DNA of 64,000 bases, taken from the IMG/VR virus record IMGVR_UViG_3300028887_000069, positions 52,898-116,897 of that record, one strand, 5' to 3'. The position numbers and the translations under genes are program-made. The notes under the pieces were generated by a model, which searched no databases, was not told where the DNA came from, and saw only the letters and a list, made by a program, of their open reading frames with translations. This document shows positions 1 through 64,000 of the stretch, one piece after another. Origin of the DNA: a virus. Lineage: Duplodnaviria; Heunggongvirae; Uroviricota; Caudoviricetes. Position 1 is the first letter of the stretch, and every line of letters begins with the position of its first letter.

Positions 1-595
1 TAAAGTTAGATACGCTTGCTTGTGCCATACGAGCAGCCTGATATGCTGATGTATCAGGGAAGAACGCAGCCTCATCAATCAATAATATACTTACAGCTGA
101 TATACCACGGGCAGCATCGGGATTTGACGACCTTGCATATGCTTTGCATCCGTTGAATAATTCAAACTCACTTCTATTTTTCTTTTTATATATTGACTTT
201 AAATTTTTGGGGTCGTTTTTGTTTGGTGAATAATAGTCAGGACCCCACATCCAACGTGGTATTTGGTCCAAAAACGTTGTGATTTTTATTAATATTTCTT
301 CTGCAAGTGGTTTTTTATTCGCAATACACAGTATGGTTTCAGGTGCCTTATCGGAAGAAAATACACATTGTCCACAAATCCATGCTGATGAAATTGTGGT
401 TATACCCGCTTGACGGTGCTTAATTGCAATAACCTCATTTTTTTCGCCGAGTGCTGTTAAAAATGCTTTTTGTCTTGGAAATAGGTTAAACGGGCGTTGT
501 ACGCCGTCACTATAGGTTGTAAGGAACTTTTCTATAAGTTTTATACGGCTTTTATCTTGATAACATTCAACATATATTTGTTTAAGTGGATTCAT
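1..595 (-). CDS. terL: Terminase large subunit, N-terminal part; continues beyond the window start
   Basis: Manual minus-strand translation from the ATG at 595: MNPLKQIYVECYQD...IAIKHRQAGITTISSAW...ILLIDEAAFFPD. The Walker-B box (LLIDEAAF) is TerL-like; the Walker A is deviant (RQAGIT). The ORF is cut by the window edge. Confidence 0.55.
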   Translation of the reverse strand, partial: MNPLKQIYVECYQDKSRIKLIEKFLTTYSDGVQRPFNLFPRQKAFLTALGEKNEVIAIKHRQAGITTISSAWICGQCVFSSDKAPETILCIANKKPLAEEILIKITTFLDQIPRWMWGPDYYSPNKNDPKNLKSIYKKKNRSEFELFNGCKAYARSSNPDAARGISAVSILLIDEAAFFPDTSAYQAARMAQASVSNF

Positions 596-623
596 CTCTC
601 TTTATTTTTTTGTATTGCGTACA

Positions 624-1745
624 CTAGTACGACTCAGGCATTTCACCTCCAAAGTCTTCCTCGGCAAAATATCCATCCTCTATGGGATACAGTCTGTTAT
701 TTTGTTCAATGTAGTCATTGAAATCGTCTTCATCCTTTTTGTCCAATATGTTTTCCACAAGTTCGTCAAAATATCTAATTCCCTTGTTTGTATGGGCAAA
801 AATCTCCTGCATGAACTCATTGAACTTCGGGGTGTCCAACATTGACATTTCCATGAACAGAAAATTCAACCCCACATTTTCGTTGATGCCTTCCAACAAG
901 GGTGAAATCTGTTCCCACAACGCAGTACCGAGACGGCTGTCCCAAATCTCCGCCATCTTGAAATCGCTTTTCTTCATCACATAGTATGCCTTGTCCTTGT
1001 CATCAGGTAATCCCTTAAGGATTGCAACCTCAAGAAGCCCCTTTATTGTATTCTGCAGCATTATCGGAAATATCGTTCCATATGCCTCGACCTTGATAAG
1101 TTTCGGCGCGGCGTTAAGCATTACCTCAACCGTGCCGTCAGCGCCTTTTCCCGTACCCAAGGCGATGTCATCCAAAGCATACATCAGATAGTCGCTGTAT
1201 CTTATGATTTTGCTATACAGGGCGGGCAATTCGGGGTTTATCTTGTAAAGTTCCTGCACATAGTTTGAAACATTGTAGGCATATTCCTCTGAAGCACCCT
1301 CGACCAAGGCATTGAGTAGTCTGCGTTTATAGACTTCATCACCAAGGTATTTGATGTCGTCAATATCCTCAAACGAGTAGTTCTCATCCTCCTCAGGCAC
1401 CATTCTCTCTTTAGACGTGTCAATTGTGTCAGTAAGATGGCATCTCACGTCTATGGTATCTTCGGGTATCCTGAACATATCATTCACAAGGTCACCACAC
1501 AGTTGTTCCAATGCAGCACGTGATTTCTTTTCTTCTTCAAGACATTTGGCGAAAAGTTCATTCAACTCTCTAACTATCTCATTGTCACTTTTACCATTTA
1601 CACCGTTTTTAAGAGAAGTATACCTGCTTGCAAGTATATTCATTATATACTCGTTAGGTGTCGGCTTCGGTGGAAAAGAGGGATGGTCTCCAAGAGATGT
1701 CTTGTTGGAGACAACTGCGTCTGCTATGTGTTTTGGAAGTTCCAT
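624..1745 (-). CDS. Hypothetical acidic protein, 373 aa, late/structural block
   Basis: Long minus-strand ORF immediately upstream of terL in transcription order; no recognisable motif. Confidence 0.45.
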   Translation of the reverse strand: MELPKHIADAVVSNKTSLGDHPSFPPKPTPNEYIMNILASRYTSLKNGVNGKSDNEIVRELNELFAKCLEEEKKSRAALEQLCGDLVNDMFRIPEDTIDVRCHLTDTIDTSKERMVPEEDENYSFEDIDDIKYLGDEVYKRRLLNALVEGASEEYAYNVSNYVQELYKINPELPALYSKIIRYSDYLMYALDDIALGTGKGADGTVEVMLNAAPKLIKVEAYGTIFPIMLQNTIKGLLEVAILKGLPDDKDKAYYVMKKSDFKMAEIWDSRLGTALWEQISPLLEGINENVGLNFLFMEMSMLDTPKFNEFMQEIFAHTNKGIRYFDELVENILDKKDEDDFNDYIEQNNRLYPIEDGYFAEEDFGGEMPESY

Positions 1746-1758
1746 GTATTATTTTGTT

Positions 1759-2073
1759 TTATTTGAATAAGTTTGAAACAGGTACAACAACCGAGTTTTC
1801 TTTGAGTTTTTTAAGTCTCATTTCTTTTATCTGTTGTTTTGAAATGAGTTTGGACTCGTAAACTGGTGTGGCTGTAGTGGAATTGCTGAGACCTGTTACC
1901 TTCATCGAATCGCTACCCGTTTTTTTAGCCATATCTACACCCTGTTTAACCGCCTCTGGAGATACGTTGCCACTATTGTCAGCAGATACCGAAACGGTTG
2001 CACCTGAATCTGCAGTCTGTATTTCATTGACAATTTCTTTGAACTGTTCCTCTGTTATCTTGAATTTTCTCAT
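1759..2073 (-). CDS. Hypothetical protein, 104 aa, with the shared N-terminal motif MRKFKITEEQFKEI
   Basis: ORF with a late-type TAAATATAA box just upstream and no SD; N-terminus matches the motif shared by five other late proteins. Confidence 0.5.
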   Translation of the reverse strand: MRKFKITEEQFKEIVNEIQTADSGATVSVSADNSGNVSPEAVKQGVDMAKKTGSDSMKVTGLSNSTTATPVYESKLISKQQIKEMRLKKLKENSVVVPVSNLFK

Positions 2074-2101
2074 TGCAATTGTTCTTTTTTATAAATATAA
2101 T

Positions 2102-2728
2102 TTATTCCTCTTTCTTTTTAAAGGTTTTTCCTGTATATGGTGAGTTTCCATATGTCCGATGTTTGACATTGGTGTCATTCATAGGTTCGTTATCATCATC
2201 AGTGAAACGATTAAACAGGTTGTCTATCCTTGCGTTCATGGACTCGTTCATTGGCTGTTGCATATCACCGCCCATGTCAGGGGCACCCATTCCTTGGTCT
2301 CCTCCATCCATCGGAGGCATTTGCATATCGGCGTTTGCATCATCACCCTGTCCATTCTCGTCATCGTTCACCTTGTTAAGGATTTCCTGAGTATCTTCAG
2401 GATTCAGTCCGTCAACACACTGTTTGACAATCATGCCTGCAACGTATTTGTTTAAGTCAGCGTCGGGCTGTGGCAGATTCTCGCTATACTTTCTCAGGCT
2501 TTGACTCAGTTTGCCTGTCAATTGCTGTATGTATTTCTTGGGGTCGCTTTCTTCGTCAGCCTCAACTCCTGCGTCAAAATTGGTGTCATATGGGTTTTGT
2601 TGTCCACCGTCCATAGGAGGCATCATATTCATATCGTTTTCACTTTCCATTCCGCCACCCATAAAAGAAGAATCCCCCATTGGAGGTGCCATAGGAGCAT
2701 CCATCATAGGAGATTCCATCCCCCCCAT
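2102..2728 (-). CDS. Met/Gly/Pro-rich acidic low-complexity protein, 208 aa
   Basis: ORF with repeated PPMDGG and MGG(M)ES segments; likely disordered. Confidence 0.4.
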   Translation of the reverse strand: MGGMESPMMDAPMAPPMGDSSFMGGGMESENDMNMMPPMDGGQQNPYDTNFDAGVEADEESDPKKYIQQLTGKLSQSLRKYSENLPQPDADLNKYVAGMIVKQCVDGLNPEDTQEILNKVNDDENGQGDDANADMQMPPMDGGDQGMGAPDMGGDMQQPMNESMNARIDNLFNRFTDDDNEPMNDTNVKHRTYGNSPYTGKTFKKKEE

Positions 2729-2757
2729 ATTGGGGACTCTTAAAACCTTGCGCTCAG

Positions 2758-4152
2758 TTAATCTTTTTTTTTAAACCTTTCCATTACAGCATCGGTGAGC
2801 ATATCGATGATTTTCTCACTGAACGGGTCACCGCTATGTCCAATCTGCGTACCGAAAGGCTGTTCACCCTTTGCAGAATCATCGTTCCAGTCACGTCCCC
2901 ATGTGTTGATTTCTCTGTTGTCAGGAGTGGTCATAGGAACTTTCTGATATGCAGGGTGTTTTCCGAAAACATCAAGTTTGTTTTCTCTGATAGGTTCAGC
3001 GTCGAACTCAGGCTCATCGTCGTCTATATCAATTTCAAATTCCCTTTCACCGTCGGTAAGCATTGTAGAATCACCATCAATAGGAAAACCCGTCTCAGGG
3101 TCGAGGTTTTCCTCATTCATTTGCTGATTGCTTTGCTTGTTAGGAAGTTTGTCATCAAACGGAGCGCTGTCACCAGGTTCAGATACATGTTGGTCCATAT
3201 TCTCGGTGTTGTGTACAACATCTTCGTTTACATCCTGATTGCTCTGCTCTTTCGGGAGTTTATCATCATAAGGTGCACTGTCACCGATTTCGGTCCCCTT
3301 AGAGGTATCCATGTAATTCAGTGCATCGTTCCATGCAAGAACCTGTGCCTCGGTCACTCTGATTGTTCTGTGTTTGGATTCGTTCATTCTAACACCGTCG
3401 TCGTTTTTGTGTGAGTTACCCTTTGCACCCGCAACAGCGACACCTTCAGATTCTACTGACTTCACATCTTTGTTGTATGTGTCATCGGCGGTTTTCGGGT
3501 CAGTGTGTTCATTGCCTTTTATTTCTTCTTTATATTCACCCTTATTGGAATAGGTACCGTCAGCCTTTTTGGGGTCTGTCTCGTTTTCTTTCATGTTGTT
3601 AACCTTGTCGGTTGACATTGGTTTCTCAACGAAAGGATTACCTTCTTCCGCATTCTTGTCGGGACTTCCGAGTTCAATAGCCATACCTTCCTTATTTTCA
3701 GAAAGGATATAAGACACGTTATTCGTGATTTGTTTAAAACGGTTGATTTCGTTTCTCATTTCACGAGTTTCGTTGATTTGCCATTCAGCATCCTTAGTTT
3801 CCTTGAAAGGGCTGATTGAAACCTTTGTGGCAGCGTTGGCCTCGTTCAGGGATTTCATTTTCAGACCGAACTGCTTGGATGCAACGGTATAGGTGTCATA
3901 TTCATGCTGTTTCTTATTCATGAAACCACCGATGTAGTCATAGTCCTCGGCAAGAACCTCGGTGTCTTTTTTGGGGGCAACCTTAATATAGAATTTGTTG
4001 TTTTCCTTTACAATACCGTATGTATTGCCGTCAGCACCAACCTGATGGTACTCGACTATTGACTGTCCGCTTTTCTTGGAACTTTCATTGAGACCGTAGT
4101 TCATAAGTTGCTTCATTCTCAAAAGTTCCTCATTGTTAATTTCGTTCGACAT
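2758..4152 (-). CDS. Repeat-containing hypothetical virion-type protein, 464 aa; start taken at the ATG at 4152 rather than the GTG at 4176
   Basis: Internal duplicated segments GDSAPYDDKLPKEQSNQ / GDSAPFDDKLPNKQSNQ and TDPKKADGTYSNK / TDPKTADDTYNKD. N-terminus MSNEINNEELLRMKQLM resembles the shared late N-terminal motif. A TAAATATAAATAT box lies 30 nt upstream. Confidence 0.5.
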   Translation of the reverse strand: MSNEINNEELLRMKQLMNYGLNESSKKSGQSIVEYHQVGADGNTYGIVKENNKFYIKVAPKKDTEVLAEDYDYIGGFMNKKQHEYDTYTVASKQFGLKMKSLNEANAATKVSISPFKETKDAEWQINETREMRNEINRFKQITNNVSYILSENKEGMAIELGSPDKNAEEGNPFVEKPMSTDKVNNMKENETDPKKADGTYSNKGEYKEEIKGNEHTDPKTADDTYNKDVKSVESEGVAVAGAKGNSHKNDDGVRMNESKHRTIRVTEAQVLAWNDALNYMDTSKGTEIGDSAPYDDKLPKEQSNQDVNEDVVHNTENMDQHVSEPGDSAPFDDKLPNKQSNQQMNEENLDPETGFPIDGDSTMLTDGEREFEIDIDDDEPEFDAEPIRENKLDVFGKHPAYQKVPMTTPDNREINTWGRDWNDDSAKGEQPFGTQIGHSGDPFSEKIIDMLTDAVMERFKKKD

Positions 4153-4182
4153 ATTACGTATGTATCTTTTTTGCACTTATTT

Positions 4183-4195
4183 TAAATATAAATAT
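4183..4195 (-). promoter_or_regulatory. Late-type upstream motif (plus-strand TAAATATAAATAT; ATATTTATATTTA on the coding strand), 30 nt 5' of the ATG
   Basis: The same 13-mer or a close variant precedes minus-strand late genes at 2093-2105, 8709-8723, 13887-13901, 25226-25238, 26681-26693, 32969-32980 and 34621-34635. Confidence 0.55.
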
Positions 4196-4204
4196 TACCT
4201 TAAA

Positions 4205-7123
4205 TTATTTTTTACTTTTCTTTTTGTTTTCGTAGACATCATCTTGCCTAAGCAACTCATCTGAAGCGACATCCATTTTAGACAACGGAGGTGTATTGTC
4301 GTCGGTGTCATCGACAGCAGGTTTATTATTTTCCACACTATCTCTCGTTACCGTATATTCACGTGGCATTTCTTTCGGCAATAAACCAAGGCTTCTCTTA
4401 ACTCTGTCAATATTTCCGAGTGCCCATTCCAAATCAGTTTTCCTGTAAACACCTGGTATTACCTGCTTAAATCCAAAACGTTTCATCGCATCATGCAAGG
4501 CTGATGTTGTCACGCTATCATTATTTAGCGCTTTACGGAATCTTCCAAGCCAAGAATTTAGATAAACATTTCCATATCCAGGATTCATCTCTTTCAATTG
4601 AGTTTCATACACAATCACAGTCTTGGATTTGTTTTCATTGACATAATTCCCCGCCGAGATTTGTGTCAAAACCTTTGAGCCACCCTTAATGAACATTGAT
4701 GCCAAGTCACCTCTGTGGTGCCACACGTCAAGGCAACGGTTCACAAGTATAAGTTTTTCACCTACAGACATTGAAGGATTATATTCGTTTAATATATTAC
4801 CCAACGGTTTCAAGCCATAGTCACTTATCGCATCTCTACCATCGGGAGCAACAGCGTAATCATCCCACCCTCGTTCATATAGAAAGTCATAACATGATTC
4901 AAAACTGTAGTCAGGTTCAATACCTTTATTTGTACACCATTGTTCATATTCATCTTCGAACACCTCCCTGAAATCATCTTCAGGAAAATAAGAAGAATGA
5001 CCTGAAATCTCAGTATTAGCTTGGAGTTGAAGACTATTTCTCATAATCAGTTCAACCCATTCGTCAACTATACGCTCAGGGAAACGCATCGCCTCTCCGT
5101 TCTGCATATAATCCTGTAACGCTCTGTTGTATTGTGACGGGTTTATCAAATTCCAATATTGTTTACTTCCCTTTGGTGCATTTTTAAAATCCATCAAAAC
5201 TGTATAAACATCGACATTTTCATAAACATCGGCTATTAAATCATCAATATAACCCTCATTTAGTTTTTCTTTTTTATTTTTAGTCATTGATTTATAGCAA
5301 GTAGCAAGAAGACCGTCACCCTCCAAATCATCATCTTTTTCTGGACACTCATAGTTATCACCATCTAAAGCATATTGGTCTAAAATTTTATCGTACACTT
5401 TAGGTAGGTTCTCTACAATTGTTTTAGCATCATCTTTCACATCGTTGTTCCAAGGGTATAAGAAATCTTCAATATTTTTATTGAGATATCCTATTTTATC
5501 TTTTATACTCTTCTCAAGCCCACTTTTGACTAAATCATCTTTCATGTACCAACCTTTTATTTTTTTAAGTAAAAGAAGTACATTTCCAAGTGCGCTATAT
5601 GCTTCACGGGTTGATTTTGCACTGTCTAATTCTTTTTTATTTACTTCCAAAACCTTTCTAGTTAATTGTGCTTTAAAATCAAGACCATCATCAGATTGTA
5701 ATGGAAGTACACCCCAAGAACCTTCATTTAAAGACATCTGTTTGTCATAGTTGTAGTTTATAATGTCCCAAATCTTCTTTATGTATCCCTCAGCCCTCAA
5801 TATTTTCCAAATGATATTACCACTGCTCATTTCCTTCGCCTTGGTCTTTAACCCCTCACGCCTCATACCTTTTAAGGTGTTGAATATTGACAACATTTTA
5901 TTTGAAAGGGTTTCCACCTTCTTGGCATCATTTTCCTTGGAAATCTGTTTTTCAAGTTTGTCTATCTTGTCAAGATATTTCTCAGCAGTCTGCTTTACAT
6001 ATTCCTTGTTCAATTTGGCATCGGACAAATCCTTCGGTTCTTTAACCCAATCATTTTTCTCGAGTGAATAGACACCGCTTGCCTCCGCAGGTGCATCCAA
6101 ATCCTCAACCGAAAGTTCAACGTTGAATCCATATATCTTAAGTTTCTCGTGGGTGGAGTTCCACTCTGTTTTCTTGGCATCGAAGAAATTCTTGACAAAG
6201 TCGGTCTTTTTGTACACTTTTTTGAAATCCATTATAATATGAATGTCAACATCCGAGTATTTTGTCCAATTGTAGTTGGCTATTGAACCCGTCAGGACAA
6301 TGTCCTCAGGTTTAACCCATCTTATATCAAGGGTCTTCACAAAGTCATCGGCAATGTCAAGCAGACGCATACGGACCTTGGAGTTGAGTTTGTTGTTCAC
6401 CCAAAACTTGGGGTGCAACTGTTCCTTGGGTTCAAACGGCTTGAGTGAAACCTCTTCCTCAATTGTTTCACTCTCATTCATCCTCCTTGCATAAAATTGG
6501 TTATATACCTCATAAGTCAAGCCCGCATCAAGGATGATAATCTGTGCGTCACCGTCACGTTCAGTTAATCCATAGGTGGATAAACGCAACATGTCTCCAA
6601 GAGGAATGTTGTAGTTTGTCATATAGTCCCATATACCTCTAAAGAACCAATTGTCGGGATGTTCCTCCATGCAATATTCGTACATTTCGTCGTCCATTGC
6701 ATAATAAAATGATTTGCGTCCATTGGGGGCATAGGCGTTGAATGTTGCCACAACAAACGATTGGAAATCATCCCAAGACAAATTAAGGACCTTTTTGAAA
6801 TCGCTTTTCTTGGCGGGCAGTACATTTTCCTCTATAATCCACTCATAGTCATCGGAAACACTTTCAACATTGACAACAATGCCATCGTTCTCCCTCGACA
6901 TTTGTGCTTCCACACGATTCTGCGCCTTTCCCTTTTCATTGATGGCAAGTTTCAAAACCAATTCGTCAGTCAGTTCAAATATGATACGTGAACTTCCCTT
7001 ACCAAAGGAAGGACCTAAATGTTCTTTACAGTATTTCAGCCTTGCAGCAAATGTTTTGCAGTTTTGAAATTCACCGAGGTTGAAATCACCGCCCAATGCT
7101 TCGTTTATAACTTTACTTTCCAT
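4205..7123 (-). CDS. Large multidomain protein, 972 aa, with a Pol-beta-type nucleotidyltransferase signature; possibly a kinase-like N-terminal domain
   Basis: Motif LTGSIANYNWTKYSDVDIHII fits hG[GS]x9-13Dh[DE]h. N-terminal FGKGSSRIIFEL...VLKLA...IILDAGL loosely resembles a kinase glycine loop, catalytic Lys and DFG-like triad. Confidence 0.5.
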   Translation of the reverse strand: MESKVINEALGGDFNLGEFQNCKTFAARLKYCKEHLGPSFGKGSSRIIFELTDELVLKLAINEKGKAQNRVEAQMSRENDGIVVNVESVSDDYEWIIEENVLPAKKSDFKKVLNLSWDDFQSFVVATFNAYAPNGRKSFYYAMDDEMYEYCMEEHPDNWFFRGIWDYMTNYNIPLGDMLRLSTYGLTERDGDAQIIILDAGLTYEVYNQFYARRMNESETIEEEVSLKPFEPKEQLHPKFWVNNKLNSKVRMRLLDIADDFVKTLDIRWVKPEDIVLTGSIANYNWTKYSDVDIHIIMDFKKVYKKTDFVKNFFDAKKTEWNSTHEKLKIYGFNVELSVEDLDAPAEASGVYSLEKNDWVKEPKDLSDAKLNKEYVKQTAEKYLDKIDKLEKQISKENDAKKVETLSNKMLSIFNTLKGMRREGLKTKAKEMSSGNIIWKILRAEGYIKKIWDIINYNYDKQMSLNEGSWGVLPLQSDDGLDFKAQLTRKVLEVNKKELDSAKSTREAYSALGNVLLLLKKIKGWYMKDDLVKSGLEKSIKDKIGYLNKNIEDFLYPWNNDVKDDAKTIVENLPKVYDKILDQYALDGDNYECPEKDDDLEGDGLLATCYKSMTKNKKEKLNEGYIDDLIADVYENVDVYTVLMDFKNAPKGSKQYWNLINPSQYNRALQDYMQNGEAMRFPERIVDEWVELIMRNSLQLQANTEISGHSSYFPEDDFREVFEDEYEQWCTNKGIEPDYSFESCYDFLYERGWDDYAVAPDGRDAISDYGLKPLGNILNEYNPSMSVGEKLILVNRCLDVWHHRGDLASMFIKGGSKVLTQISAGNYVNENKSKTVIVYETQLKEMNPGYGNVYLNSWLGRFRKALNNDSVTTSALHDAMKRFGFKQVIPGVYRKTDLEWALGNIDRVKRSLGLLPKEMPREYTVTRDSVENNKPAVDDTDDNTPPLSKMDVASDELLRQDDVYENKKKSKK

Positions 7124-7150
7124 ACAATTTAATATAATATGTTTTGACTA

Positions 7151-8689
7151 TTAAATCCACCTTAATTGTTTTTCAAGCCTGTAGTTCTGATATATCTGTT
7201 CATAGTTCAGGTCACAGGAATGAAAGCGGAACACCTTGAAATAGCCCTCAAGGGAACCGCCAAACTCCTGTTCCAAGAACAGCAAATCCTCAGGTACGGT
7301 ATCCAAACCATAGACGACATCGCACAGCCCCTGTGTTCCACCACCAATTGAAATATTGTACGGCACACCCTCCTGTTTTTCGTATACATCATTCAACACC
7401 CTGAGTAAAAGCGTCGGTATCGGTTTCGAATACAGTACAATTTTACCGTTGACATAGAAAATGAGTCTCATCAAGTCCACCTTCTTGTTGTAAGGTATCG
7501 AATCCTTCGGCAAAAACGGAATGACCCTTACGGCAACATGGTTCCATTCACCAACCTTTATTCTCTCCTCATACGACCACTCCTCCTCTATCGCATATCC
7601 CTTCTCGGATTCGCAGTCCTGAACCATGTACTTGTACCCAATCTTTCCATCCACTTTCACTTGGAATGCCAAGGCGTTTCTGAACAGGTCCTTCAGAATG
7701 TCATACTGCTTTGTCTTGTCTGTTTTCAGGTCACCTATCGTTTCAACCGTGTATCCGTCCTTGCTTCTATTCACATAGAGATAATAGTTCTCACCAAAGT
7801 TTTTCTCGTCAAACAATATTCTTGCATACTCGTCGTCGGTGTGTTCATCGCTTGCCAAAAGCCCGTTCTTGCTTCGGTTGTATGTCACAAATTTGTTGTT
7901 TATATCAACTACCGTGTCATAACTGTCAAGACGCAGCCCGCTGTCGGTGGTGAGGTCGGTCGTAAAAACGTTACTTCCGCTTCCCGAATCGTCACTGTTA
8001 TAGTATTTCCACCACTTGTTCTCCGCCCTTGTACCGATATAGAAGAATATTCCCTTGTTCTCGGGATAGACATCGTTAAGCGTAGGTAACTTCTCTTCAG
8101 AACCGCTTGGTACTGAACCGTCAAAAACAGGCTTGAAGACAAATTCCATTGTCCATCCGTTGCCGAGTTTGCTTGGCAATACCCTGTATTCACACCCCGT
8201 GTCGGTTTGGAAAAACCCCTGATAGAATCCCCCGTTCAGTTTTGATATGTTTATGTTGTTCTCCTTTACAATCTCATTCCCGTATGAATATATCTTGTTA
8301 TTGCCCGCAACCCTGTTCAAATACAGTTTCATGTCGTCGACACCAGTCTCGAGAACACTGTTCTGATAGATATCGTCGAACTCCTCCTGCGTTATGGTAT
8401 CCTTGTCATAGGTAAGCAAACCGTTATCCACACCCGTCAAGCCGATATTGGTAAGCGAGACACCTTTATTGATTGCATTCTCCCATTGGTATGTGTCCAT
8501 CGACACCAAACCGTTTTCAAGCAAGCACTCATCCATTGCCGTGTCAATGTATGAAGCCAAACACTCATCCTGAAACATGTCGGCAAGATTGCCCCCGTAC
8601 TGTTTCAAGTACAGGTGCATGTCCCAATAGTCAGCCTTGTTGACCTTGAATTTGAATACCTTCCTGTTATGGTTTAGAATATTACTCAT
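7151..8689 (-). CDS. Putative tail fibre or receptor-binding protein, 512 aa, with a C-terminal ConA/LamG-like jelly-roll
   Basis: C-terminal EWNHVAVRV...LIFYVNGKIV pattern is typical of LamG/ConA lectin folds; position and size also fit. Confidence 0.4.
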   Translation of the reverse strand: MSNILNHNRKVFKFKVNKADYWDMHLYLKQYGGNLADMFQDECLASYIDTAMDECLLENGLVSMDTYQWENAINKGVSLTNIGLTGVDNGLLTYDKDTITQEEFDDIYQNSVLETGVDDMKLYLNRVAGNNKIYSYGNEIVKENNINISKLNGGFYQGFFQTDTGCEYRVLPSKLGNGWTMEFVFKPVFDGSVPSGSEEKLPTLNDVYPENKGIFFYIGTRAENKWWKYYNSDDSGSGSNVFTTDLTTDSGLRLDSYDTVVDINNKFVTYNRSKNGLLASDEHTDDEYARILFDEKNFGENYYLYVNRSKDGYTVETIGDLKTDKTKQYDILKDLFRNALAFQVKVDGKIGYKYMVQDCESEKGYAIEEEWSYEERIKVGEWNHVAVRVIPFLPKDSIPYNKKVDLMRLIFYVNGKIVLYSKPIPTLLLRVLNDVYEKQEGVPYNISIGGGTQGLCDVVYGLDTVPEDLLFLEQEFGGSLEGYFKVFRFHSCDLNYEQIYQNYRLEKQLRWI

Positions 8690-8820
8690 CCGTTATCAAT
8701 GTATATATTATAAATATACAATCATATGAATAAGGAAACCGCCACAAGTAAAGGAGGTGGTTCGACTCTGACAGCTTCCTCGCAATCTTGGGCGGTCTTA
8801 TTATTAAATATCATGCAACA

Positions 8821-8853
8821 TTTGAAAAATGTCACATAAAAATAGTATATTTG
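8821..8853 (+). promoter_or_regulatory. Middle-type promoter: TTTG-N21-(aaaaatag)TAtaTTTG
   Basis: The box aaaaatagtatatttg recurs at 13927-13942, at 31520-31535 on the minus strand before ligA, and in degenerate form at 23545-23560. Confidence 0.55.
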
Positions 8854-8879
8854 TTCTGTATTATAATAATATCTTGATA

Positions 8880-9683
8880 ATGAATAGTTGCATCAAATTT
8901 TTTGGTGGAAAGAACGGGATGTACAAGAACATTATACCCGAATTTCCTGAGAAGGGTAGTTATGACACATACATTGAGCCGTTCGGCGGCTCGTTCGCCA
9001 TTGGTCTGCATACCCCCGAGGACATGATTGCCCCGATTGAGATATATAACGACCTTGAAAAGAATGTGTACTCGCTGTTCAAGGTCTTGTCGGATGAAGC
9101 GAAGTTCAATGAATTCAAGAAACTCTGTGATTTGGTATATTATGACGAAGACTTAAGGTCTGAATATATCGACGATTTGAAAAATGACAAAGAGTTGGGC
9201 GAGGTTTCCAGAGCGTTCCGCTTTTTCTATATCAACCGAACAAGCCACAACGGTATTGGTGGGTTCAGTCTTCAAAGGGTTGTGAGGAGAAATATGTCCA
9301 AGAACGTAAGCGACTTCCTCAGTACGGTTGACGGGCTATATGAACTCCACCAACGCCTGAGCAAGGTCAATTTCATGAACAGGGACGGCATCGAACTCAT
9401 GAAAAGGTTCTCCGAACCCAACATTTTCATCTATGCAGACCCGCCATACGTGCATTCAACACGTGGGACGACGAGATATACAGTGGATATGGATGATGAC
9501 ACTCAAAAAAAGTTTTTGGAAGTCTGTATAAACAGTCATGCCAAGATACTTATAAGCGGTTACGACTGTGAGATGTACAACATTCTGACCGAAAACGGCT
9601 TTACCAAAAAGCACTTTGACAAACAGGTCATTGAAGGCAACAACTACAGTCTCAACAAAGAGACACTTTGGAAAAATTATTAG
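8880..9683 (+). CDS. dam: DNA N6-adenine methyltransferase, Dam-like
   Basis: N-terminal KFFGGK plus YIEPFGGSFAIG (motif I) and IYADPPY (motif IV). Start moved to the ATG at 8880 because the middle-type promoter box lies inside the longer track ORF. Confidence 0.7.
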   Translation: MNSCIKFFGGKNGMYKNIIPEFPEKGSYDTYIEPFGGSFAIGLHTPEDMIAPIEIYNDLEKNVYSLFKVLSDEAKFNEFKKLCDLVYYDEDLRSEYIDDLKNDKELGEVSRAFRFFYINRTSHNGIGGFSLQRVVRRNMSKNVSDFLSTVDGLYELHQRLSKVNFMNRDGIELMKRFSEPNIFIYADPPYVHSTRGTTRYTVDMDDDTQKKFLEVCINSHAKILISGYDCEMYNILTENGFTKKHFDKQVIEGNNYSLNKETLWKNY

Positions 9684-9702
9684 AAAAACACATAAATACA
9701 AA

Positions 9703-10077
9703 ATGGATGAACTACATTTAGATTCAGTTATCGAAGCCTCGGGCAAATACAAGGGAATGACAGTACAGGAAGTCATTGACAAGAAGAAAAGCGCTGTCTT
9801 CCAACTTATCAAGAAAGGATTGATATTTGACGACGAGGTATTGAAGGTGTGCAACATCACCAAGACAATAAGGGACAGGAAGGCAATAAACGTCATAGTT
9901 GACCATGACAAGCCCGCTGTAAAGAAACTTGCAAAGGACACCGCATCCCTGAAAGATATTCTCAAGGAGATAAACACCCTCGAATATTACGAGGACGAGA
10001 AAAACAAGGAAACAGACGAAAACAACGACCCAAATTACCCGACAGAAGATGGAATTATCGAACCCAACAACGAATAA
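9703..10077 (+). CDS. Hypothetical protein, 124 aa
   Basis: ORF; start taken at the first ATG (MDELHLDS) of the longer alternative-start track ORF. Confidence 0.4.
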   Translation: MDELHLDSVIEASGKYKGMTVQEVIDKKKSAVFQLIKKGLIFDDEVLKVCNITKTIRDRKAINVIVDHDKPAVKKLAKDTASLKDILKEINTLEYYEDEKNKETDENNDPNYPTEDGIIEPNNE

Positions 10078-11011
10078 GCGTATATTCGGCTTTGCAGGAA
10101 GAATGCGAAGCGGAAAGGGAAGTCTCTCAAACGCCGTGAAGGAGAATTTCGACGGTGAAATAATAACCGTTGCCGACGCATTGAAAAGGCTTGTCATAGA
10201 AATGATTCCCAATGTATGCTCCAACATCATGGAACTTAATGCTGTGAAAAACAGAGGTGATGTCTTGGACTGCGGCATAAGCGATAAGGATATAAAACTT
10301 ATTTCCGACAACACCTCCGTTCCATATGAGGATGTTGAGCGTGAATGCAAGGATAAGAAACAGTGGGTTGACGTCAGGGACATGCTGCAGTTCATAGGAA
10401 CCAACATAATACGCAAGTACAATCCTGATTGGCATGTGGAAAAACTCATATCCAATATACAGAACAGTTCCAAGGATACTGTATGTGTTGACGACGTGCG
10501 TTTCCCTAATGAAAGACAGGCAATCGAGAAATTTGGCGGTACGGTATTCTTTGTCATCAGACCCCAAAGCGAGATATTGACAAACCACCCTGCCGAAACA
10601 TCACTTGTGTGGCAGAATTTCCTCAACAAAAGGATTATCATCAACGACAGCAGTGAAAACGTTCTACAGGAAAATTTCGTACAGGCGGTGAAAGACGATT
10701 TCAGATGGCAGTCGGAAAACAGGATATTCCTTTCAGCCAATGAAAACTATTTCTCGGATAATGTGAGTTTCGGGTATGAGCATCGCAACGAAAACCTTCA
10801 TCTCATGTATGAGTTGATTAAGGAAAACAAAGACCAACCGCTTTTCCAAAAACACGGTATAATAACTTATGATGCCGATAATGCAACCGACGCAAACAGG
10901 TTTGTCATGCGTGTGCAGAAACACTCAAAGGAAATATACCATTGCGGTCACAGATTTGTCTTCTACAACCCGTTGATATTTGAAAATCTGAAAATACACT
11001 TAACTACTTGA
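10049..11011 (+). CDS. P-loop NTPase, phage dNMP-kinase-like, 320 aa
   Basis: N-terminal RIFGFAGRMRSGKGS P-loop resembles phage deoxynucleoside-monophosphate kinases. Confidence 0.4.
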   Translation: MELSNPTTNKRIFGFAGRMRSGKGSLSNAVKENFDGEIITVADALKRLVIEMIPNVCSNIMELNAVKNRGDVLDCGISDKDIKLISDNTSVPYEDVERECKDKKQWVDVRDMLQFIGTNIIRKYNPDWHVEKLISNIQNSSKDTVCVDDVRFPNERQAIEKFGGTVFFVIRPQSEILTNHPAETSLVWQNFLNKRIIINDSSENVLQENFVQAVKDDFRWQSENRIFLSANENYFSDNVSFGYEHRNENLHLMYELIKENKDQPLFQKHGIITYDADNATDANRFVMRVQKHSKEIYHCGHRFVFYNPLIFENLKIHLTT

Positions 11012-11384
11012 TATAGTTTACGGACAGCATTCCGTCACGACTTATCTTGTTGTCCAACCAATCGTCAACAACCTGCTTGATGAACTTTTTCCTGTCATCA
11101 TCATCCTTGATATTCGAGGCGAATTTGGAATCAAGTTTTGAAAGCAGTTTTTCCACACTTATGGTTTGAAGCGGTTGCCCTGAAACACTCAGCACCTGTA
11201 CCGCATTCTTCTCCACAACATCACCGTTCTCGTCTATGTCGTCATATTTAGCCTTGGCAAAATGTTTGTCAAGGTATCTCTTTATTGCCGACACCAAATG
11301 TATGTTTATGACAAATGCCTCGGTCAGTGCATTCTCATACGCTTCCCTTAACTGATTTTCCGTTATGTAGACAACCTTACTCAT
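11004..11384 (-). CDS. Hypothetical protein, 126 aa, with shared N-terminal motif MSKVVYITENQLREAYE
   Basis: ORF translationally coupled (ATGA overlap) to the upstream Clp ATPase gene. Confidence 0.45.
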   Translation of the reverse strand: MSKVVYITENQLREAYENALTEAFVINIHLVSAIKRYLDKHFAKAKYDDIDENGDVVEKNAVQVLSVSGQPLQTISVEKLLSKLDSKFASNIKDDDDRKKFIKQVVDDWLDNKISRDGMLSVNYIK

Positions 11385-13864
11385 TTATCACTGCTTTCAT
11401 TATAAATATCTGAATATTTGATTTTGTATCCTTTCTTAGGTGTATTCTCCAAAAGGTAGTCAGTCAACTTGTCCTCCAATTGGCGACGCAATTCCCTGAG
11501 TATCGGTCTTGCACCGTATTCAGACTCTTTCTTGACCTCCTTGAAGATATTCTTCGGAAGTTCGCCCTCAAAGATTGACTCATCAAAAGCATAGCCGAGT
11601 TTTTTTACACGTTCCTCGATTTTCCCTATCTCTATCTTTATGATGGTCTTGAGGTTATCGTCAGTCAGTTTGTTCATGAACATTATCTCGTCAATCCTGT
11701 TTATGAACTCGGGTGGAAGTTTTTTCTTGATTGTGGACAATATAATGTCCCTATCCCTTACATCCTCGTTTTTGTCGCCAAAACCAATCAAAGGTTTCTT
11801 GTTGGCGGCTTCCTTTGTCCCGATATTGGATGTCATCAATATGATAACGTTCCTGAAATCAACGGTGTTTCCCTTGTTGTCTGTCAGTCTTCCCTCGTCG
11901 AATACCTGAAGGAACGTATTGTATATCTCCTCATTGGCTTTCTCTATCTCGTCAAGCAGAAGCACACAGTGGTTGTTTTTCTTTATTGCCTCAGTCAACA
12001 GACCACCCTCATCATAACCGACGTAGCCCGCCGAACTTCCTATCAGTTTGTTCACACTGATTTTGTCAGCATACTCACTCATGTCAAGCCTGACCATGTT
12101 CTTCTCACTACCGAAAACCTCCTCGGCGACTTTCTTTGCCAAGAAAGTCTTTCCGCATCCGCTTGTTCCTGACATCAGGCATACCACAGGCTTGTCGGGA
12201 TTGCCTAATCCAACCCTCTGCCGTCTGACCGCCTTGCACAGAATCTCAACCGCCTCATCCTGTCCGATAACCTTTTCCTTAAGACGACTGTCAATGTTCT
12301 TAAGTTTCTCGAGTTCGGTCTTGCCAATCTCGCCCACAGGGATGTCTGTTTTCTTTGATACGCATTCGTACAGTGACTTGAGCGTTACAGGCAGAGGTTT
12401 CTTTTCACTCAACATCTTCTTCTCATAAAGGTTTATCTCGCTCTTCTTCTTGACCTCGTCGGCACAGAGTTCGTCGTACTTTTCATACGATTCCGAATCC
12501 GACTTTGTCTTGATTTCATCTATCTTGTTCTGTATCTCTATCAGTTCAGATACGAGTTTGTCAAGATTATCGTCGTTTTTGACCTTCATCAACTCAGTGG
12601 CCGCTGCAGTGTCAAGTATGTCACTTACGGTATAGATATCAGCATTGCCGAAGAAACGTTGCGACAGGTTTATTGCGGTGGTTATCACATCGTCGGAATA
12701 TGTCACAAAGTGGTATTTCTCATACTTGGCGGCAACCTTCTTTATGATGTCGAATTTGTCTTTCCCATCCTTGTCAGTCAAGACAATCTTCTCAAAACGC
12801 CTTACAAGGTTTTTGTTTGGCTCAATGTATTTCGAATAGTTGTCATGCGTTGTGGTACATATGAACATTATGTTCTTGTTGTTCAGTATGTCCTCCAACA
12901 TGACGTCAGTTGCAACCTCAGTGAATTTGCTGTTTGGCGAAAGGATTGAGTTTATGTCGTCAATGAAAAAAATGTACCTGCCGCTTTTGGCTGCGGTTTC
13001 GATGATGTTTTGGTACTTTGACTCGAAACCACCCCTGAAGCCCGTGCCCGATGTCAACGATATGAAATCCATCTTCATGAGTTTCTTGTCCTTGAAATAC
13101 TTGGGCACGTCACCGTCCACAATCATGTTGGCGATGTGCTGCACAGTACAGGTCTTTCCGCAACCCGACTCTCCCACCACTATCACGTTGTTCTTGTCTC
13201 TTTTCAATAGTGCGGTGAAAATTTTGTCAATGATTTCACCGTTTCCGATTGCCTTGTCCAACTTGCCGCTGATTGCCATCTTGTTCAAGTCAATCAGGTT
13301 TTTCTCAACATCGGTGTTTTCGGGGTATTTCCCACTTGCGGGTTGTGTCTTGGGTGTATTCTCGGTTTCCTTTTTCTGTTTGCTTTTGGGCTTGCGTTTC
13401 TCCTTCGTCTGTGTATCGGCAACGGTGTCGGCATTTTCAGCAATGGTGCTTTCCATCACACTTTCAATCTGTGAGGTTGTTATTCCGTATTTCTTGAAAA
13501 CCTTATACGAGTTCTCGTCAAGCAGTAACAGAATGTCCAGAAACAGGCAGGAATTTATCACGTCACCTTTCTCGTTGCATTTCTCAAGAACCTCGTCGTA
13601 TATCTTATCGTATTTCGGTTCTGCACCTGACATCGGGGTTGTGTTTGAGAGTTCGGTATAACAGTCGTTTTCCAGACTGTTCAGGCTTTCGGTGAAAAAA
13701 AGTTTCTCCAACGCCTTGTAAGCAAGACAGTCTTTATTGGAGAGAACTGAATATATGTAATAATATGAACTTATCTTCTCGGTGGGAAACTGCGACACAA
13801 GGTCTTTCTTTATATAGTTGAATACAACCTTTGCCTCGTTTGTGAACGTATATTTTTCTGCCAT
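11381..13864 (-). CDS. Clp-family double-AAA+ ATPase (ClpB/ClpC-like), 827 aa
   Basis: Clp_N-like N-domain; D1 Walker A GESGCGKT; coiled-coil linker; D2 VIGQDEAVEIL...GTSGCGKT. Confidence 0.75.
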   Translation of the reverse strand: MAEKYTFTNEAKVVFNYIKKDLVSQFPTEKISSYYYIYSVLSNKDCLAYKALEKLFFTESLNSLENDCYTELSNTTPMSGAEPKYDKIYDEVLEKCNEKGDVINSCLFLDILLLLDENSYKVFKKYGITTSQIESVMESTIAENADTVADTQTKEKRKPKSKQKKETENTPKTQPASGKYPENTDVEKNLIDLNKMAISGKLDKAIGNGEIIDKIFTALLKRDKNNVIVVGESGCGKTCTVQHIANMIVDGDVPKYFKDKKLMKMDFISLTSGTGFRGGFESKYQNIIETAAKSGRYIFFIDDINSILSPNSKFTEVATDVMLEDILNNKNIMFICTTTHDNYSKYIEPNKNLVRRFEKIVLTDKDGKDKFDIIKKVAAKYEKYHFVTYSDDVITTAINLSQRFFGNADIYTVSDILDTAAATELMKVKNDDNLDKLVSELIEIQNKIDEIKTKSDSESYEKYDELCADEVKKKSEINLYEKKMLSEKKPLPVTLKSLYECVSKKTDIPVGEIGKTELEKLKNIDSRLKEKVIGQDEAVEILCKAVRRQRVGLGNPDKPVVCLMSGTSGCGKTFLAKKVAEEVFGSEKNMVRLDMSEYADKISVNKLIGSSAGYVGYDEGGLLTEAIKKNNHCVLLLDEIEKANEEIYNTFLQVFDEGRLTDNKGNTVDFRNVIILMTSNIGTKEAANKKPLIGFGDKNEDVRDRDIILSTIKKKLPPEFINRIDEIMFMNKLTDDNLKTIIKIEIGKIEERVKKLGYAFDESIFEGELPKNIFKEVKKESEYGARPILRELRRQLEDKLTDYLLENTPKKGYKIKYSDIYNESSDK

Positions 13865-13886
13865 TTCTTAACTTGTCTATGATATT

Positions 13887-13901
13887 AAATATAAAAATAT
13901 T
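13887..13901 (-). promoter_or_regulatory. Late-type motif variant before the Clp ATPase gene
   Basis: taaatataaaaatat. Confidence 0.4.
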
Positions 13902-13914
13902 CAAGACATAAACC

Positions 13915-13942
13915 AAGACGTTTCAAAAAAATAGTATATTTG
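13915..13942 (+). promoter_or_regulatory. Middle-type promoter box aaaaatagTAtaTTTG before the KTSC gene
   Basis: Same conserved box as at 8838-8853. Confidence 0.5.
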
Positions 13943-13963
13943 CGGAAACAAAAATAACAAAAC

Positions 13964-14494
13964 ATGGTAATCTACAACAAATACGTAAACAAGGTCGACC
14001 ACACGTGGTACGACAGCAGCAACTTGGTGTACAGTGCCTGCTATGACGCAGAGAACGAGAACAAGACACTGAAAATTGTCTTCAAGGGAGGCAGAACATA
14101 TATCTACAAGGATGTTTCGCCCGAAGACTACGTCGCTTTCTCGAAGGGTGCGTCATCCAACGGTGAGGCGTTCAACAAGAACATCGTCAAAAAATACAAG
14201 GGAGTCAGGCTCGGTGACACCGACTTGGACAAACTCGAGGAACTGAAGAAATCCTTCATCGAGGACAACACAGCTATCGAAACCGCCATGTCTAACTTGG
14301 CTTACCACCTCGAAATAAATGAAAAGACGGGTGAGTTCAGACTGTTGCTCAACGGCAAACCGATTTATGAGGGAACTGAAGGGAAAGTGTCTATCGTAAA
14401 CCTCTTCGCTTCCATGCATATACTCTATTCCATATCCGAAATGGAAAAACCGTTGTCAACAAGTGACGATTTTGAAAAGGAGAACATTGTATAG
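13964..14494 (+). CDS. KTSC-domain protein, 176 aa
   Basis: SSNLVYSACYDAENENKTLKIVFKGGRTYIYKDVSPEDYVAFSKGASSNGEAFNKNI matches the KTSC fold pattern common in phage proteins; a TAtaTTTG promoter box lies upstream. Confidence 0.5.
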   Translation: MVIYNKYVNKVDHTWYDSSNLVYSACYDAENENKTLKIVFKGGRTYIYKDVSPEDYVAFSKGASSNGEAFNKNIVKKYKGVRLGDTDLDKLEELKKSFIEDNTAIETAMSNLAYHLEINEKTGEFRLLLNGKPIYEGTEGKVSIVNLFASMHILYSISEMEKPLSTSDDFEKENIV

Positions 14495-14516
14495 TATTTA
14501 CAACAAAATATAATCT

Positions 14517-14903
14517 ATGAATATTGTAAGAAATTTAGGAGACCGCTACAAAGTGCTCAGCGGTTTACAGACAGCCATCCTCATAGAAGAGACATTGGAA
14601 AAAGAGGGGTGTCCCTTGAGCGACCATCAAAAACGCAGACTCCGCGATTCATTCGGCAACAGTGGAAACAGGGGCAACCTTGACATGCCGTTCATCGCTT
14701 ATGCGTGGGAAGAGGAAAAACCGAGCGGAAACATAGGTTGGCGCATCTCCGCACCGTTCATGTATTTATATGCTATCATAATGTCATTCATTATCCAACC
14801 AATTAAATGGGTTTTGACAGGCAAATACTATTGGGGGCAAAAATCTCCAATATCGAGGTTTGGCGTGAATTGGTACAACAAAGTAACAAACAGGAGATGG
14901 TAG
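14517..14903 (+). CDS. Hypothetical protein, 128 aa
   Basis: ORF only. Confidence 0.35.
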   Translation: MNIVRNLGDRYKVLSGLQTAILIEETLEKEGCPLSDHQKRRLRDSFGNSGNRGNLDMPFIAYAWEEEKPSGNIGWRISAPFMYLYAIIMSFIIQPIKWVLTGKYYWGQKSPISRFGVNWYNKVTNRRW

Positions 14904-14904
14904 T

Positions 14905-15132
14905 ATGAAAACAATGATATTTTTTGAAGACCTCTTTGAGAGTCTTTCGGAATTTGACAAAAGGAGTTTTCTCGAATATGTGGCGAAATATGTTCCCATG
15001 AATTTGGAGAATGCAACCACGGAGGAACTGATTGATGAATTGAAAAACCGTGGCGATGCCGAGCCAAATGACATTTTCGATGAGGATGCCCTGATTGAGG
15101 CTGTAGAAGAGTTAGGTTATAATGTAGAATAA
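14905..15132 (+). CDS. Hypothetical acidic protein, 75 aa
   Basis: ORF with AGGAG-type SD. Confidence 0.35.
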   Translation: MKTMIFFEDLFESLSEFDKRSFLEYVAKYVPMNLENATTEELIDELKNRGDAEPNDIFDEDALIEAVEELGYNVE

Positions 15133-15133
15133 A

Positions 15134-15586
15134 ATGGTTGATATATCGGAAGATAGAAACAAGTTGGAGAAATATATCCTGAGATTCACCGACGATGTTG
15201 TGAAATCCACAAGGTCGTCGTACTATCGGTTTCCTGGATATATAGTGCGTGTGTCCGACCATATAGGCACCAATTCCTCGGGATTCTTCTCAATAATCCC
15301 TGTAGGGAACGACAACTATATAATACACAAGCATACGAACGGCAGTTTGAAACTCTGTTCCTATAATGAAATTAAAGATTTTGTCAAGCATATAGGCGAG
15401 TTCTCGGAATTCATGATACCGCAGCCGCAACCGAATTGGGAATTGGCCAAGAACGAGGCGGTTGTACAGGACGGCAACGTCAACGCCGACTTGGTGTTTG
15501 GGATAAACAAGAAATACTTCAGCCCCGGACAGATTAACGCAATCGAACAGATAGTAAATCAAATCAAGCAAAAGAACAAACTATGA
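15134..15586 (+). CDS. Hypothetical protein, 150 aa
   Basis: ORF only. Confidence 0.4.
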   Translation: MVDISEDRNKLEKYILRFTDDVVKSTRSSYYRFPGYIVRVSDHIGTNSSGFFSIIPVGNDNYIIHKHTNGSLKLCSYNEIKDFVKHIGEFSEFMIPQPQPNWELAKNEAVVQDGNVNADLVFGINKKYFSPGQINAIEQIVNQIKQKNKL

Positions 15587-15879
15587 CGACAGGTACGGTA
15601 ATATATCTAAGCGGTGCATTGTTTTTCACTGCGGTTGCATATATAGTATTGGAATACATGAACAAGCATTCCGACATATCCTTCTTCGAATACACCGACA
15701 AGTCGGAAGGCATGGTCTATGCGGCGTTGTTTGGTGTACTATGGGAATTTTCCGTTCCAATTGTCATTGCCGCTTGCATAGTGTGGGTTATCTACTTCTT
15801 CCTGCAACCGATTGTTACAAAGTTGATAGATTTCATCTCCAACCTTTTCCGAAAACGGGATAGCGGCAGAAGTTTATAA
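15583..15879 (+). CDS. Small membrane protein, 98 aa
   Basis: ORF with two hydrophobic segments. Confidence 0.4.
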   Translation: MTTGTVIYLSGALFFTAVAYIVLEYMNKHSDISFFEYTDKSEGMVYAALFGVLWEFSVPIVIAACIVWVIYFFLQPIVTKLIDFISNLFRKRDSGRSL

Positions 15880-16071
15880 ACCTATTCAAAAGTAGTCAAA
15901 AGTGTCTAAAACTAACTCGTATAAATATATTGTAGTTTGACACTATTTATATAATGGAAACTGAAGCAGAGAGCAGTTCCAAAATAACAGTAAAGATATA
16001 TAGAGGTTTTATCCTTGTCGGTTCTCTCTGCAACTATAACCGCAAGTTTAATACCTCTTTTTTATTGGAAT

Positions 16072-17712
16072 ATGGTCATAGACAGCAAATACACGAAAAT
16101 TTTCAAATCAAACGGACTGACACGTCAAAAATATGACGAGTTGGTTGGGTTCGCTCTTATGCTGCGTGACCACAAGAACCTTGTTTCCGAATATGTCAAC
16201 TCCAATCTTGAACACTACCTTGAATACAGCAAACTTGACTTCTTGAAGGAAATGCGCGCAACATACAAGGATGCCATTCCAAGTTCGTTTGATGTTCAGT
16301 TATACACTCAAGTGTTCAACTGTTACCAGAACAAGTTTGAGGCAATCCGCAAGCACCTTGACTTTGAAGTCGTGAGATTTGTTGGTTTTGAGTTCTACAA
16401 GCGTGACACCAAAAAGAACAAGAAAGGCGACTTGAAAAAGGTTGTGACAGAAAAGTCAAAAACACCTCTAACAATATGTCTAACATACCTTGCAAGGTAC
16501 GGAAACGAGAACACGCTTGACTATATCGCCAAGCAGTTGGAGACCTGCGATGAAAAGAAACGTGAGTTTTACAACAACATACTGCGTTGTTGTGAGAAAT
16601 TCGGTTTTGAACGTCTGTTTGAACTCGCTTTGCGTAAACGTAACAGAATCATAAAACGGTATTCTGAATATCCGATTGAGTTCAAGTCCTTGTCATTCGG
16701 GGGAAGGTGCAGAAAAACAAGAATCATTGACTACAACAAGAAGTTCGGTTCAGTCATCAACTCCTTTGTCAGTCTGTCGGGAATCGGAAGAAAGTCGTTT
16801 GATATTCCCGTTAAGTTTAACAAGGATTGGCACGGCAGTATGAGAGACTACAGCAAAACAAATCCCGACTATGAGTATGTGCTTACGTTCAACGAAAAAT
16901 ACCATCAAGTGAACATCAACTTGTGCAAGGACGGAGAGAGGTATATACCAGAAGCGGGTGACAATGTTGTTGGTATTGACGTTAATTGCAAGCACAACTT
17001 GTTCAGTCTTTCAAACGAGACAACTTATGATTACAATCGACAACTTGTGAAGGATTTCTGCAAACTGTCGTTGGTGGTTGACGAACTGAAGAAGGACAAG
17101 AACTACACCATCGGCAAGCGCAAGCAGCAGAAACTTGACACCTTGAAGATGAAGATGCTGAAATCCGAGCAACAACTCATTTCAGGTATGTGCAAGGAAC
17201 TGATGATGGATGGTGTGAACCACATCGTTATGGAAGACCTTGACAACGGTTTTGGAAGGTGCTACGTCAAGGACAAGGACAACGAGGATATAAACTACAA
17301 CAGAAAGGTCAAGTTTCTTGGTTTAAGTTCATTAAAACAAGAGGTTGAACACATAGCAAGGAAGTACGGAATCGCATTGTCAACCGTACAAGCGAGTTAC
17401 ACAAGCAAAATGTGTCCGATTTGCGGTTGCATTGCCGATGAGAACAGACCAAATCAAGAAACATTCGAGTGTATTGAGTGTGGACACGAAGATAACGCCG
17501 ACGTGAATGCGGCGATTAATATAAGGAATAGAGTGGCTGTAACCGTGTTGCAGCAGAAACTCTTAAAACAACGCGATAACAAATCCTTTGAACCTAAACG
17601 TCTCAAGCGCGAGAAAGTGAAAGAGATATTGTTATCGTTCCGAAGAGACTTGCTGAAAAATGCAGGTAGTGAATGTAATAAAAGTATGATGAATACTTTT
17701 GATTATGTTTAA
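16072..17712 (+). CDS. TnpB/Cas12f-like RuvC nuclease with C-terminal zinc finger, 547 aa from the first ATG
   Basis: RuvC-I VVGIDVNCKHNLF; RuvC-II HIVMEDLDNG; zinc finger plus RuvC-III CPICGCIADENRPNQETFECIECGHEDNADVNAAINIRNR. The catalytic D/E/D appear intact. Confidence 0.7.
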   Translation: MVIDSKYTKIFKSNGLTRQKYDELVGFALMLRDHKNLVSEYVNSNLEHYLEYSKLDFLKEMRATYKDAIPSSFDVQLYTQVFNCYQNKFEAIRKHLDFEVVRFVGFEFYKRDTKKNKKGDLKKVVTEKSKTPLTICLTYLARYGNENTLDYIAKQLETCDEKKREFYNNILRCCEKFGFERLFELALRKRNRIIKRYSEYPIEFKSLSFGGRCRKTRIIDYNKKFGSVINSFVSLSGIGRKSFDIPVKFNKDWHGSMRDYSKTNPDYEYVLTFNEKYHQVNINLCKDGERYIPEAGDNVVGIDVNCKHNLFSLSNETTYDYNRQLVKDFCKLSLVVDELKKDKNYTIGKRKQQKLDTLKMKMLKSEQQLISGMCKELMMDGVNHIVMEDLDNGFGRCYVKDKDNEDINYNRKVKFLGLSSLKQEVEHIARKYGIALSTVQASYTSKMCPICGCIADENRPNQETFECIECGHEDNADVNAAINIRNRVAVTVLQQKLLKQRDNKSFEPKRLKREKVKEILLSFRRDLLKNAGSECNKSMMNTFDYV

Positions 17713-17804
17713 TTCTTCGGATTAACGTTTTTTAGGAAAATAAATTTGGCAGTAAGGGAAAAAGGCGTTAATTTTGCAAACGTTAAACTTAAAAAAGAAA
17801 AAGA

Positions 17805-18821
17805 ATGAAAGGTCCAATGTTTTTTAGCGACAAGGCACCCGTATTTAAAAACCGTGCCTTGGAGATTTGGTTGCGGGACATACAGAAATACAAGGTACTG
17901 TCCGTGCAAGAGGAAGAGGATGTGATACGCAGGTACAAGGAAGGGGACCGTTCTGCTTTGGACATACTAATCCAGAGCAACCAACGGTTTGTGTACAAAA
18001 TGGCGAAAACGTTTTCCAAGGATGCCGACACGATACTTGAATTGATATCGGAAGGCAACTTGGCGTTATTCGACGCAATTGACAGGTTCGACCTCACAAG
18101 AGGATACAAGTTCATGTCATACGCCGTATGGTTCATAAAGCGCAATATGCTTGAATATTTTTACCATAACGGTTTGGTAAACCATTACGTCTCCCGAGAC
18201 ATAATGTGCAGGGCAAACCGTATCAAACATAAATGGTTCCAGGAAAACGGGTATGACATACCGTTGGATATACTCAGGGATAAGGTTAACGAAGAACAGC
18301 CAATGCGGACTGTCCGTGACAAGATGTTCTTTGCCGACATAACCATCAAGTACGACGGTGACTACTGTGAGACCAACGAAGCCGAGGAATGCAGCCTGAT
18401 AAACACGGTTCGACCATCCATGAACAAATGCGAGGAGATTTTCGAGCGTGAGGATGAAATGAAGCGGGTCGAGTATTATCTTGACGCTGTCTGCAACAAT
18501 GACGCCGAGAAAAACATAATGATTGACAAATACGGACTGTTCGGGAACGAGCAGTTGGGTGAGGCAAGCCTATGTATGAAATATGGAATCGAAGCGTGGT
18601 ATATAGGTTATCTCAACCTTAAGATAATGAGGGCTATGAATCAGTTCGCCAAGACAGGAACCGTTCCAAAGAAACGCAAGACAAAGGTCGGTTCAAGGAT
18701 TGAAGAAAACCTTAAAGCCGGAAAGAAAGGTGTTTCCGTTTCCGCAAAAGCCCAAGTGAGTGTAAAGAAGAAAGAAAAAACCACTCCAAAACGTAAAACA
18801 AAATCGGCTTGTGGCTCTTAA
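17805..18821 (+). CDS. Sigma-70-family factor with a lysine-rich C-terminal tail
   Basis: Region 2 ALDILIQSNQRFVYKMAKTF...GNLALFDAIDRFDLTRGYKFMSYAVWFIKRNM; a region-4-like HTH; KKRKTK...KKKEKTTPKRKTKS tail. A TAatTTTG promoter lies upstream. Confidence 0.7.
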   Translation: MKGPMFFSDKAPVFKNRALEIWLRDIQKYKVLSVQEEEDVIRRYKEGDRSALDILIQSNQRFVYKMAKTFSKDADTILELISEGNLALFDAIDRFDLTRGYKFMSYAVWFIKRNMLEYFYHNGLVNHYVSRDIMCRANRIKHKWFQENGYDIPLDILRDKVNEEQPMRTVRDKMFFADITIKYDGDYCETNEAEECSLINTVRPSMNKCEEIFEREDEMKRVEYYLDAVCNNDAEKNIMIDKYGLFGNEQLGEASLCMKYGIEAWYIGYLNLKIMRAMNQFAKTGTVPKKRKTKVGSRIEENLKAGKKGVSVSAKAQVSVKKKEKTTPKRKTKSACGS

Positions 18822-18989
18822 TATCCCTGTCGTTCAGGATATGTGACAAAATCTCTTTATGGTCTCTGATTGGTAAGGTGTAGGCGTTTTCAATTGTTAC
18901 CTTACCTTTTTCAATCTTATAGGTGATGAGTCTCATATACCATAAATATCCAGAAAAAGTCTTTAATCTTTTTTATTAAAAAAGTACGT

Positions 18990-20018
18990 ATGATTAAAAG
19001 CATAACATTTACAGGAGAAAGAGGGTACATCGGAGAACGATGGACTGAAAAAGACAAACCTGCCAAACCCAAGAAAACTGATTGTCGGTACAGGAAATAT
19101 TCGTTCGAAACCCACCGTGATGTGGTTGACGACGAGAAATTCAATGACGACATGGAACGGTATAAGGAAGAAATGAAGACATACCGAAAGGTTAAGAATC
19201 AATACAAAGTATCCTGTTCCGAAATCCTTGTCGGTCGCAAGTTCGAATTCGCATCAGACAAAATAAACCTTATCTTCGGTCCAAATGCCTCGGGCAAGAC
19301 CACAATCATCAAGGGAATTGCGGCACATGCTTTCTGCAAGGACGGCTTTTCCTCATTTGTCAGACCGATTGATTTCCGCATTGGGTTTGGCGAAAAACGG
19401 GCACCTGAGAAATATACCGCAGAATTACTAAACTTAATAGGCAACACCTCAAGCGTGGTGGAGTGGGACGGAAGCCCGATTTATTTCCATAATTTCGACA
19501 ATCGCCCGAACTATGGGTCCATCGGCGACTTGCAGGGTTCGATTATCGAGAATACGGCCGAAGAGCTAATGTATATTATGGATAAAAACCAACAGTCGGC
19601 AGGACAGACCATGTTCTATCAGTTCCACAAACTCGCGGGCATGATGTCAAGGAACGTGACCTACGACGATTTGCTGAACAAGCCATACGGGAAATACGGC
19701 AAATCGGATAAGGACAACCCGTGGCGCTTGGCATATGACGCACAGGAAGCATACTACAGGTCGTTCCCGATGGCATACAACCCAAACGGACAGAACACCT
19801 ACCTCTTCGATGAAATCGACAAGTCGATGGACATACTGAACATACATGCACTCTATGCAAGCATATTGCCAGGCATGATGAAAAAGTACAACAAACAAAT
19901 CATAATCATATCACACTCCCCGATAGTGCTAAGTGATGAAGTTTATAACTCCGACAAGTACAACTTCATCTCGATGGATGAGGAATACACAGAGAAATGT
20001 AGGAAAATTTTATCATAA
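18990..20018 (+). CDS. ABC-type (AAA_21-like) ATPase, 342 aa
   Basis: Walker A IFGPNASGKTT; signature-like QSAGQ; Walker B YLFDEID; H-loop IIIISHSP. Confidence 0.6.
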   Translation: MIKSITFTGERGYIGERWTEKDKPAKPKKTDCRYRKYSFETHRDVVDDEKFNDDMERYKEEMKTYRKVKNQYKVSCSEILVGRKFEFASDKINLIFGPNASGKTTIIKGIAAHAFCKDGFSSFVRPIDFRIGFGEKRAPEKYTAELLNLIGNTSSVVEWDGSPIYFHNFDNRPNYGSIGDLQGSIIENTAEELMYIMDKNQQSAGQTMFYQFHKLAGMMSRNVTYDDLLNKPYGKYGKSDKDNPWRLAYDAQEAYYRSFPMAYNPNGQNTYLFDEIDKSMDILNIHALYASILPGMMKKYNKQIIIISHSPIVLSDEVYNSDKYNFISMDEEYTEKCRKILS

Positions 20019-20025
20019 AAAACAT

Positions 20026-29255: not shown

Positions 29256-29591
29256 CTAAATCAGACAGACAAGAATCTGCGCCACATGCAACGCCTGGTC
29301 AATGTAAAGGCTCGTAATGTCGGAACACTTGGGGAATTTCTTGTACAGACCCCTGCACTTCCAATAGTCGATAAGGTAATGACCAACCACAAGCATAATC
29401 ACCTTCCACCAAGCGAATATGCCGATGAACGCAAGCGCAAGCGAGAGTCCAAAACCCCATATTGCTGAATGCACAAACAGGATGTAGTTGTACTTGCTCT
29501 TCCACTTGGCAAGAAACGTGCCCTGCAGCGGATAATCCAACACCAAATTGCAGAAATAAAGCACCATGAAACTAAGCAATATCGTCTCCAT
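29256..29591 (-). CDS. Integral membrane protein, 111 aa
   Basis: Three hydrophobic segments. Confidence 0.4.
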   Translation of the reverse strand: METILLSFMVLYFCNLVLDYPLQGTFLAKWKSKYNYILFVHSAIWGFGLSLALAFIGIFAWWKVIMLVVGHYLIDYWKCRGLYKKFPKCSDITSLYIDQALHVAQILVCLI

Positions 29592-31515
29592 ATGTCTTGA
29601 TTGTTTTGTTTAACTTCTTTGCATCCTTCATTTTCGAACTGCCGCTTTCAAGGTCATCTGTTATAAGGAAATCACACTCCTTAATCGAAACCTCCTCCAC
29701 AGTATACCCGAGTTTTGAAATATGCTCCTTGTATTCATTCTTTGTCTTGTAGCCGTAAGCCTTCGGTGAACCTGTAAGTGTCAACTTCAATAACTTACCA
29801 CTACTCTGTTCGGTATGGAAAATCACTTTCCTTCCACCAAATTCCTCTATCGACCTGACAACCGCCATCACGATATTGTACTTGTCCTCGCCTTCATCCC
29901 ATCCCGAGACAACGCTTTTCTCCAATCCATAGAAACTGTATTCACATCCCGACAGTTTCTTGCCAATCTCCTTGACAGTCTTCCCGTCATTGGATATGCC
30001 TTCATATGACAGCATTGAAATAACCTGCTCTATAGTTACCTCTCCAATACCGAACACCCCTTCCACAAAATTGTCCCATACCTTCCCTTCCAATCCCCCT
30101 TCGGAGAGCTTCGCCCTCAATTCACTCTCACTGACGGTCAGATAATCCCACGGGTGTTTGTACACACAACGGTACAACGACTCCATCATCACCTCTCCAA
30201 GACCGAATATCTTGAGTGCCGACATTCCGTTTATGAAACGCTGTATACGGACACCCTCACACTCGTCGTTGATGCACTTGATGAATTTTCCGTTCTCCAC
30301 ATAGAGTCCACTCCCACAATACGGGCACTTGAACTCGTTCAAGATGTCAAACGGCTTCTCACATTGGTTGACCACATTCAATATCTGCGGAATGATGTCC
30401 CCGCTTTTCACTATCGACACTATGGAACCCACGTTGAGGTTGTTCTTCTCTATGAAACTGTAGTTGTACGCACTCGCCTTGGACACCATTGTATCGTCAA
30501 GCGCCACAGGCTCCAATAACGCCACAGGAGTGAACACTCCCGTTTTGCCCATGCTCATCTCAAACCCCTTTACGGTTGTCACACAATCCTCAGGCTTGAA
30601 CTTCACGGCCACCGCCCACAACGGATGGTGCTCCACCTCGCCAAGCACGGAACGGTAACGCTGTTCAACCTTGAACACCATACCGTCAACGCGGTACGGG
30701 CTTTCCTCATACTTGTAGTTCTCATACATCTCAAACAGTTCCACGAAATGCTTGTCAAAACCATTGTTTGTAACCGCAAACGTTGTCTCAACACGATGCA
30801 ACTGTGAATAGTTTTTAAATCCCCAATCCCCTATTTCGGTTATGTCATGGTACACTAACTCGGCACCGTTCATGGAACGCATCTCCACGGGTACAAGGTC
30901 TATCTCCCTCATCTGTCCCTCAGTGGAATCATCCGAGTTCAACACACCCGCCACATAGTTGCGCTCGTTGCTGAACCTGTCTCCGTACTTCTCCGCAAAC
31001 ACATCCTTGCGTATCACAGCCTCGCACCTGACCTCCACAATGTCGTGCACCGCAGGTATGGTCTGTGGATATTGAGACCTGTCTATCTTCGGCAGGTAGT
31101 CACGCCCGTACTCCCCGTCACCACGGGATAATGCATACGTGATATGCCCGTCAATGTACACAAGGTTTATTGCGTTTCCGTCAAGTTTCTGTCCAACCTC
31201 CACCTTCACCGCATACTCCCCGCACTTGGAAATCGCGCCCTTCATCCACTTGGCGAATTCCTCCACGGGTGCCTCGCCCGTGTTCTTGTCAGCCTGTATC
31301 TTCTCAAGCGACCTCATGGGGGTCGGATGCTTCACCTTCGCCTTCCTGTCCCAATACCCCACATTGTTCACCACAGACGATTTCTGTGCCTTCAACTTCT
31401 CCTCAAGGGCATCGAACTCGGCGTCGGTCATTATCGGCTGCTCGTTGTAGTAGGCTTCCTTCGCCTCCGCATAAAGCAACTCGTCACCTTTCAAATTTTC
31501 TTTAATTGTTTCCAT
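29572..31515 (-). CDS. ligA: NAD-dependent DNA ligase (LigA)
   Basis: Ia domain YYNEQPIMTDAEFDALEEKL; adenylation KLDG box; zinc finger CPYCGSGL...C; C-terminal BRCT-like segment. Start taken at the internal ATG preceded by a TAtaTTTG box. Confidence 0.8.
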   Translation of the reverse strand: METIKENLKGDELLYAEAKEAYYNEQPIMTDAEFDALEEKLKAQKSSVVNNVGYWDRKAKVKHPTPMRSLEKIQADKNTGEAPVEEFAKWMKGAISKCGEYAVKVEVGQKLDGNAINLVYIDGHITYALSRGDGEYGRDYLPKIDRSQYPQTIPAVHDIVEVRCEAVIRKDVFAEKYGDRFSNERNYVAGVLNSDDSTEGQMREIDLVPVEMRSMNGAELVYHDITEIGDWGFKNYSQLHRVETTFAVTNNGFDKHFVELFEMYENYKYEESPYRVDGMVFKVEQRYRSVLGEVEHHPLWAVAVKFKPEDCVTTVKGFEMSMGKTGVFTPVALLEPVALDDTMVSKASAYNYSFIEKNNLNVGSIVSIVKSGDIIPQILNVVNQCEKPFDILNEFKCPYCGSGLYVENGKFIKCINDECEGVRIQRFINGMSALKIFGLGEVMMESLYRCVYKHPWDYLTVSESELRAKLSEGGLEGKVWDNFVEGVFGIGEVTIEQVISMLSYEGISNDGKTVKEIGKKLSGCEYSFYGLEKSVVSGWDEGEDKYNIVMAVVRSIEEFGGRKVIFHTEQSSGKLLKLTLTGSPKAYGYKTKNEYKEHISKLGYTVEEVSIKECDFLITDDLESGSSKMKDAKKLNKTIKTYGDDIA

Positions 31516-31519
31516 AACC

Positions 31520-31560
31520 AACGCAAATATACTAAAAAAATCCCGTATCGCTACGGGATT
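31520..31560 (-). promoter_or_regulatory. Middle-type promoter on the minus strand, immediately 5' of ligA; near-leaderless
   Basis: Reverse complement reads tttttttagTAtaTTTGcgttggttATG. Confidence 0.5.
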
Positions 31561-31575
31561 CTGTATTTTTTCCTC
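31530..31575 (-). terminator. Terminator after the SPFH gene on the minus strand
   Basis: aatcccgta-tcgc-tacgggatt with a T-tract on the minus strand. Confidence 0.5.
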
Positions 31576-31583
31576 AATCTTTT

Positions 31584-32375
31584 TTATTTTCCGAAATTGA
31601 TGAACGGCACACTGTTGCCCATCATATAGGTCGGTAATTGTCCAGACCATTTTTGGACAGCTTCGTATTCCACAAGTTTCTGATTGCGTTCCAATGCAGT
31701 CGCCTTGATTCTCATAGCCTCAGCCTCGGCTTCCGCCTTAATCTTGGTCTGCTTGGCCTGTTCCTCAACCTGTATGGTAACGTTCTTAGCCTTCAACGCA
31801 TTCTGCTCGGCGACCTGCTTCTCCTTGATTGCGGTCTCGAACGCATCGTCAAAGTCTATCTCGGTAATCTGGAATTGGATATTGATGAAATAGTTGCTGT
31901 CCAACACCTGACGCAATCCACTCTCGATGTCACGGCGAACGTTATCCCTGTTCGCCACAATCTCCGTGGCGGCATAGTCACCGAATATGTCCTTCATCGT
32001 GCTTCTGATAAACGGCACCACAATCCTGTTATGGTAATCCTCGCCAACGTTCTTCATAAGGTCGGCAACATTCTCCTTCACAAGGTCATAGTTGATAGTG
32101 TAGTCCACAACCGCAGTCTGCACATCCTTCGTGTAGGAGTTCTCCTGTCCGTCGAACTTCTTCTGCTGCACGTTCACCTTCTTTATCGTCTGCACGAACG
32201 GAATCTTAAGATGCGGTCCGTCAGGAATCGACGACTCGTGGATTTTGCCGAAAGTACTCAGCACCCCACGCTGTGTCGACTTGACAGTGTAGAACGAACA
32301 GGCAATGATGATGATTGCCAAAACACCGGCTACCGAAAGCCAGATAATCTCTTTCATGGTAAATGTCTTTTTCAT
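31584..32375 (-). CDS. SPFH/band-7 (prohibitin/HflC-like) membrane protein
   Basis: N-terminal TM segment followed by an SPFH-like core and an Ala/Glu-rich coiled coil. Confidence 0.7.
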   Translation of the reverse strand: MKKTFTMKEIIWLSVAGVLAIIIIACSFYTVKSTQRGVLSTFGKIHESSIPDGPHLKIPFVQTIKKVNVQQKKFDGQENSYTKDVQTAVVDYTINYDLVKENVADLMKNVGEDYHNRIVVPFIRSTMKDIFGDYAATEIVANRDNVRRDIESGLRQVLDSNYFINIQFQITEIDFDDAFETAIKEKQVAEQNALKAKNVTIQVEEQAKQTKIKAEAEAEAMRIKATALERNQKLVEYEAVQKWSGQLPTYMMGNSVPFINFGK

Positions 32376-32406
32376 GTTTCCAAATTTTTTAATTAATACT
32401 ATATTT

Positions 32407-32781
32407 TCATTTTCCTATATTCCAAACCAACCTGTATCCATACTCCTCACAATACTTCTCCAACACACCTCTGTAAAACTTCAACCCTTCCTCAGTGAAC
32501 TCCGATACGGGGAAGTCAAGACTCGACCCATATACAAGCAACACCTTTTCCGCACTGTTACCGCCATATAAGGTGTAGAACGCACCAAACGGCATCTGCC
32601 TCTTTGTGGTTGTCAATTCCATCGCCCTCTCAAAGTCCATCTCGGGATTATGCATGACCATGAAAAGCCCGCTGTGCGAATTGCACTTGTTCTCCTTGTT
32701 GTAGAAATACAACTCGCCGCCTCCTCCCTTCAGGGGAAAAATGATGAATCTGTAACAGGTAATCTCGGGTGTTGTTATCAT
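32407..32781 (-). CDS. Hypothetical protein, 124 aa
   Basis: ORF only. Confidence 0.4.
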   Translation of the reverse strand: MITTPEITCYRFIIFPLKGGGGELYFYNKENKCNSHSGLFMVMHNPEMDFERAMELTTTKRQMPFGAFYTLYGGNSAEKVLLVYGSSLDFPVSEFTEEGLKFYRGVLEKYCEEYGYRLVWNIGK

Positions 32782-32936
32782 ATTTGCCTTAACATTTCGT
32801 CAACCTGCTTCAACTTGCGCTTGGTCCTCCTAAGTTTCTTCTTGTCTTCCTTTATTTGAACCTCAGTGTCATGCTTCTCGGTCAACAGTTCCTTTTTGAC
32901 ACTCCTTAGTTTCTTCTTCATGTTGTCGTCTTCCAT
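32778..32936 (-). CDS. Small basic coiled-coil protein, 52 aa (manual call)
   Basis: ATGA overlap with the downstream gene; a late-type box lies upstream. Confidence 0.25.
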   Translation of the reverse strand: MEDDNMKKKLRSVKKELLTEKHDTEVQIKEDKKKLRRTKRKLKQVDEMLRQI

Positions 32937-33072
32937 ATCGCTTTACAGTTAAGACATATTATTTCCCTTAACTATAAATATCCGACAACCTGTCTTCGGA
33001 GTTTCTTTCACATTTGCAAAGGTAATGCCTTTTTCCGAATGGACCAAATCTTTTTTGTTAAAGAATGTTAAT

Positions 33073-33426
33073 TCACTCGTATATGTAGTCGATTATCCGC
33101 CTGAACGCCTCGGCATCATCCCCATCCAATTCCCATGGACGCTTGCCCACACTCAATATGTCGGGCATCTCTACATCCTTCGTGACGAACGCCACCACAT
33201 AGCACGACTCGGGATTCTTGAAACAACTCTCATGCACACAGAACCCAATATCCTCACCCTTCCCGTAATAGGTCTCCCCAACCTTCTCAAACTCCTCCTC
33301 TTTCCCGTAATAAGGATTCTTTTCCCATTTCACTATCTCTGCGGCATACCCACCGTTATACCCCATCCCCTCATGGATGACCTTCAACTCGACGTCACCG
33401 AACCTGAACCTTTTCAACTCTTTCAT
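33073..33426 (-). CDS. Hypothetical protein, 117 aa
   Basis: ORF only. Confidence 0.4.
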   Translation of the reverse strand: MKELKRFRFGDVELKVIHEGMGYNGGYAAEIVKWEKNPYYGKEEEFEKVGETYYGKGEDIGFCVHESCFKNPESCYVVAFVTKDVEMPDILSVGKRPWELDGDDAEAFRRIIDYIYE

Positions 33427-33549
33427 GACTTATCCATTTTTACGGTAAAACTCATTATACCATTTCTCGGCAACTTTCTTTTCAATAATCTGTTTAATTT
33501 CTTTCTCCATATGTCTTTTATGTTTGTTTTTGCATCACAAATATACTAT

Positions 33550-33590
33550 AAAAAAACAAAAAAAGCGGGTCTCCGAAAAAAAACCCGCCT
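33550..33590 (-). terminator. Terminator on the minus strand
   Basis: gcgggt...acccgc hairpin followed by a T-run on the minus strand. Confidence 0.5.
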
Positions 33591-33619
33591 TTCATACTAT
33601 GGGAAAAACTAAAACATCC

Positions 33620-34057
33620 TCATTTCTGCTTCTTCACTATCCTGAAGTTCTTCTCCGCACCCTTAGGCTCTATCAACTGCAGACGGTACTCACCGCACTG
33701 ATAACTCGACATGTCAACGTAACCGACACCACCGTTGATGTAGTTCTTCGTCACAGCCTGGTCATTGGCGTCATACAGATAGTAGGTTATACCCGATACA
33801 CTGCCGACACTGACCTTAACCTTGTCGGTACGACCCTCCTGCTTCACGGTGGCCGCATTGTCCATAACAGTCACGTTCGCAATGCTCATCTCGGTGACTG
33901 TGTAACTGTAGGTCTTCACGGCAGTACCGCATATGCGGTCACCCCTCTGAACAGACACCCTGCTGTTGTTGCTGACAGACACCTGCCTCACGGGACGCTG
34001 CCCCATCACCACGCACACGGCGCAGACGAATAAAACAATACTTAAGATTTTCTTCAT
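33620..34057 (-). CDS. Secreted beta-rich protein, 145 aa
   Basis: Signal peptide MKKILSIVLFVCAVCVVMGQ. Confidence 0.45.
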   Translation of the reverse strand: MKKILSIVLFVCAVCVVMGQRPVRQVSVSNNSRVSVQRGDRICGTAVKTYSYTVTEMSIANVTVMDNAATVKQEGRTDKVKVSVGSVSGITYYLYDANDQAVTKNYINGGVGYVDMSSYQCGEYRLQLIEPKGAEKNFRIVKKQK

Positions 34058-34156
34058 AACTCTTCCTTTGTTTTTTACCTTATTATTATTCTCTACCCTT
34101 TAGTGCATCTTATAAGCAATTTATTTTACTTTCACCTGACTGTAAATGGACAATTA

Positions 34157-34591
34157 CTATAGGTCACCGTACGGAATGCATCTCCAATCAAAGTTTTCGT
34201 CGTGAAAGTCGGCTCTTTCATCATCTGTCATGTTTTTGGTAGCCTCATCATCCATGTCCTCCCATTTGCGGGCTATGTTCTGAGCCTGCTTGTGTTTTCT
34301 GTTAAAGAATGTGTATAGGGTGTCAAACGCATCAAACGCCTTCATCATTATCTTGCTGTCAGAGCTATAGCCACCACCACATCTATTCCCACCTTCGTTC
34401 CACCAACCACCTGTTTGAAATGCATTGAGGGCTTCCTCAATTACACGCAACGCATCCTGCACCTCTTCGAAGTTATCCAACCTATCCGCACGATAATAGG
34501 CATGCGACATCGTCTTGTAATCTATCTCGTCAATGACTTCCCTTATCAACCCCTTCAACTCACGCTCGTTCAACTTTATTGTCCGTTTCAT
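34157..34591 (-). CDS. Hypothetical protein, 144 aa, with shared N-terminal motif MKRTIKLNERELKGLI
   Basis: A late-type box lies upstream; no SD. Confidence 0.45.
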   Translation of the reverse strand: MKRTIKLNERELKGLIREVIDEIDYKTMSHAYYRADRLDNFEEVQDALRVIEEALNAFQTGGWWNEGGNRCGGGYSSDSKIMMKAFDAFDTLYTFFNRKHKQAQNIARKWEDMDDEATKNMTDDERADFHDENFDWRCIPYGDL

Positions 34592-34639
34592 AATTTATGT
34601 TTTGTTTTTATATCTTATTTAAGATATAAATAGTATGGA

Positions 34640-35000
34640 AAACATAAATATGGCACCCCTATATTTTCCACAAAAATTTTTTCTGGATTTTTTTTTGGAT
34701 AGGGGATAGTCCAAAAAAGAGGGGTGGGGGTCTTGAGAAAAGGCAATTTTTTTCTGGATTTTTTTTTGGGAAACGTCGTTCGGTAATGTGAAGACACGCT
34801 TTTGGGAAAAAACAAGAAAGGCACCTTATGGAAAAAGGCAATTTTTTTTCTGGATTTTTTTTGGAAACGTCGTTCGCGGAACCGTGTCCCTGTTTTAGGG
34901 CAAACAGAGGGAGGGGGTGTGCGGGGGGATACGTAGGCAGCCCCCACGTAGGGAGGGGGTATGGCAGGGGGTTGCATACCCCTACCCCATACCCCTATGT
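34640..35000. other. Non-coding region with three direct repeats of ttttttctggattttttttgg, poly-T tracts, and a GC-rich palindromic G-run/C-run block
   Basis: Repeats lie near 34678, 34750 and 34841. A G-rich block at about 34900-35000 carries gggaggggg x2 alongside ccccatacccc / ggggtatgg complementarity. The track ORF here is low-complexity and spurious. Confidence 0.4.
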
Positions 35001-35009
35001 GCCAATGTG

Positions 35010-35327
35010 TCAGTCGGTGGTCTGATAGTAGTATGACAAATCGTCATCCTTGAGGTTGGTGCAGCACCAATGGTCAATCTTTCGCCACAACTCATCGTAA
35101 ACGTGAGCGAGGTTGTTGTTGCGGTCAGCGTGTTGCCATATCTTGTGATTGAGAACGAGAGCCAACTCGGTAACATAAACCGTGTTGTTTTTCCACTCCT
35201 TAAAGGCACGGTTGTAGGTGTCTTTCACGGCAGACACACCGAAACGGTCGGCGATTGAGAAATCGTCCCAAAAGGTTGTTTTGGTTTCGTAGCCGCAGTT
35301 TTCAAGCATAAATTGTTTCCAAGTCAT
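35010..35327 (-). CDS. Hypothetical protein, 105 aa
   Basis: ORF with an early-type promoter on the minus strand upstream. Confidence 0.4.
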   Translation of the reverse strand: MTWKQFMLENCGYETKTTFWDDFSIADRFGVSAVKDTYNRAFKEWKNNTVYVTELALVLNHKIWQHADRNNNLAHVYDELWRKIDHWCCTNLKDDDLSYYYQTTD

Positions 35328-35430
35328 AGTGTTTAGGGTTTTAGTTAATACTTCGTTTGTTGTTCGTTACGTATGCAAAGGTACAAAATGTTTTTGGACT
35401 ATGCAAATTTTTAACGTTTGATGAGGTGTT

Positions 35431-35548
35431 TTATTTTGTCGCTTGTTTCCTCAATGAGAGAAACGAAAAGGGTTGCACAAAAGGCGGATATGGCGATGAT
35501 GCCGATAACCGACAAAAGGATGAAGAAGAAAAAAAGGATTGTTTTCAT
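35431..35548 (-). CDS. Small hydrophobic peptide, 38 aa (manual call)
   Basis: MKTILFFFFILLSVIGIIAISAFCATLSFLSLRKQATK; a minus-strand early-type promoter lies upstream. Confidence 0.3.
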
Positions 35549-35857
35549 AGGTCAATGTGTTTTAGTTAATACTTTGTTTTAATTTTACATTTGCAAAGAT
35601 AAGGTTATTTTTTGGATTGTGCAAATTTTTAACATTTTGGGTTTTGCGGATTTTGTATGTGGGCTGTTTCCCTTTAACACTTGCAAATATAACACTTCCA
35701 TTTGGATTGGGCAAGGATTTTAACATTTAATTTTCAGCGAGGGGAAAAGTTTGCGTTAGGAGTGTTAAAAATTTTTCCATATCAATTTAATTTATTACCT
35801 TTGCAAGCGTAAACAAACGAAAACACATTTTATTAATCATTAAAGAAAGGAGACAAT

Positions 35858-36112
35858 ATGAAAGTGAACGAAAACAAAATCAAAGAGTGGAAAGAGATGA
35901 CCGACAATAATCTGCATAGCGAGGTACGCTTGGAGATTGCGGTTTACTTTGGGTTTCACGACTACAAGATGATGTTCAAGCGGTTTGTTGAGAAAGACGG
36001 ACTGACTTGGAGCGAGTATGTGGAGCGGAACCGACTTTCGGAGGCAATGTTTGCACGTATAAAGGGGTTGTATGGCGATGAGGTCGCAAAGGAGATATAC
36101 AATGTATGTTAA
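35858..36112 (+). CDS. Small early protein, 84 aa
   Basis: EP+SD+ORF. Confidence 0.45.
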   Translation: MKVNENKIKEWKEMTDNNLHSEVRLEIAVYFGFHDYKMMFKRFVEKDGLTWSEYVERNRLSEAMFARIKGLYGDEVAKEIYNVC

Positions 36113-36137
36113 ACATAAAAAGAAAGGAGAAAAGACT

Positions 36138-36299
36138 ATGAGAAAGATTTGGGAAATCGTAAAGGGTTTTATAGGTATCGTTTTGGCGGTTTGGCTGTTG
36201 GTTGCGGTCGATAACTACTACGTCAAGAAAACACACAACAAGAGCATATTGAAGATTGTGAAGAAAGAGGTTGTTGAGTTTGTCAAGTGTGCGGTGTAG
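36138..36299 (+). CDS. Small membrane protein, 53 aa
   Basis: SD+ORF; start trimmed to the ATG after the SD. Confidence 0.4.
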   Translation: MRKIWEIVKGFIGIVLAVWLLVAVDNYYVKKTHNKSILKIVKKEVVEFVKCAV

Positions 36300-36393
36300 G
36301 GGAAATAAAATGTTAAAAAATTTGGTGGATTGGGAAAAAAGACTTATCTTTGCAAACGTCAATCAAAGTTAAACTAAAACACAATAAAAGGGA

Positions 36394-36486
36394 ATGAACA
36401 AAGCAAAAAACATTTTTCAAGCGACAACATTTGTATTGTGCATCGCAATCGTCTTGACGGCAACAATCGTTTCGGTAATAACCTAT
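36394..36486 (+). CDS. Hydrophobic peptide, 30 aa (manual call)
   Basis: EP upstream; the ORF is below the track cutoff. Confidence 0.25.
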
Positions 36487-36510
36487 TAAAAAAAGAAAGG
36501 AGACAAAACT

Positions 36511-36669
36511 ATGGCAAAGTATTTTTTCAACATTGAGTACACGGACGGAACGACAAAAAGGGTTGAGGGAAACGACCTATCCGATTTGATGGCAAATCAG
36601 AGGGGTTGGGTGAAAAAGGCAATGAAAGACGGAAAGATTAGCGGAGTCAGCGGTGTTATGCCCTCATAG
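36511..36669 (+). CDS. Small protein, 52 aa (manual call)
   Basis: SD+ORF, with a terminator downstream. Confidence 0.35.
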   Translation: MAKYFFNIEYTDGTTKRVEGNDLSDLMANQRGWVKKAMKDGKISGVSGVMPS

Positions 36670-36699
36670 GAGAAATTGGTTAATAAAAGGTGAATACGA

Positions 36700-36731
36700 C
36701 CTCACGTTGGGAAACGTGGGGTTTCTTTTTT
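36700..36731 (+). terminator. Rho-independent terminator
   Basis: cctcacg-ttgggaaa-cgtgggg followed by a T-tract. Confidence 0.7.
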
Positions 36732-36740
36732 GCCTTTGCT

Positions 36741-36790
36741 TTACATTTGCAAATATAACACTTTTATTTGGACTGTGCAAATTTTTAACA
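36741..36790 (-). repeat. The same promoter cassette in inverted orientation, pointing back toward the terminator of the upstream plus-strand gene
   Basis: The reverse complement of 36741-36790 reads gttaaaaatttgcacagtccaaataaaagtgttatatttgcaaatgtaa. Confidence 0.55.
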
Positions 36791-36875
36791 ATTGAAAATA
36801 AAGTGTTAAAAATTTTGCCATATCAAATTTTCTTCTTACTTTTGCAAGCGTAACAAACAAAGAAAGGAGAAAACT

Positions 36876-37073
36876 ATGAAAATCGTTGAAAAGGATTTAT
36901 ATTCAGTTTTGCTGAAATTACGTGATACACGAAAGCAAAACAACGAACCTGCTGACACAATTCTTGAAGAAATTATTGAGGGGTTTCGCCCTACGGCACA
37001 CGGTTGTGCAAGGGATGCAAGAAAGTATCTGAAAGATAATAATATTGATTATACACTTAAAAGTAACGGTTGA
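36876..37073 (+). CDS. Small early protein, 65 aa
   Basis: EP+SD+ORF. Confidence 0.45.
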   Translation: MKIVEKDLYSVLLKLRDTRKQNNEPADTILEEIIEGFRPTAHGCARDARKYLKDNNIDYTLKSNG

Positions 37074-37169
37074 TTGCGGTTGGAAAAATAAAGTGTTAAA
37101 ATATTTCTCTATATGGAAAAACTTTCTTACTTTTGCAAGTGTAACAAACAAAAAGAAAGGAGCAACATT

Positions 37170-37532
37170 ATGAAAATTATTCACAACGACAGCCACCACT
37201 ACAGCAACAGCAACCCACCGAAGCTGCCCAAAGCCGCCAACAGGACCGTGGCGTACACAAAAGAAATCAAGTATTGCAGCGACTGCCCTATGTGCAAACT
37301 GTCTATGGTGTATTATGACGCTGAGGTGGACCAGGACGTTCAGGACCTATTCTGCACCAAATACGATAAACCAGAGATGGTACACTGGGCCCTCCACTGG
37401 GACGAGATAGCTGCTCGCAACTCCTCACACACTGGCGACGACCTTGTACCAGAGAACTGCCCGCTGATACCAAATGAGTTCAATAGTGAGCCTATTCATG
37501 AACCCAATGATGACCCCAATGGAATACATTAA
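37170..37532 (+). CDS. Small early protein, 120 aa
   Basis: EP+SD+ORF; start trimmed. Confidence 0.45.
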   Translation: MKIIHNDSHHYSNSNPPKLPKAANRTVAYTKEIKYCSDCPMCKLSMVYYDAEVDQDVQDLFCTKYDKPEMVHWALHWDEIAARNSSHTGDDLVPENCPLIPNEFNSEPIHEPNDDPNGIH

Positions 37533-37573
37533 CGAAAAATATTAAGTATTGGGTATGGTGAAAGTGTTAAAAA

Positions 37574-37605
37574 TTTGGTGGATTGAAAAATTAATCTTAC
37601 CTTTG
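37574..37605 (+). promoter_or_regulatory. Representative early promoter (EP): -33 TTTG, 20 nt, -7 TAccTTTG; Bacteroidota sigma-A type
   Basis: The unit gttaaaaatTTGgtggattgaaaaattaatctTAccTTTGcatacgtaa recurs with small variations upstream of about 45 genes or operons between 35.8 and 63 kb. Confidence 0.7.
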
Positions 37606-37640
37606 CATACGTAATCAATCAAAAAAGAAAGGAGAATAAA

Positions 37641-38033
37641 ATGACAAACGAAGAAAAAGCAAAGAATGGGTTAGTCTATGAACTTCACGGGTTGTACGAA
37701 TATGATGGTTTAACAAAAAAAGAGATAGTTAAACTTATAGATTCCACGTTAGACGATGGAGATTTTGAATCAAAGGAGATAACAAAGAAAGAAGTTGTTA
37801 GCAAGGACAAGATATTTGGGCATACTATGACAGAGATAGTTGAATTTCTGTCGAATATGGAGACCAAGTACGGAGTCGGTTGTTTAGAGGAGGAAAGGTA
37901 TTCGTATGAAGATTACGACTTGATATACAAATACAGTACGAAAGAGACTGTAGATGATATAATCACTCGTCTTATGGAAAAGATGACTGTCGTGTGCGAA
38001 AAATACTTAAATGTTAAAAATTTTTCTATGTGA
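37641..38033 (+). CDS. Small early protein, 130 aa
   Basis: EP+SD+ORF. Confidence 0.45.
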   Translation: MTNEEKAKNGLVYELHGLYEYDGLTKKEIVKLIDSTLDDGDFESKEITKKEVVSKDKIFGHTMTEIVEFLSNMETKYGVGCLEEERYSYEDYDLIYKYSTKETVDDIITRLMEKMTVVCEKYLNVKNFSM

Positions 38034-38086
38034 AAACTTTTTCTTACCTTTGCATACGTAATCAATCAAAAAAGAAAGGACAAACA

Positions 38087-38362
38087 ATGACACAACAAGA
38101 GAAAGCAAGAGAAATATACAAAGACAACCTATATGACTGTGAAGTTAGAGGTGTTGTACAAGATGAACAAGAGATTTTGTTTATGCTCGAAAAGATGGCT
38201 CAATGGAAGCAACAGCAAATGATTGAGAAGGCTGTTAAGTGGCTCAAAGATAATGCAGGAACATATCATAGATTTAATGTAAATGAAAACAGATTTTACT
38301 ACAACTATAATATATTGATTGACGATTTCGAAAAAGCAATGGAGGAATGCCTTGCCGACTAA
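38087..38362 (+). CDS. Small early protein, 91 aa
   Basis: EP+SD+ORF; start trimmed. Confidence 0.45.
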   Translation: MTQQEKAREIYKDNLYDCEVRGVVQDEQEILFMLEKMAQWKQQQMIEKAVKWLKDNAGTYHRFNVNENRFYYNYNILIDDFEKAMEECLAD

Positions 38363-38571
38363 TCAACAAGAGTATTAACTAAAAACAATCTGGAATATGA
38401 GAACAAATAGAAAGAAAAAAATGTACAAGTTCATTGAAGGAAAAAAATACCGCATTCTGCGGTCATACTATGACGGTCGCATAATTGGGTACGTTGAATG
38501 TTAAAAATTTGCGTATGCGGAAAAAGTTGCTTATCTTTGCAAACGTAAACGTTAAAAGAAAGGAGAAAACT

Positions 38572-38886
38572 ATGAAAAAAAACTTTCCAACCTACTACAG
38601 CGAAGGATTACGCAATGAAATGCTTGAAATATCAGACAACCGCATACTGTGGAAGATGAATATCCAATCCGATGAAGAATATGAAATCTATCTCGCTGAG
38701 GTGGAAGAATACCGTTCACAACTTGAAGAACACTATCACACGCCTTTCTATCTGTGCGGTCGTAGTGGCAGGCACGTCTGCATCGAGGACACCCCGACAA
38801 ACAGAAGAAACTATCGTCATATATGCAGAAAGGTGGACACAATCCAAAAGGAACTAATTAAAAAACACTCTCACACGGAATGTTAA
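38572..38886 (+). CDS. Small early protein, 104 aa
   Basis: EP+SD+ORF; start trimmed. Confidence 0.45.
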   Translation: MKKNFPTYYSEGLRNEMLEISDNRILWKMNIQSDEEYEIYLAEVEEYRSQLEEHYHTPFYLCGRSGRHVCIEDTPTNRRNYRHICRKVDTIQKELIKKHSHTEC

Positions 38887-38971
38887 AAATTTTGTCAATT
38901 CAAAAAACTTTCTTACCTTTGCAAACGTTAAATCAATAAATAAAATTATTCACTTAAAAAAGGAGGTAAAA

Positions 38972-39181
38972 ATGAAAAAGACATTTGAAGTAAAAGTTAA
39001 AGTAGTCCTTGACTGCGGTGAAAACGTAACTGACGAGAACGCCAAAAAATTTGCCGAAGAGGTGGTTGGCACTTGTATGGCTTGGGGAGAGGGGGAAGCC
39101 GAAGATGTTGTGGAAACTTGCATAGACGAACTCGGTGACGAGGAGGAGTTTGACTGCGGTTGGGAAGGATATGAAATGTAA
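38972..39181 (+). CDS. Small acidic protein, 69 aa
   Basis: EP+SD+ORF. Confidence 0.45.
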   Translation: MKKTFEVKVKVVLDCGENVTDENAKKFAEEVVGTCMAWGEGEAEDVVETCIDELGDEEEFDCGWEGYEM

Positions 39182-39313
39182 CCCACAAAGGGGGGGGGGG
39201 AAGTAAACTAATGTGTAACCTTAAAACATCAGAGCCGATGAGAACACGCGACCGACCTTAAATAGAGATTAGTAATTTATTTCTGCATAATTAATATTTC
39301 ACATTCATAGGGA

Positions 39314-39350
39314 AGACTGCCTTGCTTGGGCGGTCTTTCTTTTTTTATTT
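39314..39350 (+). terminator. Rho-independent terminator
   Basis: agactgcc-ttgcttg-ggcggtct followed by ttctttttttatttg. Confidence 0.6.
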
Positions 39351-39351
39351 G

Positions 39352-39400
39352 TTAAAAATTTGCGTAATCCAAAAAAAGGTGTTATATTTGCAAATGTTAA
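39352..39400 (+). repeat. Conserved ~50-bp promoter cassette (GTTAAAAATTTGCnnnnTCCAAAaATAAGTGTTATATTTGCAAATGTtAA), direct orientation; one of about 14 copies
   Basis: Direct copies near 39352, 41221, 44230, 49089, 53564, 55466, 57811 and 62405. Inverted copies near 35672, 36741, 40524, 42097, 47010 and 51001. Confidence 0.6.
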
Positions 39401-39523
39401 GAGGGGGAGAGGGCGACACGACAAGAATGATGGGTGCAAGAAAAAAAGTGTTAAAAATTTCTCCATATCAAAAAACTTTCTTACTTTTGCAAATGTAACA
39501 AACAAAAAAGAAAGGAGTAAGAT

Positions 39524-39745
39524 ATGACGGACAGAGACAAGGAATTTCTCAGAAAACTGAAAGAGCTTATGGAGGAGTACAACGCATCGGTTGGTTTCAC
39601 TTGCAGTGATGGCTCGGACACCTATGGTCTCTATGACGACCACCTCGAAATTTGTATCAATGAAGGCGGTTTCAAGGATAGAGTTGTGTTTGAATCCGAT
39701 GGTTGGTGGATTGAATCAGGCGACATCCGTAAGGTTATTGAATAG
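39524..39745 (+). CDS. Small early protein, 73 aa
   Basis: EP+SD+ORF. Confidence 0.45.
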   Translation: MTDRDKEFLRKLKELMEEYNASVGFTCSDGSDTYGLYDDHLEICINEGGFKDRVVFESDGWWIESGDIRKVIE

Positions 39746-39834
39746 AGTGTTAAAAATTTTGGTATGTGGAAAAACTTTCTTACCTTTGCACACGTAAACA
39801 ACAAACGGAGTATTCACTAAAACATATTGGCACT

Positions 39835-40164
39835 ATGGAAATAAGCGACATTAAAATCAAGGGTAGCAACGTAAACGTGATTTACAGCGGAACGTACTAT
39901 TTCATTAGCAACTACTATGGCATTCTCGCTATTGCCGAGAGAACTGACGAGGATAGGGAGAAAGGCACGGTAGAGATGAGAATACGCATAGGAAACGCAC
40001 GTACATTGGGCGGACGTATGCAGACCCACTCAATTCTGCCCTCAATCAAGAAATACCTCACCAAGAGCGAAAACCGCTTTCTTGAAAAGAAAGTGTCCTA
40101 CAACGTGGTGGAGGAGGATTTGAACAAGGTTTACCTCACGATAGAAGAACATAAGTGCAACTAA
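39835..40164 (+). CDS. Small early protein, 109 aa
   Basis: EP+ORF; SD weak. Confidence 0.4.
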   Translation: MEISDIKIKGSNVNVIYSGTYYFISNYYGILAIAERTDEDREKGTVEMRIRIGNARTLGGRMQTHSILPSIKKYLTKSENRFLEKKVSYNVVEEDLNKVYLTIEEHKCN

Positions 40165-40184
40165 AAAAGAAAGGAGAAAACACT

Positions 40185-40454
40185 ATGAGAGTAATGACAC
40201 ACAACGACAACGCAATTCGTATGATTGACGCTTTCAAGCACTACAATCAGTTTATGACCGAGATAATTGAGGACAGCGACACGTTCAAGACGATTAGAGG
40301 GGTTGAGGGAAAGATGTACTGCGGAACATTCACCGCAAAGGTGTATGTGGGTACGAAACCGATAGGCACGTACAAGTTTGATTGCAGGCATTGGGCGGAC
40401 GTACTGACGCTATCCGATAGGGAGATGAAACCGAGAATAACAAAGGTGAAATAA
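40185..40454 (+). CDS. Small early protein, 89 aa
   Basis: SD+ORF, with a terminator downstream. Confidence 0.45.
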   Translation: MRVMTHNDNAIRMIDAFKHYNQFMTEIIEDSDTFKTIRGVEGKMYCGTFTAKVYVGTKPIGTYKFDCRHWADVLTLSDREMKPRITKVK

Positions 40455-40479
40455 GGGTTAATGGTTAATAATGGTTTTT

Positions 40480-40512
40480 GCCCTCACGCTGAAAATGCGT
40501 GGGGGTTTTTCT
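40480..40512 (+). terminator. Rho-independent terminator
   Basis: ccctcacgc-tgaaaat-gcgtggggg followed by a T-tract. Confidence 0.65.
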
Positions 40513-40674
40513 TTGCCCTTGCTTTACATTTGCAAATATAACACTTTTATTTGGAACACGCAAATTTTTAACACTTGAAATTAAATGTTAAAACGCTTTG
40601 TCGGTTCAAAAAACTTTCATACCTTTGCAAGCGTAAACAATCAAAGTTATTAATCATTAAAGAAAGGAGAAACT

Positions 40675-40914
40675 ATGAAAAAAGCACTTGTTCTATTATT
40701 CAGCGTGGACGAGTTCACTCTCGACCAATTAGACGAAATGAACGACAACGAGCGTTTCAAACTTGCAGTTAAAGAAGTTGGCGAGGGCAATGCGGACATT
40801 TACACACTTGCAGATTTTCTCGCAAGTATCAACAATGGCGAAGATTGCCTATCGGAGTGGTTCTGCTATCAGTACTATGCGGAGTTGAAGGAGTACGAAA
40901 AATGGTACAAGTAA
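40675..40914 (+). CDS. Small acidic protein, 79 aa
   Basis: EP+SD+ORF. Confidence 0.45.
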   Translation: MKKALVLLFSVDEFTLDQLDEMNDNERFKLAVKEVGEGNADIYTLADFLASINNGEDCLSEWFCYQYYAELKEYEKWYK

Positions 40915-40947
40915 ACAAAGTTATTCACATTAAAAAAGGAGGTAAAT

Positions 40948-41160
40948 ATGAAAAGACTTGCAGTTATTGACCGTGCGGCAAAAACGTTGTTCGTTGAGGA
41001 CGTGAACGATGAGGACATTGAGAAATGCGGTGGGATTGAGGACTATGTTATTGAAAACTACACCTTTGAGGGGGATTTTGCAGTGTCGGAGATTGTGGAT
41101 GCGGAGTATATGACAACGGACGAGAAAACGCCTATGGAGATTGTTTTTGAGGACTTGTAG
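40948..41160 (+). CDS. Small acidic protein, 70 aa
   Basis: SD+ORF. Confidence 0.45.
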   Translation: MKRLAVIDRAAKTLFVEDVNDEDIEKCGGIEDYVIENYTFEGDFAVSEIVDAEYMTTDEKTPMEIVFEDL

Positions 41161-41458
41161 GCGGTACACACACAACGGAAATTGTCCGTCTGCCCTATCA
41201 AAGGGTGGACGGATTTTTTTGTTAAAAATTTGGTCAATCCAAAAATAAGTGTTATATTTGCAAATGTGAAAGGGGGCAAGGGAGTGCTATGCCCTATTGG
41301 GAAAGTGTTAAAAACTTGCATAATTGAAATAGTTTTCGTATGGGGAAAATTAAATGTTAAAAATTTCTCTATGTCAATTTCATTTCTTACCTTTGCAAAT
41401 GTAATCAAGAAACAAAAACAATTAACCTAATATTAACCTAAAAAGAAAGGAACACATT

Positions 41459-41983
41459 ATGGAAAACACAACAATCAACACAATCAGCAACTTAAATAAA
41501 GGCATTTTCGGAGTAGAGGTCGTAACCTCAACTGAACCCGCTATGAGAAAGACCAACAACCCCTTTATCGGCCGTGTCCGCAAGGTCAGCACCTACCGCA
41601 ACGCAGTGCTTGGAGTGGACTATCAGAACGCAGTCAATGGTCGCTTAGACCGCAAGGGTGAGACCGCAGACTACAAGTCGGAAGCACCGAAAGGCAAGAA
41701 GTGGTACAACGCTTTCTTCTATCAGTCGCTGAACGATGAGAACGTTTTTTACCTCAAAATCGGTATGAGAAAGAACACCACCGTTGAGAGCGAGTACTAT
41801 GTGGACGGTCGCATCGCCACCGCAAGCGAGGTTGAGGAAATCAAGTCGTTTCTCACCTCCCACTCCTCAAGCGTAAAGAAACAAGTGAACGCAGGACTGA
41901 ACGAGGAAGAGCAGTATCGCATAGTCGCTCCGAAGTTGGAGAACGTGGTGAGCGTAAGACTTGGCGGTCGCACAATCGCATAA
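41459..41983 (+). CDS. Early protein, 174 aa
   Basis: EP+SD+ORF, with a terminator downstream. Confidence 0.45.
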   Translation: MENTTINTISNLNKGIFGVEVVTSTEPAMRKTNNPFIGRVRKVSTYRNAVLGVDYQNAVNGRLDRKGETADYKSEAPKGKKWYNAFFYQSLNDENVFYLKIGMRKNTTVESEYYVDGRIATASEVEEIKSFLTSHSSSVKKQVNAGLNEEEQYRIVAPKLENVVSVRLGGRTIA

Positions 41984-42005
41984 GACAAAGGACACCGAGA
42001 CAAAA

Positions 42006-42040
42006 AGAGGGAGTACAAAAACGTTCCCTCTTTTTTTGTT
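42006..42040 (+). terminator. Rho-independent terminator
   Basis: agagggag-tacaaaaacgtt-ccctct followed by T7. Confidence 0.65.
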
Positions 42041-42058
42041 TTGTGTGGTATATAAATA

Positions 42059-42074
42059 AGACACGATTGTGTCT
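42059..42074 (+). repeat. AGACACGATTGTGTCT inverted-repeat motif (6-bp arms, GATT centre); 8 copies, all in the same orientation
   Basis: Copies at 42059, 43414, 50329, 56587, 58559, 60871, 62118 and 63726; the flanks often extend to AATAAGACACGATTGTGTCTTA. Confidence 0.6.
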
Positions 42075-42255
42075 TAGGGGTATGGTTGTTGCCCCTTAAC
42101 ATTTGCAAATATAACACTTTTATTTGGTTCGTGCAAATTTTTAACACTTTCACTTGAACTTTTTTTCCACTTAAAAATAAATTGTTAAAAATTTGTGTAT
42201 GTCAGTTTTATTTCTTACCTTTGCACACGTAACAAACAAAAAGAAAGGAGCAATT

Positions 42256-42588
42256 ATGAAAAAAGTATATTATGGAAGTCTCGACAACGAAATTAAAGAT
42301 GTTGTGCTGACCGACAAAAAGAAACTTGACGGAAAGGAAGGCTATGGCTTCGCTTGTTGGCAATATTGGGTTGATAGGGAAAGAATAGGTCACGACCCTT
42401 GGGGTTTTCCTATCTATGGAAATTCTATAGAGTGCTATGCAGCCATTGGCGATTATTTTGAAAGCAAGGCGGAACGTGACCGTCAAGCCGAAATGATACC
42501 GAAAATCACAGGTCTTTGCGGAGAAAGGAAATACGGTGACACGGTGTCGTATTTCACTTTCACTTGGAAATACGAGGGCAAACGTTAA
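42256..42588 (+). CDS. Small early protein, 110 aa
   Basis: EP+SD+ORF; start trimmed. Confidence 0.45.
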   Translation: MKKVYYGSLDNEIKDVVLTDKKKLDGKEGYGFACWQYWVDRERIGHDPWGFPIYGNSIECYAAIGDYFESKAERDRQAEMIPKITGLCGERKYGDTVSYFTFTWKYEGKR

Positions 42589-42672
42589 AAATTTGTGTAT
42601 GTCAGTTTTATTTCTTACCTTTGCACACGTAAACAACAAACAAAGTATAACAATTAAAAAAAGGAGTACACT

Positions 42673-43359
42673 ATGAACTACAATGAAATCTTGCAAAACG
42701 AATATAATAAAGCAGTAAAAGATGTTGCCGATGCGAAATTCAACTCCACATTTCATCGTGGAATATTCGGTTTTATGAACGGCAAAGGGTGGACGGTTAC
42801 GAGTTTTGGCGATAGCAGTATATATTTCTATGGTGCAAGTCGCTTGTTCCGCTTTTACGCTCATCATTTCACAACCGACAAGGCGTGGACTTTGAGCGAG
42901 AGAGTGCAAATTAATTTTGAAAATTACTCGTGGAAAGAGGTGTATTCGTACCCATATACGAGGAATTGCAGTATCACTGATGTTAAAGTTTCCGAGTTTG
43001 ACAAGTTTTTCAAAAATGTAGCAGATAAAATAAGTAAAGAGCCGAAACTCAAACCTTATCGCACATACAGAGAGAGGGAACGAGAGTTTGATAAATATAT
43101 AGTCAGCGAAACATATTACGGATATGGCGCACCTGAACCAATTAGAAAGGAATTTGACAACTTGGAGGATGCAAAGAAATTTGCGTATGAGTATGCGGAT
43201 GAGAAATGTAAGAGGGGAAAGGAAAGAAATGATAGCACAAGCCGTTACTATTTCTCTTCACCGATTGATGCAACCAAAGAATGCCCCTCAAAAATATACG
43301 CTTGGAAATACTATGACTATAACGAATACCCATATTATGTGTATATTGAGGGTTGTTAA
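42673..43359 (+). CDS. Early protein, 228 aa
   Basis: EP+SD+ORF. Confidence 0.45.
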   Translation: MNYNEILQNEYNKAVKDVADAKFNSTFHRGIFGFMNGKGWTVTSFGDSSIYFYGASRLFRFYAHHFTTDKAWTLSERVQINFENYSWKEVYSYPYTRNCSITDVKVSEFDKFFKNVADKISKEPKLKPYRTYREREREFDKYIVSETYYGYGAPEPIRKEFDNLEDAKKFAYEYADEKCKRGKERNDSTSRYYFSSPIDATKECPSKIYAWKYYDYNEYPYYVYIEGC

Positions 43360-43457
43360 AAATTTGGTGGATTGAAAAAACTTTCTTACCTTTGCAAACG
43401 TAACATTCAAATAAGACACGATTGTGTCCTTATATAAACAAATTAAAAGAAACAACT

Positions 43458-44162
43458 ATGAAACACTACATTTATTTCAAGGGTCACGAAGTTTTGCAAG
43501 GATTTTTCGGTTCTTGCATTAACAACAGAGAGTGGTATGAGGGGTTGACGGTTGTTGGGGATTTTATTTATGAACGATTGCAAAAAGGAGAGGTGGATGC
43601 ACGTTTTGGCGGTGGTAACAACCCTATTGTTTTGGGAAAAGACTACACCCTCTTTGACAAGCGTATAGTTGATATGGAGTGGCGTGATATGACACCGAGT
43701 GAAAAACGCAAATACAACAAGGTGCTGAAAGATAACAACCTTTGTTTCAAAGTGCATAAAATGGTTGGAAAAACTGTCTTTGGGGATGAGTACACAAGGG
43801 AGTGTGAGGTGCTTTGTTGGGCAGACACCGACAAAATGCCCATCAGCGTGAACGGCAAAGTTATGACCTATGCGGAGTTCAAGAAACTGACCTTTGGCGA
43901 GAATATGAACGTGGTTAATTCGTGGGATAATGGGTATTCTCATTGGGGCAGTGAGACAAACAAAATGGAGAGTGTATATAGACTGCTGAACAATATTTGT
44001 GCCGAGCATACGGAGGATGCAAACGACCAAATAAACACGACTTGGAAAGGTGGAAAGGTGCATTGTGGGGAGTTGTGGACGTGGCAGTTTGACGAACACG
44101 GAGCATTGAAGTTGAGTTTGACCGAGAAAGAGTTTCATCATTCAGTTGTAAGCAATACATAG
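43458..44162 (+). CDS. Early protein, 234 aa
   Basis: EP+ORF; the AGACACGATTGTGTCC hairpin sits in the 5'UTR. Confidence 0.45.
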   Translation: MKHYIYFKGHEVLQGFFGSCINNREWYEGLTVVGDFIYERLQKGEVDARFGGGNNPIVLGKDYTLFDKRIVDMEWRDMTPSEKRKYNKVLKDNNLCFKVHKMVGKTVFGDEYTRECEVLCWADTDKMPISVNGKVMTYAEFKKLTFGENMNVVNSWDNGYSHWGSETNKMESVYRLLNNICAEHTEDANDQINTTWKGGKVHCGELWTWQFDEHGALKLSLTEKEFHHSVVSNT

Positions 44163-44195
44163 TTTTCATAGGGATAATAGGTTAATGGTTGGAAA

Positions 44196-44227
44196 CCTCA
44201 CGTTGGAGAGCGTGGGGTTTTTTTTAT
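44196..44227 (+). terminator. Rho-independent terminator
   Basis: cctcacg-ttggagag-cgtgggg followed by T8. Confidence 0.7.
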
Positions 44228-44419
44228 TTGTTAAAATTCTTGCGTAATCCAAAAATAAGCGTTATATTTGCACACGTTAAGGGGTGAGAAAGGTACATCA
44301 ATTATCTGCAACAAACGGAGAAAACTGCCAATAATTTGAAATGTTAAAAATTTGTGTATGTTAATATTATTTCTTACTTTTGCAAACGTAAAACAAACAA
44401 AAGGAAAGGAGAACAGACC

Positions 44420-44653
44420 ATGAAGAAAGTAAACAAAAGAATGTACGTGACATTCACGATAGGGAACGTTGTATTGGGTGACAGAAAGGTTGCCTTTGCT
44501 TGCAAGAATGAAGAGGAAATGAGAGAGGTATCGGCAGAGGTTTACTCCTTTGACGGAGTAAGCAATATCCGTTGGAGAAAATCGTCAGCACCGAAAGATA
44601 GGGAGATATATGAGTTTGGGGATTTGTACGACTGCAAAAAGTGGTTGAAATAA
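44420..44653 (+). CDS. Small early protein, 77 aa
   Basis: EP+SD+ORF; start trimmed. Confidence 0.45.
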   Translation: MKKVNKRMYVTFTIGNVVLGDRKVAFACKNEEEMREVSAEVYSFDGVSNIRWRKSSAPKDREIYEFGDLYDCKKWLK

Positions 44654-44746
44654 ATTGTTAAAATATTTTGTCAGTCCAAAAACATTTCATACCTTTGCAA
44701 ATACCAATTCAAACAAAGTATAACAATCTAAAAGAAAGGAACACCT

Positions 44747-45145
44747 ATGAAAAAGAACACACTCAAATCATTCTGCAAGAAAACCCTCAACCTCAACAAG
44801 AAAATGCACGATGCACTTGTTGCAATGGTGAACGAGAATGGCGGTCTTATCCGCACTGAAAGCAATGTGCTTAAAGGCAATGTCAAAGACGATGTATATG
44901 GGTTTGTCTTTGACGAGGAAACCGAAATGACGGTTGAACACCCTATTGTTGCAGTTGCCACTTGGGAAAACGGCACTGTGCTTGGAGTGCTTTTTGACTT
45001 CACCGATGGCAACACCACTTGGGAGGGTGAGAGTGACGAGGATATTTTGGAAGATGACGGTTGGTATTCGGTTGATGGCGGTGCAGTATTGCAGAACGCC
45101 ACACTCTATAATCTTTGCGAAACCCTTTGGCAGTACGCAAAATAA
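44747..45145 (+). CDS. Small early protein, 132 aa
   Basis: EP+SD+ORF. Confidence 0.45.
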   Translation: MKKNTLKSFCKKTLNLNKKMHDALVAMVNENGGLIRTESNVLKGNVKDDVYGFVFDEETEMTVEHPIVAVATWENGTVLGVLFDFTDGNTTWEGESDEDILEDDGWYSVDGGAVLQNATLYNLCETLWQYAK

Positions 45146-45149
45146 ATTG

Positions 45150-45189
45150 TTAAAATGCTTGGTGGATTGAAAAATTAATCTTACCTTTG
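45150..45189 (+). promoter_or_regulatory. Early promoter of the same family
   Basis: ttaaaatgcTTGgtggattgaaaaattaatctTAccTTTGcaagcgtaaac. Confidence 0.65.
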
Positions 45190-45239
45190 CAAGCGTAAAC
45201 AACAAACAAGTTATTAATCATTAAAAGAAAGGAAACACT

Positions 45240-45713
45240 ATGGAAAAGAAACACATTGTACATCTGAGTTATTCAACCTACGTTGATGTTGAGGTTATCG
45301 CACACGACAGCGTGTCCGTTGAGGATGTTATCAATATGGCACGTGAGAAAGTGGCGAACAACAACGAGAAGATAAACAAGGAAATCATTGAGAACCTTTG
45401 CGAGGATGCAAACTACATTGCGGACACCGAAAACCTTTTCAAGACCAAGAACCAAGCGTATGACGCCCTTTGCGAGAGGGTGGAACTTGCAGGCGGTTAC
45501 TTGTGCATAAAAAAGGAGTGGCGTCCTACAATCAAGATTGACGAGTATGATGAGGGAAAAATGCAGAGCGTGACGGTCAAGTCGCTTTTCCTTATGCACG
45601 ATGATAGCAGTCCGTTGCAGATAATTGACGAGAACGATGAGCGTTGGGATGTGGACGATTACCTCTTCAAAGAGGACATTGAGGAACTTTGGTCGCTCCT
45701 AAACGAAAACTAA
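45240..45713 (+). CDS. Small acidic early protein, 157 aa
   Basis: EP+SD+ORF. Confidence 0.45.
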   Translation: MEKKHIVHLSYSTYVDVEVIAHDSVSVEDVINMAREKVANNNEKINKEIIENLCEDANYIADTENLFKTKNQAYDALCERVELAGGYLCIKKEWRPTIKIDEYDEGKMQSVTVKSLFLMHDDSSPLQIIDENDERWDVDDYLFKEDIEELWSLLNEN

Positions 45714-45805
45714 ATGTTAAAATGTTTGGTGGATTGAAAAAATAATCTTACCTTTGCAAACGTAAAGTTAAAACAAAGTATAACAATTAAAGAAAGGAGC
45801 AAACT

Positions 45806-45991
45806 ATGAAGAAAAAGTATTCAGTACGCATTTATCTCCACACTTTTGTTGATATGGAGGTGGAGGCAGAGAACAAGAAAGAGGCTCAAGAAATTGCAAG
45901 TTACACTGATGAATATGATATGGAGCAGGTGATGGCAAATATGGTGCCTTGCAACGAGGGCATTGAGGACATTGAGGTTGTGGAACTCTAA
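45806..45991 (+). CDS. Small early protein, 61 aa
   Basis: EP+SD+ORF. Confidence 0.4.
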   Translation: MKKKYSVRIYLHTFVDMEVEAENKKEAQEIASYTDEYDMEQVMANMVPCNEGIEDIEVVEL

Positions 45992-46011
45992 AAGATAAGG
46001 AGGATTAAGAT

Positions 46012-46260
46012 ATGACACTTAAAGAGTTAAAGAAAAAGACAAGTGTACGTTGGTGCAGTTGCAGTCAATATGAGGTAACTATTACCTATCGTGGCAAGAC
46101 CTACAAATGCAAATCAAACAACTCCCTTGCTTGGGACAGACTTGATGATGAGAACTATCCCGACAATTACCGAGTGGGATTTTACACCAACAAAGGAGCG
46201 TGGCAGTCCTTTTACAACGAATGCCTTTTCAAGAACTTTATCGGAAAGTACAAATATTAA
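46012..46260 (+). CDS. Small early protein, 82 aa
   Basis: SD+ORF. Confidence 0.45.
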   Translation: MTLKELKKKTSVRWCSCSQYEVTITYRGKTYKCKSNNSLAWDRLDDENYPDNYRVGFYTNKGAWQSFYNECLFKNFIGKYKY

Positions 46261-46351
46261 ATGTTAAAAATTTGGTGGGTTGAAAAAATAATCTTACCTT
46301 TGCAAGCGTAAAGTTAAAACAAAGTATAACAATTAAAGAAAGGAGAACAAT

Positions 46352-46453
46352 ATGAAAGCAATTAACGCACTGAGAGACTATCTTGTATCGAACAACTTTA
46401 TCGTGCCGTTTAACGCACTCACCAAAAAGCAACTGCTGAACACCAAGTGTTAA
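46352..46453 (+). CDS. Peptide, 33 aa (manual call)
   Basis: EP+SD+ORF. Confidence 0.3.
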   Translation: MKAINALRDYLVSNNFIVPFNALTKKQLLNTKC

Positions 46454-46537
46454 AAATTTGGTCAATCCAAAAACATTGCATATTTTTGCACACGTAAGTT
46501 AATCAAAAGTCAAATTAAAAAAAGAAAGGAACATAAA

Positions 46538-46762
46538 ATGGAAATTAAAGGAACACACACAACCGACTACGTGACAAAGGAAGAGGTCAGCACCCTCACT
46601 ATTGACGAACTTGTGGACTATATCAACGGTTGCAAGGACGCAATCAAGGGGGCAAGGGGAGAGGCGGAACGCTATCGTGGATTGTATGACTTTACAAGCA
46701 AGTCAGCGGAAACCGCAGAAAAGAAACTCAAAGCAATCAAAGAGGTAGTAAACATTATGTAA
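46538..46762 (+). CDS. Small early protein, 74 aa
   Basis: EP+SD+ORF. Confidence 0.45.
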   Translation: MEIKGTHTTDYVTKEEVSTLTIDELVDYINGCKDAIKGARGEAERYRGLYDFTSKSAETAEKKLKAIKEVVNIM

Positions 46763-46788
46763 AACTAAAAAAGAAAGGAGCAAGCACT

Positions 46789-46938
46789 ATGAAAAAAGTA
46801 GTATTCAAGAAAGACGGAACAATCCAATACAATGACGGAAACGAGACAATGACTTTCACCACCGTTTCCGCACTTGTCAACCACCTCAACGCAAACAAGG
46901 TTATGTTGAAAGTTGAGGATTGCGAGACCGAAGAATAA
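46789..46938 (+). CDS. Small protein, 49 aa (manual call)
   Basis: SD+ORF, with a terminator downstream. Confidence 0.35.
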   Translation: MKKVVFKKDGTIQYNDGNETMTFTTVSALVNHLNANKVMLKVEDCETEE

Positions 46939-46966
46939 CCCCCTCCAAATTGGCATAATGGGTTTT

Positions 46967-46996
46967 GACCTCACGTTGGGAAACGTGGGGTTTTTT
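46967..46996 (+). terminator. Rho-independent terminator
   Basis: cctcacg-ttgggaaa-cgtgggg followed by a T-tract. Confidence 0.7.
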
Positions 46997-47190
46997 ATTG
47001 CTCCCCTCATTACATTTGCAAATATACCACTTATATTTGGACTACGCAAATTTTTAACATTTCCGCTTGCACTTTTTTCGCCCCTTGAAAAAAAAAAATG
47101 TTAAAATGCTTGTGTATATGAAAAATTAATCTTATCTTTGCAAGCGTAAAATTAAAACAAAGTATAACAATTAAAGAAAGGAGTAACACA

Positions 47191-47988
47191 ATGAAAGCAT
47201 ACAAAGGTTTTAGAAAAAAAAGTGATGGTACACTATGGTGTCGTAATTTCCAATACAAAGTCGGCAAGACATACAAGTTCGATTGGGAACCTATGATATG
47301 TGAACAGGGTTTCCACGCTTGTCATGAACCACATCAGTGTTGGTCATTCTACCCTAACGACGGGAAAAATGTGTACTACGAGGTTGAATGTGGTGGGAAG
47401 ATAGTTGAAAGTAGCGGGATTGACGGCAAGTTCGTCTGCACTGAAATTAAACTAATAAGAGAGATACCTGCACCTGAAAACAAGTTTGATGATTGTTGGT
47501 GTTTCCAAGATGGATATGCAATGGTGAAATTGGATGGTAAATGGAACTGTATCAATACGGAAGGAAAATACCTATCCGAGCAGTGGTGGGATGATTGTTG
47601 GTGTTTCCAAGATGGATATGCAGTGGTGAAATTGGATGGTAAATGGAACTTTATTGACACGAAAGGAAAATACCTATCCGAGCAGTGGTGGGATTGGTGT
47701 GGTGATTTCCGCAATGGTTATGCAATAGTGGAGTTGAATGGTAAATGTAATTTCATCAGTAGTGATGGAAAATACCTATCCGAGCAGTGGTGGGATTGGT
47801 GTTGGGATTTCCGCAATGGTTATGCAATGGTGGAGTTGAATGGTAAATGGAACCTTATCAATACAGAAGGAAAATACCTATCGGAGCAGTGGTGGGATTG
47901 TTGTTTGAATTTCTGCAATGGTTATGCAGAGGTGAAATTGAATGGCAAATGGTGTAAAATAAATACAAACGGAGAAATAATAAAATAA
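47191..47988 (+). CDS. Tandem-repeat protein with five WG-like (KWN) beta repeats, 265 aa
   Basis: About five 33-aa repeats of the form NGYAxVKLDGKWNxINTEGKYLSEQWWDxCxxF, encoded by near-identical ~99-bp DNA repeats; EP+SD upstream. Confidence 0.5.
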   Translation: MKAYKGFRKKSDGTLWCRNFQYKVGKTYKFDWEPMICEQGFHACHEPHQCWSFYPNDGKNVYYEVECGGKIVESSGIDGKFVCTEIKLIREIPAPENKFDDCWCFQDGYAMVKLDGKWNCINTEGKYLSEQWWDDCWCFQDGYAVVKLDGKWNFIDTKGKYLSEQWWDWCGDFRNGYAIVELNGKCNFISSDGKYLSEQWWDWCWDFRNGYAMVELNGKWNLINTEGKYLSEQWWDCCLNFCNGYAEVKLNGKWCKINTNGEIIK

Positions 47989-48127
47989 TGAAAGCATACA
48001 AAGGCTTTAATAGATATTAAGATGGTACATTCTATTTGTTAAAAATTTGGTAGATTCAAAAACTTTGCTTACCTTTGCACACGTAAACAACAAACAAAGT
48101 TATTCACATTAAAAGAAAGGAACCCCT

Positions 48128-48475
48128 ATGGAAAAGATTAAAGAAAACGCAGTGGCGGAGTTTGAGAAAGTTATCAAAAACTCGTGGACTTATGGCAAAA
48201 TGACCGAAGAAGAAAGAAATCGTCTTTGGGAGAAAATGGGCGACTTTGTCCGTCGAGGACACGTCAGCGGTTCGTTTGAGCAAAGGTGGCGTACAATGCA
48301 AGCAATGTATGGTATGTTTCTCGCAGGACTTGGAAACGTCAATAACCCTAATTGGCGTGACAAGGCAGAAACCCCAACAGAGAAAGCGACTGACATTGAC
48401 ACGATGGTTGAAACCTATCTTGGACTGACTTGTGCCGAGAAAGACGAATTTCTGTCACGTATAGAGTGTAACTGA
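48128..48475 (+). CDS. Small early protein, 115 aa
   Basis: EP+SD+ORF. Confidence 0.45.
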   Translation: MEKIKENAVAEFEKVIKNSWTYGKMTEEERNRLWEKMGDFVRRGHVSGSFEQRWRTMQAMYGMFLAGLGNVNNPNWRDKAETPTEKATDIDTMVETYLGLTCAEKDEFLSRIECN

Positions 48476-48566
48476 AATGTTAAAAATTTGCAAGGTTCAA
48501 AAAAGTTTCATACCTTTGCACACGTAAGTTAATCAAAAGTACAACTAATAAAGAAAGGAGAACATT

Positions 48567-48740
48567 ATGGCAAAAGGAAAAAAATGCGTGGTTATAGGAA
48601 ACACCGCTTGGGGATATACCTCAACACCAAAGACGTGCAACTCCATAGCAGAGGCGGTTAGAGAGGGCAAAATGTGGTTCGCCTACCGTATCTTTGACAC
48701 TTGCGGAAACCTTATTAAAAGAGGATTTGGGGAGGATTGA
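48567..48740 (+). CDS. Small protein, 57 aa (manual call)
   Basis: EP+SD+ORF. Confidence 0.35.
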   Translation: MAKGKKCVVIGNTAWGYTSTPKTCNSIAEAVREGKMWFAYRIFDTCGNLIKRGFGED

Positions 48741-48768
48741 CCTATGGTTAGATTTTTGGAGGATTTAA

Positions 48769-49032
48769 GTGGGTGCTACACCCATAAGGAAAAGGGTGAC
48801 ATTGTACTGCACCCTATCAACGATGACCCCCTACAACGTAGCGTCTGCATACCTCAATGCGTTGAAAGAACGTGGCGAGTTCGATAAGGACGATATGAAC
48901 TGCAAAGAACTGCTTATATGCCTACACTCATTTTACTATGGCGGTTTTCGTACCGCAATTGAGTGTGCCTTGTACCTTGAACGCCAACCGATAGCGGTTG
49001 AAGTACCGCTTGGAGACCCCGTAGTTGAATAG
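48769..49032 (+). CDS. Small protein, 87 aa; GTG start in the track
   Basis: GGAGGA lies 7 nt upstream of the GTG; a terminator follows. Confidence 0.35.
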   Translation: MGATPIRKRVTLYCTLSTMTPYNVASAYLNALKERGEFDKDDMNCKELLICLHSFYYGGFRTAIECALYLERQPIAVEVPLGDPVVE

Positions 49033-49053
49033 ACATTATTTCTCATCTTTTTT

Positions 49054-49086
49054 CCCCTCACACCGAAAGGCGTGGGGTTTTTTTAT
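49054..49086 (+). terminator. Rho-independent terminator
   Basis: cccctcacac-cgaaagg-cgtgggg followed by T8. Confidence 0.6.
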
Positions 49087-49252
49087 TTGTTAAAATTCTT
49101 GCGTAATCCAAAAATAAGTGTTATATTTGCAAGTGTAAACGAGGGGGAGACCGACCGATAGGGTGGGAGAGGGCAAATGTTAAAAATTTGCGTATATGAA
49201 AAACTTTTCTTACCTTTGCATACGTCAAACAAATTAAAAGAAAGGAGACAAT

Positions 49253-49489
49253 ATGAAAATAAAGATTTTACACGATGACGGTTTGGTTTACACCCCTAAT
49301 TCAATAATGGATGCGGAGGAACTGATAAACGATTATAGGGAGATGCTTGACCCTCGTATCAATGATGAGGCAGAGCAACTGCAATGGTTCAATTCATTAT
49401 CAACTGAAAGTCAGTTAATGCACATTGGAACGATGTGGGGAATTGACTATGATGTATATTATGGTTTGGGATATAAAGAAAAGGAATAG
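49253..49489 (+). CDS. Small early protein, 78 aa
   Basis: EP+SD+ORF. Confidence 0.45.
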   Translation: MKIKILHDDGLVYTPNSIMDAEELINDYREMLDPRINDEAEQLQWFNSLSTESQLMHIGTMWGIDYDVYYGLGYKEKE

Positions 49490-49582
49490 TGTTAAAAATT
49501 TGCGTATATCAAAAATTAATCTTACCTTTGCACACGTAACAAACAAAAACAATTATTAACACATTAAAAGAAAGGAAACACA

Positions 49583-50323
49583 ATGGAAAAAATTAACTAC
49601 AAAGGATTTACAATCACAATTGACAATGACGAATATCCCTCGAACCCTCGTGAATGGGATGAGGTAGGCACTATCTACTCCAATCACCGAGACTATAACC
49701 CTGACGATTGCCGTATCAATACACTTATGGAAAAATACGATGTGGACAGTCTCGCTGACCTTACGGAGAAACTGACCGAGAACAAGGTGCCGTTTCTGCC
49801 CATATATGCCTACATTCACAGCGGTATCTCACTGAGTACATCCGACGACAAATATCCGTTCAACGACCGTTGGGATAGCGGACTTTTCGGACTGATTGTC
49901 GGTGACAAGAAAAAGTTTGAGGAGATTTATGTCTTTGGCGACATCAAGGACTATCTGCGTGACCAAGTGGAGTTGCTGAACAAATATTACAACAACGACT
50001 TCTATTGGTATGGTGTTGAGGATGATGAGGGTGACACGATAGACATTTGTGGTGGGTTTGGTTCAGAGGAGGACGCACTGAACGAGGCAAAGGCAAGCGT
50101 GGATGCGTGGTACGAGGACAACGAGAATGTGCTTGACAACCCATCGATACCAACAGACGAACTGAAACGAGTTTTCTTTGAATACGTCACCTCTTCACCG
50201 CAGTGGGGCAGGGAACTGATGGACAAGGTGGATGAAAAAACACTCCGTACTTTTCTCAAAGGACAGTTGAAAGAAATGCTGACAAAGGAGGTGGTTGCAA
50301 AGGAGTTTGCCGAGTGGGGCTGA
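49583..50323 (+). CDS. Acidic early protein, 246 aa
   Basis: EP+SD+ORF; strongly acidic. Confidence 0.45.
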   Translation: MEKINYKGFTITIDNDEYPSNPREWDEVGTIYSNHRDYNPDDCRINTLMEKYDVDSLADLTEKLTENKVPFLPIYAYIHSGISLSTSDDKYPFNDRWDSGLFGLIVGDKKKFEEIYVFGDIKDYLRDQVELLNKYYNNDFYWYGVEDDEGDTIDICGGFGSEEDALNEAKASVDAWYEDNENVLDNPSIPTDELKRVFFEYVTSSPQWGRELMDKVDEKTLRTFLKGQLKEMLTKEVVAKEFAEWG

Positions 50324-50432
50324 CAATAAGACACGATTGTGTCTTAATCTAACTGAAAGTTAAACTTTGTTAAACGTTTTGTAAATCCAGAAAATATTTG
50401 TATCTTTGCACACGTAAAACAACAAGAATGCT

Positions 50433-50933
50433 ATGCGGAAGAAATACACACACCCACCTATGAGCGTCATATCCTTTTCACCTACAACACGTTTGTTGGA
50501 AATGGTGAAAGGGTACGCAAACGCTGAACCGAGAGAGAATTTTAGCGAGGATGAACTGAACGCCTTTCTCCTACATAGAAAGGTATGCCGAGAGGTGCTT
50601 GACTTTCAAGCGACACACCCCGAAATGCCACTCTATGCTATTCTGTCTATTGGTATAACGACAGGTGCGTTCAAACACTCCGACTTTGTAAGAGGGTATC
50701 GCCACTTTGACAAAGAACGTGCCGAGTTTGTCCTTGAAATGGGCAAGTGGTACAACGGATATTTAGGATTGGGCAAGAAACCGTCCGACACTACATATAG
50801 AATTGTAAACAAGTTCTACAAGACTACTTCACAATCCAAAAGAGAGTTCAAGTACAGAGTGAAGAAAGCGTATGAACTTGACGGAAAGCGAGGACATTAT
50901 CCTAAACTTTGCCAATCAATAGGTTGCTTATAG
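50433..50933 (+). CDS. Early protein, 166 aa
   Basis: EP+ORF; no SD; a terminator follows. Confidence 0.4.
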   Translation: MRKKYTHPPMSVISFSPTTRLLEMVKGYANAEPRENFSEDELNAFLLHRKVCREVLDFQATHPEMPLYAILSIGITTGAFKHSDFVRGYRHFDKERAEFVLEMGKWYNGYLGLGKKPSDTTYRIVNKFYKTTSQSKREFKYRVKKAYELDGKRGHYPKLCQSIGCL

Positions 50934-50957
50934 TTTAATGTGTTTAGTTGTTACTGA

Positions 50958-50988
50958 GACCCTACACCGCAAGGTGTGGGGTTTTTTA
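50958..50988 (+). terminator. Rho-independent terminator
   Basis: ccctacacc-gcaa-ggtgtgggg followed by T6. Confidence 0.65.
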
Positions 50989-51163
50989 TTTTGTTCCCCT
51001 TTAACACTTGCAAATATAACACTTTTATTTGGTTTGGGGAAATTTTTAACACTTCTCCATAAAGATTTTTTCCGTGCTTGAAATTAATTGTTAAAATTCT
51101 TCTCCATGTCAAAAACATTGCTTATCTTTGCAAACGTAAACAATCAAAGAAAGGAGAAACAAT

Positions 51164-51379
51164 ATGAAAAAAGCACCTAACACAATCAAGATTGACGGAC
51201 ACACCTACAACAAATGCTACATCAGCAAGGAACAATGGGACGAGTGCATAACCCCTTGTATTTTCTGCAACGGCAAAGTTCAAGAGGATTGCTCAAAGAA
51301 AATCAACTTCTGCCACGCAAACGAAGAACACGCTTGCTATGTGGACTTGGGGGCAATCTATGGTGAAGACGAAGACTGA
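51164..51379 (+). CDS. Cys-rich small protein, 71 aa
   Basis: EP+SD+ORF; multiple C pairs suggest a possible zinc-binding protein. Confidence 0.45.
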   Translation: MKKAPNTIKIDGHTYNKCYISKEQWDECITPCIFCNGKVQEDCSKKINFCHANEEHACYVDLGAIYGEDED

Positions 51380-51404
51380 ACAATCCAAAAGAAAGGAGAC
51401 AATT

Positions 51405-51725
51405 ATGATTAAGAGCAACAAGGAAAAGGCAATGCAAAAACTCTTCAATGAGTATGAGAAGATAATGAAAAACTATATCCGTAAACACGGAAAAAACGTC
51501 AAGGGCGTTGGGAAAGAATTCAACTTGGTGGATGAGTTGGACTTATACGTTGAATGCTTAACCGATAGCATAAGCAGACCGACAATCCTATCCCTCAAAC
51601 TCTGCAACGGTTATGTATTCTACGATACTGCGTTCGACCCTTGCCGTTTTGAGCCGACCACCGAGGGACTTTATATGATGGGGCAGATTTGCGACCAAAT
51701 GGAAAAGGATGAGAACGAGGATTAA
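51405..51725 (+). CDS. Small early protein, 106 aa
   Basis: SD+ORF; start trimmed. Confidence 0.45.
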   Translation: MIKSNKEKAMQKLFNEYEKIMKNYIRKHGKNVKGVGKEFNLVDELDLYVECLTDSISRPTILSLKLCNGYVFYDTAFDPCRFEPTTEGLYMMGQICDQMEKDENED

Positions 51726-51806
51726 TCCAAATGTTAAAATGCTTTGTTAGTTCAAAAATTAATCTTACCTTTGCAAGTGTAAACAATTAAAGAAAGGAGA
51801 AACACT

Positions 51807-52013
51807 ATGAAAAAAGTATCTGCAAGGGGTATAAAGTTCCCCATCAGCAAAACCAATCGAAACGGTGAAACGGTACTCATTACAAAAGATGTGTGCGAGG
51901 GTAAGACAGTTTATCTTCTGAATGTCAATAACGGAGCGTTCAAATACACAAGTTCAAACTTTGAAAAGTGTTTGGGCTATAGTGGATTGCCAATCCACGA
52001 TATTAAATGTTAA
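51807..52013 (+). CDS. Small early protein, 68 aa
   Basis: EP+SD+ORF. Confidence 0.45.
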   Translation: MKKVSARGIKFPISKTNRNGETVLITKDVCEGKTVYLLNVNNGAFKYTSSNFEKCLGYSGLPIHDIKC

Positions 52014-52098
52014 AAATTTGGTGGATTGAAAAATTCTTCTTACCTTTGCAAACGTAACAAACACGAAACAATAACACATTAAAAGAAAGGAGCAAACT

Positions 52099-52650
52099 AT
52101 GATTAGAAACATTAACACCGAGAAAGAACAAGTTACAATCTATATGATGTTCTACCCTATCAGTTGGGGGAGACATTGCTTTGACTTCTGTGACGAAAAG
52201 CAGGTCATTGAGAAAGTCAAGGAGTGGGGCAAGGACAAAGTGACTTTCTGCAAGTGGGCGGATATGGACGTGGACGATGACGGAGACTGCCGAGTTGCGG
52301 AGTTAGACAGCGATTGGTTCAACGATTGGGATGATGACCCAATCTATGCGGACGGAGACGCTGACGATGAGAGAGAGGACAAAAAGAGTGCGTTGGAGAC
52401 TATCGGACAGACCGAGGAATTTGTCAAGTCGCATTGGTGCTTGGCGGTCACAGAGGGTGTGAAAGACGGAATAGTCTATCCGATTGAACACGTTGTCGAG
52501 ACCGATGGCATTGAGGACAAGGTGCTTGAATACAAGGACGGAACGTTCACCGCCTTTTGGTTGGATGAGGACAACGAAATCCAACACGCAGAGAGCAAAA
52601 GTCTTGACGGAGCAAAAAAGGCATTGAAAAAGGCACACGGCAAATGTTAA
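52099..52650 (+). CDS. Acidic early protein, 183 aa
   Basis: EP+SD+ORF; Asp-rich. Confidence 0.45.
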   Translation: MIRNINTEKEQVTIYMMFYPISWGRHCFDFCDEKQVIEKVKEWGKDKVTFCKWADMDVDDDGDCRVAELDSDWFNDWDDDPIYADGDADDEREDKKSALETIGQTEEFVKSHWCLAVTEGVKDGIVYPIEHVVETDGIEDKVLEYKDGTFTAFWLDEDNEIQHAESKSLDGAKKALKKAHGKC

Positions 52651-52736
52651 AAATTTGGTCAATCAAAAAAAGTTGCTTATCTTTGCAAACGTAAACAAAC
52701 AAGAAAGTATAAACAAATAAAAGAAAGGAGACAATT

Positions 52737-52925
52737 ATGGCAAAAACATTCACAGTTAGCGTTCTTTATGAAACGAGAGTAAATATCACCGTCACCGCAG
52801 AGGACAGAGACCAAGCAAGGGAACTCGCCTATGCCGAAATGGATGCAATGGACGATGCGGACGTGGCAAAGGAAATGTTTGACAACCGTGACCTTTTGGG
52901 AACGGACATTGAAGAAAACGACTAA
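52737..52925 (+). CDS. Small acidic protein, 62 aa
   Basis: EP+SD+ORF. Confidence 0.45.
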   Translation: MAKTFTVSVLYETRVNITVTAEDRDQARELAYAEMDAMDDADVAKEMFDNRDLLGTDIEEND

Positions 52926-52942
52926 AAAAGAAAGGAGACAAT

Positions 52943-53233
52943 ATGAGAATTACAAAGAAAATCGCTCAATTGATAGACCTCTATGACGACAACACCGAGT
53001 TTGGAGGTAAGTCACACGCAAACGAAATGCTTGACGAATTTATGGGGGACTGTGAACTCCCCTACGGAACGAGTTTGACAAGGGTAAATGACGCTCTCAT
53101 AGAATGTGGACTGATGCCCTACGCAAGCGAGGAAATCAAGGCACTTATCAAGGTAAACAAAAAGTTTGACGAGTTGGGAATGCGGCCCTGCACCCTCAAT
53201 AAACTACGTAACCTCAAACCAAGTAAAATGTAA
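52943..53233 (+). CDS. Small early protein, 96 aa
   Basis: SD+ORF. Confidence 0.45.
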   Translation: MRITKKIAQLIDLYDDNTEFGGKSHANEMLDEFMGDCELPYGTSLTRVNDALIECGLMPYASEEIKALIKVNKKFDELGMRPCTLNKLRNLKPSKM

Positions 53234-53258
53234 AACAAATAAAAGAAAGGAGAACATT

Positions 53259-53501
53259 ATGACAACAATACTGACAAACAAATACGGAAAAACGACCTAT
53301 TCATATCCTCACACCATCGAGGGTATCGGTATCGTGGAAATGAACGGCACAAACGAGACAATGCAGACGCACATCTGCAAACCGAACTCAATTAAAACAC
53401 TATACACGCTGAACGCCTATTGGTGGGATTTGGACACCATCAATGACCTCATAGGCAAAAACACAAAGGACATCAAGGAAGCCTTTAGAAACGCTTGGTA
53501 A
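53259..53501 (+). CDS. Small early protein, 80 aa
   Basis: SD+ORF; start trimmed; a terminator follows. Confidence 0.45.
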   Translation: MTTILTNKYGKTTYSYPHTIEGIGIVEMNGTNETMQTHICKPNSIKTLYTLNAYWWDLDTINDLIGKNTKDIKEAFRNAW

Positions 53502-53530
53502 ATCCTTTCTACCTACTTTCATATTTGTGA

Positions 53531-53559
53531 CCCTGCGTCTTTATGACGTGGGGTTTTTT
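53531..53559 (+). terminator. Rho-independent terminator
   Basis: ccctgcgtc-tttatg-acgtgggg followed by T6. Confidence 0.55.
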
Positions 53560-53746
53560 ATTTGTTAAAATGCTTGCACAGTCCAAAAATAAGTGTTATA
53601 TTTGCAAATGTTAAAGGGAACAGAACATACCTATCCTACGCCCTCTAAAAAATAAAGTGTTAAAAATTTTTTTATGTGTAAACTATTTCTTACCTTTGCA
53701 TACGTCAATTCAAACAAAGTATAACATTAAAAGAAAGGAAAACAAT

Positions 53747-54289
53747 ATGGAACAGAAAGCAAAAAGAAACGGAAAATTCATCTGCACCCGTGATGTCAAG
53801 ATTTTACCCTTTGACCTCAACACCGCACATTGGGGTTTGGACAAAGTTATTGAGACCATCGGCAAGGCAAACATTGTCTCAGTTGAGAAGAACGAGAACG
53901 AGGTGCTTGACCGTATGTACGCAAACATAAAGACAGAGTACACAATCAAACTCAACTGCAAGCCCGACATCTATCGTGACTACGACAAGAACGATATTTT
54001 CGGAGTTAAGTATATGTCACGCAAAATGGTGAACCCTACAATCGTCATTACCATCTACAACCAAGAGGGCGTTGAATGCGAGGGTTCAAGCAGACTTGAA
54101 ACGCAGTTTGAGGCGTGGGTGCGGTTCTACGGAGTAAAGGAAAGACGCAAATACGGAAAGCGTTGGGAATGCTACGACAACAAACACCACTTTGGATATG
54201 CCTACGGAATGGACACCCTCTTTGAAGAAAGTATAATCCCATCGGTTGAGGAGTTTGTCAATGCACACAAACCGCTTTTGGGGAAGTGA
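53747..54289 (+). CDS. Early protein, 180 aa
   Basis: EP+SD+ORF; start trimmed. Confidence 0.45.
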   Translation: MEQKAKRNGKFICTRDVKILPFDLNTAHWGLDKVIETIGKANIVSVEKNENEVLDRMYANIKTEYTIKLNCKPDIYRDYDKNDIFGVKYMSRKMVNPTIVITIYNQEGVECEGSSRLETQFEAWVRFYGVKERRKYGKRWECYDNKHHFGYAYGMDTLFEESIIPSVEEFVNAHKPLLGK

Positions 54290-54391
54290 AAAATTAAATG
54301 TTAAAATGCTTGCAAGGGTGGGATTTTCTTCTTACCTTTGCAAGCGTAAACAAACAAGAAAGTATAAACAATCTAAAAGAAAGGAGACACT

Positions 54392-54745
54392 ATGAACAAT
54401 ATGCAAGAATGGATTAACGACTGCATCGGACTTTGGGACGGTGGAGAATACCTTGACGAGATTGAGAAATCGTTTGGTATCAACTACGACCCATCGGACG
54501 ATGAAACCCTTAACCTCATCAAAATGTGTTTTGAATGCAATCCGGAACGCCCCGAGATTGCAAACGCAATAGCAAGCGAAATGTACCGACTTGTCATTGA
54601 ACGTGCGGTAGATGAACTTGGGGCAAAGGAAGAGGATTTTGACTACTTCTGCAATGGCAAGTACGACACCGACCTCACTTGCGAGGGGGAGACCGTGAAC
54701 GATTGGGATGAGATTGTGGCACTCTATGAAAAGAAGAAAAAATAA
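54392..54745 (+). CDS. Small acidic protein, 117 aa
   Basis: EP+SD+ORF. Confidence 0.45.
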   Translation: MNNMQEWINDCIGLWDGGEYLDEIEKSFGINYDPSDDETLNLIKMCFECNPERPEIANAIASEMYRLVIERAVDELGAKEEDFDYFCNGKYDTDLTCEGETVNDWDEIVALYEKKKK

Positions 54746-54820
54746 ATTGTTAAAAATTTGCACAATCCAAAAAAATGTTTTACCTTTGCATACGTAATCA
54801 ATCAAAGAAAGGAGTATAAT

Positions 54821-54982
54821 ATGAAAAAGAACACGCACACAATCGTTGAAACCGCCTATGGCGAGGTTATGGTGAAATCCAATGGCGAATGCTACATTGG
54901 AGACAACTTTGACGACTACATAGGGGAAATCAACCCAAAACGCAACCTTGAAAGGCAGATTGAAAAACTGCTTGGCGAATAA
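54821..54982 (+). CDS. Small protein, 53 aa
   Basis: EP+SD+ORF; start trimmed. Confidence 0.4.
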   Translation: MKKNTHTIVETAYGEVMVKSNGECYIGDNFDDYIGEINPKRNLERQIEKLLGE

Positions 54983-55025
54983 ACAATCAATCAAAGTATA
55001 AACACATTAAAGAAAGGAGACAACT

Positions 55026-55397
55026 ATGAACGAGAAAGACATTAAAAAGGAACTCAACAAAGTGGATGCGTATTGGAAATCGGAACGCAAATACCGTGAC
55101 AAGTTCGGTTTGAAAATCAAGGAACTGCTTGAAGAACACGGAGAGGTCAAGTTTGATTGGGAAGAGGGAAACGCCCCAAGTGTCGTTTCAGCACACTTTG
55201 GCGATGATGTTGCCGACTGCTACGTTACGAGAGTTGGTTTTAACGAAAACGGTTCTATCGTCTGCGACCTACACGCCTACTACATTGGCGAGGACCGCTG
55301 CAACGTCTCAATAGACGATGTATGTTGCACGGCTGCCGACTATGTGGGCATACTATCCGAAATGTTGCAGACGATGCTCTACGAAAACGAGGAATAA
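55026..55397 (+). CDS. Small early protein, 123 aa
   Basis: SD+ORF, with a terminator downstream. Confidence 0.45.
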   Translation: MNEKDIKKELNKVDAYWKSERKYRDKFGLKIKELLEEHGEVKFDWEEGNAPSVVSAHFGDDVADCYVTRVGFNENGSIVCDLHAYYIGEDRCNVSIDDVCCTAADYVGILSEMLQTMLYENEE

Positions 55398-55428
55398 CAC
55401 TTTATTTCATAACATTTATTGCAAAGTA

Positions 55429-55466
55429 ACCCCTACGCTGAAAGGCGTGGGGGTCTTCGTTTTTTG
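55429..55466 (+). terminator. Rho-independent terminator
   Basis: cccctacgc-tgaaag-gcgtggggg followed by a T-tract. Confidence 0.6.
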
Positions 55467-55653
55467 TTAAAAATTTGCGCAATCCAAAAATAAGTGTTAT
55501 ATTTGCAAATGTTAAAGGGAGACAAACACACAACACCCTCATTTCATATAGATTGAAATTAAATGTTAAAATGCTTTGTCAGTTCAAAAATTAATCTTAC
55601 CTTTGCAAACGTAATCAAACAAAGATATTAACCTATTAAAGAAAGGAGACATT

Positions 55654-55914
55654 ATGAAAAAATACATAATAAGCGGTGATAAGGGAAACATTGAAAATTT
55701 TATGGATAACGCTAATTGGATTGGTTTTTTCAATAGTCTCCATTGCGTTATGGCCTGCGAACGCATAGATGACAACAGACTTCTTCTGTCTTTCAGTTTG
55801 CCCCGTCATTATATGCTTGACATTCCTACCGAAAAGGAAAAGACGTTAGCCGAAATGATTGAAAAAGAATGCAAGTCTTTCAATGTGACACCAAAAGAGG
55901 AGAAAGAATGTTAA
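55654..55914 (+). CDS. Small early protein, 86 aa
   Basis: EP+SD+ORF. Confidence 0.45.
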   Translation: MKKYIISGDKGNIENFMDNANWIGFFNSLHCVMACERIDDNRLLLSFSLPRHYMLDIPTEKEKTLAEMIEKECKSFNVTPKEEKEC

Positions 55915-55999
55915 AAATTTGCAAGGTTCAAATATTTTGCTTACCTTTGCATACGTAAACAAACAAAGATATTAAACCTATTAAAGAAAGGAGAACATT

Positions 56000-56311
56000 A
56001 TGGTAAAAATCACAATTATTGCAGATGACTACTATGTAGCACAGAACCTCTACGACATCGCCTCTATGGTGGAAAACAACGACATCCTTGATGAGGTCTA
56101 TGACGGAAAAAAGAACAAAATTGAGATTGCAGAGTACAACTGCACGATTGAGCGTGTGGACGAGACCGACAAACCTACCTACACTTGCCCTCATTGCGGA
56201 GAGCCGCTTGAACAAGGCGACTATGAGTACGACTACGAAAGCGGTGAACTGCGAGTGGCACATTGCCCCAACTGCGGTTGCGAGGGAGAGAAAATAGATA
56301 CTAACGACTAA
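56000..56311 (+). CDS. Small zinc-ribbon protein, 103 aa
   Basis: EP+SD+ORF; CPHCG...CPNCGC. Confidence 0.45.
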   Translation: MVKITIIADDYYVAQNLYDIASMVENNDILDEVYDGKKNKIEIAEYNCTIERVDETDKPTYTCPHCGEPLEQGDYEYDYESGELRVAHCPNCGCEGEKIDTND

Positions 56312-56332
56312 AAAAAGAAAGGAGAACAGACT

Positions 56333-56584
56333 ATGTACGAAAGAGAATACAAAATCAAGGACATCGAGTTCAAGAACAACGGAAAGGTTAAGGACAGAGA
56401 GGTGATAGTCACCCTTGACAACGACACCGAAATCCATATCACATCCTGCTATGAGAGTTGGCAACAGTGGGGAGGAACAAGAGACGAGTTGGGGACAACG
56501 GTGGACGTTGCAGAGTATGCAAACGATTGGTTGCACGGCATTGGGGAAATCCCTTGTGAAGTGTACGACTTCATAGACGAATAA
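56333..56584 (+). CDS. Small early protein, 83 aa
   Basis: SD+ORF. Confidence 0.45.
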   Translation: MYEREYKIKDIEFKNNGKVKDREVIVTLDNDTEIHITSCYESWQQWGGTRDELGTTVDVAEYANDWLHGIGEIPCEVYDFIDE

Positions 56585-56631
56585 TAAGACACGATTGTGT
56601 CTTGAACAATCTAAAAAGAAAGGAGAACATT

Positions 56632-56898
56632 ATGGATAAGAGATATATCATAAAACAAAGTATGTGGCGTTACCTACGCGACTGCCACTGCCTTACGATT
56701 GAGGGCAAGGAATGTGACGAGGAGGTCGATTGCCTTGAACTGATGGGCAACAAACTCTACTATGACGAGGGCAACGAAGAGATAAAGGTAATAAACGGTC
56801 TTGACGGTCGTGAATACTTTTGGAGCGAACTCAACGAGGACGAGCAGAACCAACTCATTGACGCTTTCGAGGACTACTACACCACGTACAAAGATTAA
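56632..56898 (+). CDS. Small early protein, 88 aa
   Basis: SD+ORF; start trimmed. Confidence 0.45.
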   Translation: MDKRYIIKQSMWRYLRDCHCLTIEGKECDEEVDCLELMGNKLYYDEGNEEIKVINGLDGREYFWSELNEDEQNQLIDAFEDYYTTYKD

Positions 56899-56990
56899 AT
56901 GTTAAAAATTTGTGTACGTGAAAAATCTTTCTTACCTTTGCATACGTCAATTCAAACAAACAATAACCTATTAAAGAAAGGAGAAAAACT

Positions 56991-57149
56991 ATGGAAGACA
57001 TTAAAAAAGAACTTGAAGAAATCAAACGTACCCTCAACGAGGAGGCGAGAATTTGCGAGACTATGCTCAACGGCAACGAGTGTTGGACTGAGGTGGACTG
57101 CAACGTTATCATTGACCTTGCAAAGAGACTAAACAAAATCAATCTTTAA
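56991..57149 (+). CDS. Small protein, 52 aa (manual call)
   Basis: EP+SD+ORF. Confidence 0.35.
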   Translation: MEDIKKELEEIKRTLNEEARICETMLNGNECWTEVDCNVIIDLAKRLNKINL

Positions 57150-57175
57150 CCCATAGAAAAGAAAGGAAACGCACA

Positions 57176-57748
57176 ATGAGTACAACAATGACAAAATCAA
57201 CCCCTTGGTATAACCCATTTACCTTGACTTATCCGAATTCACTCTATGGAGTTGAAATACACAACATTGTCTTCTACAAGGACGGAAAGGTCGTTGCTAC
57301 AACAAAGTGGTTCACGAACAACAACGAGTTCAGACTTGTCGTACTGCCCTTTGACGTGAAACGTGCCAATAAACTTAACCTTGACCGCAAAGACGCTTTC
57401 ACTATCAAACCCCAAAATGGTTGGTGCGATGGTTACGACCTCTACATACACGCTGACCTTATACCCTCTCTTAAAACGCTTGGTCGCATTGATGGACGTA
57501 AGACTTGGTATAACACCGAGACGCACGAAACCTTTGAAATTACACTGCACGGACAAAAAGACGGTGACACCGAGATAAAAGACCACACGCTCCGTTTCGA
57601 CTGCAACTATGAGTTCACCGACACGGACGAATACAAGAAATGCGTCAAACTCTGCAAGGATATGAAAGAGACTTGCGGTGCTGACATAAGCGAGTACCGA
57701 ATGCACGAAATACTGCAACACTACAACATCACGAAGAAGAGAAAGTAA
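57176..57748 (+). CDS. Early protein, 190 aa
   Basis: SD+ORF, with a terminator downstream. Confidence 0.45.
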   Translation: MSTTMTKSTPWYNPFTLTYPNSLYGVEIHNIVFYKDGKVVATTKWFTNNNEFRLVVLPFDVKRANKLNLDRKDAFTIKPQNGWCDGYDLYIHADLIPSLKTLGRIDGRKTWYNTETHETFEITLHGQKDGDTEIKDHTLRFDCNYEFTDTDEYKKCVKLCKDMKETCGADISEYRMHEILQHYNITKKRK

Positions 57749-57772
57749 CCCATAGTTCACTCCTTTTATATG

Positions 57773-57808
57773 TGCCGTCTGCCCTTGATTGGGCGGGCGG
57801 TTTTTTAT
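57773..57808 (+). terminator. Rho-independent terminator
   Basis: GC-rich imperfect hairpin ccgtctgccc...gggcgggcgg followed by T6. Confidence 0.55.
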
Positions 57809-57946
57809 TTGTTAAAAATTTGGCCGTTCCAAATATAATCGTTATATTTGCAAACGTTAAAGAGCAAAAAACCACTTAACCCTTGCATACGCAAAGATTA
57901 TTTTTTTTCATATAGATTAAAATAAATTGTTAAAAATTTGGTCCAT

Positions 57947-57968
57947 TCAAAAATTTATCTTACCTTTG
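57947..57968 (+). promoter_or_regulatory. Early promoter of the same family
   Basis: aaaaaTTTGgtccattcaaaaatttatctTAccTTTGcaaatgtcaa. Confidence 0.65.
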
Positions 57969-58017
57969 CAAATGTCAATTAAGATAAAACATTAACCTAT
58001 AAAAGAAAGGAGACAAT

Positions 58018-58494
58018 ATGAACTACAAGAAATTCTTTGACCGCACCTGTTACCACGTTGAAACCATCGACGGCAAGAAGTACGTACACATTGACGGTTA
58101 CGTGTACAACAACGGAGACGGAAATATGCTGACACAGTTTATCGGTGCCACCATATCCGTTGAGGAACTGCAAAAGACAAACGACCGTTTTGAGGACGTT
58201 GAAGACCTTTTTATGCGAACCTACGATGAAGTGTCCGACAAGGAGATTGAGACCTATTTCCGCAACATCAAGGAGTTCCCTATGGATATGGTGACAGAGG
58301 AAATCCCAAACGGTTGGTACGTGGATAAGAATTGGCACTCTGTGGCACAGTCGCTCTGCACTGACCTTGACAATGACGTGAACGATGTCGCAAGGCGTCT
58401 CAAGGCGTATGCGGAAGACAACAACCTCACGATAGAGGAAGTGGACGATATGTGTTGGGAAAACTCCTCCAATATGTTTAACGAGATAATGTAA
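58018..58494 (+). CDS. Early protein, 158 aa
   Basis: EP+SD+ORF. Confidence 0.45.
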   Translation: MNYKKFFDRTCYHVETIDGKKYVHIDGYVYNNGDGNMLTQFIGATISVEELQKTNDRFEDVEDLFMRTYDEVSDKEIETYFRNIKEFPMDMVTEEIPNGWYVDKNWHSVAQSLCTDLDNDVNDVARRLKAYAEDNNLTIEEVDDMCWENSSNMFNEIM

Positions 58495-58616
58495 GTTTTT
58501 TGTTAAAACGCTTGCACATATCAAAAATTAATCTTACCTTTGCAAGTGTAATCAAATAAGACACGATTGTGTCCTACATAAACAAAGTATAACAATCTAA
58601 AAGAAAGGAGAACACT

Positions 58617-59189
58617 ATGGCAAACATCGCAAACACACTCTATCGTATCGTTGGAGACGATGCAATCCTCACAAAGGTTGAAAATTCATTAAAGGTTGGA
58701 ATGTCACTGCAAGAGGTGTTGTCCTCACTCGGTTGCAAGGACTTCAAAGGTTACGCAAAGGGTGAAATCGTATGGATTGAGAATGACCCCGAGGGTCTTT
58801 GGATTGACCTACACGCTGACACTGCGTGGAACGAGAACCCCGACTTTATCAACGCTCTCAAAAAGGCGATAGACTGCATCGTGGGGTATCACTGCGAGGA
58901 GCCTGGTTGCGACTACTACGCAACAAACATTTCAGACGCAATTTGGGGCGAGTACGTTGCCGATGGCATAGACGGAACAACCGAGTACTACAAGACCTTT
59001 GAGGAAATGAAAGCGAACATTGTGGAAAGTCTCGCACTTGAACTTGCCTTTGAGGAGAATGACGGTCACGATGACGCATTCAAGACCTTTGACGGTATGA
59101 AAGATTGGTTGGAGAACTACTACACCAAACACAAGGACTACGACCCAATCACAATCCATCACTTTGACATTATTGACCCAATCATATAA
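58617..59189 (+). CDS. Acidic early protein, 190 aa
   Basis: EP+SD+ORF; the hairpin motif sits in the 5'UTR. Confidence 0.45.
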   Translation: MANIANTLYRIVGDDAILTKVENSLKVGMSLQEVLSSLGCKDFKGYAKGEIVWIENDPEGLWIDLHADTAWNENPDFINALKKAIDCIVGYHCEEPGCDYYATNISDAIWGEYVADGIDGTTEYYKTFEEMKANIVESLALELAFEENDGHDDAFKTFDGMKDWLENYYTKHKDYDPITIHHFDIIDPII

Positions 59190-59270
59190 ATTGTTAAAAA
59201 ATTTGGTCAATCCAAAAATTAATCTTACCTTTGCACACGTAACAAACAAATTAAAAGAAAGGAGACAACT

Positions 59271-59609
59271 ATGAACAAGAGAAAATTCTTTTTCGCACCT
59301 GCCTACTATGAATGGCACTTGACCGATGAGAGAGGAAACCTCATTCATGTTATGGCAGACCCTGCCGAGGAGACGTGCCACGAGGACGGAACACCTTGTA
59401 CCTTTGAAGAAGTGGAGGATATGTGTGCAAACGACCTTGAATGTGCCGACCGCACGTATGAAGAGGGCGAGGGTTACAACGGACATTATCTTGAAGACCC
59501 ACTCACAGAGGAGGAAACCGAGGAAGCGGCAAATGTTATGGCAACCGCGCTCTACAACTACTACTGCGTGGAGAACGAGGAGACCGATGCAAATTCACTT
59601 GAGTTCTAA
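59271..59609 (+). CDS. Acidic early protein, 112 aa
   Basis: EP+SD+ORF. Confidence 0.45.
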   Translation: MNKRKFFFAPAYYEWHLTDERGNLIHVMADPAEETCHEDGTPCTFEEVEDMCANDLECADRTYEEGEGYNGHYLEDPLTEEETEEAANVMATALYNYYCVENEETDANSLEF

Positions 59610-59684
59610 ATGTTAAAAATTTGCGTATGTCAAAAAAACTTCTTACCTTTGCATACGTAACAAATTAAAAGAAAGGAGAATACT

Positions 59685-59987
59685 ATGAAAATGAAAGGTT
59701 ATTATTGGACTGATGACGACACAATGTGTGCGTTCTTCGGTGATGTGCATAAAGAAAAAAACCTCACAATCGCCCGTGAGAGTGAATATCACTCCGAAGA
59801 TGACGAGGTGGTGATTATAGATGTCTTTTGGGATGACGATGACAATATGACCGAGGGTCATTCCATCAATCCCTCTACCCTCAAGTACTATGAGAAGAAA
59901 TGTAAAATTGACCCCAACATCACCCGTGAGGAATATGACGAGATTGTCACACTTACAAGGGCAAAGGCAAAAGAAACCACTGTTTAA
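59685..59987 (+). CDS. Small early protein, 100 aa
   Basis: EP+SD+ORF. Confidence 0.45.
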   Translation: MKMKGYYWTDDDTMCAFFGDVHKEKNLTIARESEYHSEDDEVVIIDVFWDDDDNMTEGHSINPSTLKYYEKKCKIDPNITREEYDEIVTLTRAKAKETTV

Positions 59988-60002
59988 CTTTAAGGTAGCA
60001 CT

Positions 60003-60197
60003 ATGACAAACATTGAACTTATTAGAACGGAACTTAATGAGACAAGAACCCTCATTGACACTCTCTGCGACAAAATCAATACAATGATGTCAATGTCAAA
60101 CGACTGTCTCGACTTCAGAGACGCAAAGGACAAACTGTCCGAGGTGGAAACAGAACTCGTTGAGAAGTACAACGAATACGCAACACGTAACAACTAA
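60003..60197 (+). CDS. Small coiled-coil protein, 64 aa
   Basis: ORF; weak SD. Confidence 0.35.
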   Translation: MTNIELIRTELNETRTLIDTLCDKINTMMSMSNDCLDFRDAKDKLSEVETELVEKYNEYATRNN

Positions 60198-60221
60198 CAT
60201 AAAAAGAAAGGAGACAAAACT

Positions 60222-60602
60222 ATGAATAAAACAAATCTGTCAAAAGAGGAAATCAATGTATTGACCGAGAAAGCAAACGACCTTGTGAGAAAGGAAACCG
60301 AAATCATTAATGCGGCACAAAAAGGTATTATATCCCTGCTTTCCAAGTGCGAAAACAACGAAATCACCTTGCCCGTCGGCAATGATGATGACCTTTCAGT
60401 CTTTGACTGCGACTGCAACGAATACCGTTCCATAGACAAGGTGAAACTTGTGAAATACAAAAGTGCCGTTGATTGCAATGGCAATAGCGACAATACCTTT
60501 GACGTTCCTGTCCTTGTCTCAAATGATATACCGTATCAGATGTACGAGACATCGGAAACACCCATACAGATACTGTCACGTATGGTAAACGAACTTGATT
60601 AA
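60222..60602 (+). CDS. Small early protein, 126 aa
   Basis: SD+ORF. Confidence 0.45.
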   Translation: MNKTNLSKEEINVLTEKANDLVRKETEIINAAQKGIISLLSKCENNEITLPVGNDDDLSVFDCDCNEYRSIDKVKLVKYKSAVDCNGNSDNTFDVPVLVSNDIPYQMYETSETPIQILSRMVNELD

Positions 60603-60629
60603 GTAACCAACTAAAAACAATCAATCTAT

Positions 60630-60827
60630 ATGGAAACAAAGAGAGAATACAAGATAGCGTTCAACCGCTCACGCAAGACCTATACAATCCGTCAGTACGA
60701 CAACGGCAAACTCGTCACAAAGTACCGCACCTACCCTCAAGGCAAGGACTACTCGGAGAATTGGACACAGAACGACATAGCGAACTATTTGCGTTATGCA
60801 AACGGAGACTATTTCATCGTAAAATAA
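60630..60827 (+). CDS. Small protein, 65 aa
   Basis: ORF only. Confidence 0.35.
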   Translation: METKREYKIAFNRSRKTYTIRQYDNGKLVTKYRTYPQGKDYSENWTQNDIANYLRYANGDYFIVK

Positions 60828-60850
60828 ACCATTAAAAAACATTACACACT

Positions 60851-61066
60851 ATGGAACAGAACAACACATTAGACACGATTGTGTCTCCTGCACAGATAAC
60901 GGACGTGGACACCCTCTGCCATTGCGTAGGATGTGACCTCAACACACAGGAGAAAGCACAGACAAGGATTGAGATTATCCTTAACTACCTCATGGAATGG
61001 AACGTCATCAAGGACTATGACGCTGACAGACTTGATTGGATATTCAGCGACGAGGAAACCTATTAG
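60851..61066 (+). CDS. Small protein, 71 aa
   Basis: ORF; contains the AGACACGATTGTGTCT motif in frame (DTIVS). Confidence 0.35.
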   Translation: MEQNNTLDTIVSPAQITDVDTLCHCVGCDLNTQEKAQTRIEIILNYLMEWNVIKDYDADRLDWIFSDEETY

Positions 61067-61173
61067 AAAAAAAAATTCATATTAATTGTTAAAAAATTTG
61101 GTAGATTCAAAAAAACTTCTTACCTTTGCATACGTCAATTAACAAAAAGGTTTAACTAAAACACATTATCACT

Positions 61174-62310
61174 ATGGAACAGAAAAACGACAATTTCATG
61201 CAGAGCGTTATGAACGCAATCAACGGAAACAACACTATGGTATCGGTCAATACCGATGCGAAACCCCTCGCCTGGAACGGAGTGATGGGCTGCAAGTCCT
61301 TCAGCACTCCCGTCACCGTCTCCGAGGCCGCAGAGGAGGTTGGGGCGAACTATGAGGTCAAGAAGCACCACATGGTCGCTATCACTGACGAACTCTATGA
61401 CGCCATCATCAACGGCACTCCCATCACGGAGGCAACGTTTACAAAGGGCTGCATCGTCTCATCCCACATGGCAACCATGCGTGAGGACAACGGACATATC
61501 CTTGGTTGTGTCGGCAAGGACTACGGCGTGATTCAGAACGCCAAGGCTCTCGAGTTCCTTAACATGATTACAAGCGGTGAGATTGACGGCACTGAGAAGG
61601 CAGTCATCGAGACCGCAGGCATACTCGATGGTGGCGCTCGTTTCTACATGACCGCCAAAATGCCCGAGAACATAACAATCCCAGGTGACCGTTTCGGTAT
61701 CGAGGACTACATCGTCTTCACCACCTCGCATGACGGAACGAATGCGGTTCAGGCATTCTTCACCCCGATTCGTGTGGTCTGCAAGAACACCCTCAACTAC
61801 GCCATGAAGAGCGCCAAGAACAAACTCGTCTTCCGCCACACCTCCCGCGTCAACGAGCGCATGGATTGGAACAACGAGGAGAACCGCAGAATGGCTGTGC
61901 AGACCCTGCAGATGCACAAACACTTCAAGGAGGCATTCGTCAACGACCTCATCGCCATGCAGAACATCAAGATAAGCGGTGACACCGACATCGCCAAATT
62001 CTGTGGCAAACTCTTCGCAGACGAGAAGGAACTCAACCTGCTTGCCAAGGCGAACTACAACGCCGACTCCGTTGAGGAACTGTCCACCCGCAAAAAGAAC
62101 CTCATCCGTGCCATGCAAGACACGATTGTGTCCGGAGTGGGTCAGTCCGAACATCAGAACACGGGTCTGTGGCTGCTTAACGGTGTGACCTCATACTTCC
62201 AGAACACGAAGCCGTGGAAGACCGAGGAGGACAAGTTCGACGGCATCATGGGCGGTGACGCTTCACGCAAGGTTCAGAAAGCACGTGAACTCATCTACGA
62301 AATGGTATAG
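61174..62310 (+). CDS. DUF932-like (phage/plasmid-related) protein, 378 aa, encoded in a GC-richer segment
   Basis: N-terminal ...AKPLAWNGVMG...TVSEAAEEVGANYEVKK... pattern recalls the DUF932/TIGR03299 family. EP upstream; strong terminator downstream. Confidence 0.4.
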   Translation: MEQKNDNFMQSVMNAINGNNTMVSVNTDAKPLAWNGVMGCKSFSTPVTVSEAAEEVGANYEVKKHHMVAITDELYDAIINGTPITEATFTKGCIVSSHMATMREDNGHILGCVGKDYGVIQNAKALEFLNMITSGEIDGTEKAVIETAGILDGGARFYMTAKMPENITIPGDRFGIEDYIVFTTSHDGTNAVQAFFTPIRVVCKNTLNYAMKSAKNKLVFRHTSRVNERMDWNNEENRRMAVQTLQMHKHFKEAFVNDLIAMQNIKISGDTDIAKFCGKLFADEKELNLLAKANYNADSVEELSTRKKNLIRAMQDTIVSGVGQSEHQNTGLWLLNGVTSYFQNTKPWKTEEDKFDGIMGGDASRKVQKARELIYEMV

Positions 62311-62342
62311 TACTTCCCCTTCATAGTTATCCCTTTCACGGA

Positions 62343-62390
62343 AAGACGGACTGCACAACCAAGTGCAAGTCCGTCTTTCTTTTATGTATG
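62343..62390 (+). terminator. Strong rho-independent terminator after the DUF932-like gene
   Basis: agacggactgcac-aaccaa-gtgcaagtccgtct followed by a T-tract. Confidence 0.7.
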
Positions 62391-62611
62391 TGTTTGGAAT
62401 GAATTGTTAAAAATTTGCATATTCCAAATAAAAGCGTTATATTTGCAAGCGTTAAAGCGGATGGAATATACCCCTGTCATTCCATCCTGTATGTTAATTA
62501 ACATTTTTTATGAAATTACATTTGGTCAGTCCATACATTCTTCATACCTTTGCAAATGTAAACAAAGGACAGACAACATTATCGTATAACCACTTAAAAA
62601 AGGAGAATATC

Positions 62612-62911
62612 ATGAAGACATTCAATTTCGTCAGCGGGTTGGACGAGGAAACCCGTGAAAGACATTCAATCAAACGTGACGACAACGGCTACTACCTCGT
62701 TCCCGACAGCGAGTCATCAATACTGATGGAATCCAAATCACCTATCATGAAAGACGCAAACAGGGTGGTCTACGCTCTCGAGAGCGTCAAGTTGGGCAAA
62801 CTCTCCACCAAGATGTTCAACACCCTCTCAGAGGCAAAGGAACACCTGAAGGGCGCACTCGACGAGAACGATTGGGACATCATCCCGCTTGAAGGGGAGG
62901 GCGTGTATTAA
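62612..62911 (+). CDS. Small protein, 99 aa
   Basis: EP+SD+ORF; start trimmed. Confidence 0.45.
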   Translation: MKTFNFVSGLDEETRERHSIKRDDNGYYLVPDSESSILMESKSPIMKDANRVVYALESVKLGKLSTKMFNTLSEAKEHLKGALDENDWDIIPLEGEGVY

Positions 62912-63009
62912 CAAATCTTTCAAATAAAGATTTGCGGGTTCCGAAAACACTTCATACCTTTGCATACGTAAACGAACGAATAAATAACAATCTAAAGATA
63001 TACAGTACC

Positions 63010-63507
63010 ATGGAAAAAACAAAGAAGGAAAAACGAACAAAGAACGTGCTTGACAATATGTTCAAGATGTCGATACTCGAGACAACGTTCACACACAAGG
63101 CCGTCAACAAGGTCAGGTGCACAATCGCATTCAAACCCTCGGATGTCCTCAACCCCATAGAGAAGGGCTACGACACCATCATGGAAAGACTCGCCAAGGG
63201 TCACCCCGAAATCAAGGTCAAGCGCAGCGTCTTCGACGGTCCGACTTTCTTCATCCACGCCGACGCCACCTGCCACCCCGACGACGTCTATAGGGAATCC
63301 ACGGGTATGCACATAGCAGAGACCAAGGCACGGCTCAGACTCAACAACTTCATGTACGACGTCGTGACCGAATACGCCGAGGAAAAAAAGAAGGAACTCA
63401 AGTCAGTCCTCCTTTGGCAGGAGGAATACCTCCTCAGAGTCAAGAACAACGACGAACACCTCGCCGACCTCTACAACTACCACGTAACCCCCAAGACAAA
63501 CCAATAG
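63010..63507 (+). CDS. Hypothetical protein, 165 aa
   Basis: EP+ORF; start trimmed. Confidence 0.4.
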   Translation: MEKTKKEKRTKNVLDNMFKMSILETTFTHKAVNKVRCTIAFKPSDVLNPIEKGYDTIMERLAKGHPEIKVKRSVFDGPTFFIHADATCHPDDVYRESTGMHIAETKARLRLNNFMYDVVTEYAEEKKKELKSVLLWQEEYLLRVKNNDEHLADLYNYHVTPKTNQ

Positions 63508-63511
63508 AGAC

Positions 63512-63727
63512 ATGGCGACAGTGACATTCAGTTGGTCAACCGTCCTCCTCACAGTGATAACGGTAATCCTCATCATAGGAACCTACCTCACGGGCGTATG
63601 GTGGACAGACAACAACAGGAAAAAGAGAATCGTCTCGAGAATAATCCTCGCAGTCATAGCCCTCACCTTCATCACGGGCATCTACGTCTCAATCAACCTT
63701 TGGCAGCAACTCCTCGCCACCAATTAG
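63512..63727 (+). CDS. Small membrane protein, 71 aa
   Basis: Two TM segments. Confidence 0.4.
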   Translation: MATVTFSWSTVLLTVITVILIIGTYLTGVWWTDNNRKKRIVSRIILAVIALTFITGIYVSINLWQQLLATN

Positions 63728-63777
63728 ACACGATTGTGTCTCATCCAAGTTATAATAACCTTTAAAACAATAAAGAT

Positions 63778-63957
63778 ATGCAGGACAACACAAACGACAA
63801 CCTCAAGGAAAAACAGAACGAAGACTCCGCCTTGGACTTCTTCAACACCGCCATGTCAACAATACCCACAAGGTACAACTCCCACGGCGGTCCAAAGTTC
63901 ACAAAGAAATCCCCCAAGAGAAAAAACATCAAACACGGTAACAGAAAAAAGAAATGA
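63778..63957 (+). CDS. Small basic protein, 59 aa (manual call)
   Basis: ORF only. Confidence 0.25.
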   Translation: MQDNTNDNLKEKQNEDSALDFFNTAMSTIPTRYNSHGGPKFTKKSPKRKNIKHGNRKKK

Positions 63958-64000
63958 ACACTCCCATCTTCCTTAACCTCCACGGCAAGGACTCCAAGAG
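63954..64000 (+). CDS. Start of an ORF truncated by the window end (MNTPIFLNLHGKDSK...)
   Basis: ATGA overlap with the preceding stop. Confidence 0.2.
   Translation, partial: MNTPIFLNLHGKDSK

Follow-up and report, generated by a model that had tools for sequence, protein, structure and literature searches.

The capsid-targeting sequence (CTS) of phage T4 is carried, as reportedly described by Mullaney and Black in 1996, by IPI-III, Alt and gp24. In the T4 internal proteins, the CTS is an N-terminal propeptide of 10-19 residues that binds the core and is removed by gp21 after Glu, and it has been proposed as an evolutionary route for loading varied proteins (PMC9026906, PMC5694885, PMC9958956). 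The CTS of IPII and IPIII is MKTYQEFIAE (PMC8442874). The giant phages phiKZ, 201phi2-1 and SPN3US also have ejection or inner-body proteins with N-terminal propeptides, many of their head-internal proteins being cleaved after Glu by a protease related to gp21, and the paralogues gp53 and gp54 have an identical 15-residue N-terminus that was once thought to be CTS-like (PMC5694885, PMC10052503).

The window (the whole stretch of 64,000 nt analyzed here) derives from an uncultured T4-like gut or rumen phage of roughly 365 kb. Five unrelated late proteins encoded in it begin with a common peptide of about 22 residues (22-26), here called the tag, with the consensus M-K-K-x-I-(R/K)-L-T-E-S-(D/Q)-L-x-x-(I/L)-(V/I)-K-E-x-(I/V)-N-E (Table 1). 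The preliminary description had counted at least six such late proteins. All six open reading frames are present on the minus strand at their coordinates with the N-termini as quoted, but only the five listed as tagged in Table 1 belong together. The sixth protein (2758-4152, MSNEINNEELL...) has no score with a hidden Markov model (HMM) of the tag, and an internal RTIRVTEAQVL reaches -0.1 bits, which is noise. It matches L021 18716-20110 (BLASTP, E = 1e-5) and is a distant paralogue of the scaffold-like protein beside the capsid gene.

Table 1. Features of the window; positions are counted from its first nucleotide.
Feature	Position	Strand	Remarks
Large terminase, first 198 codons	1..595	-	T4-type head module runs on beyond the left edge
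w373, conserved untagged gene	624..1745	-	Between w104 and terminase
w104, tagged 104-aa basic protein	1759..2073	-	pI 9.4; conserved place two genes upstream of terminase
w104 tag-coding segment	2005..2073	-	MRKFKITEEQFKEIVNEIQTADS; 22.7 bits with an HMM trained on another family
Late box ATATTTATA	2090..2098	-	16 nt upstream of w104
Acidic 464-aa protein, not tagged	2758..4152	-	Late box at 4187-4195
w126, tagged 126-aa protein	11004..11384	-	ATG overlaps stop of ClpB-like gene (ATGA)
w126 tag-coding segment	11319..11384	-	MSKVVYITENQLREAYENALTE; 13.1 bits; ends L-T-E
Box ATATTTATA	11401..11409	-	16 nt upstream of w126, within 3' end of ClpB-like gene
Phage sigma-factor-like gene	17805..18821	+	phrog_351 and Sigma70_r2; host-type promoter
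Tagged 474-aa enzyme	23774..25198	-	PRPP-loop-like motif; fold model pLDDT 90.6
Tag-coding segment of 474-aa enzyme	25130..25198	-	MRTFKITEEQLKYYTEAQDLLNE
Two overlapping ATATTTATA boxes	25224..25238	-	25-31 nt upstream of 474-aa gene
w159, tagged 159-aa basic protein	26171..26650	-	pI 9.4; predicted all-helical; low-confidence model, pLDDT 41
w159 tag-coding segment	26585..26650	-	MKQTVRLNENELKELIMCAINE; 8.2 bits
Box ATATTTATA	26685..26693	-	34 nt upstream of w159
w144, tagged 144-aa acidic orphan	34157..34591	-	No homologue but itself (364,702-bp contig) among 5.8 billion proteins
w144 tag-coding segment	34526..34591	-	MKRTIKLNERELKGLIREVIDE; 14.8 bits; ends I-D-E
One-mismatch late box CTATTTATA	34625..34633	-	33 nt upstream of w144

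The only training sequences of the tag HMM were 58 orthologues of the 474-aa protein from metagenomes. Run against the whole six-frame translation of the window, it ranks the other four N-termini right under the 474-aa protein (22.7 down to 8.2 bits), the next best match scoring 2.6 bits. The pattern [ILV][TNS]E[ENSQRAD][EQ][LFI][KR] occurs seven times in the same translation, five times within seven residues of the Met of an open reading frame. Codon identity within the tag is 0.57, 0.67 and 0.38 at the first, second and third position, respectively; third positions being least conserved, selection acts on the peptide and not on a DNA repeat.

The same signature, which the preliminary description had suggested looking for in related phages, is abundant there. 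In 1.66 Mb of related phage loci we found 151 tag matches of at least 10 bits, while reversed or shuffled decoys gave none. In these loci 123 proteins of 25 to 836 aa are tagged, with at least 78 unrelated body families. A Met lies no more than 12 residues upstream in 142 of the 151 matches (94%), and the tag starts at residue 1-4 in 116 of 131 library representatives. The cargo includes an orphan as well as enzymes, specifically InPase, cREC, a Pol-beta-type nucleotidyltransferase and a Tae4 amidase; these are enzyme kinds known from conflict systems. Conservation in orthologues, on which the earlier proposal depended, holds for the 474-aa protein, for w159 (six orthologues, down to 46% identity) and for w104. 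For w104, orthologues in L024, L027 and L038 (tblastn), together with equally placed tagged 104-aa genes of L057 and L065, retain the tag as well as the gene order w104-w373-TerL-portal. For w126 there is one relative (L013, 12122-12544), which is tagged as well. Neither a PRTase-like gene nor any tagged family was found among 50,697 GenBank phage records, and the clade is therefore taken to have no cultured member.

The 474-aa protein has 481 homologues on contigs of up to 402 kb, and some relatives are fusions with cREC_REC and/or InPase domains, which are inserted between tag and body. The phosphoribosyltransferase (PRTase) domain previously assigned to this protein can be kept only tentatively: a PRPP-loop-like VIFDDNVSGGATL is visible, and invariant in the orthologues, but the protein has no Pfam match and no PDB sequence match, and its model gives local, non-significant Foldseek matches to OPRT, HGPRT and ComF. 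In the AlphaFold2 model, residues 1-20 are placed with low confidence and include a helix (residues 8-17), and the body, scoring above 90, begins at residue 24; the tag is thus predicted to be detached from the body. E23 is invariant across 60 orthologues. The tag itself consists of a short beta-strand (I-x-L) followed by an N-capped amphipathic helix, and it is flexibly joined to whichever protein follows.

An (I/L)-x-E motif, the type cleaved by T4 gp21, occupies residues 7-9 of the tag and recurs at the tag end (about residues 20-26). The Glu at position 9, within (L/I)(T/N)E, is invariant. At the tag end, [IL]-x-E is present in 72% of 114 tags versus 12-14% in control windows, figures that describe presence of the motif and not cutting. 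The copies at +11, +15 and +19 are set by the periodicity of the amphipathic helix and so give no independent evidence of cleavage. The capsid protein of the clade retains H-L-(I/L)-x-E-A at the site where T4 gp23 is cut.

Directly downstream of the gene at 624-1745, past the left edge of the window, the source contig encodes Terminase_6N, Portal_T4, Peptidase_S77 and Gp23 (Pfam). This T4-type head module also holds a scaffold-like protein, and its protease is a prohead protease of the T4 gp21 type. The synteny of the module holds across 31 relatives. In 18 of them the head operon includes one or more tagged genes, located between the portal and capsid genes, which is the place of the core genes 67 and 68 in T4. 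Of 56 same-strand tag matches, 32 fall between 3 and 7 kb upstream of the capsid gene (binomial p = 9e-8). Tagged genes are thus found in or beside the head module.

The late upstream box of the preliminary description proved real: nine copies of ATATTTATA are present in the window, where 0.5 would be expected, and every one is on the minus strand. Four tagged genes have the box 16-34 nt upstream, and w144 has a one-mismatch copy. In L021 the box occurs ten times, all in gene orientation, and precedes the portal, p310, protease, p252, scaffold-like and capsid genes. This promoter box is thus common to the tagged genes and to the genes just left of the window for terminase, portal, protease, scaffold-like protein and major capsid protein. 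The sigma-factor-like gene is a candidate reader of the box. Tagged genes have no Shine-Dalgarno sequence, whereas early genes have a strong one.

We consider it probable, by analogy with T4, that the tag is a prohead (capsid) targeting tag, i.e., a functional analogue of the T4 CTS with a different sequence and about twice the length. The late promoter of the head genes would also transcribe the tagged genes, and the tag would dock its protein to the scaffolding core while the T4-type prohead assembles. The gp21-family protease (Peptidase_S77) would then cut after the Glu of (I/L)-x-E, at residues 7-9 and at the tag end, freeing a cargo that would be retained in the head and could exit with the DNA at infection. 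The CTS analogy had already been drawn in the preliminary description, and it stands in part. It is favored by the S77 protease within a T4-type head module, the common late box, the head-operon position, the conservation in orthologues and the (I/L)-x-E motif. Its support is partial because one of the six proteins is a non-member, the PRTase assignment is weak, internal tags and second copies occur, and packaging, cleavage and ejection are what we infer. A CTS-like tag could allow packaged phage proteins to be predicted by sequence alone.

Several observations count against head targeting. Four of the five tagged genes of the window lie amid replication and metabolism genes, outside the head operon, and this phage has no tagged gene between the portal and capsid genes. 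Among 120 orthologues of the 474-aa protein, 23 (about a fifth) have the tag at an internal position, directly ahead of the body, and many library proteins contain a second copy, which may be tandem, internal or C-terminal. These displaced and additional copies would suit a general docking or oligomerisation helix, a small strand-helix unit that pairs with its own kind or with one shared partner, brings late proteins together in complexes and is unrelated to the capsid interior, as would the amphipathic heptad-like pattern (mean hydrophobic moment 0.41 versus 0.23 when shuffled). We regard such a helix as unlikely: it explains neither the N-terminal bias, nor the clustering in head operons, nor the restriction to late-box genes, and gives no reason for so many unrelated families, orphans included, to need one oligomerisation unit. 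Quite improbable is a signal for the ClpB/ClpA-like AAA+ machine of the phage (11381-13864), serving unfolding, remodelling or timed degradation. N-terminal motifs are read by Clp-family unfoldases, a late-type box belongs to the AAA+ gene, whose stop overlaps the start of tagged w126, and three other loci encode AAA+ homologues close to the tagged enzyme; the head-operon location would nevertheless stay unexplained, and internal and C-terminal copies fit an N-degron poorly.

Very improbable is a role as one half of a ribbon-helix-helix-like element, with a basic strand and helix that, once paired, would bind DNA or RNA. By eye, K-K-x-I-R-L-T-E-S-x-L-x-x-(I/L) resembles the strand-helix-1 signature of CopG/Arc-type proteins, one library member weakly matches a RelB-like antitoxin family and one was named ‘predicted transcriptional regulator’ by JGI. 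However, the tag matches no ribbon-helix-helix Pfam family, a PDB profile search returned only calmodulin-type ‘LTEEQ’ helix caps (E > 0.05), and in place of a strand with two helices, conservation ends after one helix, the single one in the AlphaFold model. Lastly, the similarity might be a by-product of composition or translation initiation (A-rich, Lys/Glu-rich starts without Shine-Dalgarno sequence) or chance, given the initiation pattern described above and the commonness of ‘LTEEQL’-type helix caps among proteins. This reading is effectively refuted by the HMM ranking, the empty decoys and the variable third codon positions; other late-box genes without Shine-Dalgarno sequence are untagged, and the tag is kept in distant orthologues.

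Returning to prohead targeting, we also put forward a broader version, more tentatively and at somewhat less than an even chance. The tag may be a universal portable label defining the entire protein cargo that a large uncultured clade of T4-like Bacteroidota phages of 200-400 kb packages and probably ejects. Each genome would then encode dozens of unrelated effectors, including NAD- or nucleotide-directed enzymes, and internal copies would mark polyprotein-like cargo cut by the prohead protease. If so, an injected counter-defence arsenal would be readable straight from metagenomes.

Of the known systems close to the tag, the first is the T4 CTS. Both are short N-terminal peptides on unrelated, fast-evolving, non-essential-looking late proteins, both contain the gp21-type motif, both accompany a T4-type portal, scaffold, gp23 capsid protein and gp21-family protease, and both have enzymes among their cargo (in T4, the ADP-ribosyltransferase Alt). 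A comparison with the T4 sequence MKTYQEFIAE found in common only the M-K start and (I/L)-x-E; the tag is an analogue and not a homologue. The tag is also longer (22-26 versus about 10 residues) with a long conserved amphipathic helix, occurs on at least 78 families versus a handful, and may be internal, duplicated or C-terminal; its phages are uncultured, with 200-400 kb genomes and a Bacteroidota host, and its function is putative. The giant-phage propeptides, in contrast, are mostly longer than 100 residues, have no single common consensus and are cleaved at (A/S/G)-x-E, and phiKZ, 201phi2-1 and SPN3US belong to another clade and carry virion RNA polymerases.

The encapsulation peptides of bacterial microcompartments and the cargo-loading peptides of encapsulins likewise consist of a short terminal amphipathic helix with a linker that sends unrelated enzymes into a shell lumen, and encapsulin shells have the HK97 fold, as phage capsids do. 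In the present phage the prohead would serve as the shell, and a protease would probably cut off the tag; the window proteins scanned (part of the open reading frames) included no shell protein of a microcompartment or encapsulin. Polyvalent proteins of phages and conjugative elements, reportedly described by Iyer et al. in 2017, are said to bring InPase and other conflict-type domains into the host with the DNA, and fusions with InPase also occur in the family of the tagged 474-aa enzyme. Polyvalent proteins, for which no common tag is known, are giant chains of many domains, whereas the domains found here mostly occur as small individual proteins that are each tagged.

Five proteins encoded on the minus strand of the window start with a common peptide of about 22-26 residues, hereafter called the tag. 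The preliminary description had listed six such proteins. All six open reading frames and their quoted N-termini were correct, and the shared peptide was borne out for five. A test HMM of 21 columns was made from the N-termini of 58 of the 481 homologues of the 474-aa protein gathered from metagenomes, with the other window proteins left out of training. It placed the other four tagged window proteins directly below the 474-aa protein, while the best unrelated window ORF reached 2.6 bits. Neither the N-terminus of the sixth protein (gene 2758-4152) nor its internal RTIRVTEAQVL scored, and we therefore regard five of the six as real members. In the six-frame translation of the whole 64-kb window, the core regular expression [ILV][TNS]E[ENSQRAD][EQ][LFI][KR] has seven matches; for five of these, the Met of a long minus-strand ORF is no more than seven residues away. 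Identity across the five tags is 0.57, 0.67 and 0.38 at the first, second and third codon position, respectively, indicating that the peptide is conserved and not a DNA or RNA element.

Profile A3 (26 columns) was searched against 1.84 billion representative proteins and gave 178 matches at E ≤ 0.001; among the matches listed, the strong match starts at residue 1-4 in 116 of 131 representatives. The logo of 127 non-redundant tags reads M-K-(K/R)-(T/V)-I-(R/K)-L-T-E-S-(D/Q)-L-(R/H/K)-x-(I/L/M)-(V/I)-K-E-x-(I/V)-(N/K)-E-(I/V)-L-x-E with an invariant Glu at position 9, and conservation ends after about residues 22-26. The hydrophobic residues alternate first (I-x-L, strand-like) and then recur every 3-4 residues, as in an amphipathic helix (mean hydrophobic moment 0.41 vs 0.23 for shuffled tags). 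An AlphaFold2 model of the 474-aa protein, with a 60-sequence alignment as input, shows a confident body from residue 24 (mean pLDDT 90.6), preceded by a lone helix at residues 8-17 and a break at 18-20; residues 1-20 reach only 54-66. The model of w159 (pLDDT 41) was uninformative. No meaningful match came from Pfam and PHROGs searches with the five tagged window proteins; XkdX and phrog_134 matched below threshold, through an ‘ITEEQ(F/Y)KEI’ helix cap only. A resemblance of the tag to ribbon-helix-helix and calmodulin-like elements was likewise dismissed as generic helix capping.

The tag is widespread among related phages, where a search for the signature found 151 matches of at least 10 bits in 1.66 Mb of clade DNA and none in reversed or shuffled decoys. 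A Met lies at most 12 residues upstream in 142 of them. They correspond to 123 distinct tagged proteins (25-836 aa) with bodies from at least 78 unrelated families. The motif, whose loss from orthologues was to count against the preliminary description, is kept in those of the 474-aa protein, w159 (down to 46% identity) and w104, and in one relative of w126. The fifth protein, w144, has no homologue among 5.8 billion proteins, so the tag is present on an orphan too. The tag is followed by ELDWKTYANAAKK in one recurrent library family, of which w144 (DEIDYKTMSHAYYRA) appears to be a distant member. Among 120 orthologues of the 474-aa protein, the tag is N-terminal in 63, internal in 23 and both in one; the remaining 33 fall below threshold, most of them with a shifted variant such as MKLTIEDIKYIV. 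Some members of this family carry cREC_REC or InPase domains inserted between tag and body, and others carry these domains before an internal tag that directly precedes the body. In one relative (L003), two neighbouring genes begin with the same ~22 residues (MNRIIKITE(D/E)xYxYYVNGEDVL) and differ entirely from there on, which, judged from the sequences, is evidence of a tag duplicated or shuffled onto a new body. Many library proteins in the range P0124-P0271 (e.g., P0135, P0147, P0191, P0126, P0144, and P0178) contain two copies, the second being in tandem near the N-terminus, internal, or at most 12 residues from the C-terminus (22%).

Look-up of the untagged gene 624-1745 (w373) revealed a T4-type head module beyond the left edge of the window, in the same orientation. 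No tag above noise was found in the 96-aa, 252-aa and scaffold-like proteins of this phage, and no tagged gene lies between its portal and capsid genes. The scaffold-like protein and the protein encoded by gene 2758-4152 are distant paralogues (BLASTP 1e-5 over ~100 residues), each 464 aa long and each with a late box. When the 474-aa and 144-aa proteins were each used alone to search IMG/VR, no matches were obtained; relatives were reached only with an alignment query. The capsid protein has 184 relatives there, on contigs of up to 412 kb, and the 80 loci fetched include contigs with the tagged 474-aa enzyme, such as 3300032007_000003 (412 kb). Head genes and tags were mapped onto 36 full-length loci. 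Of the 31 with both a portal and a capsid gene, 18 contain at least one tagged gene between the two, mostly in the gap between the 310-aa/142-aa protein genes and the protease gene or in that between the protease and scaffold-like genes. The T4 prohead-core genes 67 and 68 occupy the same place. The stretch 3-7 kb upstream of the capsid gene holds 32 of the 56 same-strand tags (binomial p = 9e-8). The inserted tagged genes encode 78-605 aa and differ in length and sequence from phage to phage, which marks the insertion site as a hyperplastic cargo region. The order [w104]-w373-terminase-portal is kept in several relatives. In a 372-kb relative (L027) the portal match is in two pieces ~1.1 kb apart, suggesting an intein, an intron or a homing-endonuclease insertion.

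The tagged genes have no Shine-Dalgarno sequence; instead, their ATG is preceded by ATATTTATA at a distance of 16-34 nt. This box occurs nine times in the window, always on the minus strand (0.5 expected), and ten times in the 21-kb stretch to its left (L021), always in gene orientation (0.24 expected), where it precedes the portal, 310-aa, protease, 252-aa, scaffold-like and capsid genes. Since head genes and tagged genes share it, the ‘late upstream box’ of the preliminary description is a genuine late promoter element. The position of the box within the called protease ORF implies that translation probably starts at Met17, the called start being 16 codons too early. About 60 small plus-strand ORFs fill positions 35,800-64,000, almost every one with a ..ttaCCTTTGcaaacgtaa.. 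promoter and a strong Shine-Dalgarno sequence (AAAGGAG); ttaCCTTTGcaaacgtaa, i.e., TAnnTTTG, is presumably a Bacteroidota-type promoter. Promoter and style of translation initiation both differ from those of the late genes, and these sequence features point to a block of early genes and a Bacteroidota host for this rumen or gut metagenome phage, with Prevotella or Bacteroides as the expected genus. The 474-aa protein maps to a 95-kb contig in JGI sample 3300031993, and the record of w144 places it on one of 364,702 bp. A sigma-factor-like protein encoded in the window under a host-type promoter is a candidate reader of ATATTTATA.

Features of the window, of the adjoining head module (L021) and of related loci. 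Scores are those of the tag HMM.
Location	Strand	Feature	Characteristics
Window 1759-2073	-	w104	Tagged; 22.7 bits
Window 2758-4152	-	464-aa protein	No tag score
Window 4205-7123	-	972-aa late protein	Pol-beta-type nucleotidyltransferase domain; untagged
Window 11004-11384	-	w126	Tagged; 13.1 bits
Window 11381-13864	-	ClpB/ClpA-like double AAA+, 827 aa	AAA, AAA_2, ClpB_D2-small; phrog_4871; late-type box upstream; homologues in L004, L005, L013
Window 16015-17712	+	TnpB/Cas12f1-like transposon-associated nuclease	phrog_12300/506; Pfam Cas12f1-like_TNB
Window 17805-18821	+	Sigma-factor-like protein	Sigma70_r2; host-type promoter
Window 23774-25198	-	474-aa protein	Tagged
Window 26171-26650	-	w159	Tagged; 8.2 bits
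Window 34157-34591	-	w144	Tagged; 14.8 bits
Left of window		Large terminase	Terminase_6N
Left of window		Portal	Portal_T4
Left of window		p310, p142	310 and 142 aa, no assigned role
L021 16700-17473		Prohead protease	Peptidase_S77 (T4 gp21 family); late box 16722-16730 inside called ORF, 18 nt upstream of Met17
Left of window		p96, p252	96 and 252 aa
L021 18716-20110		p464, scaffold-like	Acidic, 464 aa; adjoins capsid gene
Left of window		Major capsid protein	Gp23-type
L003 8987-9970, 9995-11386		Adjacent gene pair	Common N-terminus
L027 10001-13237		Portal	Match in two pieces
L038 13777-15141; L005 16043-18418; L102 960-2546		Tagged proteins	Nucleotidyltransferase domain homologous or related to that of the 972-aa protein
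L116 5706-7006		PduO-like and 99-aa proteins	Adjacent genes just upstream of terminase

In every tag, residues 7-9 are (L/I)-(T/N)-E. A second [IL]-x-E, whose Glu lies +13 to +21 from the anchor Leu, is present in 72% of 114 tags; control windows taken from those proteins have one in 12-14%. At residues 20-23, four of the five tags in the window finish with I-D-E, I-N-E, L-T-E or L-N-E, and E23 is invariant across the 474-aa family. Residues 56-61 of the clade's capsid protein form a conserved H-L-(I/L)-x-E-A, with x variable and the flanks fixed, at a position which we take to be that of the T4 gp23 cut site (between FLTE and A). In the T4 capsid-targeting sequence (CTS), an Asp at position 10 prevents processing. 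All gp21-family proteases studied so far cleave after Glu (PMC5694885), and processing of the CTS is governed by its residues 8 and 10 (I-x-E), with LIE-9 falling within the logo of gp21 itself (PMC9026906). The helix-internal Glu positions of the tag are compatible with cleavage and would also follow from amphipathic periodicity. Sites of the hxE type before internal copies (36% vs 23% in controls) are too little enriched to be used as evidence.

The best-supported model is that the tag acts as a capsid (prohead-core) targeting tag, by analogy with the T4 CTS. Tagged genes would be transcribed late, the tag would dock onto the scaffolding core, the S77 protease would trim it, and the cargo would stay in the head, with ejection possible. 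Its N-terminal bias and its location in the head operon are left unexplained if the tag is a generic oligomerisation or docking helix, a reading that would account for the duplicated, internal and C-terminal copies. Another possible but less likely role is that of a recognition signal for the late-expressed ClpB-like AAA+ protein, the stop of whose gene overlaps the start of the tagged w126. No profile match was found in support of a ribbon-helix-helix-like DNA-binding half-site. Similarity by chance or through translation-initiation effects is excluded by the empty decoys and by the third codon position being the least identical.

With targeting as the preferred reading, the predicted cargo comprises an enzyme that has a PRPP-loop-like motif and is fused to InPase or cREC, together with Pol-beta nucleotidyltransferases (a domain also found on the untagged 972-aa late protein), phosphatases, a Tae4 amidase, and numerous small orphans, either basic or acidic. 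Such a set would be in keeping with effectors of counter-defence or takeover, of which T4 Alt and IPI are examples; cREC belongs to NAD/cyclic-nucleotide conflict systems (PMC7824862). The PHROG labels among tagged library proteins (‘minor head protein / DarB-like / virion structural / endolysin’) are a weak hint only, because they all derive from the InPase domain of one protein.

GenBank phages contain no close DNA relative of the 14-kb region, no close relative of the 474-aa protein, and no close match to the tag consensus or a tagged family member. The helicase of the window phage is 37% identical to that of Bacteroides DAC phages, and the first 50 kb of DAC16 contain no tag. The cultured T4-like Flavobacterium phage immuto_2-6A (L116, NC_055915) has the same head synteny and no tag. 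The tag was found in no cultured phage among those searched. In immuto_2-6A, the adjacent PduO-like and 99-aa proteins share a different N-terminal peptide with L-T/V-E (MADNFNLRSFLTENKLTKNAQLLKE and MENFDLKKFLVENKLTTNSKILKE), which may be a lineage-specific targeting sequence. We found no prior description of the tag motif in the searchable literature.

If the tag works as proposed, a sequence rule would predict the proteins brought into the host by an uncultured huge phage, and many of them could be anti-defence effectors, found without culture. The large gut and rumen clade identified here would then combine a T4-type head with an unusually rich predicted internal proteome, its at least 78 cargo families would form a natural set for studying prohead-core recognition, and engineered protein delivery by phage capsids would gain a second, longer targeting peptide. 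According to T4 reviews, the way in which proteins reach the scaffolding core ‘remains mysterious’, and only IPII and IPIII conserve the CTS of ~10 residues (PMC9958956). The tag has no sequence similarity to the CTS, is about twice as long and occurs on far more families.

Follow-up and report, generated by a model that had tools for sequence, protein, structure and literature searches.

We identified a 9-nt motif, (A/C)TATTTAT(A/T), which on sequence grounds is most likely a late promoter and is probably read through a factor that the phage itself specifies. The stretch of DNA analyzed (the window, 64,000 nt) belongs to a large T4-like jumbo phage of Bacteroidota, whose head genes encode a gp20 portal, an S77 (gp21-type) protease and a gp23-type capsid protein. 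In this lineage, the motif would act as a single-element promoter, a -10/-7-like box without a -35 partner, that marks the late, post-early transcription units (Table 1).

Table 1. Late-type motifs, other promoter elements and associated genes in the window.
Feature	Position	Strand	Context
Large terminase gene, 5' part (Terminase_6N)	1..595	-	no own motif; co-oriented with the unit from 2090
Late-type motif ATATTTATA	2090..2098	-	17 nt before ATG of 1759-2073
Operon headed by the 2090 site		-	1759-2073 / 624-1745 / terL (595-1)
Late-type motif ATATTTATA(TTTAAAATAAG)	4187..4195	-	35 nt before ATG of 2758-4152
Late-type motif ATATTTATA(AT)	8709..8717	-	20 nt before ATG of 7151-8689
'Middle' box AATAGTATATTTG	8841..8853	+	host-type -7 box with upstream AAAATAG extension; Dam-methylase / dNMP-kinase unit
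Late-type motif ATATTTATA(AT)	11401..11409	-	17 nt before ATG of 11004-11384; within 3' end of ClpB-like gene
Degenerate copy TTTTTATATTTAAT (one-mismatch variant TTTTTAT)	13884..13897	-	before ClpB-like gene 11381-13864; weakest listed site
'Middle' box AATAGTATATTTG	13930..13942	+	before KTSC gene 13964-14494
Inverted motif pair	15920..15951	-/+	ATATTTATA (-) 15920-15928, CTATTTATA (+) 15943-15951; upstream of TnpB/Cas12f-like ORF
Host-type promoter of sigma gene, TTTG-N20-TAATTTTG	17745..17776	+	
Sigma-70-family factor	17805..18821	+	full-length; regions 1.2 to 4.2; Lys-rich tail
Late-type motif ATATTTATG	18941..18949	-	4 nt (5 nt from the TATTTAT 7-mer) before ATG at 18936
Two overlapping late-type copies ATATTTATATTTATA	25224..25238	-	26 and 32 nt before ATG of 23774-25198
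Late-type motif ATATTTATA(TTTAAGAATAAG)	26685..26693	-	35 nt before ATG of 26171-26650
Divergent late-type motif ATATTTATT(ATTAAAATAAG)	26722..26730	+	32 nt before ATG of 26762-27013
'Middle' box TTAGTATATTTG	31524..31535	-	just before ligA start at 31515; hairpin and T-run precede
Late-type motif ATATTTATA	32973..32981	-	heads operon 32778-32936 / 32407-32781 / Band_7 / ligA / DUF3307 / UvrD
Early-type promoter	33017-33048	-	tandem with the 32973 motif
'Middle' box variant TATAGTATATTTG	33538..33550	-	before 33073-33426
Two late-type copies	34625..34651	-	CTATTTATA 34625-34633, ATATTTATG 34643-34651; before 34157-34591
Small-gene array	35858..64000	+	~45 early host-type promoters gTTAAAAATTTG-N-cTTACCTTTGCAnACGTAA; Shine-Dalgarno AAAGAAAGGAG

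The 9-nt core is common to the sites and occurs 12 times in the window against 2.6 expected, a count that none of 100 shuffles reached. An earlier note on this DNA had proposed a 13-nt consensus, which proved too long: the exact 13-mer occurs only at 4183, 25226 and 26681, and allowing at most one mismatch gives 5 matches in the window (0.23 expected). All eight sites listed in that note are present to within a few bases, in the intergenic stretches that precede minus-strand genes. The sites at 11401-11409, 18941-18949, 26722-26730 and 34643-34651 and the inverted pair at 15920/15943 are additional.

The motif is strongly oriented. In the window, 10 of 13 exact copies of ATATTTAT lie in sense orientation within -8 to -70 of genes, which ranks this 8-mer first of 56 with the same composition for sense upstream placement (the best non-overlapping competitor reaches 3). 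The corresponding binomial p of ~2e-11, calculated against a uniform background, is optimistic and the permutation control is fairer, because AT-rich intergenic DNA inflates simple chance estimates. Counted on both strands, the T4 late consensus TATAAATA gives 13 matches in the window against 2.1 expected; read in gene orientation it shows no enrichment, and 11 of the 13 copies point away from genes. Alignment of 36 sites from the clade revealed A or C at position -1 in 35, A or T at position +7 in 33, A at position 6 in all 36 and G at position 8 in only 3, followed by an A-rich downstream flank. No -35-like conservation was found in these 36 sites, with no information content upstream of position -2.

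The distance to the start codon is variable. It had been given as 16-30 nt; measured from the 3' end of the motif to the ATG, it is 17-52 nt in the window and 17-37 nt in 35 of the 36 clade sites, and it ranges from 5 to 52 nt when leaderless-looking cases are included. As claimed earlier, the leaders at 4183 and 26681 end identically in '..tacgtaatATG', and the motif genes lack Shine-Dalgarno sequences: SD-like sequences precede none of 9 motif genes, and they precede 47 of 62 genes of the small-gene array vs 3 of 39 other genes. The closeness of the motif to start codons of SD-less genes and its A-rich downstream flank would suit a role in RNA, as a translation enhancer in the 5' leader, a processing site or another mark of gene boundaries, with no promoter involved. 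We consider such a role very improbable. The variable distance would make the motif a poor signal for positioning ribosomes; back-to-back copies occupy opposite strands of a divergent intergenic region (26685/26722); operon-internal genes such as terL and 624-1745 carry no motif of their own; and a terminator hairpin often precedes the motif, an arrangement that a new transcription unit would explain. Two strong hairpins of this kind lie directly upstream of the motif in L067, at 17808-17835 and at 16685-16712. Two motif copies come after the latter and stand ~20-30 nt ahead of an internal ATG, which may be the true start of the protease.

The genes downstream support a late-class promoter. 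In the small-gene array (35858..64000) no late-type motif occupies a sense upstream position, so that it precedes 0 of 62 array genes vs 9 of 39 other genes (Fisher p = 1e-4). The earlier note had called the motif genes 'late and structural'. No window protein downstream of the motif has a structural annotation; the site at 2090 heads the unit that runs into terL, and just past the window edge, within 10 kb, the motif is found ahead of the genes for the portal and the gp23-type major capsid protein, the gene that follows the portal gene and two others. The label holds for portal, capsid protein and neighbors just outside the window and does not fit every motif gene, since the motif also heads non-structural units such as the ligA/UvrD operon and, as a degenerate copy only, a ClpB-like gene. 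In relatives with 52-73% identical portals the motif is kept before the portal and its neighbors, and L077 carries 7 sense and 0 antisense copies. Orthologues of the 474-aa gene 23774-25198 in L003, L006 and L008 retain ATATTTAT, and the rest of their upstream DNA has diverged. In the cultured Flavobacterium phage vB_FspM_immuto, the motif is the top permutation, is concentrated in the structural region and precedes the genes for terL, portal, tail sheath, tail completion, baseplate hub, tape measure and tail fibers.

Three sequence classes of putative promoter exist in the window, as had been proposed, with temporal labels taken from gene content only. Early promoters of the form TTTG-N17-22-TAnnTTTG are confirmed on the small-gene array in ~45 copies. 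The 'middle' box is present as AATAGTATATTTG at 8841 and 13930 and as TAGTATATTTG at 31524-31535, just before ligA, and the L003 orthologue of the KTSC gene 13964-14494 retains AGTAGTATATTTG. Early and late classes are mutually exclusive save for one tandem case: the ligA/UvrD operon combines an early-type and a late-type element and has its own 'middle' box, and some units like this one may use all three signals together.

Early and 'middle' classes both keep a perfect TTTG and match the host -7 box TAnnTTTG. The late motif is two bases away from that box (TAttTAtA vs TAnnTTTG). It shares T1, A2, T5 and T7 with Bacteroidota sigma-A promoters (-33 TTTG / -7 TAnnTTTG), as well as its inferred register of -12 to -5 and short leaders without Shine-Dalgarno sequences. 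Unlike them, it has A at position 6 and A or T rather than G at position 8, a fixed TT at positions 3-4 and A or C at -13. It also lacks a -33 TTTG at 17-22 nt, the exception in the ligA operon being a separate tandem early-type promoter, and never precedes the early genes of this phage. As a weak variant of the host box, the motif could be read by host sigma-A, perhaps with a phage activator or after late loss of competition, and no phage sigma would be required. Register and length agree with this, TAnnTTTG is matched at 4 of 6 specified positions, and immuto lacks a detectable sigma of its own. However, A is invariant at position 6, which is T in the host box, the G at position 8, a hallmark of the host box, is found in only 3 of 36 sites, and the perfect TTTG of the other two classes makes the departure of the motif from the host box look selected. 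Moreover, the six promoter classes mapped in Flavobacterium psychrophilum are all unlike the motif (PMC9723704). We therefore regard reading by host sigma-A as improbable.

The flavobacterial sigma-A -7 box is reported at -12 to -5, with a median host leader of 24 nt (PMC9723704). We propose that the 8-mer TATTTATW, which departs from the host box at positions 6 and 8, occupies the same register, at about -12 to -5. Transcription would then start ~5 nt downstream of the motif and yield SD-less 5' leaders of ~11-31 nt and occasionally leaderless mRNAs. In the leaderless-looking cases (TATTTAT + 5 nt + ATG), this register would place the A of the ATG at +1. The spacing of the 18941 motif suggests such an mRNA for the small gene 18709-18936, which is conserved, convergent with the sigma gene and overlaps its 3' end; homologues with the motif are found in L008 and L009.

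Promoters of the extended -10 type (TGnTATAAT), read by sigma-70, likewise function without a -35 element, and about half of the motif sites consist of TATT+TATAAT with the canonical TATAAT embedded. Yet the motif has no TG, and its invariant part is the upstream TATTTAT rather than the embedded hexamer. Taking the embedded TATAWT as the -10 is incompatible with the leaderless-looking cases.

If the motif is a late promoter, host core RNA polymerase would read it only with a phage-specified specificity subunit of the sigma-region-2 type. The sigma ORF noted earlier at 17805-18821 is borne out: region 2 matches Pfam Sigma70_r2 (E = 3.9e-14), the protein is ~40% identical to short RpoD/SigA proteins, and the clade profile aligns over regions 1.2 to 4.2 with solved chains of SigA, RpoD and RpoS (E = 6e-33). 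Pfam region-4 models gave no match to this ORF; regions 3 and 4 are present by the profile alignment to the solved chains. Region 2.3/2.4 retains the aromatic residues and carries the substitutions Q437R and T440L (E. coli numbering), at the -12-contacting residues of E. coli sigma-70. The gene has a host-type promoter, and its orthologues in L008 and L009 carry host-type TATCTTTG boxes. If this sigma reads the motif, the result would be a cascade from early genes, read by host sigma-A, to late genes.

As the sole sigma-family protein found in the window, where no other sigma-like protein was detected, this factor is a plausible reader of the motif and the best available candidate in this phage, although we advance it tentatively. 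Immuto weakens the assignment, since it has the motif and no detectable RpoD-like sigma; parsimony favors a reader common to both lineages over this sigma. Furthermore, the motif lacks a -35 partner for the region-4-like domain of the sigma, whose orthologues are only 24-38% identical and variable in region 2.4, whereas the motif is invariant. Sigma cascades are found in other phages, including SPO1 (gp28, then gp33/34) and group 2 jumbo phages, and our phage resembles them in expressing a sigma-70-family protein from a host-type promoter and in having separate promoter classes for successive gene sets. SPO1 promoters contain two elements, -35 and -10. The candidate target here, in contrast, has one element, and the link between sigma and motif is putative.

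The T4 late box, TATAAATA, occupies about -13 to -6 of the non-template strand and is recognized by gp55 together with gp33 and the gp45 clamp, and a minimal gp55-type factor is normal in T4-like phages. T4 late promoters consist of a lone -10-like element without a -35 (PMC7892883). The motif likewise is a single 8-9 bp element of this kind, with 6 of 8 bases identical; it precedes the genes for portal, capsid and tail in phages with gp20/gp21/gp23-type head genes and is kept out of early genes, which use host-type promoters. Unlike the T4 box, the motif TATTTATA is its reverse complement, yet works in the orientation of the gene, and the core TATTTATW departs from the T4 consensus. In addition, the Bacteroidota host has its own -10 equivalent, TAnnTTTG, and the only sigma-like protein seen here is full-length and RpoD-like, with no gp55 found.

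The motif could also be a late promoter on the T4 paradigm whose reader is a gp55-type factor, minimal and highly diverged. This factor, a gp33-type co-activator and the sliding clamp would all have their genes outside the window, leaving the RpoD-like sigma for another class such as the middle one; we consider this somewhat unlikely. The T4-type head module (gp20 portal, S77 protease, gp23 capsid protein) speaks for it, as do the match of TATTTATA to TATAAATA at 6 of 8 positions, which include the As aligned with T4 -12 and -8, the lone -10-like element and the retention of the motif in immuto without an RpoD-like sigma. The two sigma paralogues of the relative L010 hint at multi-factor cascades. 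Group 2 jumbo phages with gp23-type capsids have no RNA polymerase of their own, their sigma factors are minimal or RpoD-like, and a gp33 orthologue is general among them (PMC7824862). However, Iyer et al. give the two sigma types as alternatives rather than as always co-occurring, and low-sensitivity searches with phmmer, a gp55 profile HMM and hhalign found no gp55-like protein in the window, the flank, the loci of five relatives or the complete genome of immuto. PHROG scans, which covered 20 proteins of unknown function from immuto, found none either. This negative is weak, because such searches detect gp55 poorly and the DNA examined is the lesser part of the genome; more than 200 kb outside it may encode gp55- and gp33-like factors. 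Alternatively, a full-length RpoD-derived sigma may in this lineage have replaced gp55/gp33 and read a -35-less box, or, as the box in immuto with its lack of a detectable sigma suggests, an unrecognised late factor may be common to Bacteroidota T4-like phages; we consider this pair of readings somewhat unlikely.

Hardly any work has addressed how Bacteroidota phages, gut and rumen jumbo phages among them, program their transcription, and the hosts of these phages have an unusual sigma-A and do without Shine-Dalgarno sequences. With a phage-specified late promoter, the T4 late-promoter paradigm would come to cover another box and perhaps another type of reader. If the RpoD-derived sigma reads the motif, the early-to-late switch would amount to a minimal re-tuning of region 2 specificity. 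Used alongside the early and 'middle' classes, the 9-nt late box offers a practical means of annotating metagenomic contigs of jumbo phages for operons and temporal classes, and the box could supply orthogonal promoter parts for engineering Bacteroidota. Since the same box is present in vB_FspM_immuto, which is in culture with Flavobacterium sp. LMO8, the late-promoter reading is directly testable. The inverted pair at 15920/15943, for its part, may belong to an IS element.

The eight sites listed in the earlier note for an upstream motif of late genes are all present in the window. The 13-mer ATATTTATATTTA that it gave as the consensus is found exactly at three of them, and only (A/C)TATTTAT(A/T), which we call the late box, is common to all eight; site 13887 is a variant with one mismatch. 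Good sites absent from that list lie at 11401(-), 18941(-), 26722(+) and 34643(-). The degenerate form has 12 matches in the window versus 2.6 expected, a count that none of 100 shuffles reached. The 8-mer ATATTTAT ranks first among 56 8-mers of the same composition: 10 of its 13 exact copies are in sense orientation within -8 to -70 of a gene, and its best non-overlapping competitor has 3. The motif precedes 9 of 39 other genes versus none of the 62 genes of the small-gene array (Fisher p = 1e-4). An alternative register, TAnnTTTA (the host box with one base changed), fits only six of the eight sites, and relatives back the TATTTAT register. Matches from a generic sigma-70 promoter scan were not above shuffled expectation. 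Whole-locus 8-mer counts covered 58 sigma-containing IMG/VR loci, mostly from AT-rich phages of other clades.

The claim that the motif marks late and structural genes holds for the portal, the gp23-type capsid gene and the unit of the large terminase (terL), but the ligA/UvrD operon also carries it. PHROG and Pfam searches gave no structural annotation to proteins encoded behind the motif within the window, and 10 kb past the left window edge were added to identify the genes beyond 624-1745. Beyond that point, in the same orientation, lie genes for the large terminase, a T4-type portal, an S77 prohead protease and a gp23-type major capsid protein. ATATTTATA(AT) is located 17-31 nt before the ATGs of the portal, the next gene, two further genes and the capsid gene, and two motif copies precede the likely corrected protease start, immediately past a terminator hairpin. 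Window site 2090 is at the head of the transcription unit leading into terL. Several promoter classes are familiar from T4 DNA-metabolism genes.

Conservation of the box extends well beyond the window. Orthologues of the 474-aa gene (23774-25198, minus strand) at 81%, 63% and 48% identity retain ATATTTAT about 20-25 nt from the ATG, and their upstream DNA has diverged apart from it. The 474-aa protein itself has more than 480 homologues, many of them longer with an extra PF20274 or PF18823 domain, on large contigs near sigma, UvrD and ligA genes; a single-protein scan of IMG/VR with it gave no match. In IMG/VR relatives with portals 52-73% identical, the motif precedes the portal gene and most of the genes near it, and one of these relatives, a 372-kb contig, also encodes the sigma orthologue. 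Among these relatives, L077 has seven sense and no antisense copies. Clade-wide, the motif lies 17-37 nt from the start codon at 35 of 36 sites. The clade logo shows A/C at -1, TATTTAT (invariant by construction, since the alignment was anchored on it), A/T at +7 and an A-rich stretch from +11 to +16, with no conservation at -35.

The closest cultured phage by portal (35% identity) is Flavobacterium phage vB_FspM_immuto. It carries the same box 11-31 nt before the terL, portal, tail sheath, tail completion, baseplate hub, tape measure and tail fibre genes, among others. BLAST finds only terL, portal, protease and capsid protein in common with the window clade. The box clusters in the structural third of the immuto genome and is the top permutation in immuto too. 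Neither Tenacibaculum phage PTm1 nor Prevotella phage Lak-B5 shows the motif, although one window protein has its best tblastn match in the latter; the box is therefore lineage-specific rather than general among Bacteroidota phages. In PTm1 (L073, 1-50000), ATACATA- or ACACATA-like strings precede many gene starts and may represent its own promoter motif.

The promoter register is suggested by boxes that almost touch the start codon. Window 18941-18949 reads TATTTAT-GGTAT-ATG, and the N-terminus of this gene (18709-18936) is fixed by homologues in the relatives' loci L008 and L009, which have the motif 20-24 nt upstream; immuto has three further cases with exactly TATTTAT, 5 nt and ATG. If TATTTATW lies at -12 to -5, as the host -7 box TAnnTTTG does, the A of the ATG would be +1 in these near-abutting cases. 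The Bacteroidota sigma-A consensus is -33 TTTG / -7 TAnnTTTG, with the -7 box spanning -12 to -5, and the median host leader of 24 nt agrees with implied late leaders of 11-31 nt (PMC9723704). The late box is thus best described as a -7 box in the host register in which positions 3-4 are fixed as TT, position 6 has A where the host has T, and position 8 has A/T where the host has G. T4 late promoters are likewise a lone -10-like element without a -35 (PMC7892883), and TATTTATA is identical to the T4 TATAAATA at six of eight positions. An embedded TATAWT as the true -10 is incompatible with the seemingly leaderless cases. On sequence grounds, a promoter would fit better than an RNA-level signal, because terminator hairpins stand directly upstream and divergent copies stand back to back at 26685/26722.

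Gene 18709-18936 (minus strand) is small and conserved, with 75 aa here and 101-102 aa in L008 and L009. It is convergent with the phage sigma gene (17805-18821, plus strand) and shares about 110 nt with the Lys-rich 3' end of the latter. As this gene has its own late-type box, antisense late transcription into the sigma gene could be possible.

The early, "middle" and late classes proposed earlier are real as sequence classes; we infer their timing from gene content only. The early class is as had been described, with about 45 copies of gTTAAAAATTTG-N-cTTACCTTTGCAnACGTAA followed by AAAGAAAGGAG on the array. Promoters of the array and of several other genes match the Bacteroidota sigma-A consensus (-33 TTTG, -7 TAnnTTTG), so that the host is a member of this phylum. 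Outside the array, early-type promoters are found at the sigma gene, at 25327 and at two minus-strand genes at 35 kb. The "middle" box AAAATAGTATATTTG is a -7 box of host type that is extended upstream and usually lacks a -33. It precedes the Dam methylase/dNMP kinase unit, KTSC, ligA and a 117-aa gene, is conserved in four relatives' loci (L003, L006, L008 and L009), including before the KTSC orthologue, and has variants before two head-module genes. A further variant, AATAGTATATTTA at 23541-23553 (+), lies in 640 nt between convergent genes without a called gene (23131-23773).

Motif genes lack a Shine-Dalgarno sequence, as stated before: none of nine has an SD-like sequence, versus 47 of the 62 array genes (35858-64000), where it is strong (AAAGAAAGGAG). 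SD-like sequences occur on 3 of the 39 other phage genes, and SD use is therefore class-specific within a single genome. In the host phylum, SD-led initiation is generally absent (PMC6847099, PMC9723704).

The phage sigma, the earlier candidate, may read the late box, a possibility we hold somewhat short of probable. The ORF encodes a complete sigma-70-family protein (Pfam region 2 and PHROG 351 matches), and its clade profile aligns with solved SigA, RpoD and RpoS chains from region 1.2 to 4.2. Its region 2.3/2.4 retains the aromatic residues that serve strand opening, and has R and L in place of E. coli sigma-70 Q437 and T440, which contact -12. Host-type boxes precede the sigma gene and its L008/L009 orthologues, so early production of the sigma is possible, and our searches found no second sigma-like protein in the window. 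Iyer et al. (PMC7824862) report that jumbo phages with gp23-type capsids lack their own polymerase and encode a minimal or RpoD-like sigma plus a gp33 orthologue, which also speaks for this candidate. However, immuto has an identical box yet no RpoD-like sigma by phmmer or by an unfiltered profile search; a region 4 is present in the sigma, but the box has no -35 partner; its orthologues are just 24-38% identical versus an invariant box; and more than 200 kb of the genome lies outside the DNA examined.

That an undetected gp55/gp33-type system reads the late box is rather unlikely in our judgment. Searches of all window ORFs with T4 gp55 (phmmer), an 18-sequence gp55 HMM and hhalign, which are of low sensitivity, gave no credible match. 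One match (E = 3e-4, ORF 22686-22877) is off-frame inside a long gene and was judged chance. For 20 functionally unassigned immuto proteins, PHROG scans gave no sigma-like family. Reading by host sigma-A, whether alone or assisted, appears improbable. In L010, an AT-rich relative (393-kb IMG/VR contig), two sigma paralogues lie within 10 kb (9944-10828 and 18242-18988), which suggests a multi-sigma cascade in part of the clade.

The literature searched contained no description of the late box or of the promoter classes of this lineage, and nothing relevant on megaphage promoters or on promoters of immuto, which is absence of evidence. In concept the finding falls in a well-known class, that of late promoters with a single element, as in T4-like phages, and of phage sigma cascades. 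The finding is sound, useful and testable in a cultured relative, and the identity of the reader is its most interesting part.

The window belongs to a large phage genome, on the 95-kb contig Ga0310696_10000226 of a JGI metagenome. Proteins identical to those of the window also occur on contigs of 0.2-1 Mb, and megablast with 25 kb found no close DNA match among known phages. The standard genetic code suits the window genes, making an alternative code unnecessary. Rfam, on the whole window, and a tRNA scan gave no match.

Positions of features in the window
Feature	Position	Strand	Remark
Large terminase (terL), 5' end	595-1	-	
Minus-strand gene blocks	1-8689, 11004-13864, 23774-35548	-	
Plus-strand gene blocks	8829-11011, 13964-23130	+	
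ligA's own "middle" box	31524-31535		
Motif site	32973		head of operon with Band_7, ligA, DUF3307 and UvrD genes
Early-type promoter of Band_7/ligA/UvrD operon	33017-33048		35 nt upstream of late box
Array	35.8 kb to window end	+	about 60 small genes
Cassette copies, plus	39382, 41252, 44262, 49121, 53596, 55497, 57842, 62437	+	
Cassette copies, minus	51019, 47027, 42114, 40541, 36758, 35692	-	

A TnpB/Cas12f-like ORF with a Cas12f1-like_TNB domain (16015-17712, plus strand) has the KTSC operon on one side and the sigma gene on the other, and an inverted pair TATAAATA/TATTTATA is located upstream of it at 15920-15951. The relative L006 has an IS605-type OrfB and a Y1 transposase at another place.

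A promoter-like cassette, tGTTAAAAATTTGC..CCAAA(A/T)AAAGTG-TTATATTTG-CAAATGTTAAAGGGG, occurs in about 15 copies on both strands of 35692-62437, some of them antisense to the array. The cassettes have no ORF behind them and no match in Rfam; they are followed by 50-70 nt of G-rich sequence and, in minus-strand copies, by a hairpin, for example CCCCACGTTTCCCAACGTGAGG. Small RNAs or decoy promoters are possible readings. The perfect palindrome AGACACGATTGTGTC(T/C) has eight copies in the array (42060, 43415, 50330, 56588, 58560, 60872, 62119 and 63727), mostly in leaders or intergenic DNA and in some cases within ORFs, and might act as an operator or form an RNA hairpin.

What the first reader, a model, noticed from the sequence alone, without database searches (positions are those of the whole stretch)
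16072..18821. TnpB/Cas12f-like RuvC nuclease directly upstream of a phage sigma-70-family factor, 3 kb upstream of the Cas12/CRISPR locus
The 547-aa protein carries all three RuvC motifs with the catalytic residues apparently present, plus a CxxC..CxxC zinc finger. It has no TnpA partner and no obvious IS ends. It is followed by a TAatTTTG promoter and a sigma factor with intact region 2 and region 4 and a lysine-rich basic tail.

Its RuvC-I segment (VVGIDVNCKHNLF) is strikingly similar to that of the downstream 781-aa Cas12 (VVGVDVNTKHMLM), which suggests the two are paralogues.

Three roles seem possible:
- a second, miniature effector sharing the CRISPR array, which would need a tracrRNA;
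- a domesticated TnpB with its own omega RNA;
- an RNA-guided DNA binder functionally coupled to the adjacent sigma factor for programmable transcription.

Nuclease-dead TnpB/Cas12f relatives acting as transcription regulators have, to my recollection, been described in bacteria. A catalytically intact one paired with a phage sigma would be unusual.
Basis: partly seen in the sequence, partly recalled or inferred. Interest (0 to 1): 0.85.

Follow-up and report, generated by a model that had tools for sequence, protein, structure and literature searches.

The report
Mobile TnpB guide-RNA nuclease element
The nuclease gene is real and looks active, but it belongs to a 1.86-kb selfish insertion sequence (IS607 family, carrying its own guide RNA) that landed by chance in front of the phage sigma-factor gene, so the pairing with the sigma factor and the CRISPR locus is coincidental.

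Summary
ORF 16072-17712 encodes a 546-aa TnpB/Cas12f-like protein with an intact RuvC triad (D303, E388, D477) and a four-cysteine zinc finger. A sigma-70-family gene follows it, and CasLambda with a CRISPR array lies 3 kb downstream.

The interpretation mostly fails.
- The gene sits inside a discrete 1,861-bp insertion, 15858/15861 to 17718/17721.
- The ends are razor-sharp in 17 different genomic contexts in huge-phage contigs. None of the other 16 has a sigma gene beside it.
- A sibling phage contig (L036, about 95% identical) has the same gene order, but the 93-aa gene abuts the sigma gene directly. This is an empty site.
- One relative still carries an IS607 serine-recombinase TnpA immediately upstream, and two carry truncated copies.
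- The junctions share GGA with no duplication, as IS607 does.
- The last 192 nt (17530-17721) form a conserved omega-RNA: 60 pairs, 19 with compensatory changes. The flank from 17722 would serve as the guide.

The best reading is an ordinary but previously uncatalogued, apparently phage-borne, TnpB-only IS607-family element acting as an RNA-guided homing nuclease. It is a new member of a known kind. A long-shot link to the origin of CasLambda is not excluded.

The parts
15858..17721 (+). TnpB-only IS607-family insertion sequence. 1,861 bp are inserted; the trinucleotide GGA occurs at both junctions (15858-15860 and 17719-17721), so the exact crossover is ambiguous within 3 nt.
   Evidence: The DNA homology block with L001-L004, L042, L043 and L045 runs 15857-17721 and the flanks are unrelated. 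The empty site in L036 reads ...CCGAAAGCGTCA|TTAACGTTTTTTAGG, against window CCGAAAACGGGA|TAGCGG...TTCTTCGGA|TTAACGTTTTTTAGG.
15877..15898 (.). Left arm of a subterminal imperfect inverted repeat (partner 17690-17711, 19 of 22 complementary). Possible TnpA binding site; tentative.
   Evidence: the repeat finder I3. The left arm is conserved in L001-L004, L042 and L045. Inverted repeats of similar quality occur by chance in this region, so only its position at both ends supports it.
15957..16063 (+). Structured 5' leader of tnpB, present in TnpB-only copies of this subgroup. Hairpin 15957-15980 and hairpin 16002-16058 have loops that pair with each other (15966-15973 with 16024-16031). A U6 run follows, and the ATG lies 8 nt later.
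   Evidence: Alignment A4 of 8 copies. The loop-loop helix is 100% paired, with 6 of 8 pairs compensatory. Overall 92.8% of cells are paired, against 42-53% when slid. No Rfam match.
16072..17712 (+). tnpB: a 546-aa RNA-guided nuclease with the RuvC triad D303/E388/D477 and zinc finger C448/C451/C467/C470.
17530..17721 (+). Omega-RNA (reRNA) scaffold. It overlaps the last ~60 codons of tnpB and ends at the transposon's right end, TTCTTCGGA.
   Evidence: RNAalifold gives 60 pairs, 19 with compensatory changes. 95.7% of cells are paired against 39-49% when slid, and 0 of 500 shuffles reach this. Single-sequence MFE is -59.9 kcal/mol, z = -6.75. Covariance model R1 scores 195 bits here, and this is the only copy in the window.
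17722..17741 (+). Inferred guide segment of the omega-RNA: the flank immediately 3' of the right end, TTAACGTTTTTTAGGAAAAT.
   Evidence: The sequence after TTCTTCGGA is unrelated in every locus. The 20-mer is unique in the window. It is identical at the empty site of L036. Guide length and expression are inferred from the TnpB literature.
15583..15879 (+). Phage gene whose 3' end was rewritten by the insertion. It now ends ...FRKRDSGRSL*; in L036 it ends ...FRKRH* (93 aa). It is a flank, not part of the element.
   Evidence: Removing 15861-17721 restores ...FRKRD* with the TAA in the same place as in L036.
17745..17776 (+). Native promoter-like motifs of the sigma gene: -33 TTTG at 17745-17748 and -7 TAATTTTG at 17769-17776. 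They lie in the right flank, not in the element.
   Evidence: Sequence. The same region is present in L036, which has no element (TAACTTTG). The Bacteroidota promoter consensus is quoted from my own knowledge.
17805..18821 (+). Phage sigma-70-family factor. It is a neighbour only and is not functionally linked.
   Evidence: Pfam Sigma70_r2 and NCBIfam RpoS/RpoH-like. PHROG 351 sigma factor. A 94%-identical orthologue in L036 lacks the TnpB neighbour.

Best explanation
Window 15858-17721 is a TnpB-only derivative of an IS607-family insertion sequence that circulates among huge phages.

Proposed steps, with their status:
- A serine-recombinase TnpA supplied in trans from a full copy moved the element. 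It inserted at a GG(A) core between a small phage gene and the sigma gene's promoter (inferred).
- The element is transcribed through a structured leader into tnpB mRNA (transcription not shown; the leader structure is supported by covariation).
- The 3' 192 nt of that mRNA, plus about 16-20 nt of flank, become the omega-RNA (structure and position shown; processing inferred).
- TnpB, with an intact RuvC site, binds this RNA and cuts DNA that matches the flank next to a target-adjacent motif resembling TGGGA. That is the unoccupied allele in a sister genome copy or a co-infecting phage (inferred).
- Recombinational repair from the occupied copy restores or spreads the element. This is RNA-guided homing (inferred from the IS605/IS607 TnpB literature).

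The sigma factor and the CasLambda locus are bystanders.
For: Mobility:
- Copies at 67-92% aa identity occur in 17 distinct contexts. Identical sharp ends are seen wherever the ends can be read, and the flanks are unrelated.
- Two copies sit in one 192-kb contig (L003 and L004).

Empty site:
- L036 is 94.6% identical over 5.5 kb to the right of the element. It has the same gene order with no element.

IS607 identity:
- The L006 ORF immediately upstream of tnpB scores 189.7 bits against NCBIfam 'IS607 family transposase' (cutoff 110). It has Resolvase plus MerR-HTH domains.
- Truncated TnpA remnants occur in L005 and L037.
- The junctions share GGA with no target duplication. Published IS607 behaviour is a GG target, GG termini and no duplication (PMC6188088).
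- Left junctions read (T)GGGA in most independent insertions, with TGGA, TGGAA and AAGAA in the rest. This agrees with the G-rich TAMs of tested IS607 TnpBs (PMC11061315).

Guide RNA:
- The omega-RNA shows strong covariation and ends exactly at the right end.
- A solo omega-RNA remnant in L006 has the same boundary.

Nuclease competence:
- The D-E-D triad and four cysteines are invariant across the family.

Consistent with the RNA overlap:
- The C-terminal tail is poorly conserved as protein and modelled with low confidence.
Against: - No TnpA lies in the 64-kb window, so mobility of this particular copy is unproven. The rest of the 364.7-kb source contig was not available.
- Only one exact empty-site comparison exists. 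That allele reads GTCA where the window has GGGA, so neither the pre-insertion sequence nor the TAM is directly observed.
- No expression or cleavage data exist.
- NCBIfam guided_TnpB scores just below its cutoff (91 against 100).
- The omega-RNA matches no Rfam family, including RAGATH-18.
- The function of the 5' leader structure is unexplained.
Confidence: 0.88

Rival explanations
1. The element has been co-opted by the phage as a programmable weapon or exclusion system. Possible targets are competing phages or host DNA, perhaps through extra trans-acting omega-RNAs. On this view it is not purely selfish.
For: - The family is very abundant and uniformly full-length, with intact catalytic residues, in huge-phage contigs.
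- Close relatives are almost absent from bacterial genomes. The single hit is a 360-kb contig that is probably a phage.
- One relative carries a solo, structurally intact omega-RNA 10 kb from a full copy.
- Orthologous insertions persist across diverged phages: L042, L043, L047 and L048 share one site.
Against: - In every locus examined the guide position is simply the adjacent flank, as expected of a selfish element.
- No second omega-RNA exists in the window.
- Insertion contexts are scattered rather than fixed.
- One copy is frameshifted (L014), as expected for decaying insertion sequences.
Confidence: 0.08
2. An RNA-guided DNA binder is functionally coupled to the adjacent sigma factor for programmable transcription. 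This is the reader's third option, analogous to the dead-Cas12f/TnpB-sigmaE systems.
For: - The TnpB stop codon lies 92 nt upstream of the sigma start codon, on the same strand.
- The inferred guide matches DNA just upstream of the sigma -33 element.
- Sigma-associated inactivated TnpB systems do exist (PMC10691335).
Against: - The adjacency is unique to this window among 17 contexts.
- Sibling phage L036 keeps the sigma gene and its promoter without the element.
- The RuvC triad is intact and invariant.
- The sigma is RpoS/RpoH-like, not ECF.
Confidence: 0.02
3. A second, miniature type V effector that uses the CasLambda CRISPR array with a tracrRNA.
For: - It lies 3 kb from CasLambda and its array.
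- The array contains two repeat variants.
- By sequence, the closest solved relatives are Cas12f proteins.
Against: - The protein has its own omega-RNA, with the guide position at the transposon end.
- Only one of the other contexts has CasLambda within 10 kb (L007).
- The repeats have no similarity or complementarity to the omega-RNA beyond chance.
- The whole gene is absent from the sibling CasLambda locus in L036.
Confidence: 0.02

Closest known systems
IS607-family insertion sequences with TnpB and reRNA/omega-RNA (for example IS607 of Helicobacter pylori; ISFba1 TnpB, PDB 8iaz)
   Same: - A serine-recombinase TnpA with an N-terminal MerR-like HTH lies directly upstream of tnpB in a full copy (L006).
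- There is no target duplication, and a GG-containing core sits at both termini and at the target.
- The putative TAM is G-rich.
- The guide RNA is encoded at the 3' end of tnpB and ends at the right end.
- The RuvC triad is intact.
   Different: - The window copy lacks TnpA.
- The protein is about 150 aa longer (546 against ~390 aa), with an extra helical insertion in the N-terminal half.
- The omega-RNA is not RAGATH-18 and matches nothing in Rfam.
- The carriers appear to be huge phages rather than bacterial chromosomes.
IS200/IS605 TnpB (ISDra2) and TnpB-only IS1341-type elements
   Same: - The RNA-guided homing-nuclease logic is the same.
- The omega-RNA overlaps the 3' end of the ORF, and the guide is the flank beyond the right end.
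- Many copies are TnpB-only.
   Different: - The associated transposase is a serine recombinase, not a Y1 HUH enzyme.
- Sequence similarity to ISDra2 is weak (E 2.5e-4 with the single sequence, 31 bits with the profile).
Cas12f (type V-F), for example AsCas12f, OsCas12f and Un1Cas12f
   Same: - These are the closest solved relatives by sequence (profile hit up to 100 bits).
- They are similar in size and have the same RuvC plus zinc-finger TNB organisation.
   Different: - No CRISPR array, adaptation genes or tracrRNA travel with this protein.
- It moves as a transposon cargo with a single omega-RNA.
CasLambda (Cas12l in PDB 8dc2; called Cas12n in PMC12141684), encoded 3 kb downstream
   Same: - It is found in the same phage clade.
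- The RuvC-I motif is similar.
   Different: - Sequence homology is limited to the RuvC half, and the profile score is only 40 bits.
- CasLambda lacks the CxxC zinc finger and has a large insertion between RuvC-I and RuvC-II.
- CasLambda uses a CRISPR array.
TldR and dCas12f/TnpB-sigmaE RNA-guided transcription factors
   Same: They derive from TnpB/Cas12f. Some are phage-encoded, and some are linked to sigma factors.
   Different: Those proteins are nuclease-dead, immobile and conserved next to their partner genes. This protein is catalytically intact, mobile and unlinked.

Membership tests
TnpB (OMEGA RNA-guided nuclease) | RuvC-like domain with a D-E-D triad split by a zinc-finger (TNB) insertion | tested here: met
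   [not shown]
TnpB (OMEGA RNA-guided nuclease) | A structured omega-RNA encoded at or overlapping the 3' end of the gene and ending at the transposon's right end, followed by a variable guide | tested here: met
   The covarying 192-nt structure at 17530-17721 ends at the sharp boundary, and the downstream sequence differs in every locus. Expression was not tested.
TnpB (OMEGA RNA-guided nuclease) | Curated HMM membership (NCBIfam guided_TnpB NF040570) | tested here: inconclusive
   91.4 bits against a cutoff of 100: a divergent, longer subfamily.
IS607 family | Serine-recombinase TnpA with an N-terminal MerR-like HTH, directly upstream of tnpB | tested here: met
   Met for the element family. 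L006 9374-9997 scores 189.7 bits against NF033518 (cutoff 110) and ends 3 nt before tnpB. Not met for the window copy, which is TnpB-only.
IS607 family | No target-site duplication; a GG core shared by the termini and the target | tested here: met
   The window junctions are ..ACGGGA|TAGC.. and ..TTCGGA|TTAACG... Comparison with the empty site shows no duplication beyond the shared GGA. The literature criterion is in PMC6188088. The empty allele available reads GTCA at this spot, so the GG in the pre-insertion target is inferred.
IS607 family | Demonstrated mobility (multiple copies or contexts) | tested here: met
   17 distinct contexts, and two copies in one contig.
Cas12f (type V-F CRISPR effector) | Association with a CRISPR array, and usually with cas1/cas2/cas4 and a tracrRNA | tested here: not met
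   The conserved unit is 1.86 kb containing only tnpB. Of the other contexts, only L007 has a CasLambda gene within 10 kb, and arrays themselves were not searched for. The window's array belongs to CasLambda. There is no repeat/anti-repeat similarity.
TldR / dCas12f-sigmaE RNA-guided transcription factors | Inactivated RuvC site | tested here: not met
   The triad is intact and invariant.
TldR / dCas12f-sigmaE RNA-guided transcription factors | Conserved genomic linkage to the partner or regulated gene (an ECF sigma factor) | tested here: not met
   No sigma gene lies next to any other copy. The sibling phage has the sigma gene without TnpB. The sigma is RpoS/RpoH-like.
CasLambda (type V CRISPR effector) | Full-length homology to the CasLambda family | tested here: not met
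   This applies to the 546-aa protein: hhalign aligns only residues 265-523 to the RuvC half. The neighbouring 781-aa protein is a bona fide CasLambda.

The most novel reading that the evidence does not exclude
This long (~546 aa) TnpB lineage, seen almost only in huge-phage contigs and still mobile, could be the closest surviving transposon relative, sister or progenitor, of CasLambda.

Supporting points:
- It shares genomes with CasLambda.
- CasLambda is its best structural match and covers about 90-120 more residues than any TnpB or Cas12f does.
- The literature already suspects that phage type V effectors arose from TnpB independently of bacterial ones (PMC12141684).

If true, it would show a CRISPR effector arising from a transposon nuclease inside phage genomes.
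Probability: 0.1. Interest if true: 0.7.

Novelty: new member of a known kind. Interest (0 to 1): 0.3.

Why it matters
This result removes a tempting false lead, a supposed 'active TnpB paired with a phage sigma factor', by showing an exact empty site.

What remains is modestly useful:
- The TnpB/omega-RNA family is well defined and abundant, and is found almost only in huge-phage contigs.
- Its ends, its 192-nt guide scaffold and a probable TGGGA-type TAM have been mapped.
- An unexplained kissing-loop leader RNA precedes the gene.

Together these make a ready candidate for a compact genome editor. The family is also a natural example of RNA-guided homing elements spreading among co-infecting large phages. 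The fold-level resemblance to the co-resident CasLambda is worth a proper phylogeny.

Tried and rejected
- Rfam scan at gathering thresholds over the whole window, and a permissive E-value scan of 15800-17850. No omega-RNA, RAGATH-18 or ribozyme family matched.
- tRNA scan of the window found nothing.
- Search for sigma relatives in IMG/VR found none close enough. The closest IMG/VR relative of the phage (L016) is too diverged for an exact empty site.
- Two metagenome scans for empty or occupied alleles of the insertion site gave no hits, so no GGGA-type vacant allele was found.
- An IMG/VR scan with a left-end pattern returned only loci already held.
- GenBank phage records have no close relative; the best is below 30% identity.
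- GTDB genomes gave one hit, on a 360-kb contig that is probably a phage.
- CRISPR repeat against omega-RNA similarity was indistinguishable from shuffles.
- The sigma-70-type promoter and terminator scan was uninformative, with counts equal to the shuffled expectation.
- CasLambda paralogy was rejected as a close relationship.
- A sigma gene near the L009/L015 copy was checked. It is a different 241-aa sigma two genes away, and is not a conserved linkage.
Full report
**What is there**

The ORF at 16072-17712 (+) encodes 546 aa.
- It matches the Cas12f1-like TNB domain (PF07282, 8.6e-18).
- It also matches NCBIfam guided_TnpB at 91 bits, just under the 100-bit cutoff.
- The RuvC triad is D303, E388 and D477. 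The zinc finger is C448/C451/C467/C470.
- These residues are invariant in 120 close homologues. They are invariant or nearly so in 63 representatives down to 25% identity.
- An AlphaFold2 model is confident (pLDDT 90.5).

The downstream gene, 17805-18821, is a sigma-70-family factor. The 781-aa protein at 20785-23130 is CasLambda (E 2e-145 to PDB 9izp), followed by its CRISPR array.

**The gene is cargo of a discrete mobile element**

The protein has 1,924 relatives at E<=1e-3 among 90%-identity clusters. The top 120 are 75-100% identical and mostly 545-547 aa; longer called versions, up to 582 aa, probably reflect upstream start calls. Many lie on contigs of 190-370 kb. An exhaustive search of representatives gives 5,256 hits, 144 of them at E<=1e-30.

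In 15 IMG/VR loci carrying copies at 67-92% identity, none of the window's neighbouring genes is conserved around the TnpB gene.

At the DNA level, homology to the closest copies runs from 15857 to 17721 and stops dead. Every locus ends with ...TATGTTTA(A/G)TTCTTCGGA, followed by unrelated sequence. The closest copies begin with GGGATA(A/G)C... after unrelated sequence.

Seven more loci from other assemblies show the same pattern. They lie next to a DNA polymerase III beta clamp, a T4-type portal, a methyltransferase and other genes. Counting orthologous insertions once, there are 17 contexts. One 192-kb contig holds two copies. Only the window has a sigma gene adjacent. L009 and L015 have a different 241-aa sigma two genes away.

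**An exact empty site**

The sigma protein has a 94%-identical orthologue, P0121, on an 11.8-kb contig, L036. Its gene order matches the window's:
- AAA+ (ClpB-like) protein;
- KTSC-domain protein;
- small ORFs, including a 150-aa and a 93-aa ORF;
- sigma factor;
- AAA_21-like ATPase;
- NADAR-like gene;
- CasLambda.

No TnpB is present. L036 is 94.6% identical to the window from 17721 onwards, and 84-92% identical to the left of 15857.

The junction sequences are:
- L036: ...CCGAAAGCGTCA|TTAACGTTTTTTAGG
- Window: ...CCGAAAACGGGA|TAGCGGCAG ... TTCTTCGGA|TTAACGTTTTTTAGG

Removing 15861-17721 from the window gives a site of the same length as in L036. It also restores the upstream ORF to ...FRKRD*, where L036 has ...FRKRH*.

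The sigma promoter motifs, TTTG at 17745-17748 and TAATTTTG at 17769-17776, lie in the flank. They are present in L036 as well. The sigma gene, its promoter and the CasLambda locus therefore pre-date the insertion and do not depend on it.

**Which transposon family**

- In L006 the ORF that ends 3 nt before tnpB is an IS607-family serine transposase. It scores 189.7 bits against NF033518 (cutoff 110) and has Resolvase plus MerR-type HTH domains.
- L005 and L037 keep only the HTH part.
- The other copies, including the window's, are TnpB-only. No TnpA is encoded in the window.
- IS607 inserts at GG, carries GG at its termini and makes no target duplication (PMC6188088). The window junctions share GGA (15858-15860 and 17719-17721) with no further duplication.
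- Most independent left junctions read (T)GGGA; the others read TGGA, TGGAA or AAGAA. This fits the G-rich TAMs (AGGAG, GAGGG) measured for other IS607 TnpBs (PMC11061315).
- Association of TnpB clades with serine recombinases is known to be polyphyletic (PMC10691335). This may be why the protein shows no detectable sequence similarity to ISFba1.

**The guide RNA**

The last ~195 nt before the right end are conserved beyond what coding requires. They fold into a common structure of 60 pairs.
- 19 pairs show compensatory changes.
- 95.7% of cells are paired, against 39-49% when partners are slid by 1-3 columns.
- No shuffle out of 500 reaches the observed values.
- The window sequence alone folds the same way at -59.9 kcal/mol, z = -6.75.
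- A covariance model finds exactly one copy in the window, at 17527-17721. It also finds a solo copy in L006 that retains only a 75-aa TnpB remnant.

This is the anatomy of a TnpB omega-RNA. The scaffold overlaps the 3' end of the ORF and stops at the right end, and the guide is read from the flank (here 17722 onwards, TTAACGTTTTTTAGGAAAAT). The protein's C-terminal tail is less conserved and modelled with low confidence. This is consistent with the RNA being the main constraint there.

The guide sequence is present unchanged at the vacant site of L036. There it is preceded by CGTCA rather than a GGGA-type motif.

**Mechanism**

- Shown: mobility, the ends, the empty site, TnpA in relatives, the RNA structure and its position, and intact catalytic residues.
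- Inferred from the established behaviour of IS605/IS607 TnpB systems: transcription and processing of the omega-RNA, TAM-dependent cleavage of the vacant allele, and homing by recombination.

For a phage, the vacant allele would be a sister genome after excision or a co-infecting relative.

- Sigma coupling is excluded by the empty site and by the lack of conserved linkage. The protein also lacks the dead active site of the known TnpB/Cas12f-sigma systems, and the sigma is not of the ECF type.
- Use of the CasLambda array is not supported. The element carries its own guide RNA and is absent from the sibling CasLambda locus. Its RNA has no similarity to either CRISPR repeat variant beyond chance.
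- The RuvC-I similarity to CasLambda is real but is a superfamily motif. BLASTP gives 26 bits. hhalign aligns only the RuvC half at 99.2% probability. A family profile scores Cas12f proteins at up to 100 bits but CasLambda2 at 40 bits.

**Residual interest**

- TnpB-only copies of the window's subgroup carry a structured leader at 15957-16063. Two hairpins have loops that pair with each other. That 8-bp helix is fully paired in 8 copies, with 6 pairs compensatory. Its role is unknown.

**Verdict**

This is an ordinary kind of object, an IS607-family TnpB/omega-RNA element, in a family that public annotation resources do not describe. It sits next to the sigma gene by accident. Novelty: a new member of a known kind. 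Interest: 0.3.

Noticed in passing
window 23181-23479 (also ~23557-23592 and ~23685-23718): The CasLambda CRISPR array contains two repeat variants. Two copies read ACTGTGTTGAGATACACTTTTAGAGGTATTTACAAC, followed by three copies of ACTGTGTTGGAATACAATATGAGATGTATTTACAAC. Degenerate repeat-like copies lie further downstream, the last resembling the first variant.
   Followed up: partly
window 15957-16063: A conserved structured RNA lies in the leader of tnpB. Two hairpins have loops that base-pair with each other (15966-15973 with 16024-16031), with compensatory changes at 6 of 8 pairs. A U6 run follows just before the start codon. It has no Rfam match and its function is unknown.
   Followed up: partly
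L006 21274-21465: A solo omega-RNA scores as well as those in full copies (207 bits) and has an intact right end. It is attached to only a 75-aa TnpB remnant and lies 10 kb downstream of a complete tnpA-tnpB element. It could act as a trans-acting extra guide.
   Followed up: partly
window 15583-15879: The insertion replaced the last codon of a small phage ORF. Its C-terminus is now ...FRKRDSGRSL, read from the element's left end, instead of ...FRKRH as in the sibling phage.
   Followed up: yes
window 18990-20772: Between the sigma gene and CasLambda lie an AAA_21/SMC-like ATPase (342 aa) and a weak NADAR-domain protein. Both are conserved in the same order in sibling contig L036. They may form a module with the CasLambda locus.
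   Followed up: no
L037 (JBGVNW010000068.1, 360-kb contig binned as a 'Bacilli bacterium' MAG): The only hit for this TnpB in the species-representative genome set is on a 360-kb contig. It also carries the truncated IS607 TnpA and shares its insertion site with L006. It is probably a mis-binned huge-phage genome.
   Followed up: no
L014 10001-11639; L014 15588-16343; L008 1651-2184; L025 4901-5446: One copy of the element is frameshifted (L014). Several of these phage contigs also carry additional, distantly related TnpB-like genes (23-28% identity). These genomes therefore host more than one TnpB lineage.
   Followed up: no

Follow-up and report, generated by a model that had tools for sequence, protein, structure and literature searches.

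A promoter-like cassette paired with terminators, in either orientation, in the small-gene array of a giant phage with Bacteroidota-type promoters

In the 27-kb small-gene block of a giant phage of Bacteroidota-type bacteria (roughly 365 kb, with promoters of the same type), a cassette of ~57 bp, which we call class B, is paired one-to-one with terminators. Each of the 13 strong plus-strand terminators between 35.7 and 62.5 kb of the window (the whole 64,000-nucleotide stretch analyzed) is followed by a class B copy, either direct or inverted. The copy lies within ~15 nt of the T-run at 12 terminators and ~20 nt from it at 62.4 kb (Table 1). The reading that we favor, which we consider about evenly balanced between right and wrong, is that class B and the terminator form a composite boundary cassette and that the inverted copies would be natural terminator plus antisense-promoter modules. 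The small-gene array itself is probably early and accessory.

An initial annotation of this DNA had described some 14 copies of a cassette in both orientations. A profile hidden Markov model built from the copies and run over the whole window with nhmmer found exactly 14 (51.9 to 61.2 bits), at positions matching those first reported to within a few bases. Eight lie on the plus strand and six on the minus strand, spanning 35.67 to 62.46 kb, and the same search found none in the first 35 kb of the window. The consensus given in the annotation, allowing up to three mismatches, matched 6 sites, compared with 0 expected in shuffled sequences. The next-best profile match, at 29.6 bits, was a class A promoter, our term for the 42 gene-proximal promoters of the array. 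Class B is a discrete family, distinct from these 42; the annotation had not separated the two. Class B had no match in Rfam, and no RNA fold common to the sequences downstream of its copies was found.

Class B looks like a promoter, with −33 and −7 boxes of the Bacteroidota type (consensus and near-invariant bases from PMC6847099), from which its activity and direction are predicted. That the cassette carries both boxes was borne out: the −7 box is TATATTTG in all 14 copies, with G at neither n position of TAnnTTTG, and the −33 box, 20 nt upstream as it is in class A, is TTTG in nine copies, CTTG in four and TTTC in one. The short G-rich leader described earlier is also real, in the form of a box, GTTAAAGGGG, that follows the −7 box and sits at the predicted start site. 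This box and TCCAAAwAwAAGTGT in the spacer are specific to class B; the upstream half, GTTAAAAATTTG, is common to both classes, the same variants included. Read directly from the sequence, the ends of the cassette are loosely palindromic (TTAAAAATTTGC ... GCAAATGTTAA, with ~24 bp between them).

Downstream of every class A promoter come a Shine-Dalgarno sequence, AAAGAAAGGAG, and a small gene. In the plus-strand array, all 42 class A promoters point in the direction of their own genes, compared with 8 of 13 class B copies (Fisher exact P, ~4e-4), so that only class B varies in orientation. Direct copies do stand in tandem with a class A promoter, as had been proposed, but the gap to it is 32 to 78 nt rather than 40 to 60 nt. 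Adjacency to a terminator had been presented as a trait of the inverted copies; it holds for all of these except the one at 35.69 kb, and the direct copies abut terminators as well. The one-to-one coupling in both orientations had not been reported.

According to the boundary-cassette reading, class B would be the promoter half of a cassette at every transcription-unit border in the array, each unit running from class B (in either orientation) through class A and small genes to an intrinsic terminator, with most small genes within a unit carrying their own class A promoter. Host-type RNA polymerase would read class B through the −33 TTTG and the −7 TAnnTTTG, and the class-specific parts suggest a strength, timing or extra factor unlike that of class A. 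At direct copies, transcription would resume just past the terminator, class B and class A acting as tandem promoters. At inverted copies, polymerase would fire backward, cross the terminator and enter the upstream unit from its 3′ end, where it would collide with incoming polymerases and make antisense RNA; together, collision and antisense RNA would damp the upstream unit and tighten the boundary. We infer the promoter activity, the antisense transcription and its effect from the DNA sequence.

Six inverted copies had originally been placed behind terminator hairpins, and for five of them this holds. The copy at 35.69 kb forms a tandem pair with a class A promoter on the minus strand (−7 box at 35601) that is predicted to drive a minus-strand gene starting at 35549, and it diverges from the plus-strand class A promoter at 35796. 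Lying at this divergence point, it is therefore really a direct copy for the minus-strand gene, and since no terminator precedes it, the truly inverted copies number five. Four of the five terminators that these copies face are predicted, from hairpin and U-run, to be unidirectional: the reverse hairpin is weaker by 5 to 8 kcal/mol, and U occupies 1 to 3 of the next nine bases. At 36698, for example, ΔG is −15.6 for the plus-strand RNA and −9.7 for the minus-strand RNA, and U makes up three of the nine nucleotides past the reverse hairpin. Minus-strand RNA is therefore predicted to enter the upstream gene from its 3′ end, and the probable role of the backward-facing copies is to damp the group of genes at their back or to insulate it. 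The antisense or insulator role suggested in the annotation thus stands as the best sequence-level reading of the inverted copies, its effect being conjectural. The tiny terminator-only RNA proposed beside it is not supported, as reverse-direction terminator-like hairpins (42076-42057, then 42035-42002) are found downstream of the 42.1-kb copy alone.

Table 1. Coordinates in the window of class B copies, the terminators beside them and class A promoters. Terminators are predicted.
Feature	Position	Strand	Remarks
Class B	35669-35724	-	55.4 bits; at divergence point of transcription
Class A promoter array (n = 42)	35760-61170	+	GTTAAAAATTTG-N20-TACCTTTGCAnACGTAA
Intrinsic terminator, one-direction	36698-36723	+	11-bp stem, then TCTTTTTTG
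Class B, inverted	36738-36790	-	55.1 bits; aimed at terminator 36698
Class A −7 boxes directly after class B	36837, 39482, 40620, 41388, 42216, 44375, 47133, 49211, 51123, 53691, 55598, 57961	+	
Intrinsic terminator	39309-39341	+	
Class B, direct	39350-39406	+	Begins at terminator T-run; class A −7 box 39482 is 99 nt downstream
Intrinsic terminator, one-direction	40480-40506	+	
Class B, inverted	40520-40573	-	L066 counterpart arranged alike
Intrinsic terminator	41184-41214	+	
Class B, direct	41220-41276	+	Upstream of 174-aa gene 41459-41983; kept in L066, L073, L074
Bidirectional terminator	42002-42035	+	A-run, hairpin, T-run
Class B, inverted	42091-42146	-	Kept in L066, L073, L074
Intrinsic terminator	44191-44222	+	
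Class B, direct	44230-44286	+	
Intrinsic terminator, one-direction	46967-46992	+	Hairpin identical to that at 36698
Class B, inverted	47003-47059	-	
Intrinsic terminator	49054-49079	+	
Class B, direct	49090-49145	+	Missing from matching site in L051
Intrinsic terminator, one-direction	50956-50985	+	
Class B, inverted	50995-51051	-	Position and orientation shared with L050, L051, L052
Intrinsic terminator	53529-53555	+	
Class B, direct	53564-53619	+	Kept in L051, L052
Intrinsic terminator	55429-55454	+	
Class B, direct	55465-55521	+	61.2 bits, best consensus match; kept in L051, L052
Intrinsic terminator	57774-57801	+	
Class B, direct	57810-57865	+	Kept with its terminator in IMG/VR relative L065
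Terminator-like hairpin, one bulge	62345-62375	+	GACGGACTGCAC...GTGCAAGTCCGTC, then TTTCTTTTAT; read directly from sequence, found by eye, not detected by automatic terminator scans
Class B, direct	62405-62460	+	Last copy in window

The oop RNA of phage lambda, antisense to the 3′ end of cII, is a natural precedent for such an arrangement. In E. coli, repression of the upstream gene scales with the strength of an antisense promoter placed behind a unidirectional terminator (Brophy and Voigt 2016, PMC4731013). The inverted copies share the layout of that engineered part, a backward promoter directly after an intrinsic terminator that is unidirectional in four of five cases. The part is a single locus, whereas class B is a repeated, conserved family that also occurs in forward orientation, and repression here is a prediction. 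Antisense starts are common just downstream of terminators (PMC6978322), and polymerase retained after termination can carry out secondary antisense initiation (Harden et al. 2020, PMC6978322; Kang et al. 2020, PMC6978380). With class B, too, a promoter facing either way lies no more than a few tens of nucleotides from an intrinsic terminator, and it might offer a sliding post-termination polymerase a point of sense or antisense restart. Those studies concern E. coli polymerase and weak, poorly conserved antisense promoters, in contrast to the strongly conserved promoter here, and the link is only a lead.

The predicted layout is conserved in relatives from other metagenomes. L066, a 9.7-kb contig with 71 to 79% amino-acid identity, has eight class B copies, four in each orientation; terminators adjoin seven of them, and the eighth is at a divergence point. 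In L066, the orthologue of the gene before the 40520 copy (71% amino-acid identity) likewise has a terminator and then an inverted class B copy behind it. The more distant L061 (~46% identity) has three inverted copies, and the two with upstream sequence on the contig both come directly after terminators. At the six sites of the window that are seen in more than one contig, class B orientation is unchanged wherever the site occurs among L050 to L052, L065, L066, L073 and L074. All 11 class B copies of the L066/L061 lineage have A at −5 (TATATTTAC) in place of the near-invariant G (PMC6847099), which the class A promoters of that lineage retain. Class B there may therefore be a weak promoter, be unproductive as a host promoter or be read by another factor.

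These observations bear on a rather unlikely alternative, that class B is an orientation-independent boundary element, mainly a landing pad for a stable or poorly escaping polymerase or for a DNA-binding factor encoded by the phage, which would act as roadblock or insulator at each terminator, any RNA being incidental. The −5 change would suit it, as would the one-to-one pairing with terminators, in which the edge of class B meets the T-run in both orientations, the near 50:50 orientation in two lineages, and the blocks TCCAAA..AAGTGT and GTTAAAGGG, which are kept across lineages and lie outside known sigma contacts. Host boxes at consensus and with correct spacing in all 14 copies of the window lineage exceed what a simple binding site needs, however; orientation at orthologous sites is conserved without drift, and no candidate binding protein was identified. 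Some of this counts against the antisense-module reading too: the ~50:50 orientation and the flush contact with terminators would be explained by one orientation-independent role no less well than by two separate roles, and the A at −5 and the loss of one direct copy from a close relative (below) also weigh on that side.

Phage T4 is well known to place early and middle promoters in tandem. Class B could similarly mark a second temporal class, aided by a phage sigma factor or activator, with direct copies extending expression of their units later and inverted copies shutting off the early units upstream through antisense transcription, although we think this quite doubtful. The window does encode a sigma-70-family protein (17805-18821; Pfam Sigma70_r2, 3.9e-14; PHROG 351, "RNA polymerase sigma factor," 2.3e-25), and a discrete class with a lineage-specific −7 change is what would be expected of a coevolving factor and site. 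Yet class B retains the host −33 and −7 boxes, and no copies precede the replication and repair genes at 1 to 35 kb, where promoters for a phage sigma factor would be expected.

The differences between strains have their junctions in the cassettes. Three gene modules are missing from L051, a related strain, and the junctions fall in class A promoters or in ribosome-binding sites. At the L051 counterpart of the 49090 site, the class B copy is gone and the terminator is fused to a hybrid promoter, class B upstream and class A downstream, as if class B had recombined with the class A promoter next to it and a deletion had resulted. Loss of this direct copy without obvious consequence would make individual copies dispensable. 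L073 lacks the module comprising the inverted copy at 40540, a class A promoter, two genes and the terminator at 41184, and L065 is a mosaic whose module order differs from that of the window.

Such heavy recombination at the array repeats, the B/A event in L051 and the upstream half GTTAAAAATTTG shared, variants and all, with class A would accord with class B being a diverged promoter copy whose inverted forms are functionless leftovers of recombination. We regard this as very unlikely: the inverted layout is kept at orthologous sites down to 71 to 79% protein identity and recurs at ~46%, not one inverted case occurs among the 42 class A promoters, and class B is tight, separate and strictly terminator-adjacent.

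Mobility, which the annotation had raised in the form of a mini-element, fared worse still, and we hold either a MITE-like element or an inverton-type promoter switch to be highly improbable. The loosely palindromic ends, the two orientations and the presence/absence difference at one site would be in keeping with it. No target-site duplications were found around the copies, the longest word shared by the flanks averaging 3.07 nt for a copy's own flanks and 2.94 nt for mismatched ones; all copies have like neighbors and lie within the array; the site that lacks class B carries a B/A hybrid promoter and is not a clean excision. Bacteroides invertons do resemble class B in having Bacteroidota-type promoters in both orientations, but each is one switching locus, whereas these are separate, fixed copies with identical orientation at six sites in every independent assembly compared. 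Known invertible promoters are far longer than the ~24 bp between the palindromic ends, and no recombinase was found nearby among the larger open reading frames scanned.

Returning to the composite boundary cassettes, these ~100-bp units may also, because they are repeated, serve as sites of recombination at which gene modules are reshuffled among related phages. In this they appear analogous to the promoter-early stem-loops (PeSLs) of T4-like phages, as far as the accounts by Arbiol et al. (2010, PMC2839356) and Comeau et al. (2014, PMC4122927) describe them in the parts consulted. PeSLs have no sequence homology to the class B cassettes and carry sigma-70 −35/−10 boxes in contrast to the Bacteroidota −33/−7 boxes here. 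The phage described here differs further in having two promoter classes, with the terminator-linked class B alone in both orientations; inverted promoters do not figure in that part of the PeSL description. Like the class B cassettes, PeSLs are intergenic composites of ~100 bp that join a terminator stem-loop to a strong host-type early promoter, are repeated many times amid small genes without known homologues, and contain the junctions of insertions, deletions and replacements between related phages.

The left 35 kb of the window encodes a ClpB-like ATPase, a UvrD-type helicase, an NAD-dependent ligase, a TnpB-like protein, a D12 methyltransferase, a dNMP kinase, and a sigma-70-family sigma factor. 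Judged by the helicase, the closest cultured relatives are Bacteroides thetaiotaomicron phages (37% identity). Promoters of the Bacteroidota type, with a -33 TTTG box and a -7 TAnnTTTG box (PMC6847099), were found throughout the window, and from these promoters and the kinship with B. thetaiotaomicron phages we infer a Bacteroidota host. A sigma-70 consensus scan of the window gave 55 matches, against 44 +/- 7 in shuffled sequences, and hence no enrichment. The plus strand of the 35.7- to 62.5-kb region, here called the array, carries about 60 small genes, nearly all without a Pfam or PHROG family match. The phage is very large: a contig that encodes one of the array proteins measures 364,702 bp. 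Besides its source sample, the phage occurs in SRR9008933 and in JGI 3300041747, 3300041855, and related samples. The sigma factor matched Pfam Sigma70_r2, PHROG 351, and RpoS/RpoD models across regions 2 to 4; its own promoter is host-type, with the -7 box TAATTTTG. Directly 5' of it lies the gene for the TnpB-like protein, which has a Cas12f1-like TNB domain and matched a PHROG transposase.

Repeat finding together with a motif scan identified 42 ordinary gene-proximal promoters (class A) of the form GTTAAAAATTTG-N20-TACCTTTGCAnACGTAA, each preceding a gene whose ribosome-binding site, AAAGAAAGGAG, is strong; every one of them is aligned with the direction of its gene. The initial annotation had described a second, promoter-like cassette (class B) in about 14 copies and in both orientations. 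A profile search recovered 14 copies at the same places, 8 on the plus strand and 6 on the minus strand, with the consensus TGTTAAAAATTTGC-N4-TCCAAAwAwAAGTGTTATATTTGCAAATGTTAAAGGGG. These sites scored 51.9 to 61.2 bits and the top class A site in the window only 29.6 bits, so class B is a discrete family of exactly 14 members. The promoter boxes ascribed to the cassette were likewise borne out: all 14 copies have TATATTTG, and a -33 box (TTTG in nine, CTTG in four, and TTTC in one) lies 20 nt before the TA of this -7 element, a spacing identical to that in the 42 class A promoters. Within the Bacteroidota -7 element, TAHHTTTG, the positions T-12, A-11, T-8, T-7, T-6, and G-5 are nearly invariant (PMC6847099), and every window class B copy conforms to this pattern. 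Judged by these sequence features, the window class B copies are quite probably active promoters.

Several minor features of the two families were also noted. In class A, the -7 region forms an almost perfect palindrome of 18 bp, TTACCTTTGCAAACGTAA, in which 16 of 18 positions agree with the reverse complement; it could also serve as the operator of a dimeric phage regulator, allowing joint shut-off of all promoters. The class A promoter at 41388 and the direct class B copy at 41253 (one pointing along the plus-strand genes) flank a decayed class A-like promoter, GTGTTAAAAACTTGCATAATTGAAATAGTTTTCGTATGGGG, which has no -7 box and is kept in a related contig (L073, ~830-880). A host-type promoter, TTTGGCTTTTCCAAAGAAAAGCGTTATATTTGCA, occurs with identical flanks on unrelated contigs from four metagenomes (L042, L043, L047, and L049) and has CCAAA and GTTATATTTGCA blocks in common with class B.

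The array has 13 strong plus-strand intrinsic terminators, and every one of them is followed by a class B copy, a pairing that the initial annotation had overlooked. Direct copies start at the T-run of the terminator, except at 62.4 kb, where about 20 nt intervene; in inverted copies, which point back at the terminator behind them, the G-rich start-site box is flush with the T-run. All six inverted copies had been placed immediately after a terminator, which holds for five; the sixth (35691, minus strand) sits at the point where transcription diverges, in tandem with the minus-strand class A promoter of a 46-codon minus-strand gene starting at 35549. The resulting unit runs from class B, facing either way, through class A and its genes to a terminator. 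Two repeat families reflect this arrangement, D16 (terminator plus direct class B, 108 nt, five copies) and D17 (terminator plus inverted class B, 96 nt, five copies). The terminator hairpins are themselves repeats of two sequence families, both of which are found before direct and before inverted copies; the hairpins at 36698 and 46967 are identical.

Coordinates of terminators, palindromes, and other features in the window
Feature	Position	Strand	Sequence or family
TnpB-like protein gene	16015-17712	+	
Promoter of the phage sigma gene (-7 box given)	~17742-17780		TAATTTTG
Sigma-70-family sigma factor gene	17805-18821	+	
Class B-paired terminator	36698-36723	+	CCYCACG...CGTGGGG
Class B-paired terminator	39309-39341	+	GTCTGCCC...GGGCGGAC
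Class B-paired terminator	40480-40506	+	CCYCACG...CGTGGGG
Class B-paired terminator	41184-41214	+	GTCTGCCC...GGGCGGAC
Class B-paired terminator	42002	+	
Class B-paired terminator	44191-44222	+	CCYCACG...CGTGGGG
Class B-paired terminator	46967-46992	+	CCYCACG...CGTGGGG
Class B-paired terminator	49054-49079	+	CCYCACG...CGTGGGG
Class B-paired terminator	50956-50985	+	CCYCACG...CGTGGGG
Class B-paired terminator	53529-53555	+	CCYCACG...CGTGGGG
Class B-paired terminator	55429-55454	+	CCYCACG...CGTGGGG
Class B-paired terminator	57774-57801	+	GTCTGCCC...GGGCGGAC
Class B-paired terminator	62345-62375	+	GTCTGCCC...GGGCGGAC
Decayed class A-like promoter	41295-41345		GTGTTAAAAACTTGCATAATTGAAATAGTTTTCGTATGGGG
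Class A -7 palindrome (example)	43383-43404		TTACCTTTGCAAACGTAA
Class A -7 palindrome (example)	52037-52058		TTACCTTTGCAAACGTAA
16-nt palindrome	42059-42074		AGACACGATTGTGTCT
16-nt palindrome	43414-43429		AGACACGATTGTGTCT
16-nt palindrome	50329-50344		AGACACGATTGTGTCT
16-nt palindrome	56587-56602		AGACACGATTGTGTCT
16-nt palindrome	58559-58574		AGACACGATTGTGTCT
16-nt palindrome	60871-60886		AGACACGATTGTGTCT
16-nt palindrome	62118-62133		AGACACGATTGTGTCT
16-nt palindrome	63726-63741		AGACACGATTGTGTCT
Gene with DUF7666 domain	47191-47988		
Tandem 102-nt repeats	47400-48011		

Freedom of orientation is specific to class B. In the plus-strand array, the split between direct and inverted copies is 42:0 for class A and 8:5 for class B (Fisher p ~4e-4, by our own arithmetic on these counts). 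The plus and minus copies do not alternate significantly (10 runs versus 7.9 expected, z ~1.2), and there is a weak signal of sequence subfamilies by orientation (permutation p = 0.06 in the window and 0.03 in the related contig L066). Some direct copies contain a TAnnTTTG-like word on the opposite strand, for which the nearest TTTG lies 13 nt off, too close for a second promoter. Phage control of the whole class was also considered: a sigma gene is present in the window, and class B might be a second temporal promoter class read with it. This idea is weakened by the class B boxes, which are host-type, and by the absence of class B from the replication-gene region.

We then looked across relatives of the phage, found through homologues of two array proteins and then the contigs encoding those homologues. 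Class B pattern scans of IMG/VR and the JGI metagenomes gave mostly unrelated single host-type promoters, although one looser scan gave a true relative, L065. A class A pattern scan of IMG/VR gave 40 unrelated Bacteroidota phage contigs with one match each, and in the cultured-phage collection nothing closely matched the array or resembled class B. L051 and L052 (87 to 95% nucleotide identity to the window) keep the inverted copy 51018 and the direct copies 53597 and 55498 in the same place and orientation. They lack the direct copy 49122; the terminator there is fused to a promoter with a class B upstream junction and a class A core, the expected product of a deletion between shared GTTAAAAATTTG words. 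The junctions of three gene-module gaps between L051 and the window fall within class A promoters or ribosome-binding sites. L073 and L074 (94% protein identity) keep a convergent pair of direct and inverted class B copies around a 174-aa gene and lack the whole module extending from the inverted copy at 40540 through a class A promoter and two genes to the terminator at 41184. L065, from IMG/VR, is a mosaic in which the modules follow one another in another order.

The more distant L066 (JGI, 9.7 kb, 71 to 79% protein identity) carries eight copies of class B, of which four are direct and four inverted; seven adjoin terminators and one lies at a divergence point. At both genes that it has in common with the window, the orientation of the neighbouring copy is kept despite the changed order of units. 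L061 (~46% identity) has three inverted copies, one of them between two genes that are adjacent in the window, and both copies with upstream sequence on the contig directly follow terminators. These layouts indicate that the terminator and class B are conserved together in both orientations and are gained and lost as a unit. The class B feature is real, nonrandom, and conserved. That it is a neutral by-product of recombination is made less likely by its conservation at orthologous sites and by the lack of any inverted class A promoter. In this assembly-level comparison, there was no sign of an invertible switch (inverton): at six sites, all independent assemblies recovered agree in orientation. 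Contigs encoding distant homologues of the 174-aa protein and of a 246-aa protein (L054, L058, L059, and L068-L072) are without class A or class B, so the system is confined to one phage lineage.

Other origins and products of the element were considered. The suggestion that it is a mobile mini-element did not survive: target-site duplications are absent (the longest word common to the two flanks of a copy averages 3.07 nt, against 2.94 nt for mismatched flanks), the context is always the same, and the window has no copies outside the array. MITE-like dispersal was likewise rejected, all 14 copies lying in one 27-kb array, 13 adjoining terminators and 1 at the divergence point. Class B is not a small-RNA gene either: Rfam at gathering thresholds gave no match anywhere in the window, and the class B leaders vary beyond the G-rich box. 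Folding of 75 nt past each predicted start gave no shared structure; only 42113 and 51018 stood out, in both cases through neighbouring terminator hairpins. Sequences after the G-rich box, read by eye for small peptides, had no consistent start codons or reading frames.

For the inverted copies, we propose that antisense RNA would be made back across the terminator into the upstream gene and that this transcription would damp or insulate the upstream unit. In all five inverted copies that follow a terminator, the start is predicted about 20 to 25 nt from the base of the hairpin, and the promoter points back through it. Four of the five terminators that they face are one-directional, with a reverse hairpin 5 to 8 kcal/mol weaker followed by only 1 to 3 U per 9 nt, so minus-strand RNA would run on into the upstream gene; the terminator at 42002 is predicted to work both ways. 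The initial annotation had also envisaged a tiny terminator-only RNA, which these weak reverse hairpins speak against; only 42113 has reverse terminator-like hairpins downstream. On balance, it seems likely that the inverted copies make antisense RNA across the terminator; that this transcription damps or insulates the upstream unit is a more tentative suggestion.

A similar layout is known from an engineered part, a one-direction terminator joined to an antisense promoter, in which repression of the upstream gene scales with promoter strength and arises from colliding polymerases and antisense RNA (PMC4731013). The inverted class B layout matches it in having a back-pointing promoter in five of five cases and a one-directional terminator in four of five. 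Antisense starts just past terminators are widespread, and coupling to termination is possible via DNA-retained polymerase (PMC6978322).

In the lineage of L066 and L061, the 11 class B copies all read TATATTTAC, which has A in place of the nearly invariant G-5, and class A there keeps G; the class B -7 box is TATATTTA in all 11, and so departs from the G-5 requirement. This change could result from selection for a site that binds but does not initiate productively, or from a move to a specificity factor encoded by the phage. It would suit an orientation-independent boundary element, a promoter-derived site that holds RNA polymerase or a co-evolving phage factor at each terminator as a roadblock or landing pad, and whose job is to insulate neighbouring gene modules and not to make RNA. 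The position of class B flush with terminators and its orientation ratio of about 50:50 also fit this explanation, which we nevertheless consider unlikely.

The closest analogues are the promoter-early stem-loops (PeSLs) of T4-type phages, which are described (PMC2839356, PMC4122927) as composite terminator/early-promoter cassettes in hyperplastic regions, mediating modular shuffling; mini-circles arise when neighbouring PeSLs recombine. As in those descriptions, a stem-loop terminator is joined to a host-type promoter in a cassette of about 100 bp repeated among genes without homologues, and strain differences have their junctions in cassettes, as in the L051 gaps and hybrid promoter, the L073 module loss, and the L065 mosaic. 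Unlike PeSLs, which are described there from T4-like myoviruses with sigma-70 -35/-10 promoters, the class B cassettes have Bacteroidota-type boxes and sequences that are not homologous, and a search of the cultured-phage collection found the cassette in no cultured phage. Class B is thus an analogue and not a PeSL member. We class the elements as PeSL-like boundary cassettes with a terminator-locked promoter class facing either way.

If this interpretation is correct, a giant phage of Bacteroidota-type hosts independently reached a T4-like solution, in which repeats of a terminator-promoter cassette serve to regulate accessory genes as well as to shuffle them, and added a second class of promoter that is free to face either way. 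The layout of terminator plus antisense promoter has so far been characterised mainly as a synthetic-biology device and at scattered single loci; the inverted copies would be a whole family of such parts that exists in nature and has been maintained by evolution. The roughly 55 compact, strongly conserved Bacteroidota promoter and terminator sequences are candidate genetic parts for gut Bacteroidota.

Other features of the array were recorded in passing. A strong Shine-Dalgarno sequence, AAAGAAAGGAG, lies 5 to 9 nt before the start codon of nearly every array gene (35858-62310; e.g., 35845-35857, 49240-49252, and 55641-55653). Bacteroidota mRNAs are reported to be without Shine-Dalgarno sequences (PMC6847099), and ribosome recruitment by this phage, combining them with Bacteroidota-type promoters, may be unusual. 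The 16-nt palindrome occurs eight times in the window versus 0.12 expected by chance, always with a GATT loop in the plus orientation and mostly just past a stop codon or within a 5' leader. It is kept in relatives (L051 ~1155, L061 ~2772, and L066 ~4255) and probably acts either as an RNA hairpin that signals processing or stability or as the operator of a dimeric protein. One array gene has five or six tandem repeats that encode WG-containing beta repeats behind a DUF7666 domain. The search for tRNA genes found none in the window; on L066, a tRNA-Lys(UUU) gene (4974-5047) lies within the small-gene array, with a terminator and then an inverted class B copy immediately after it.
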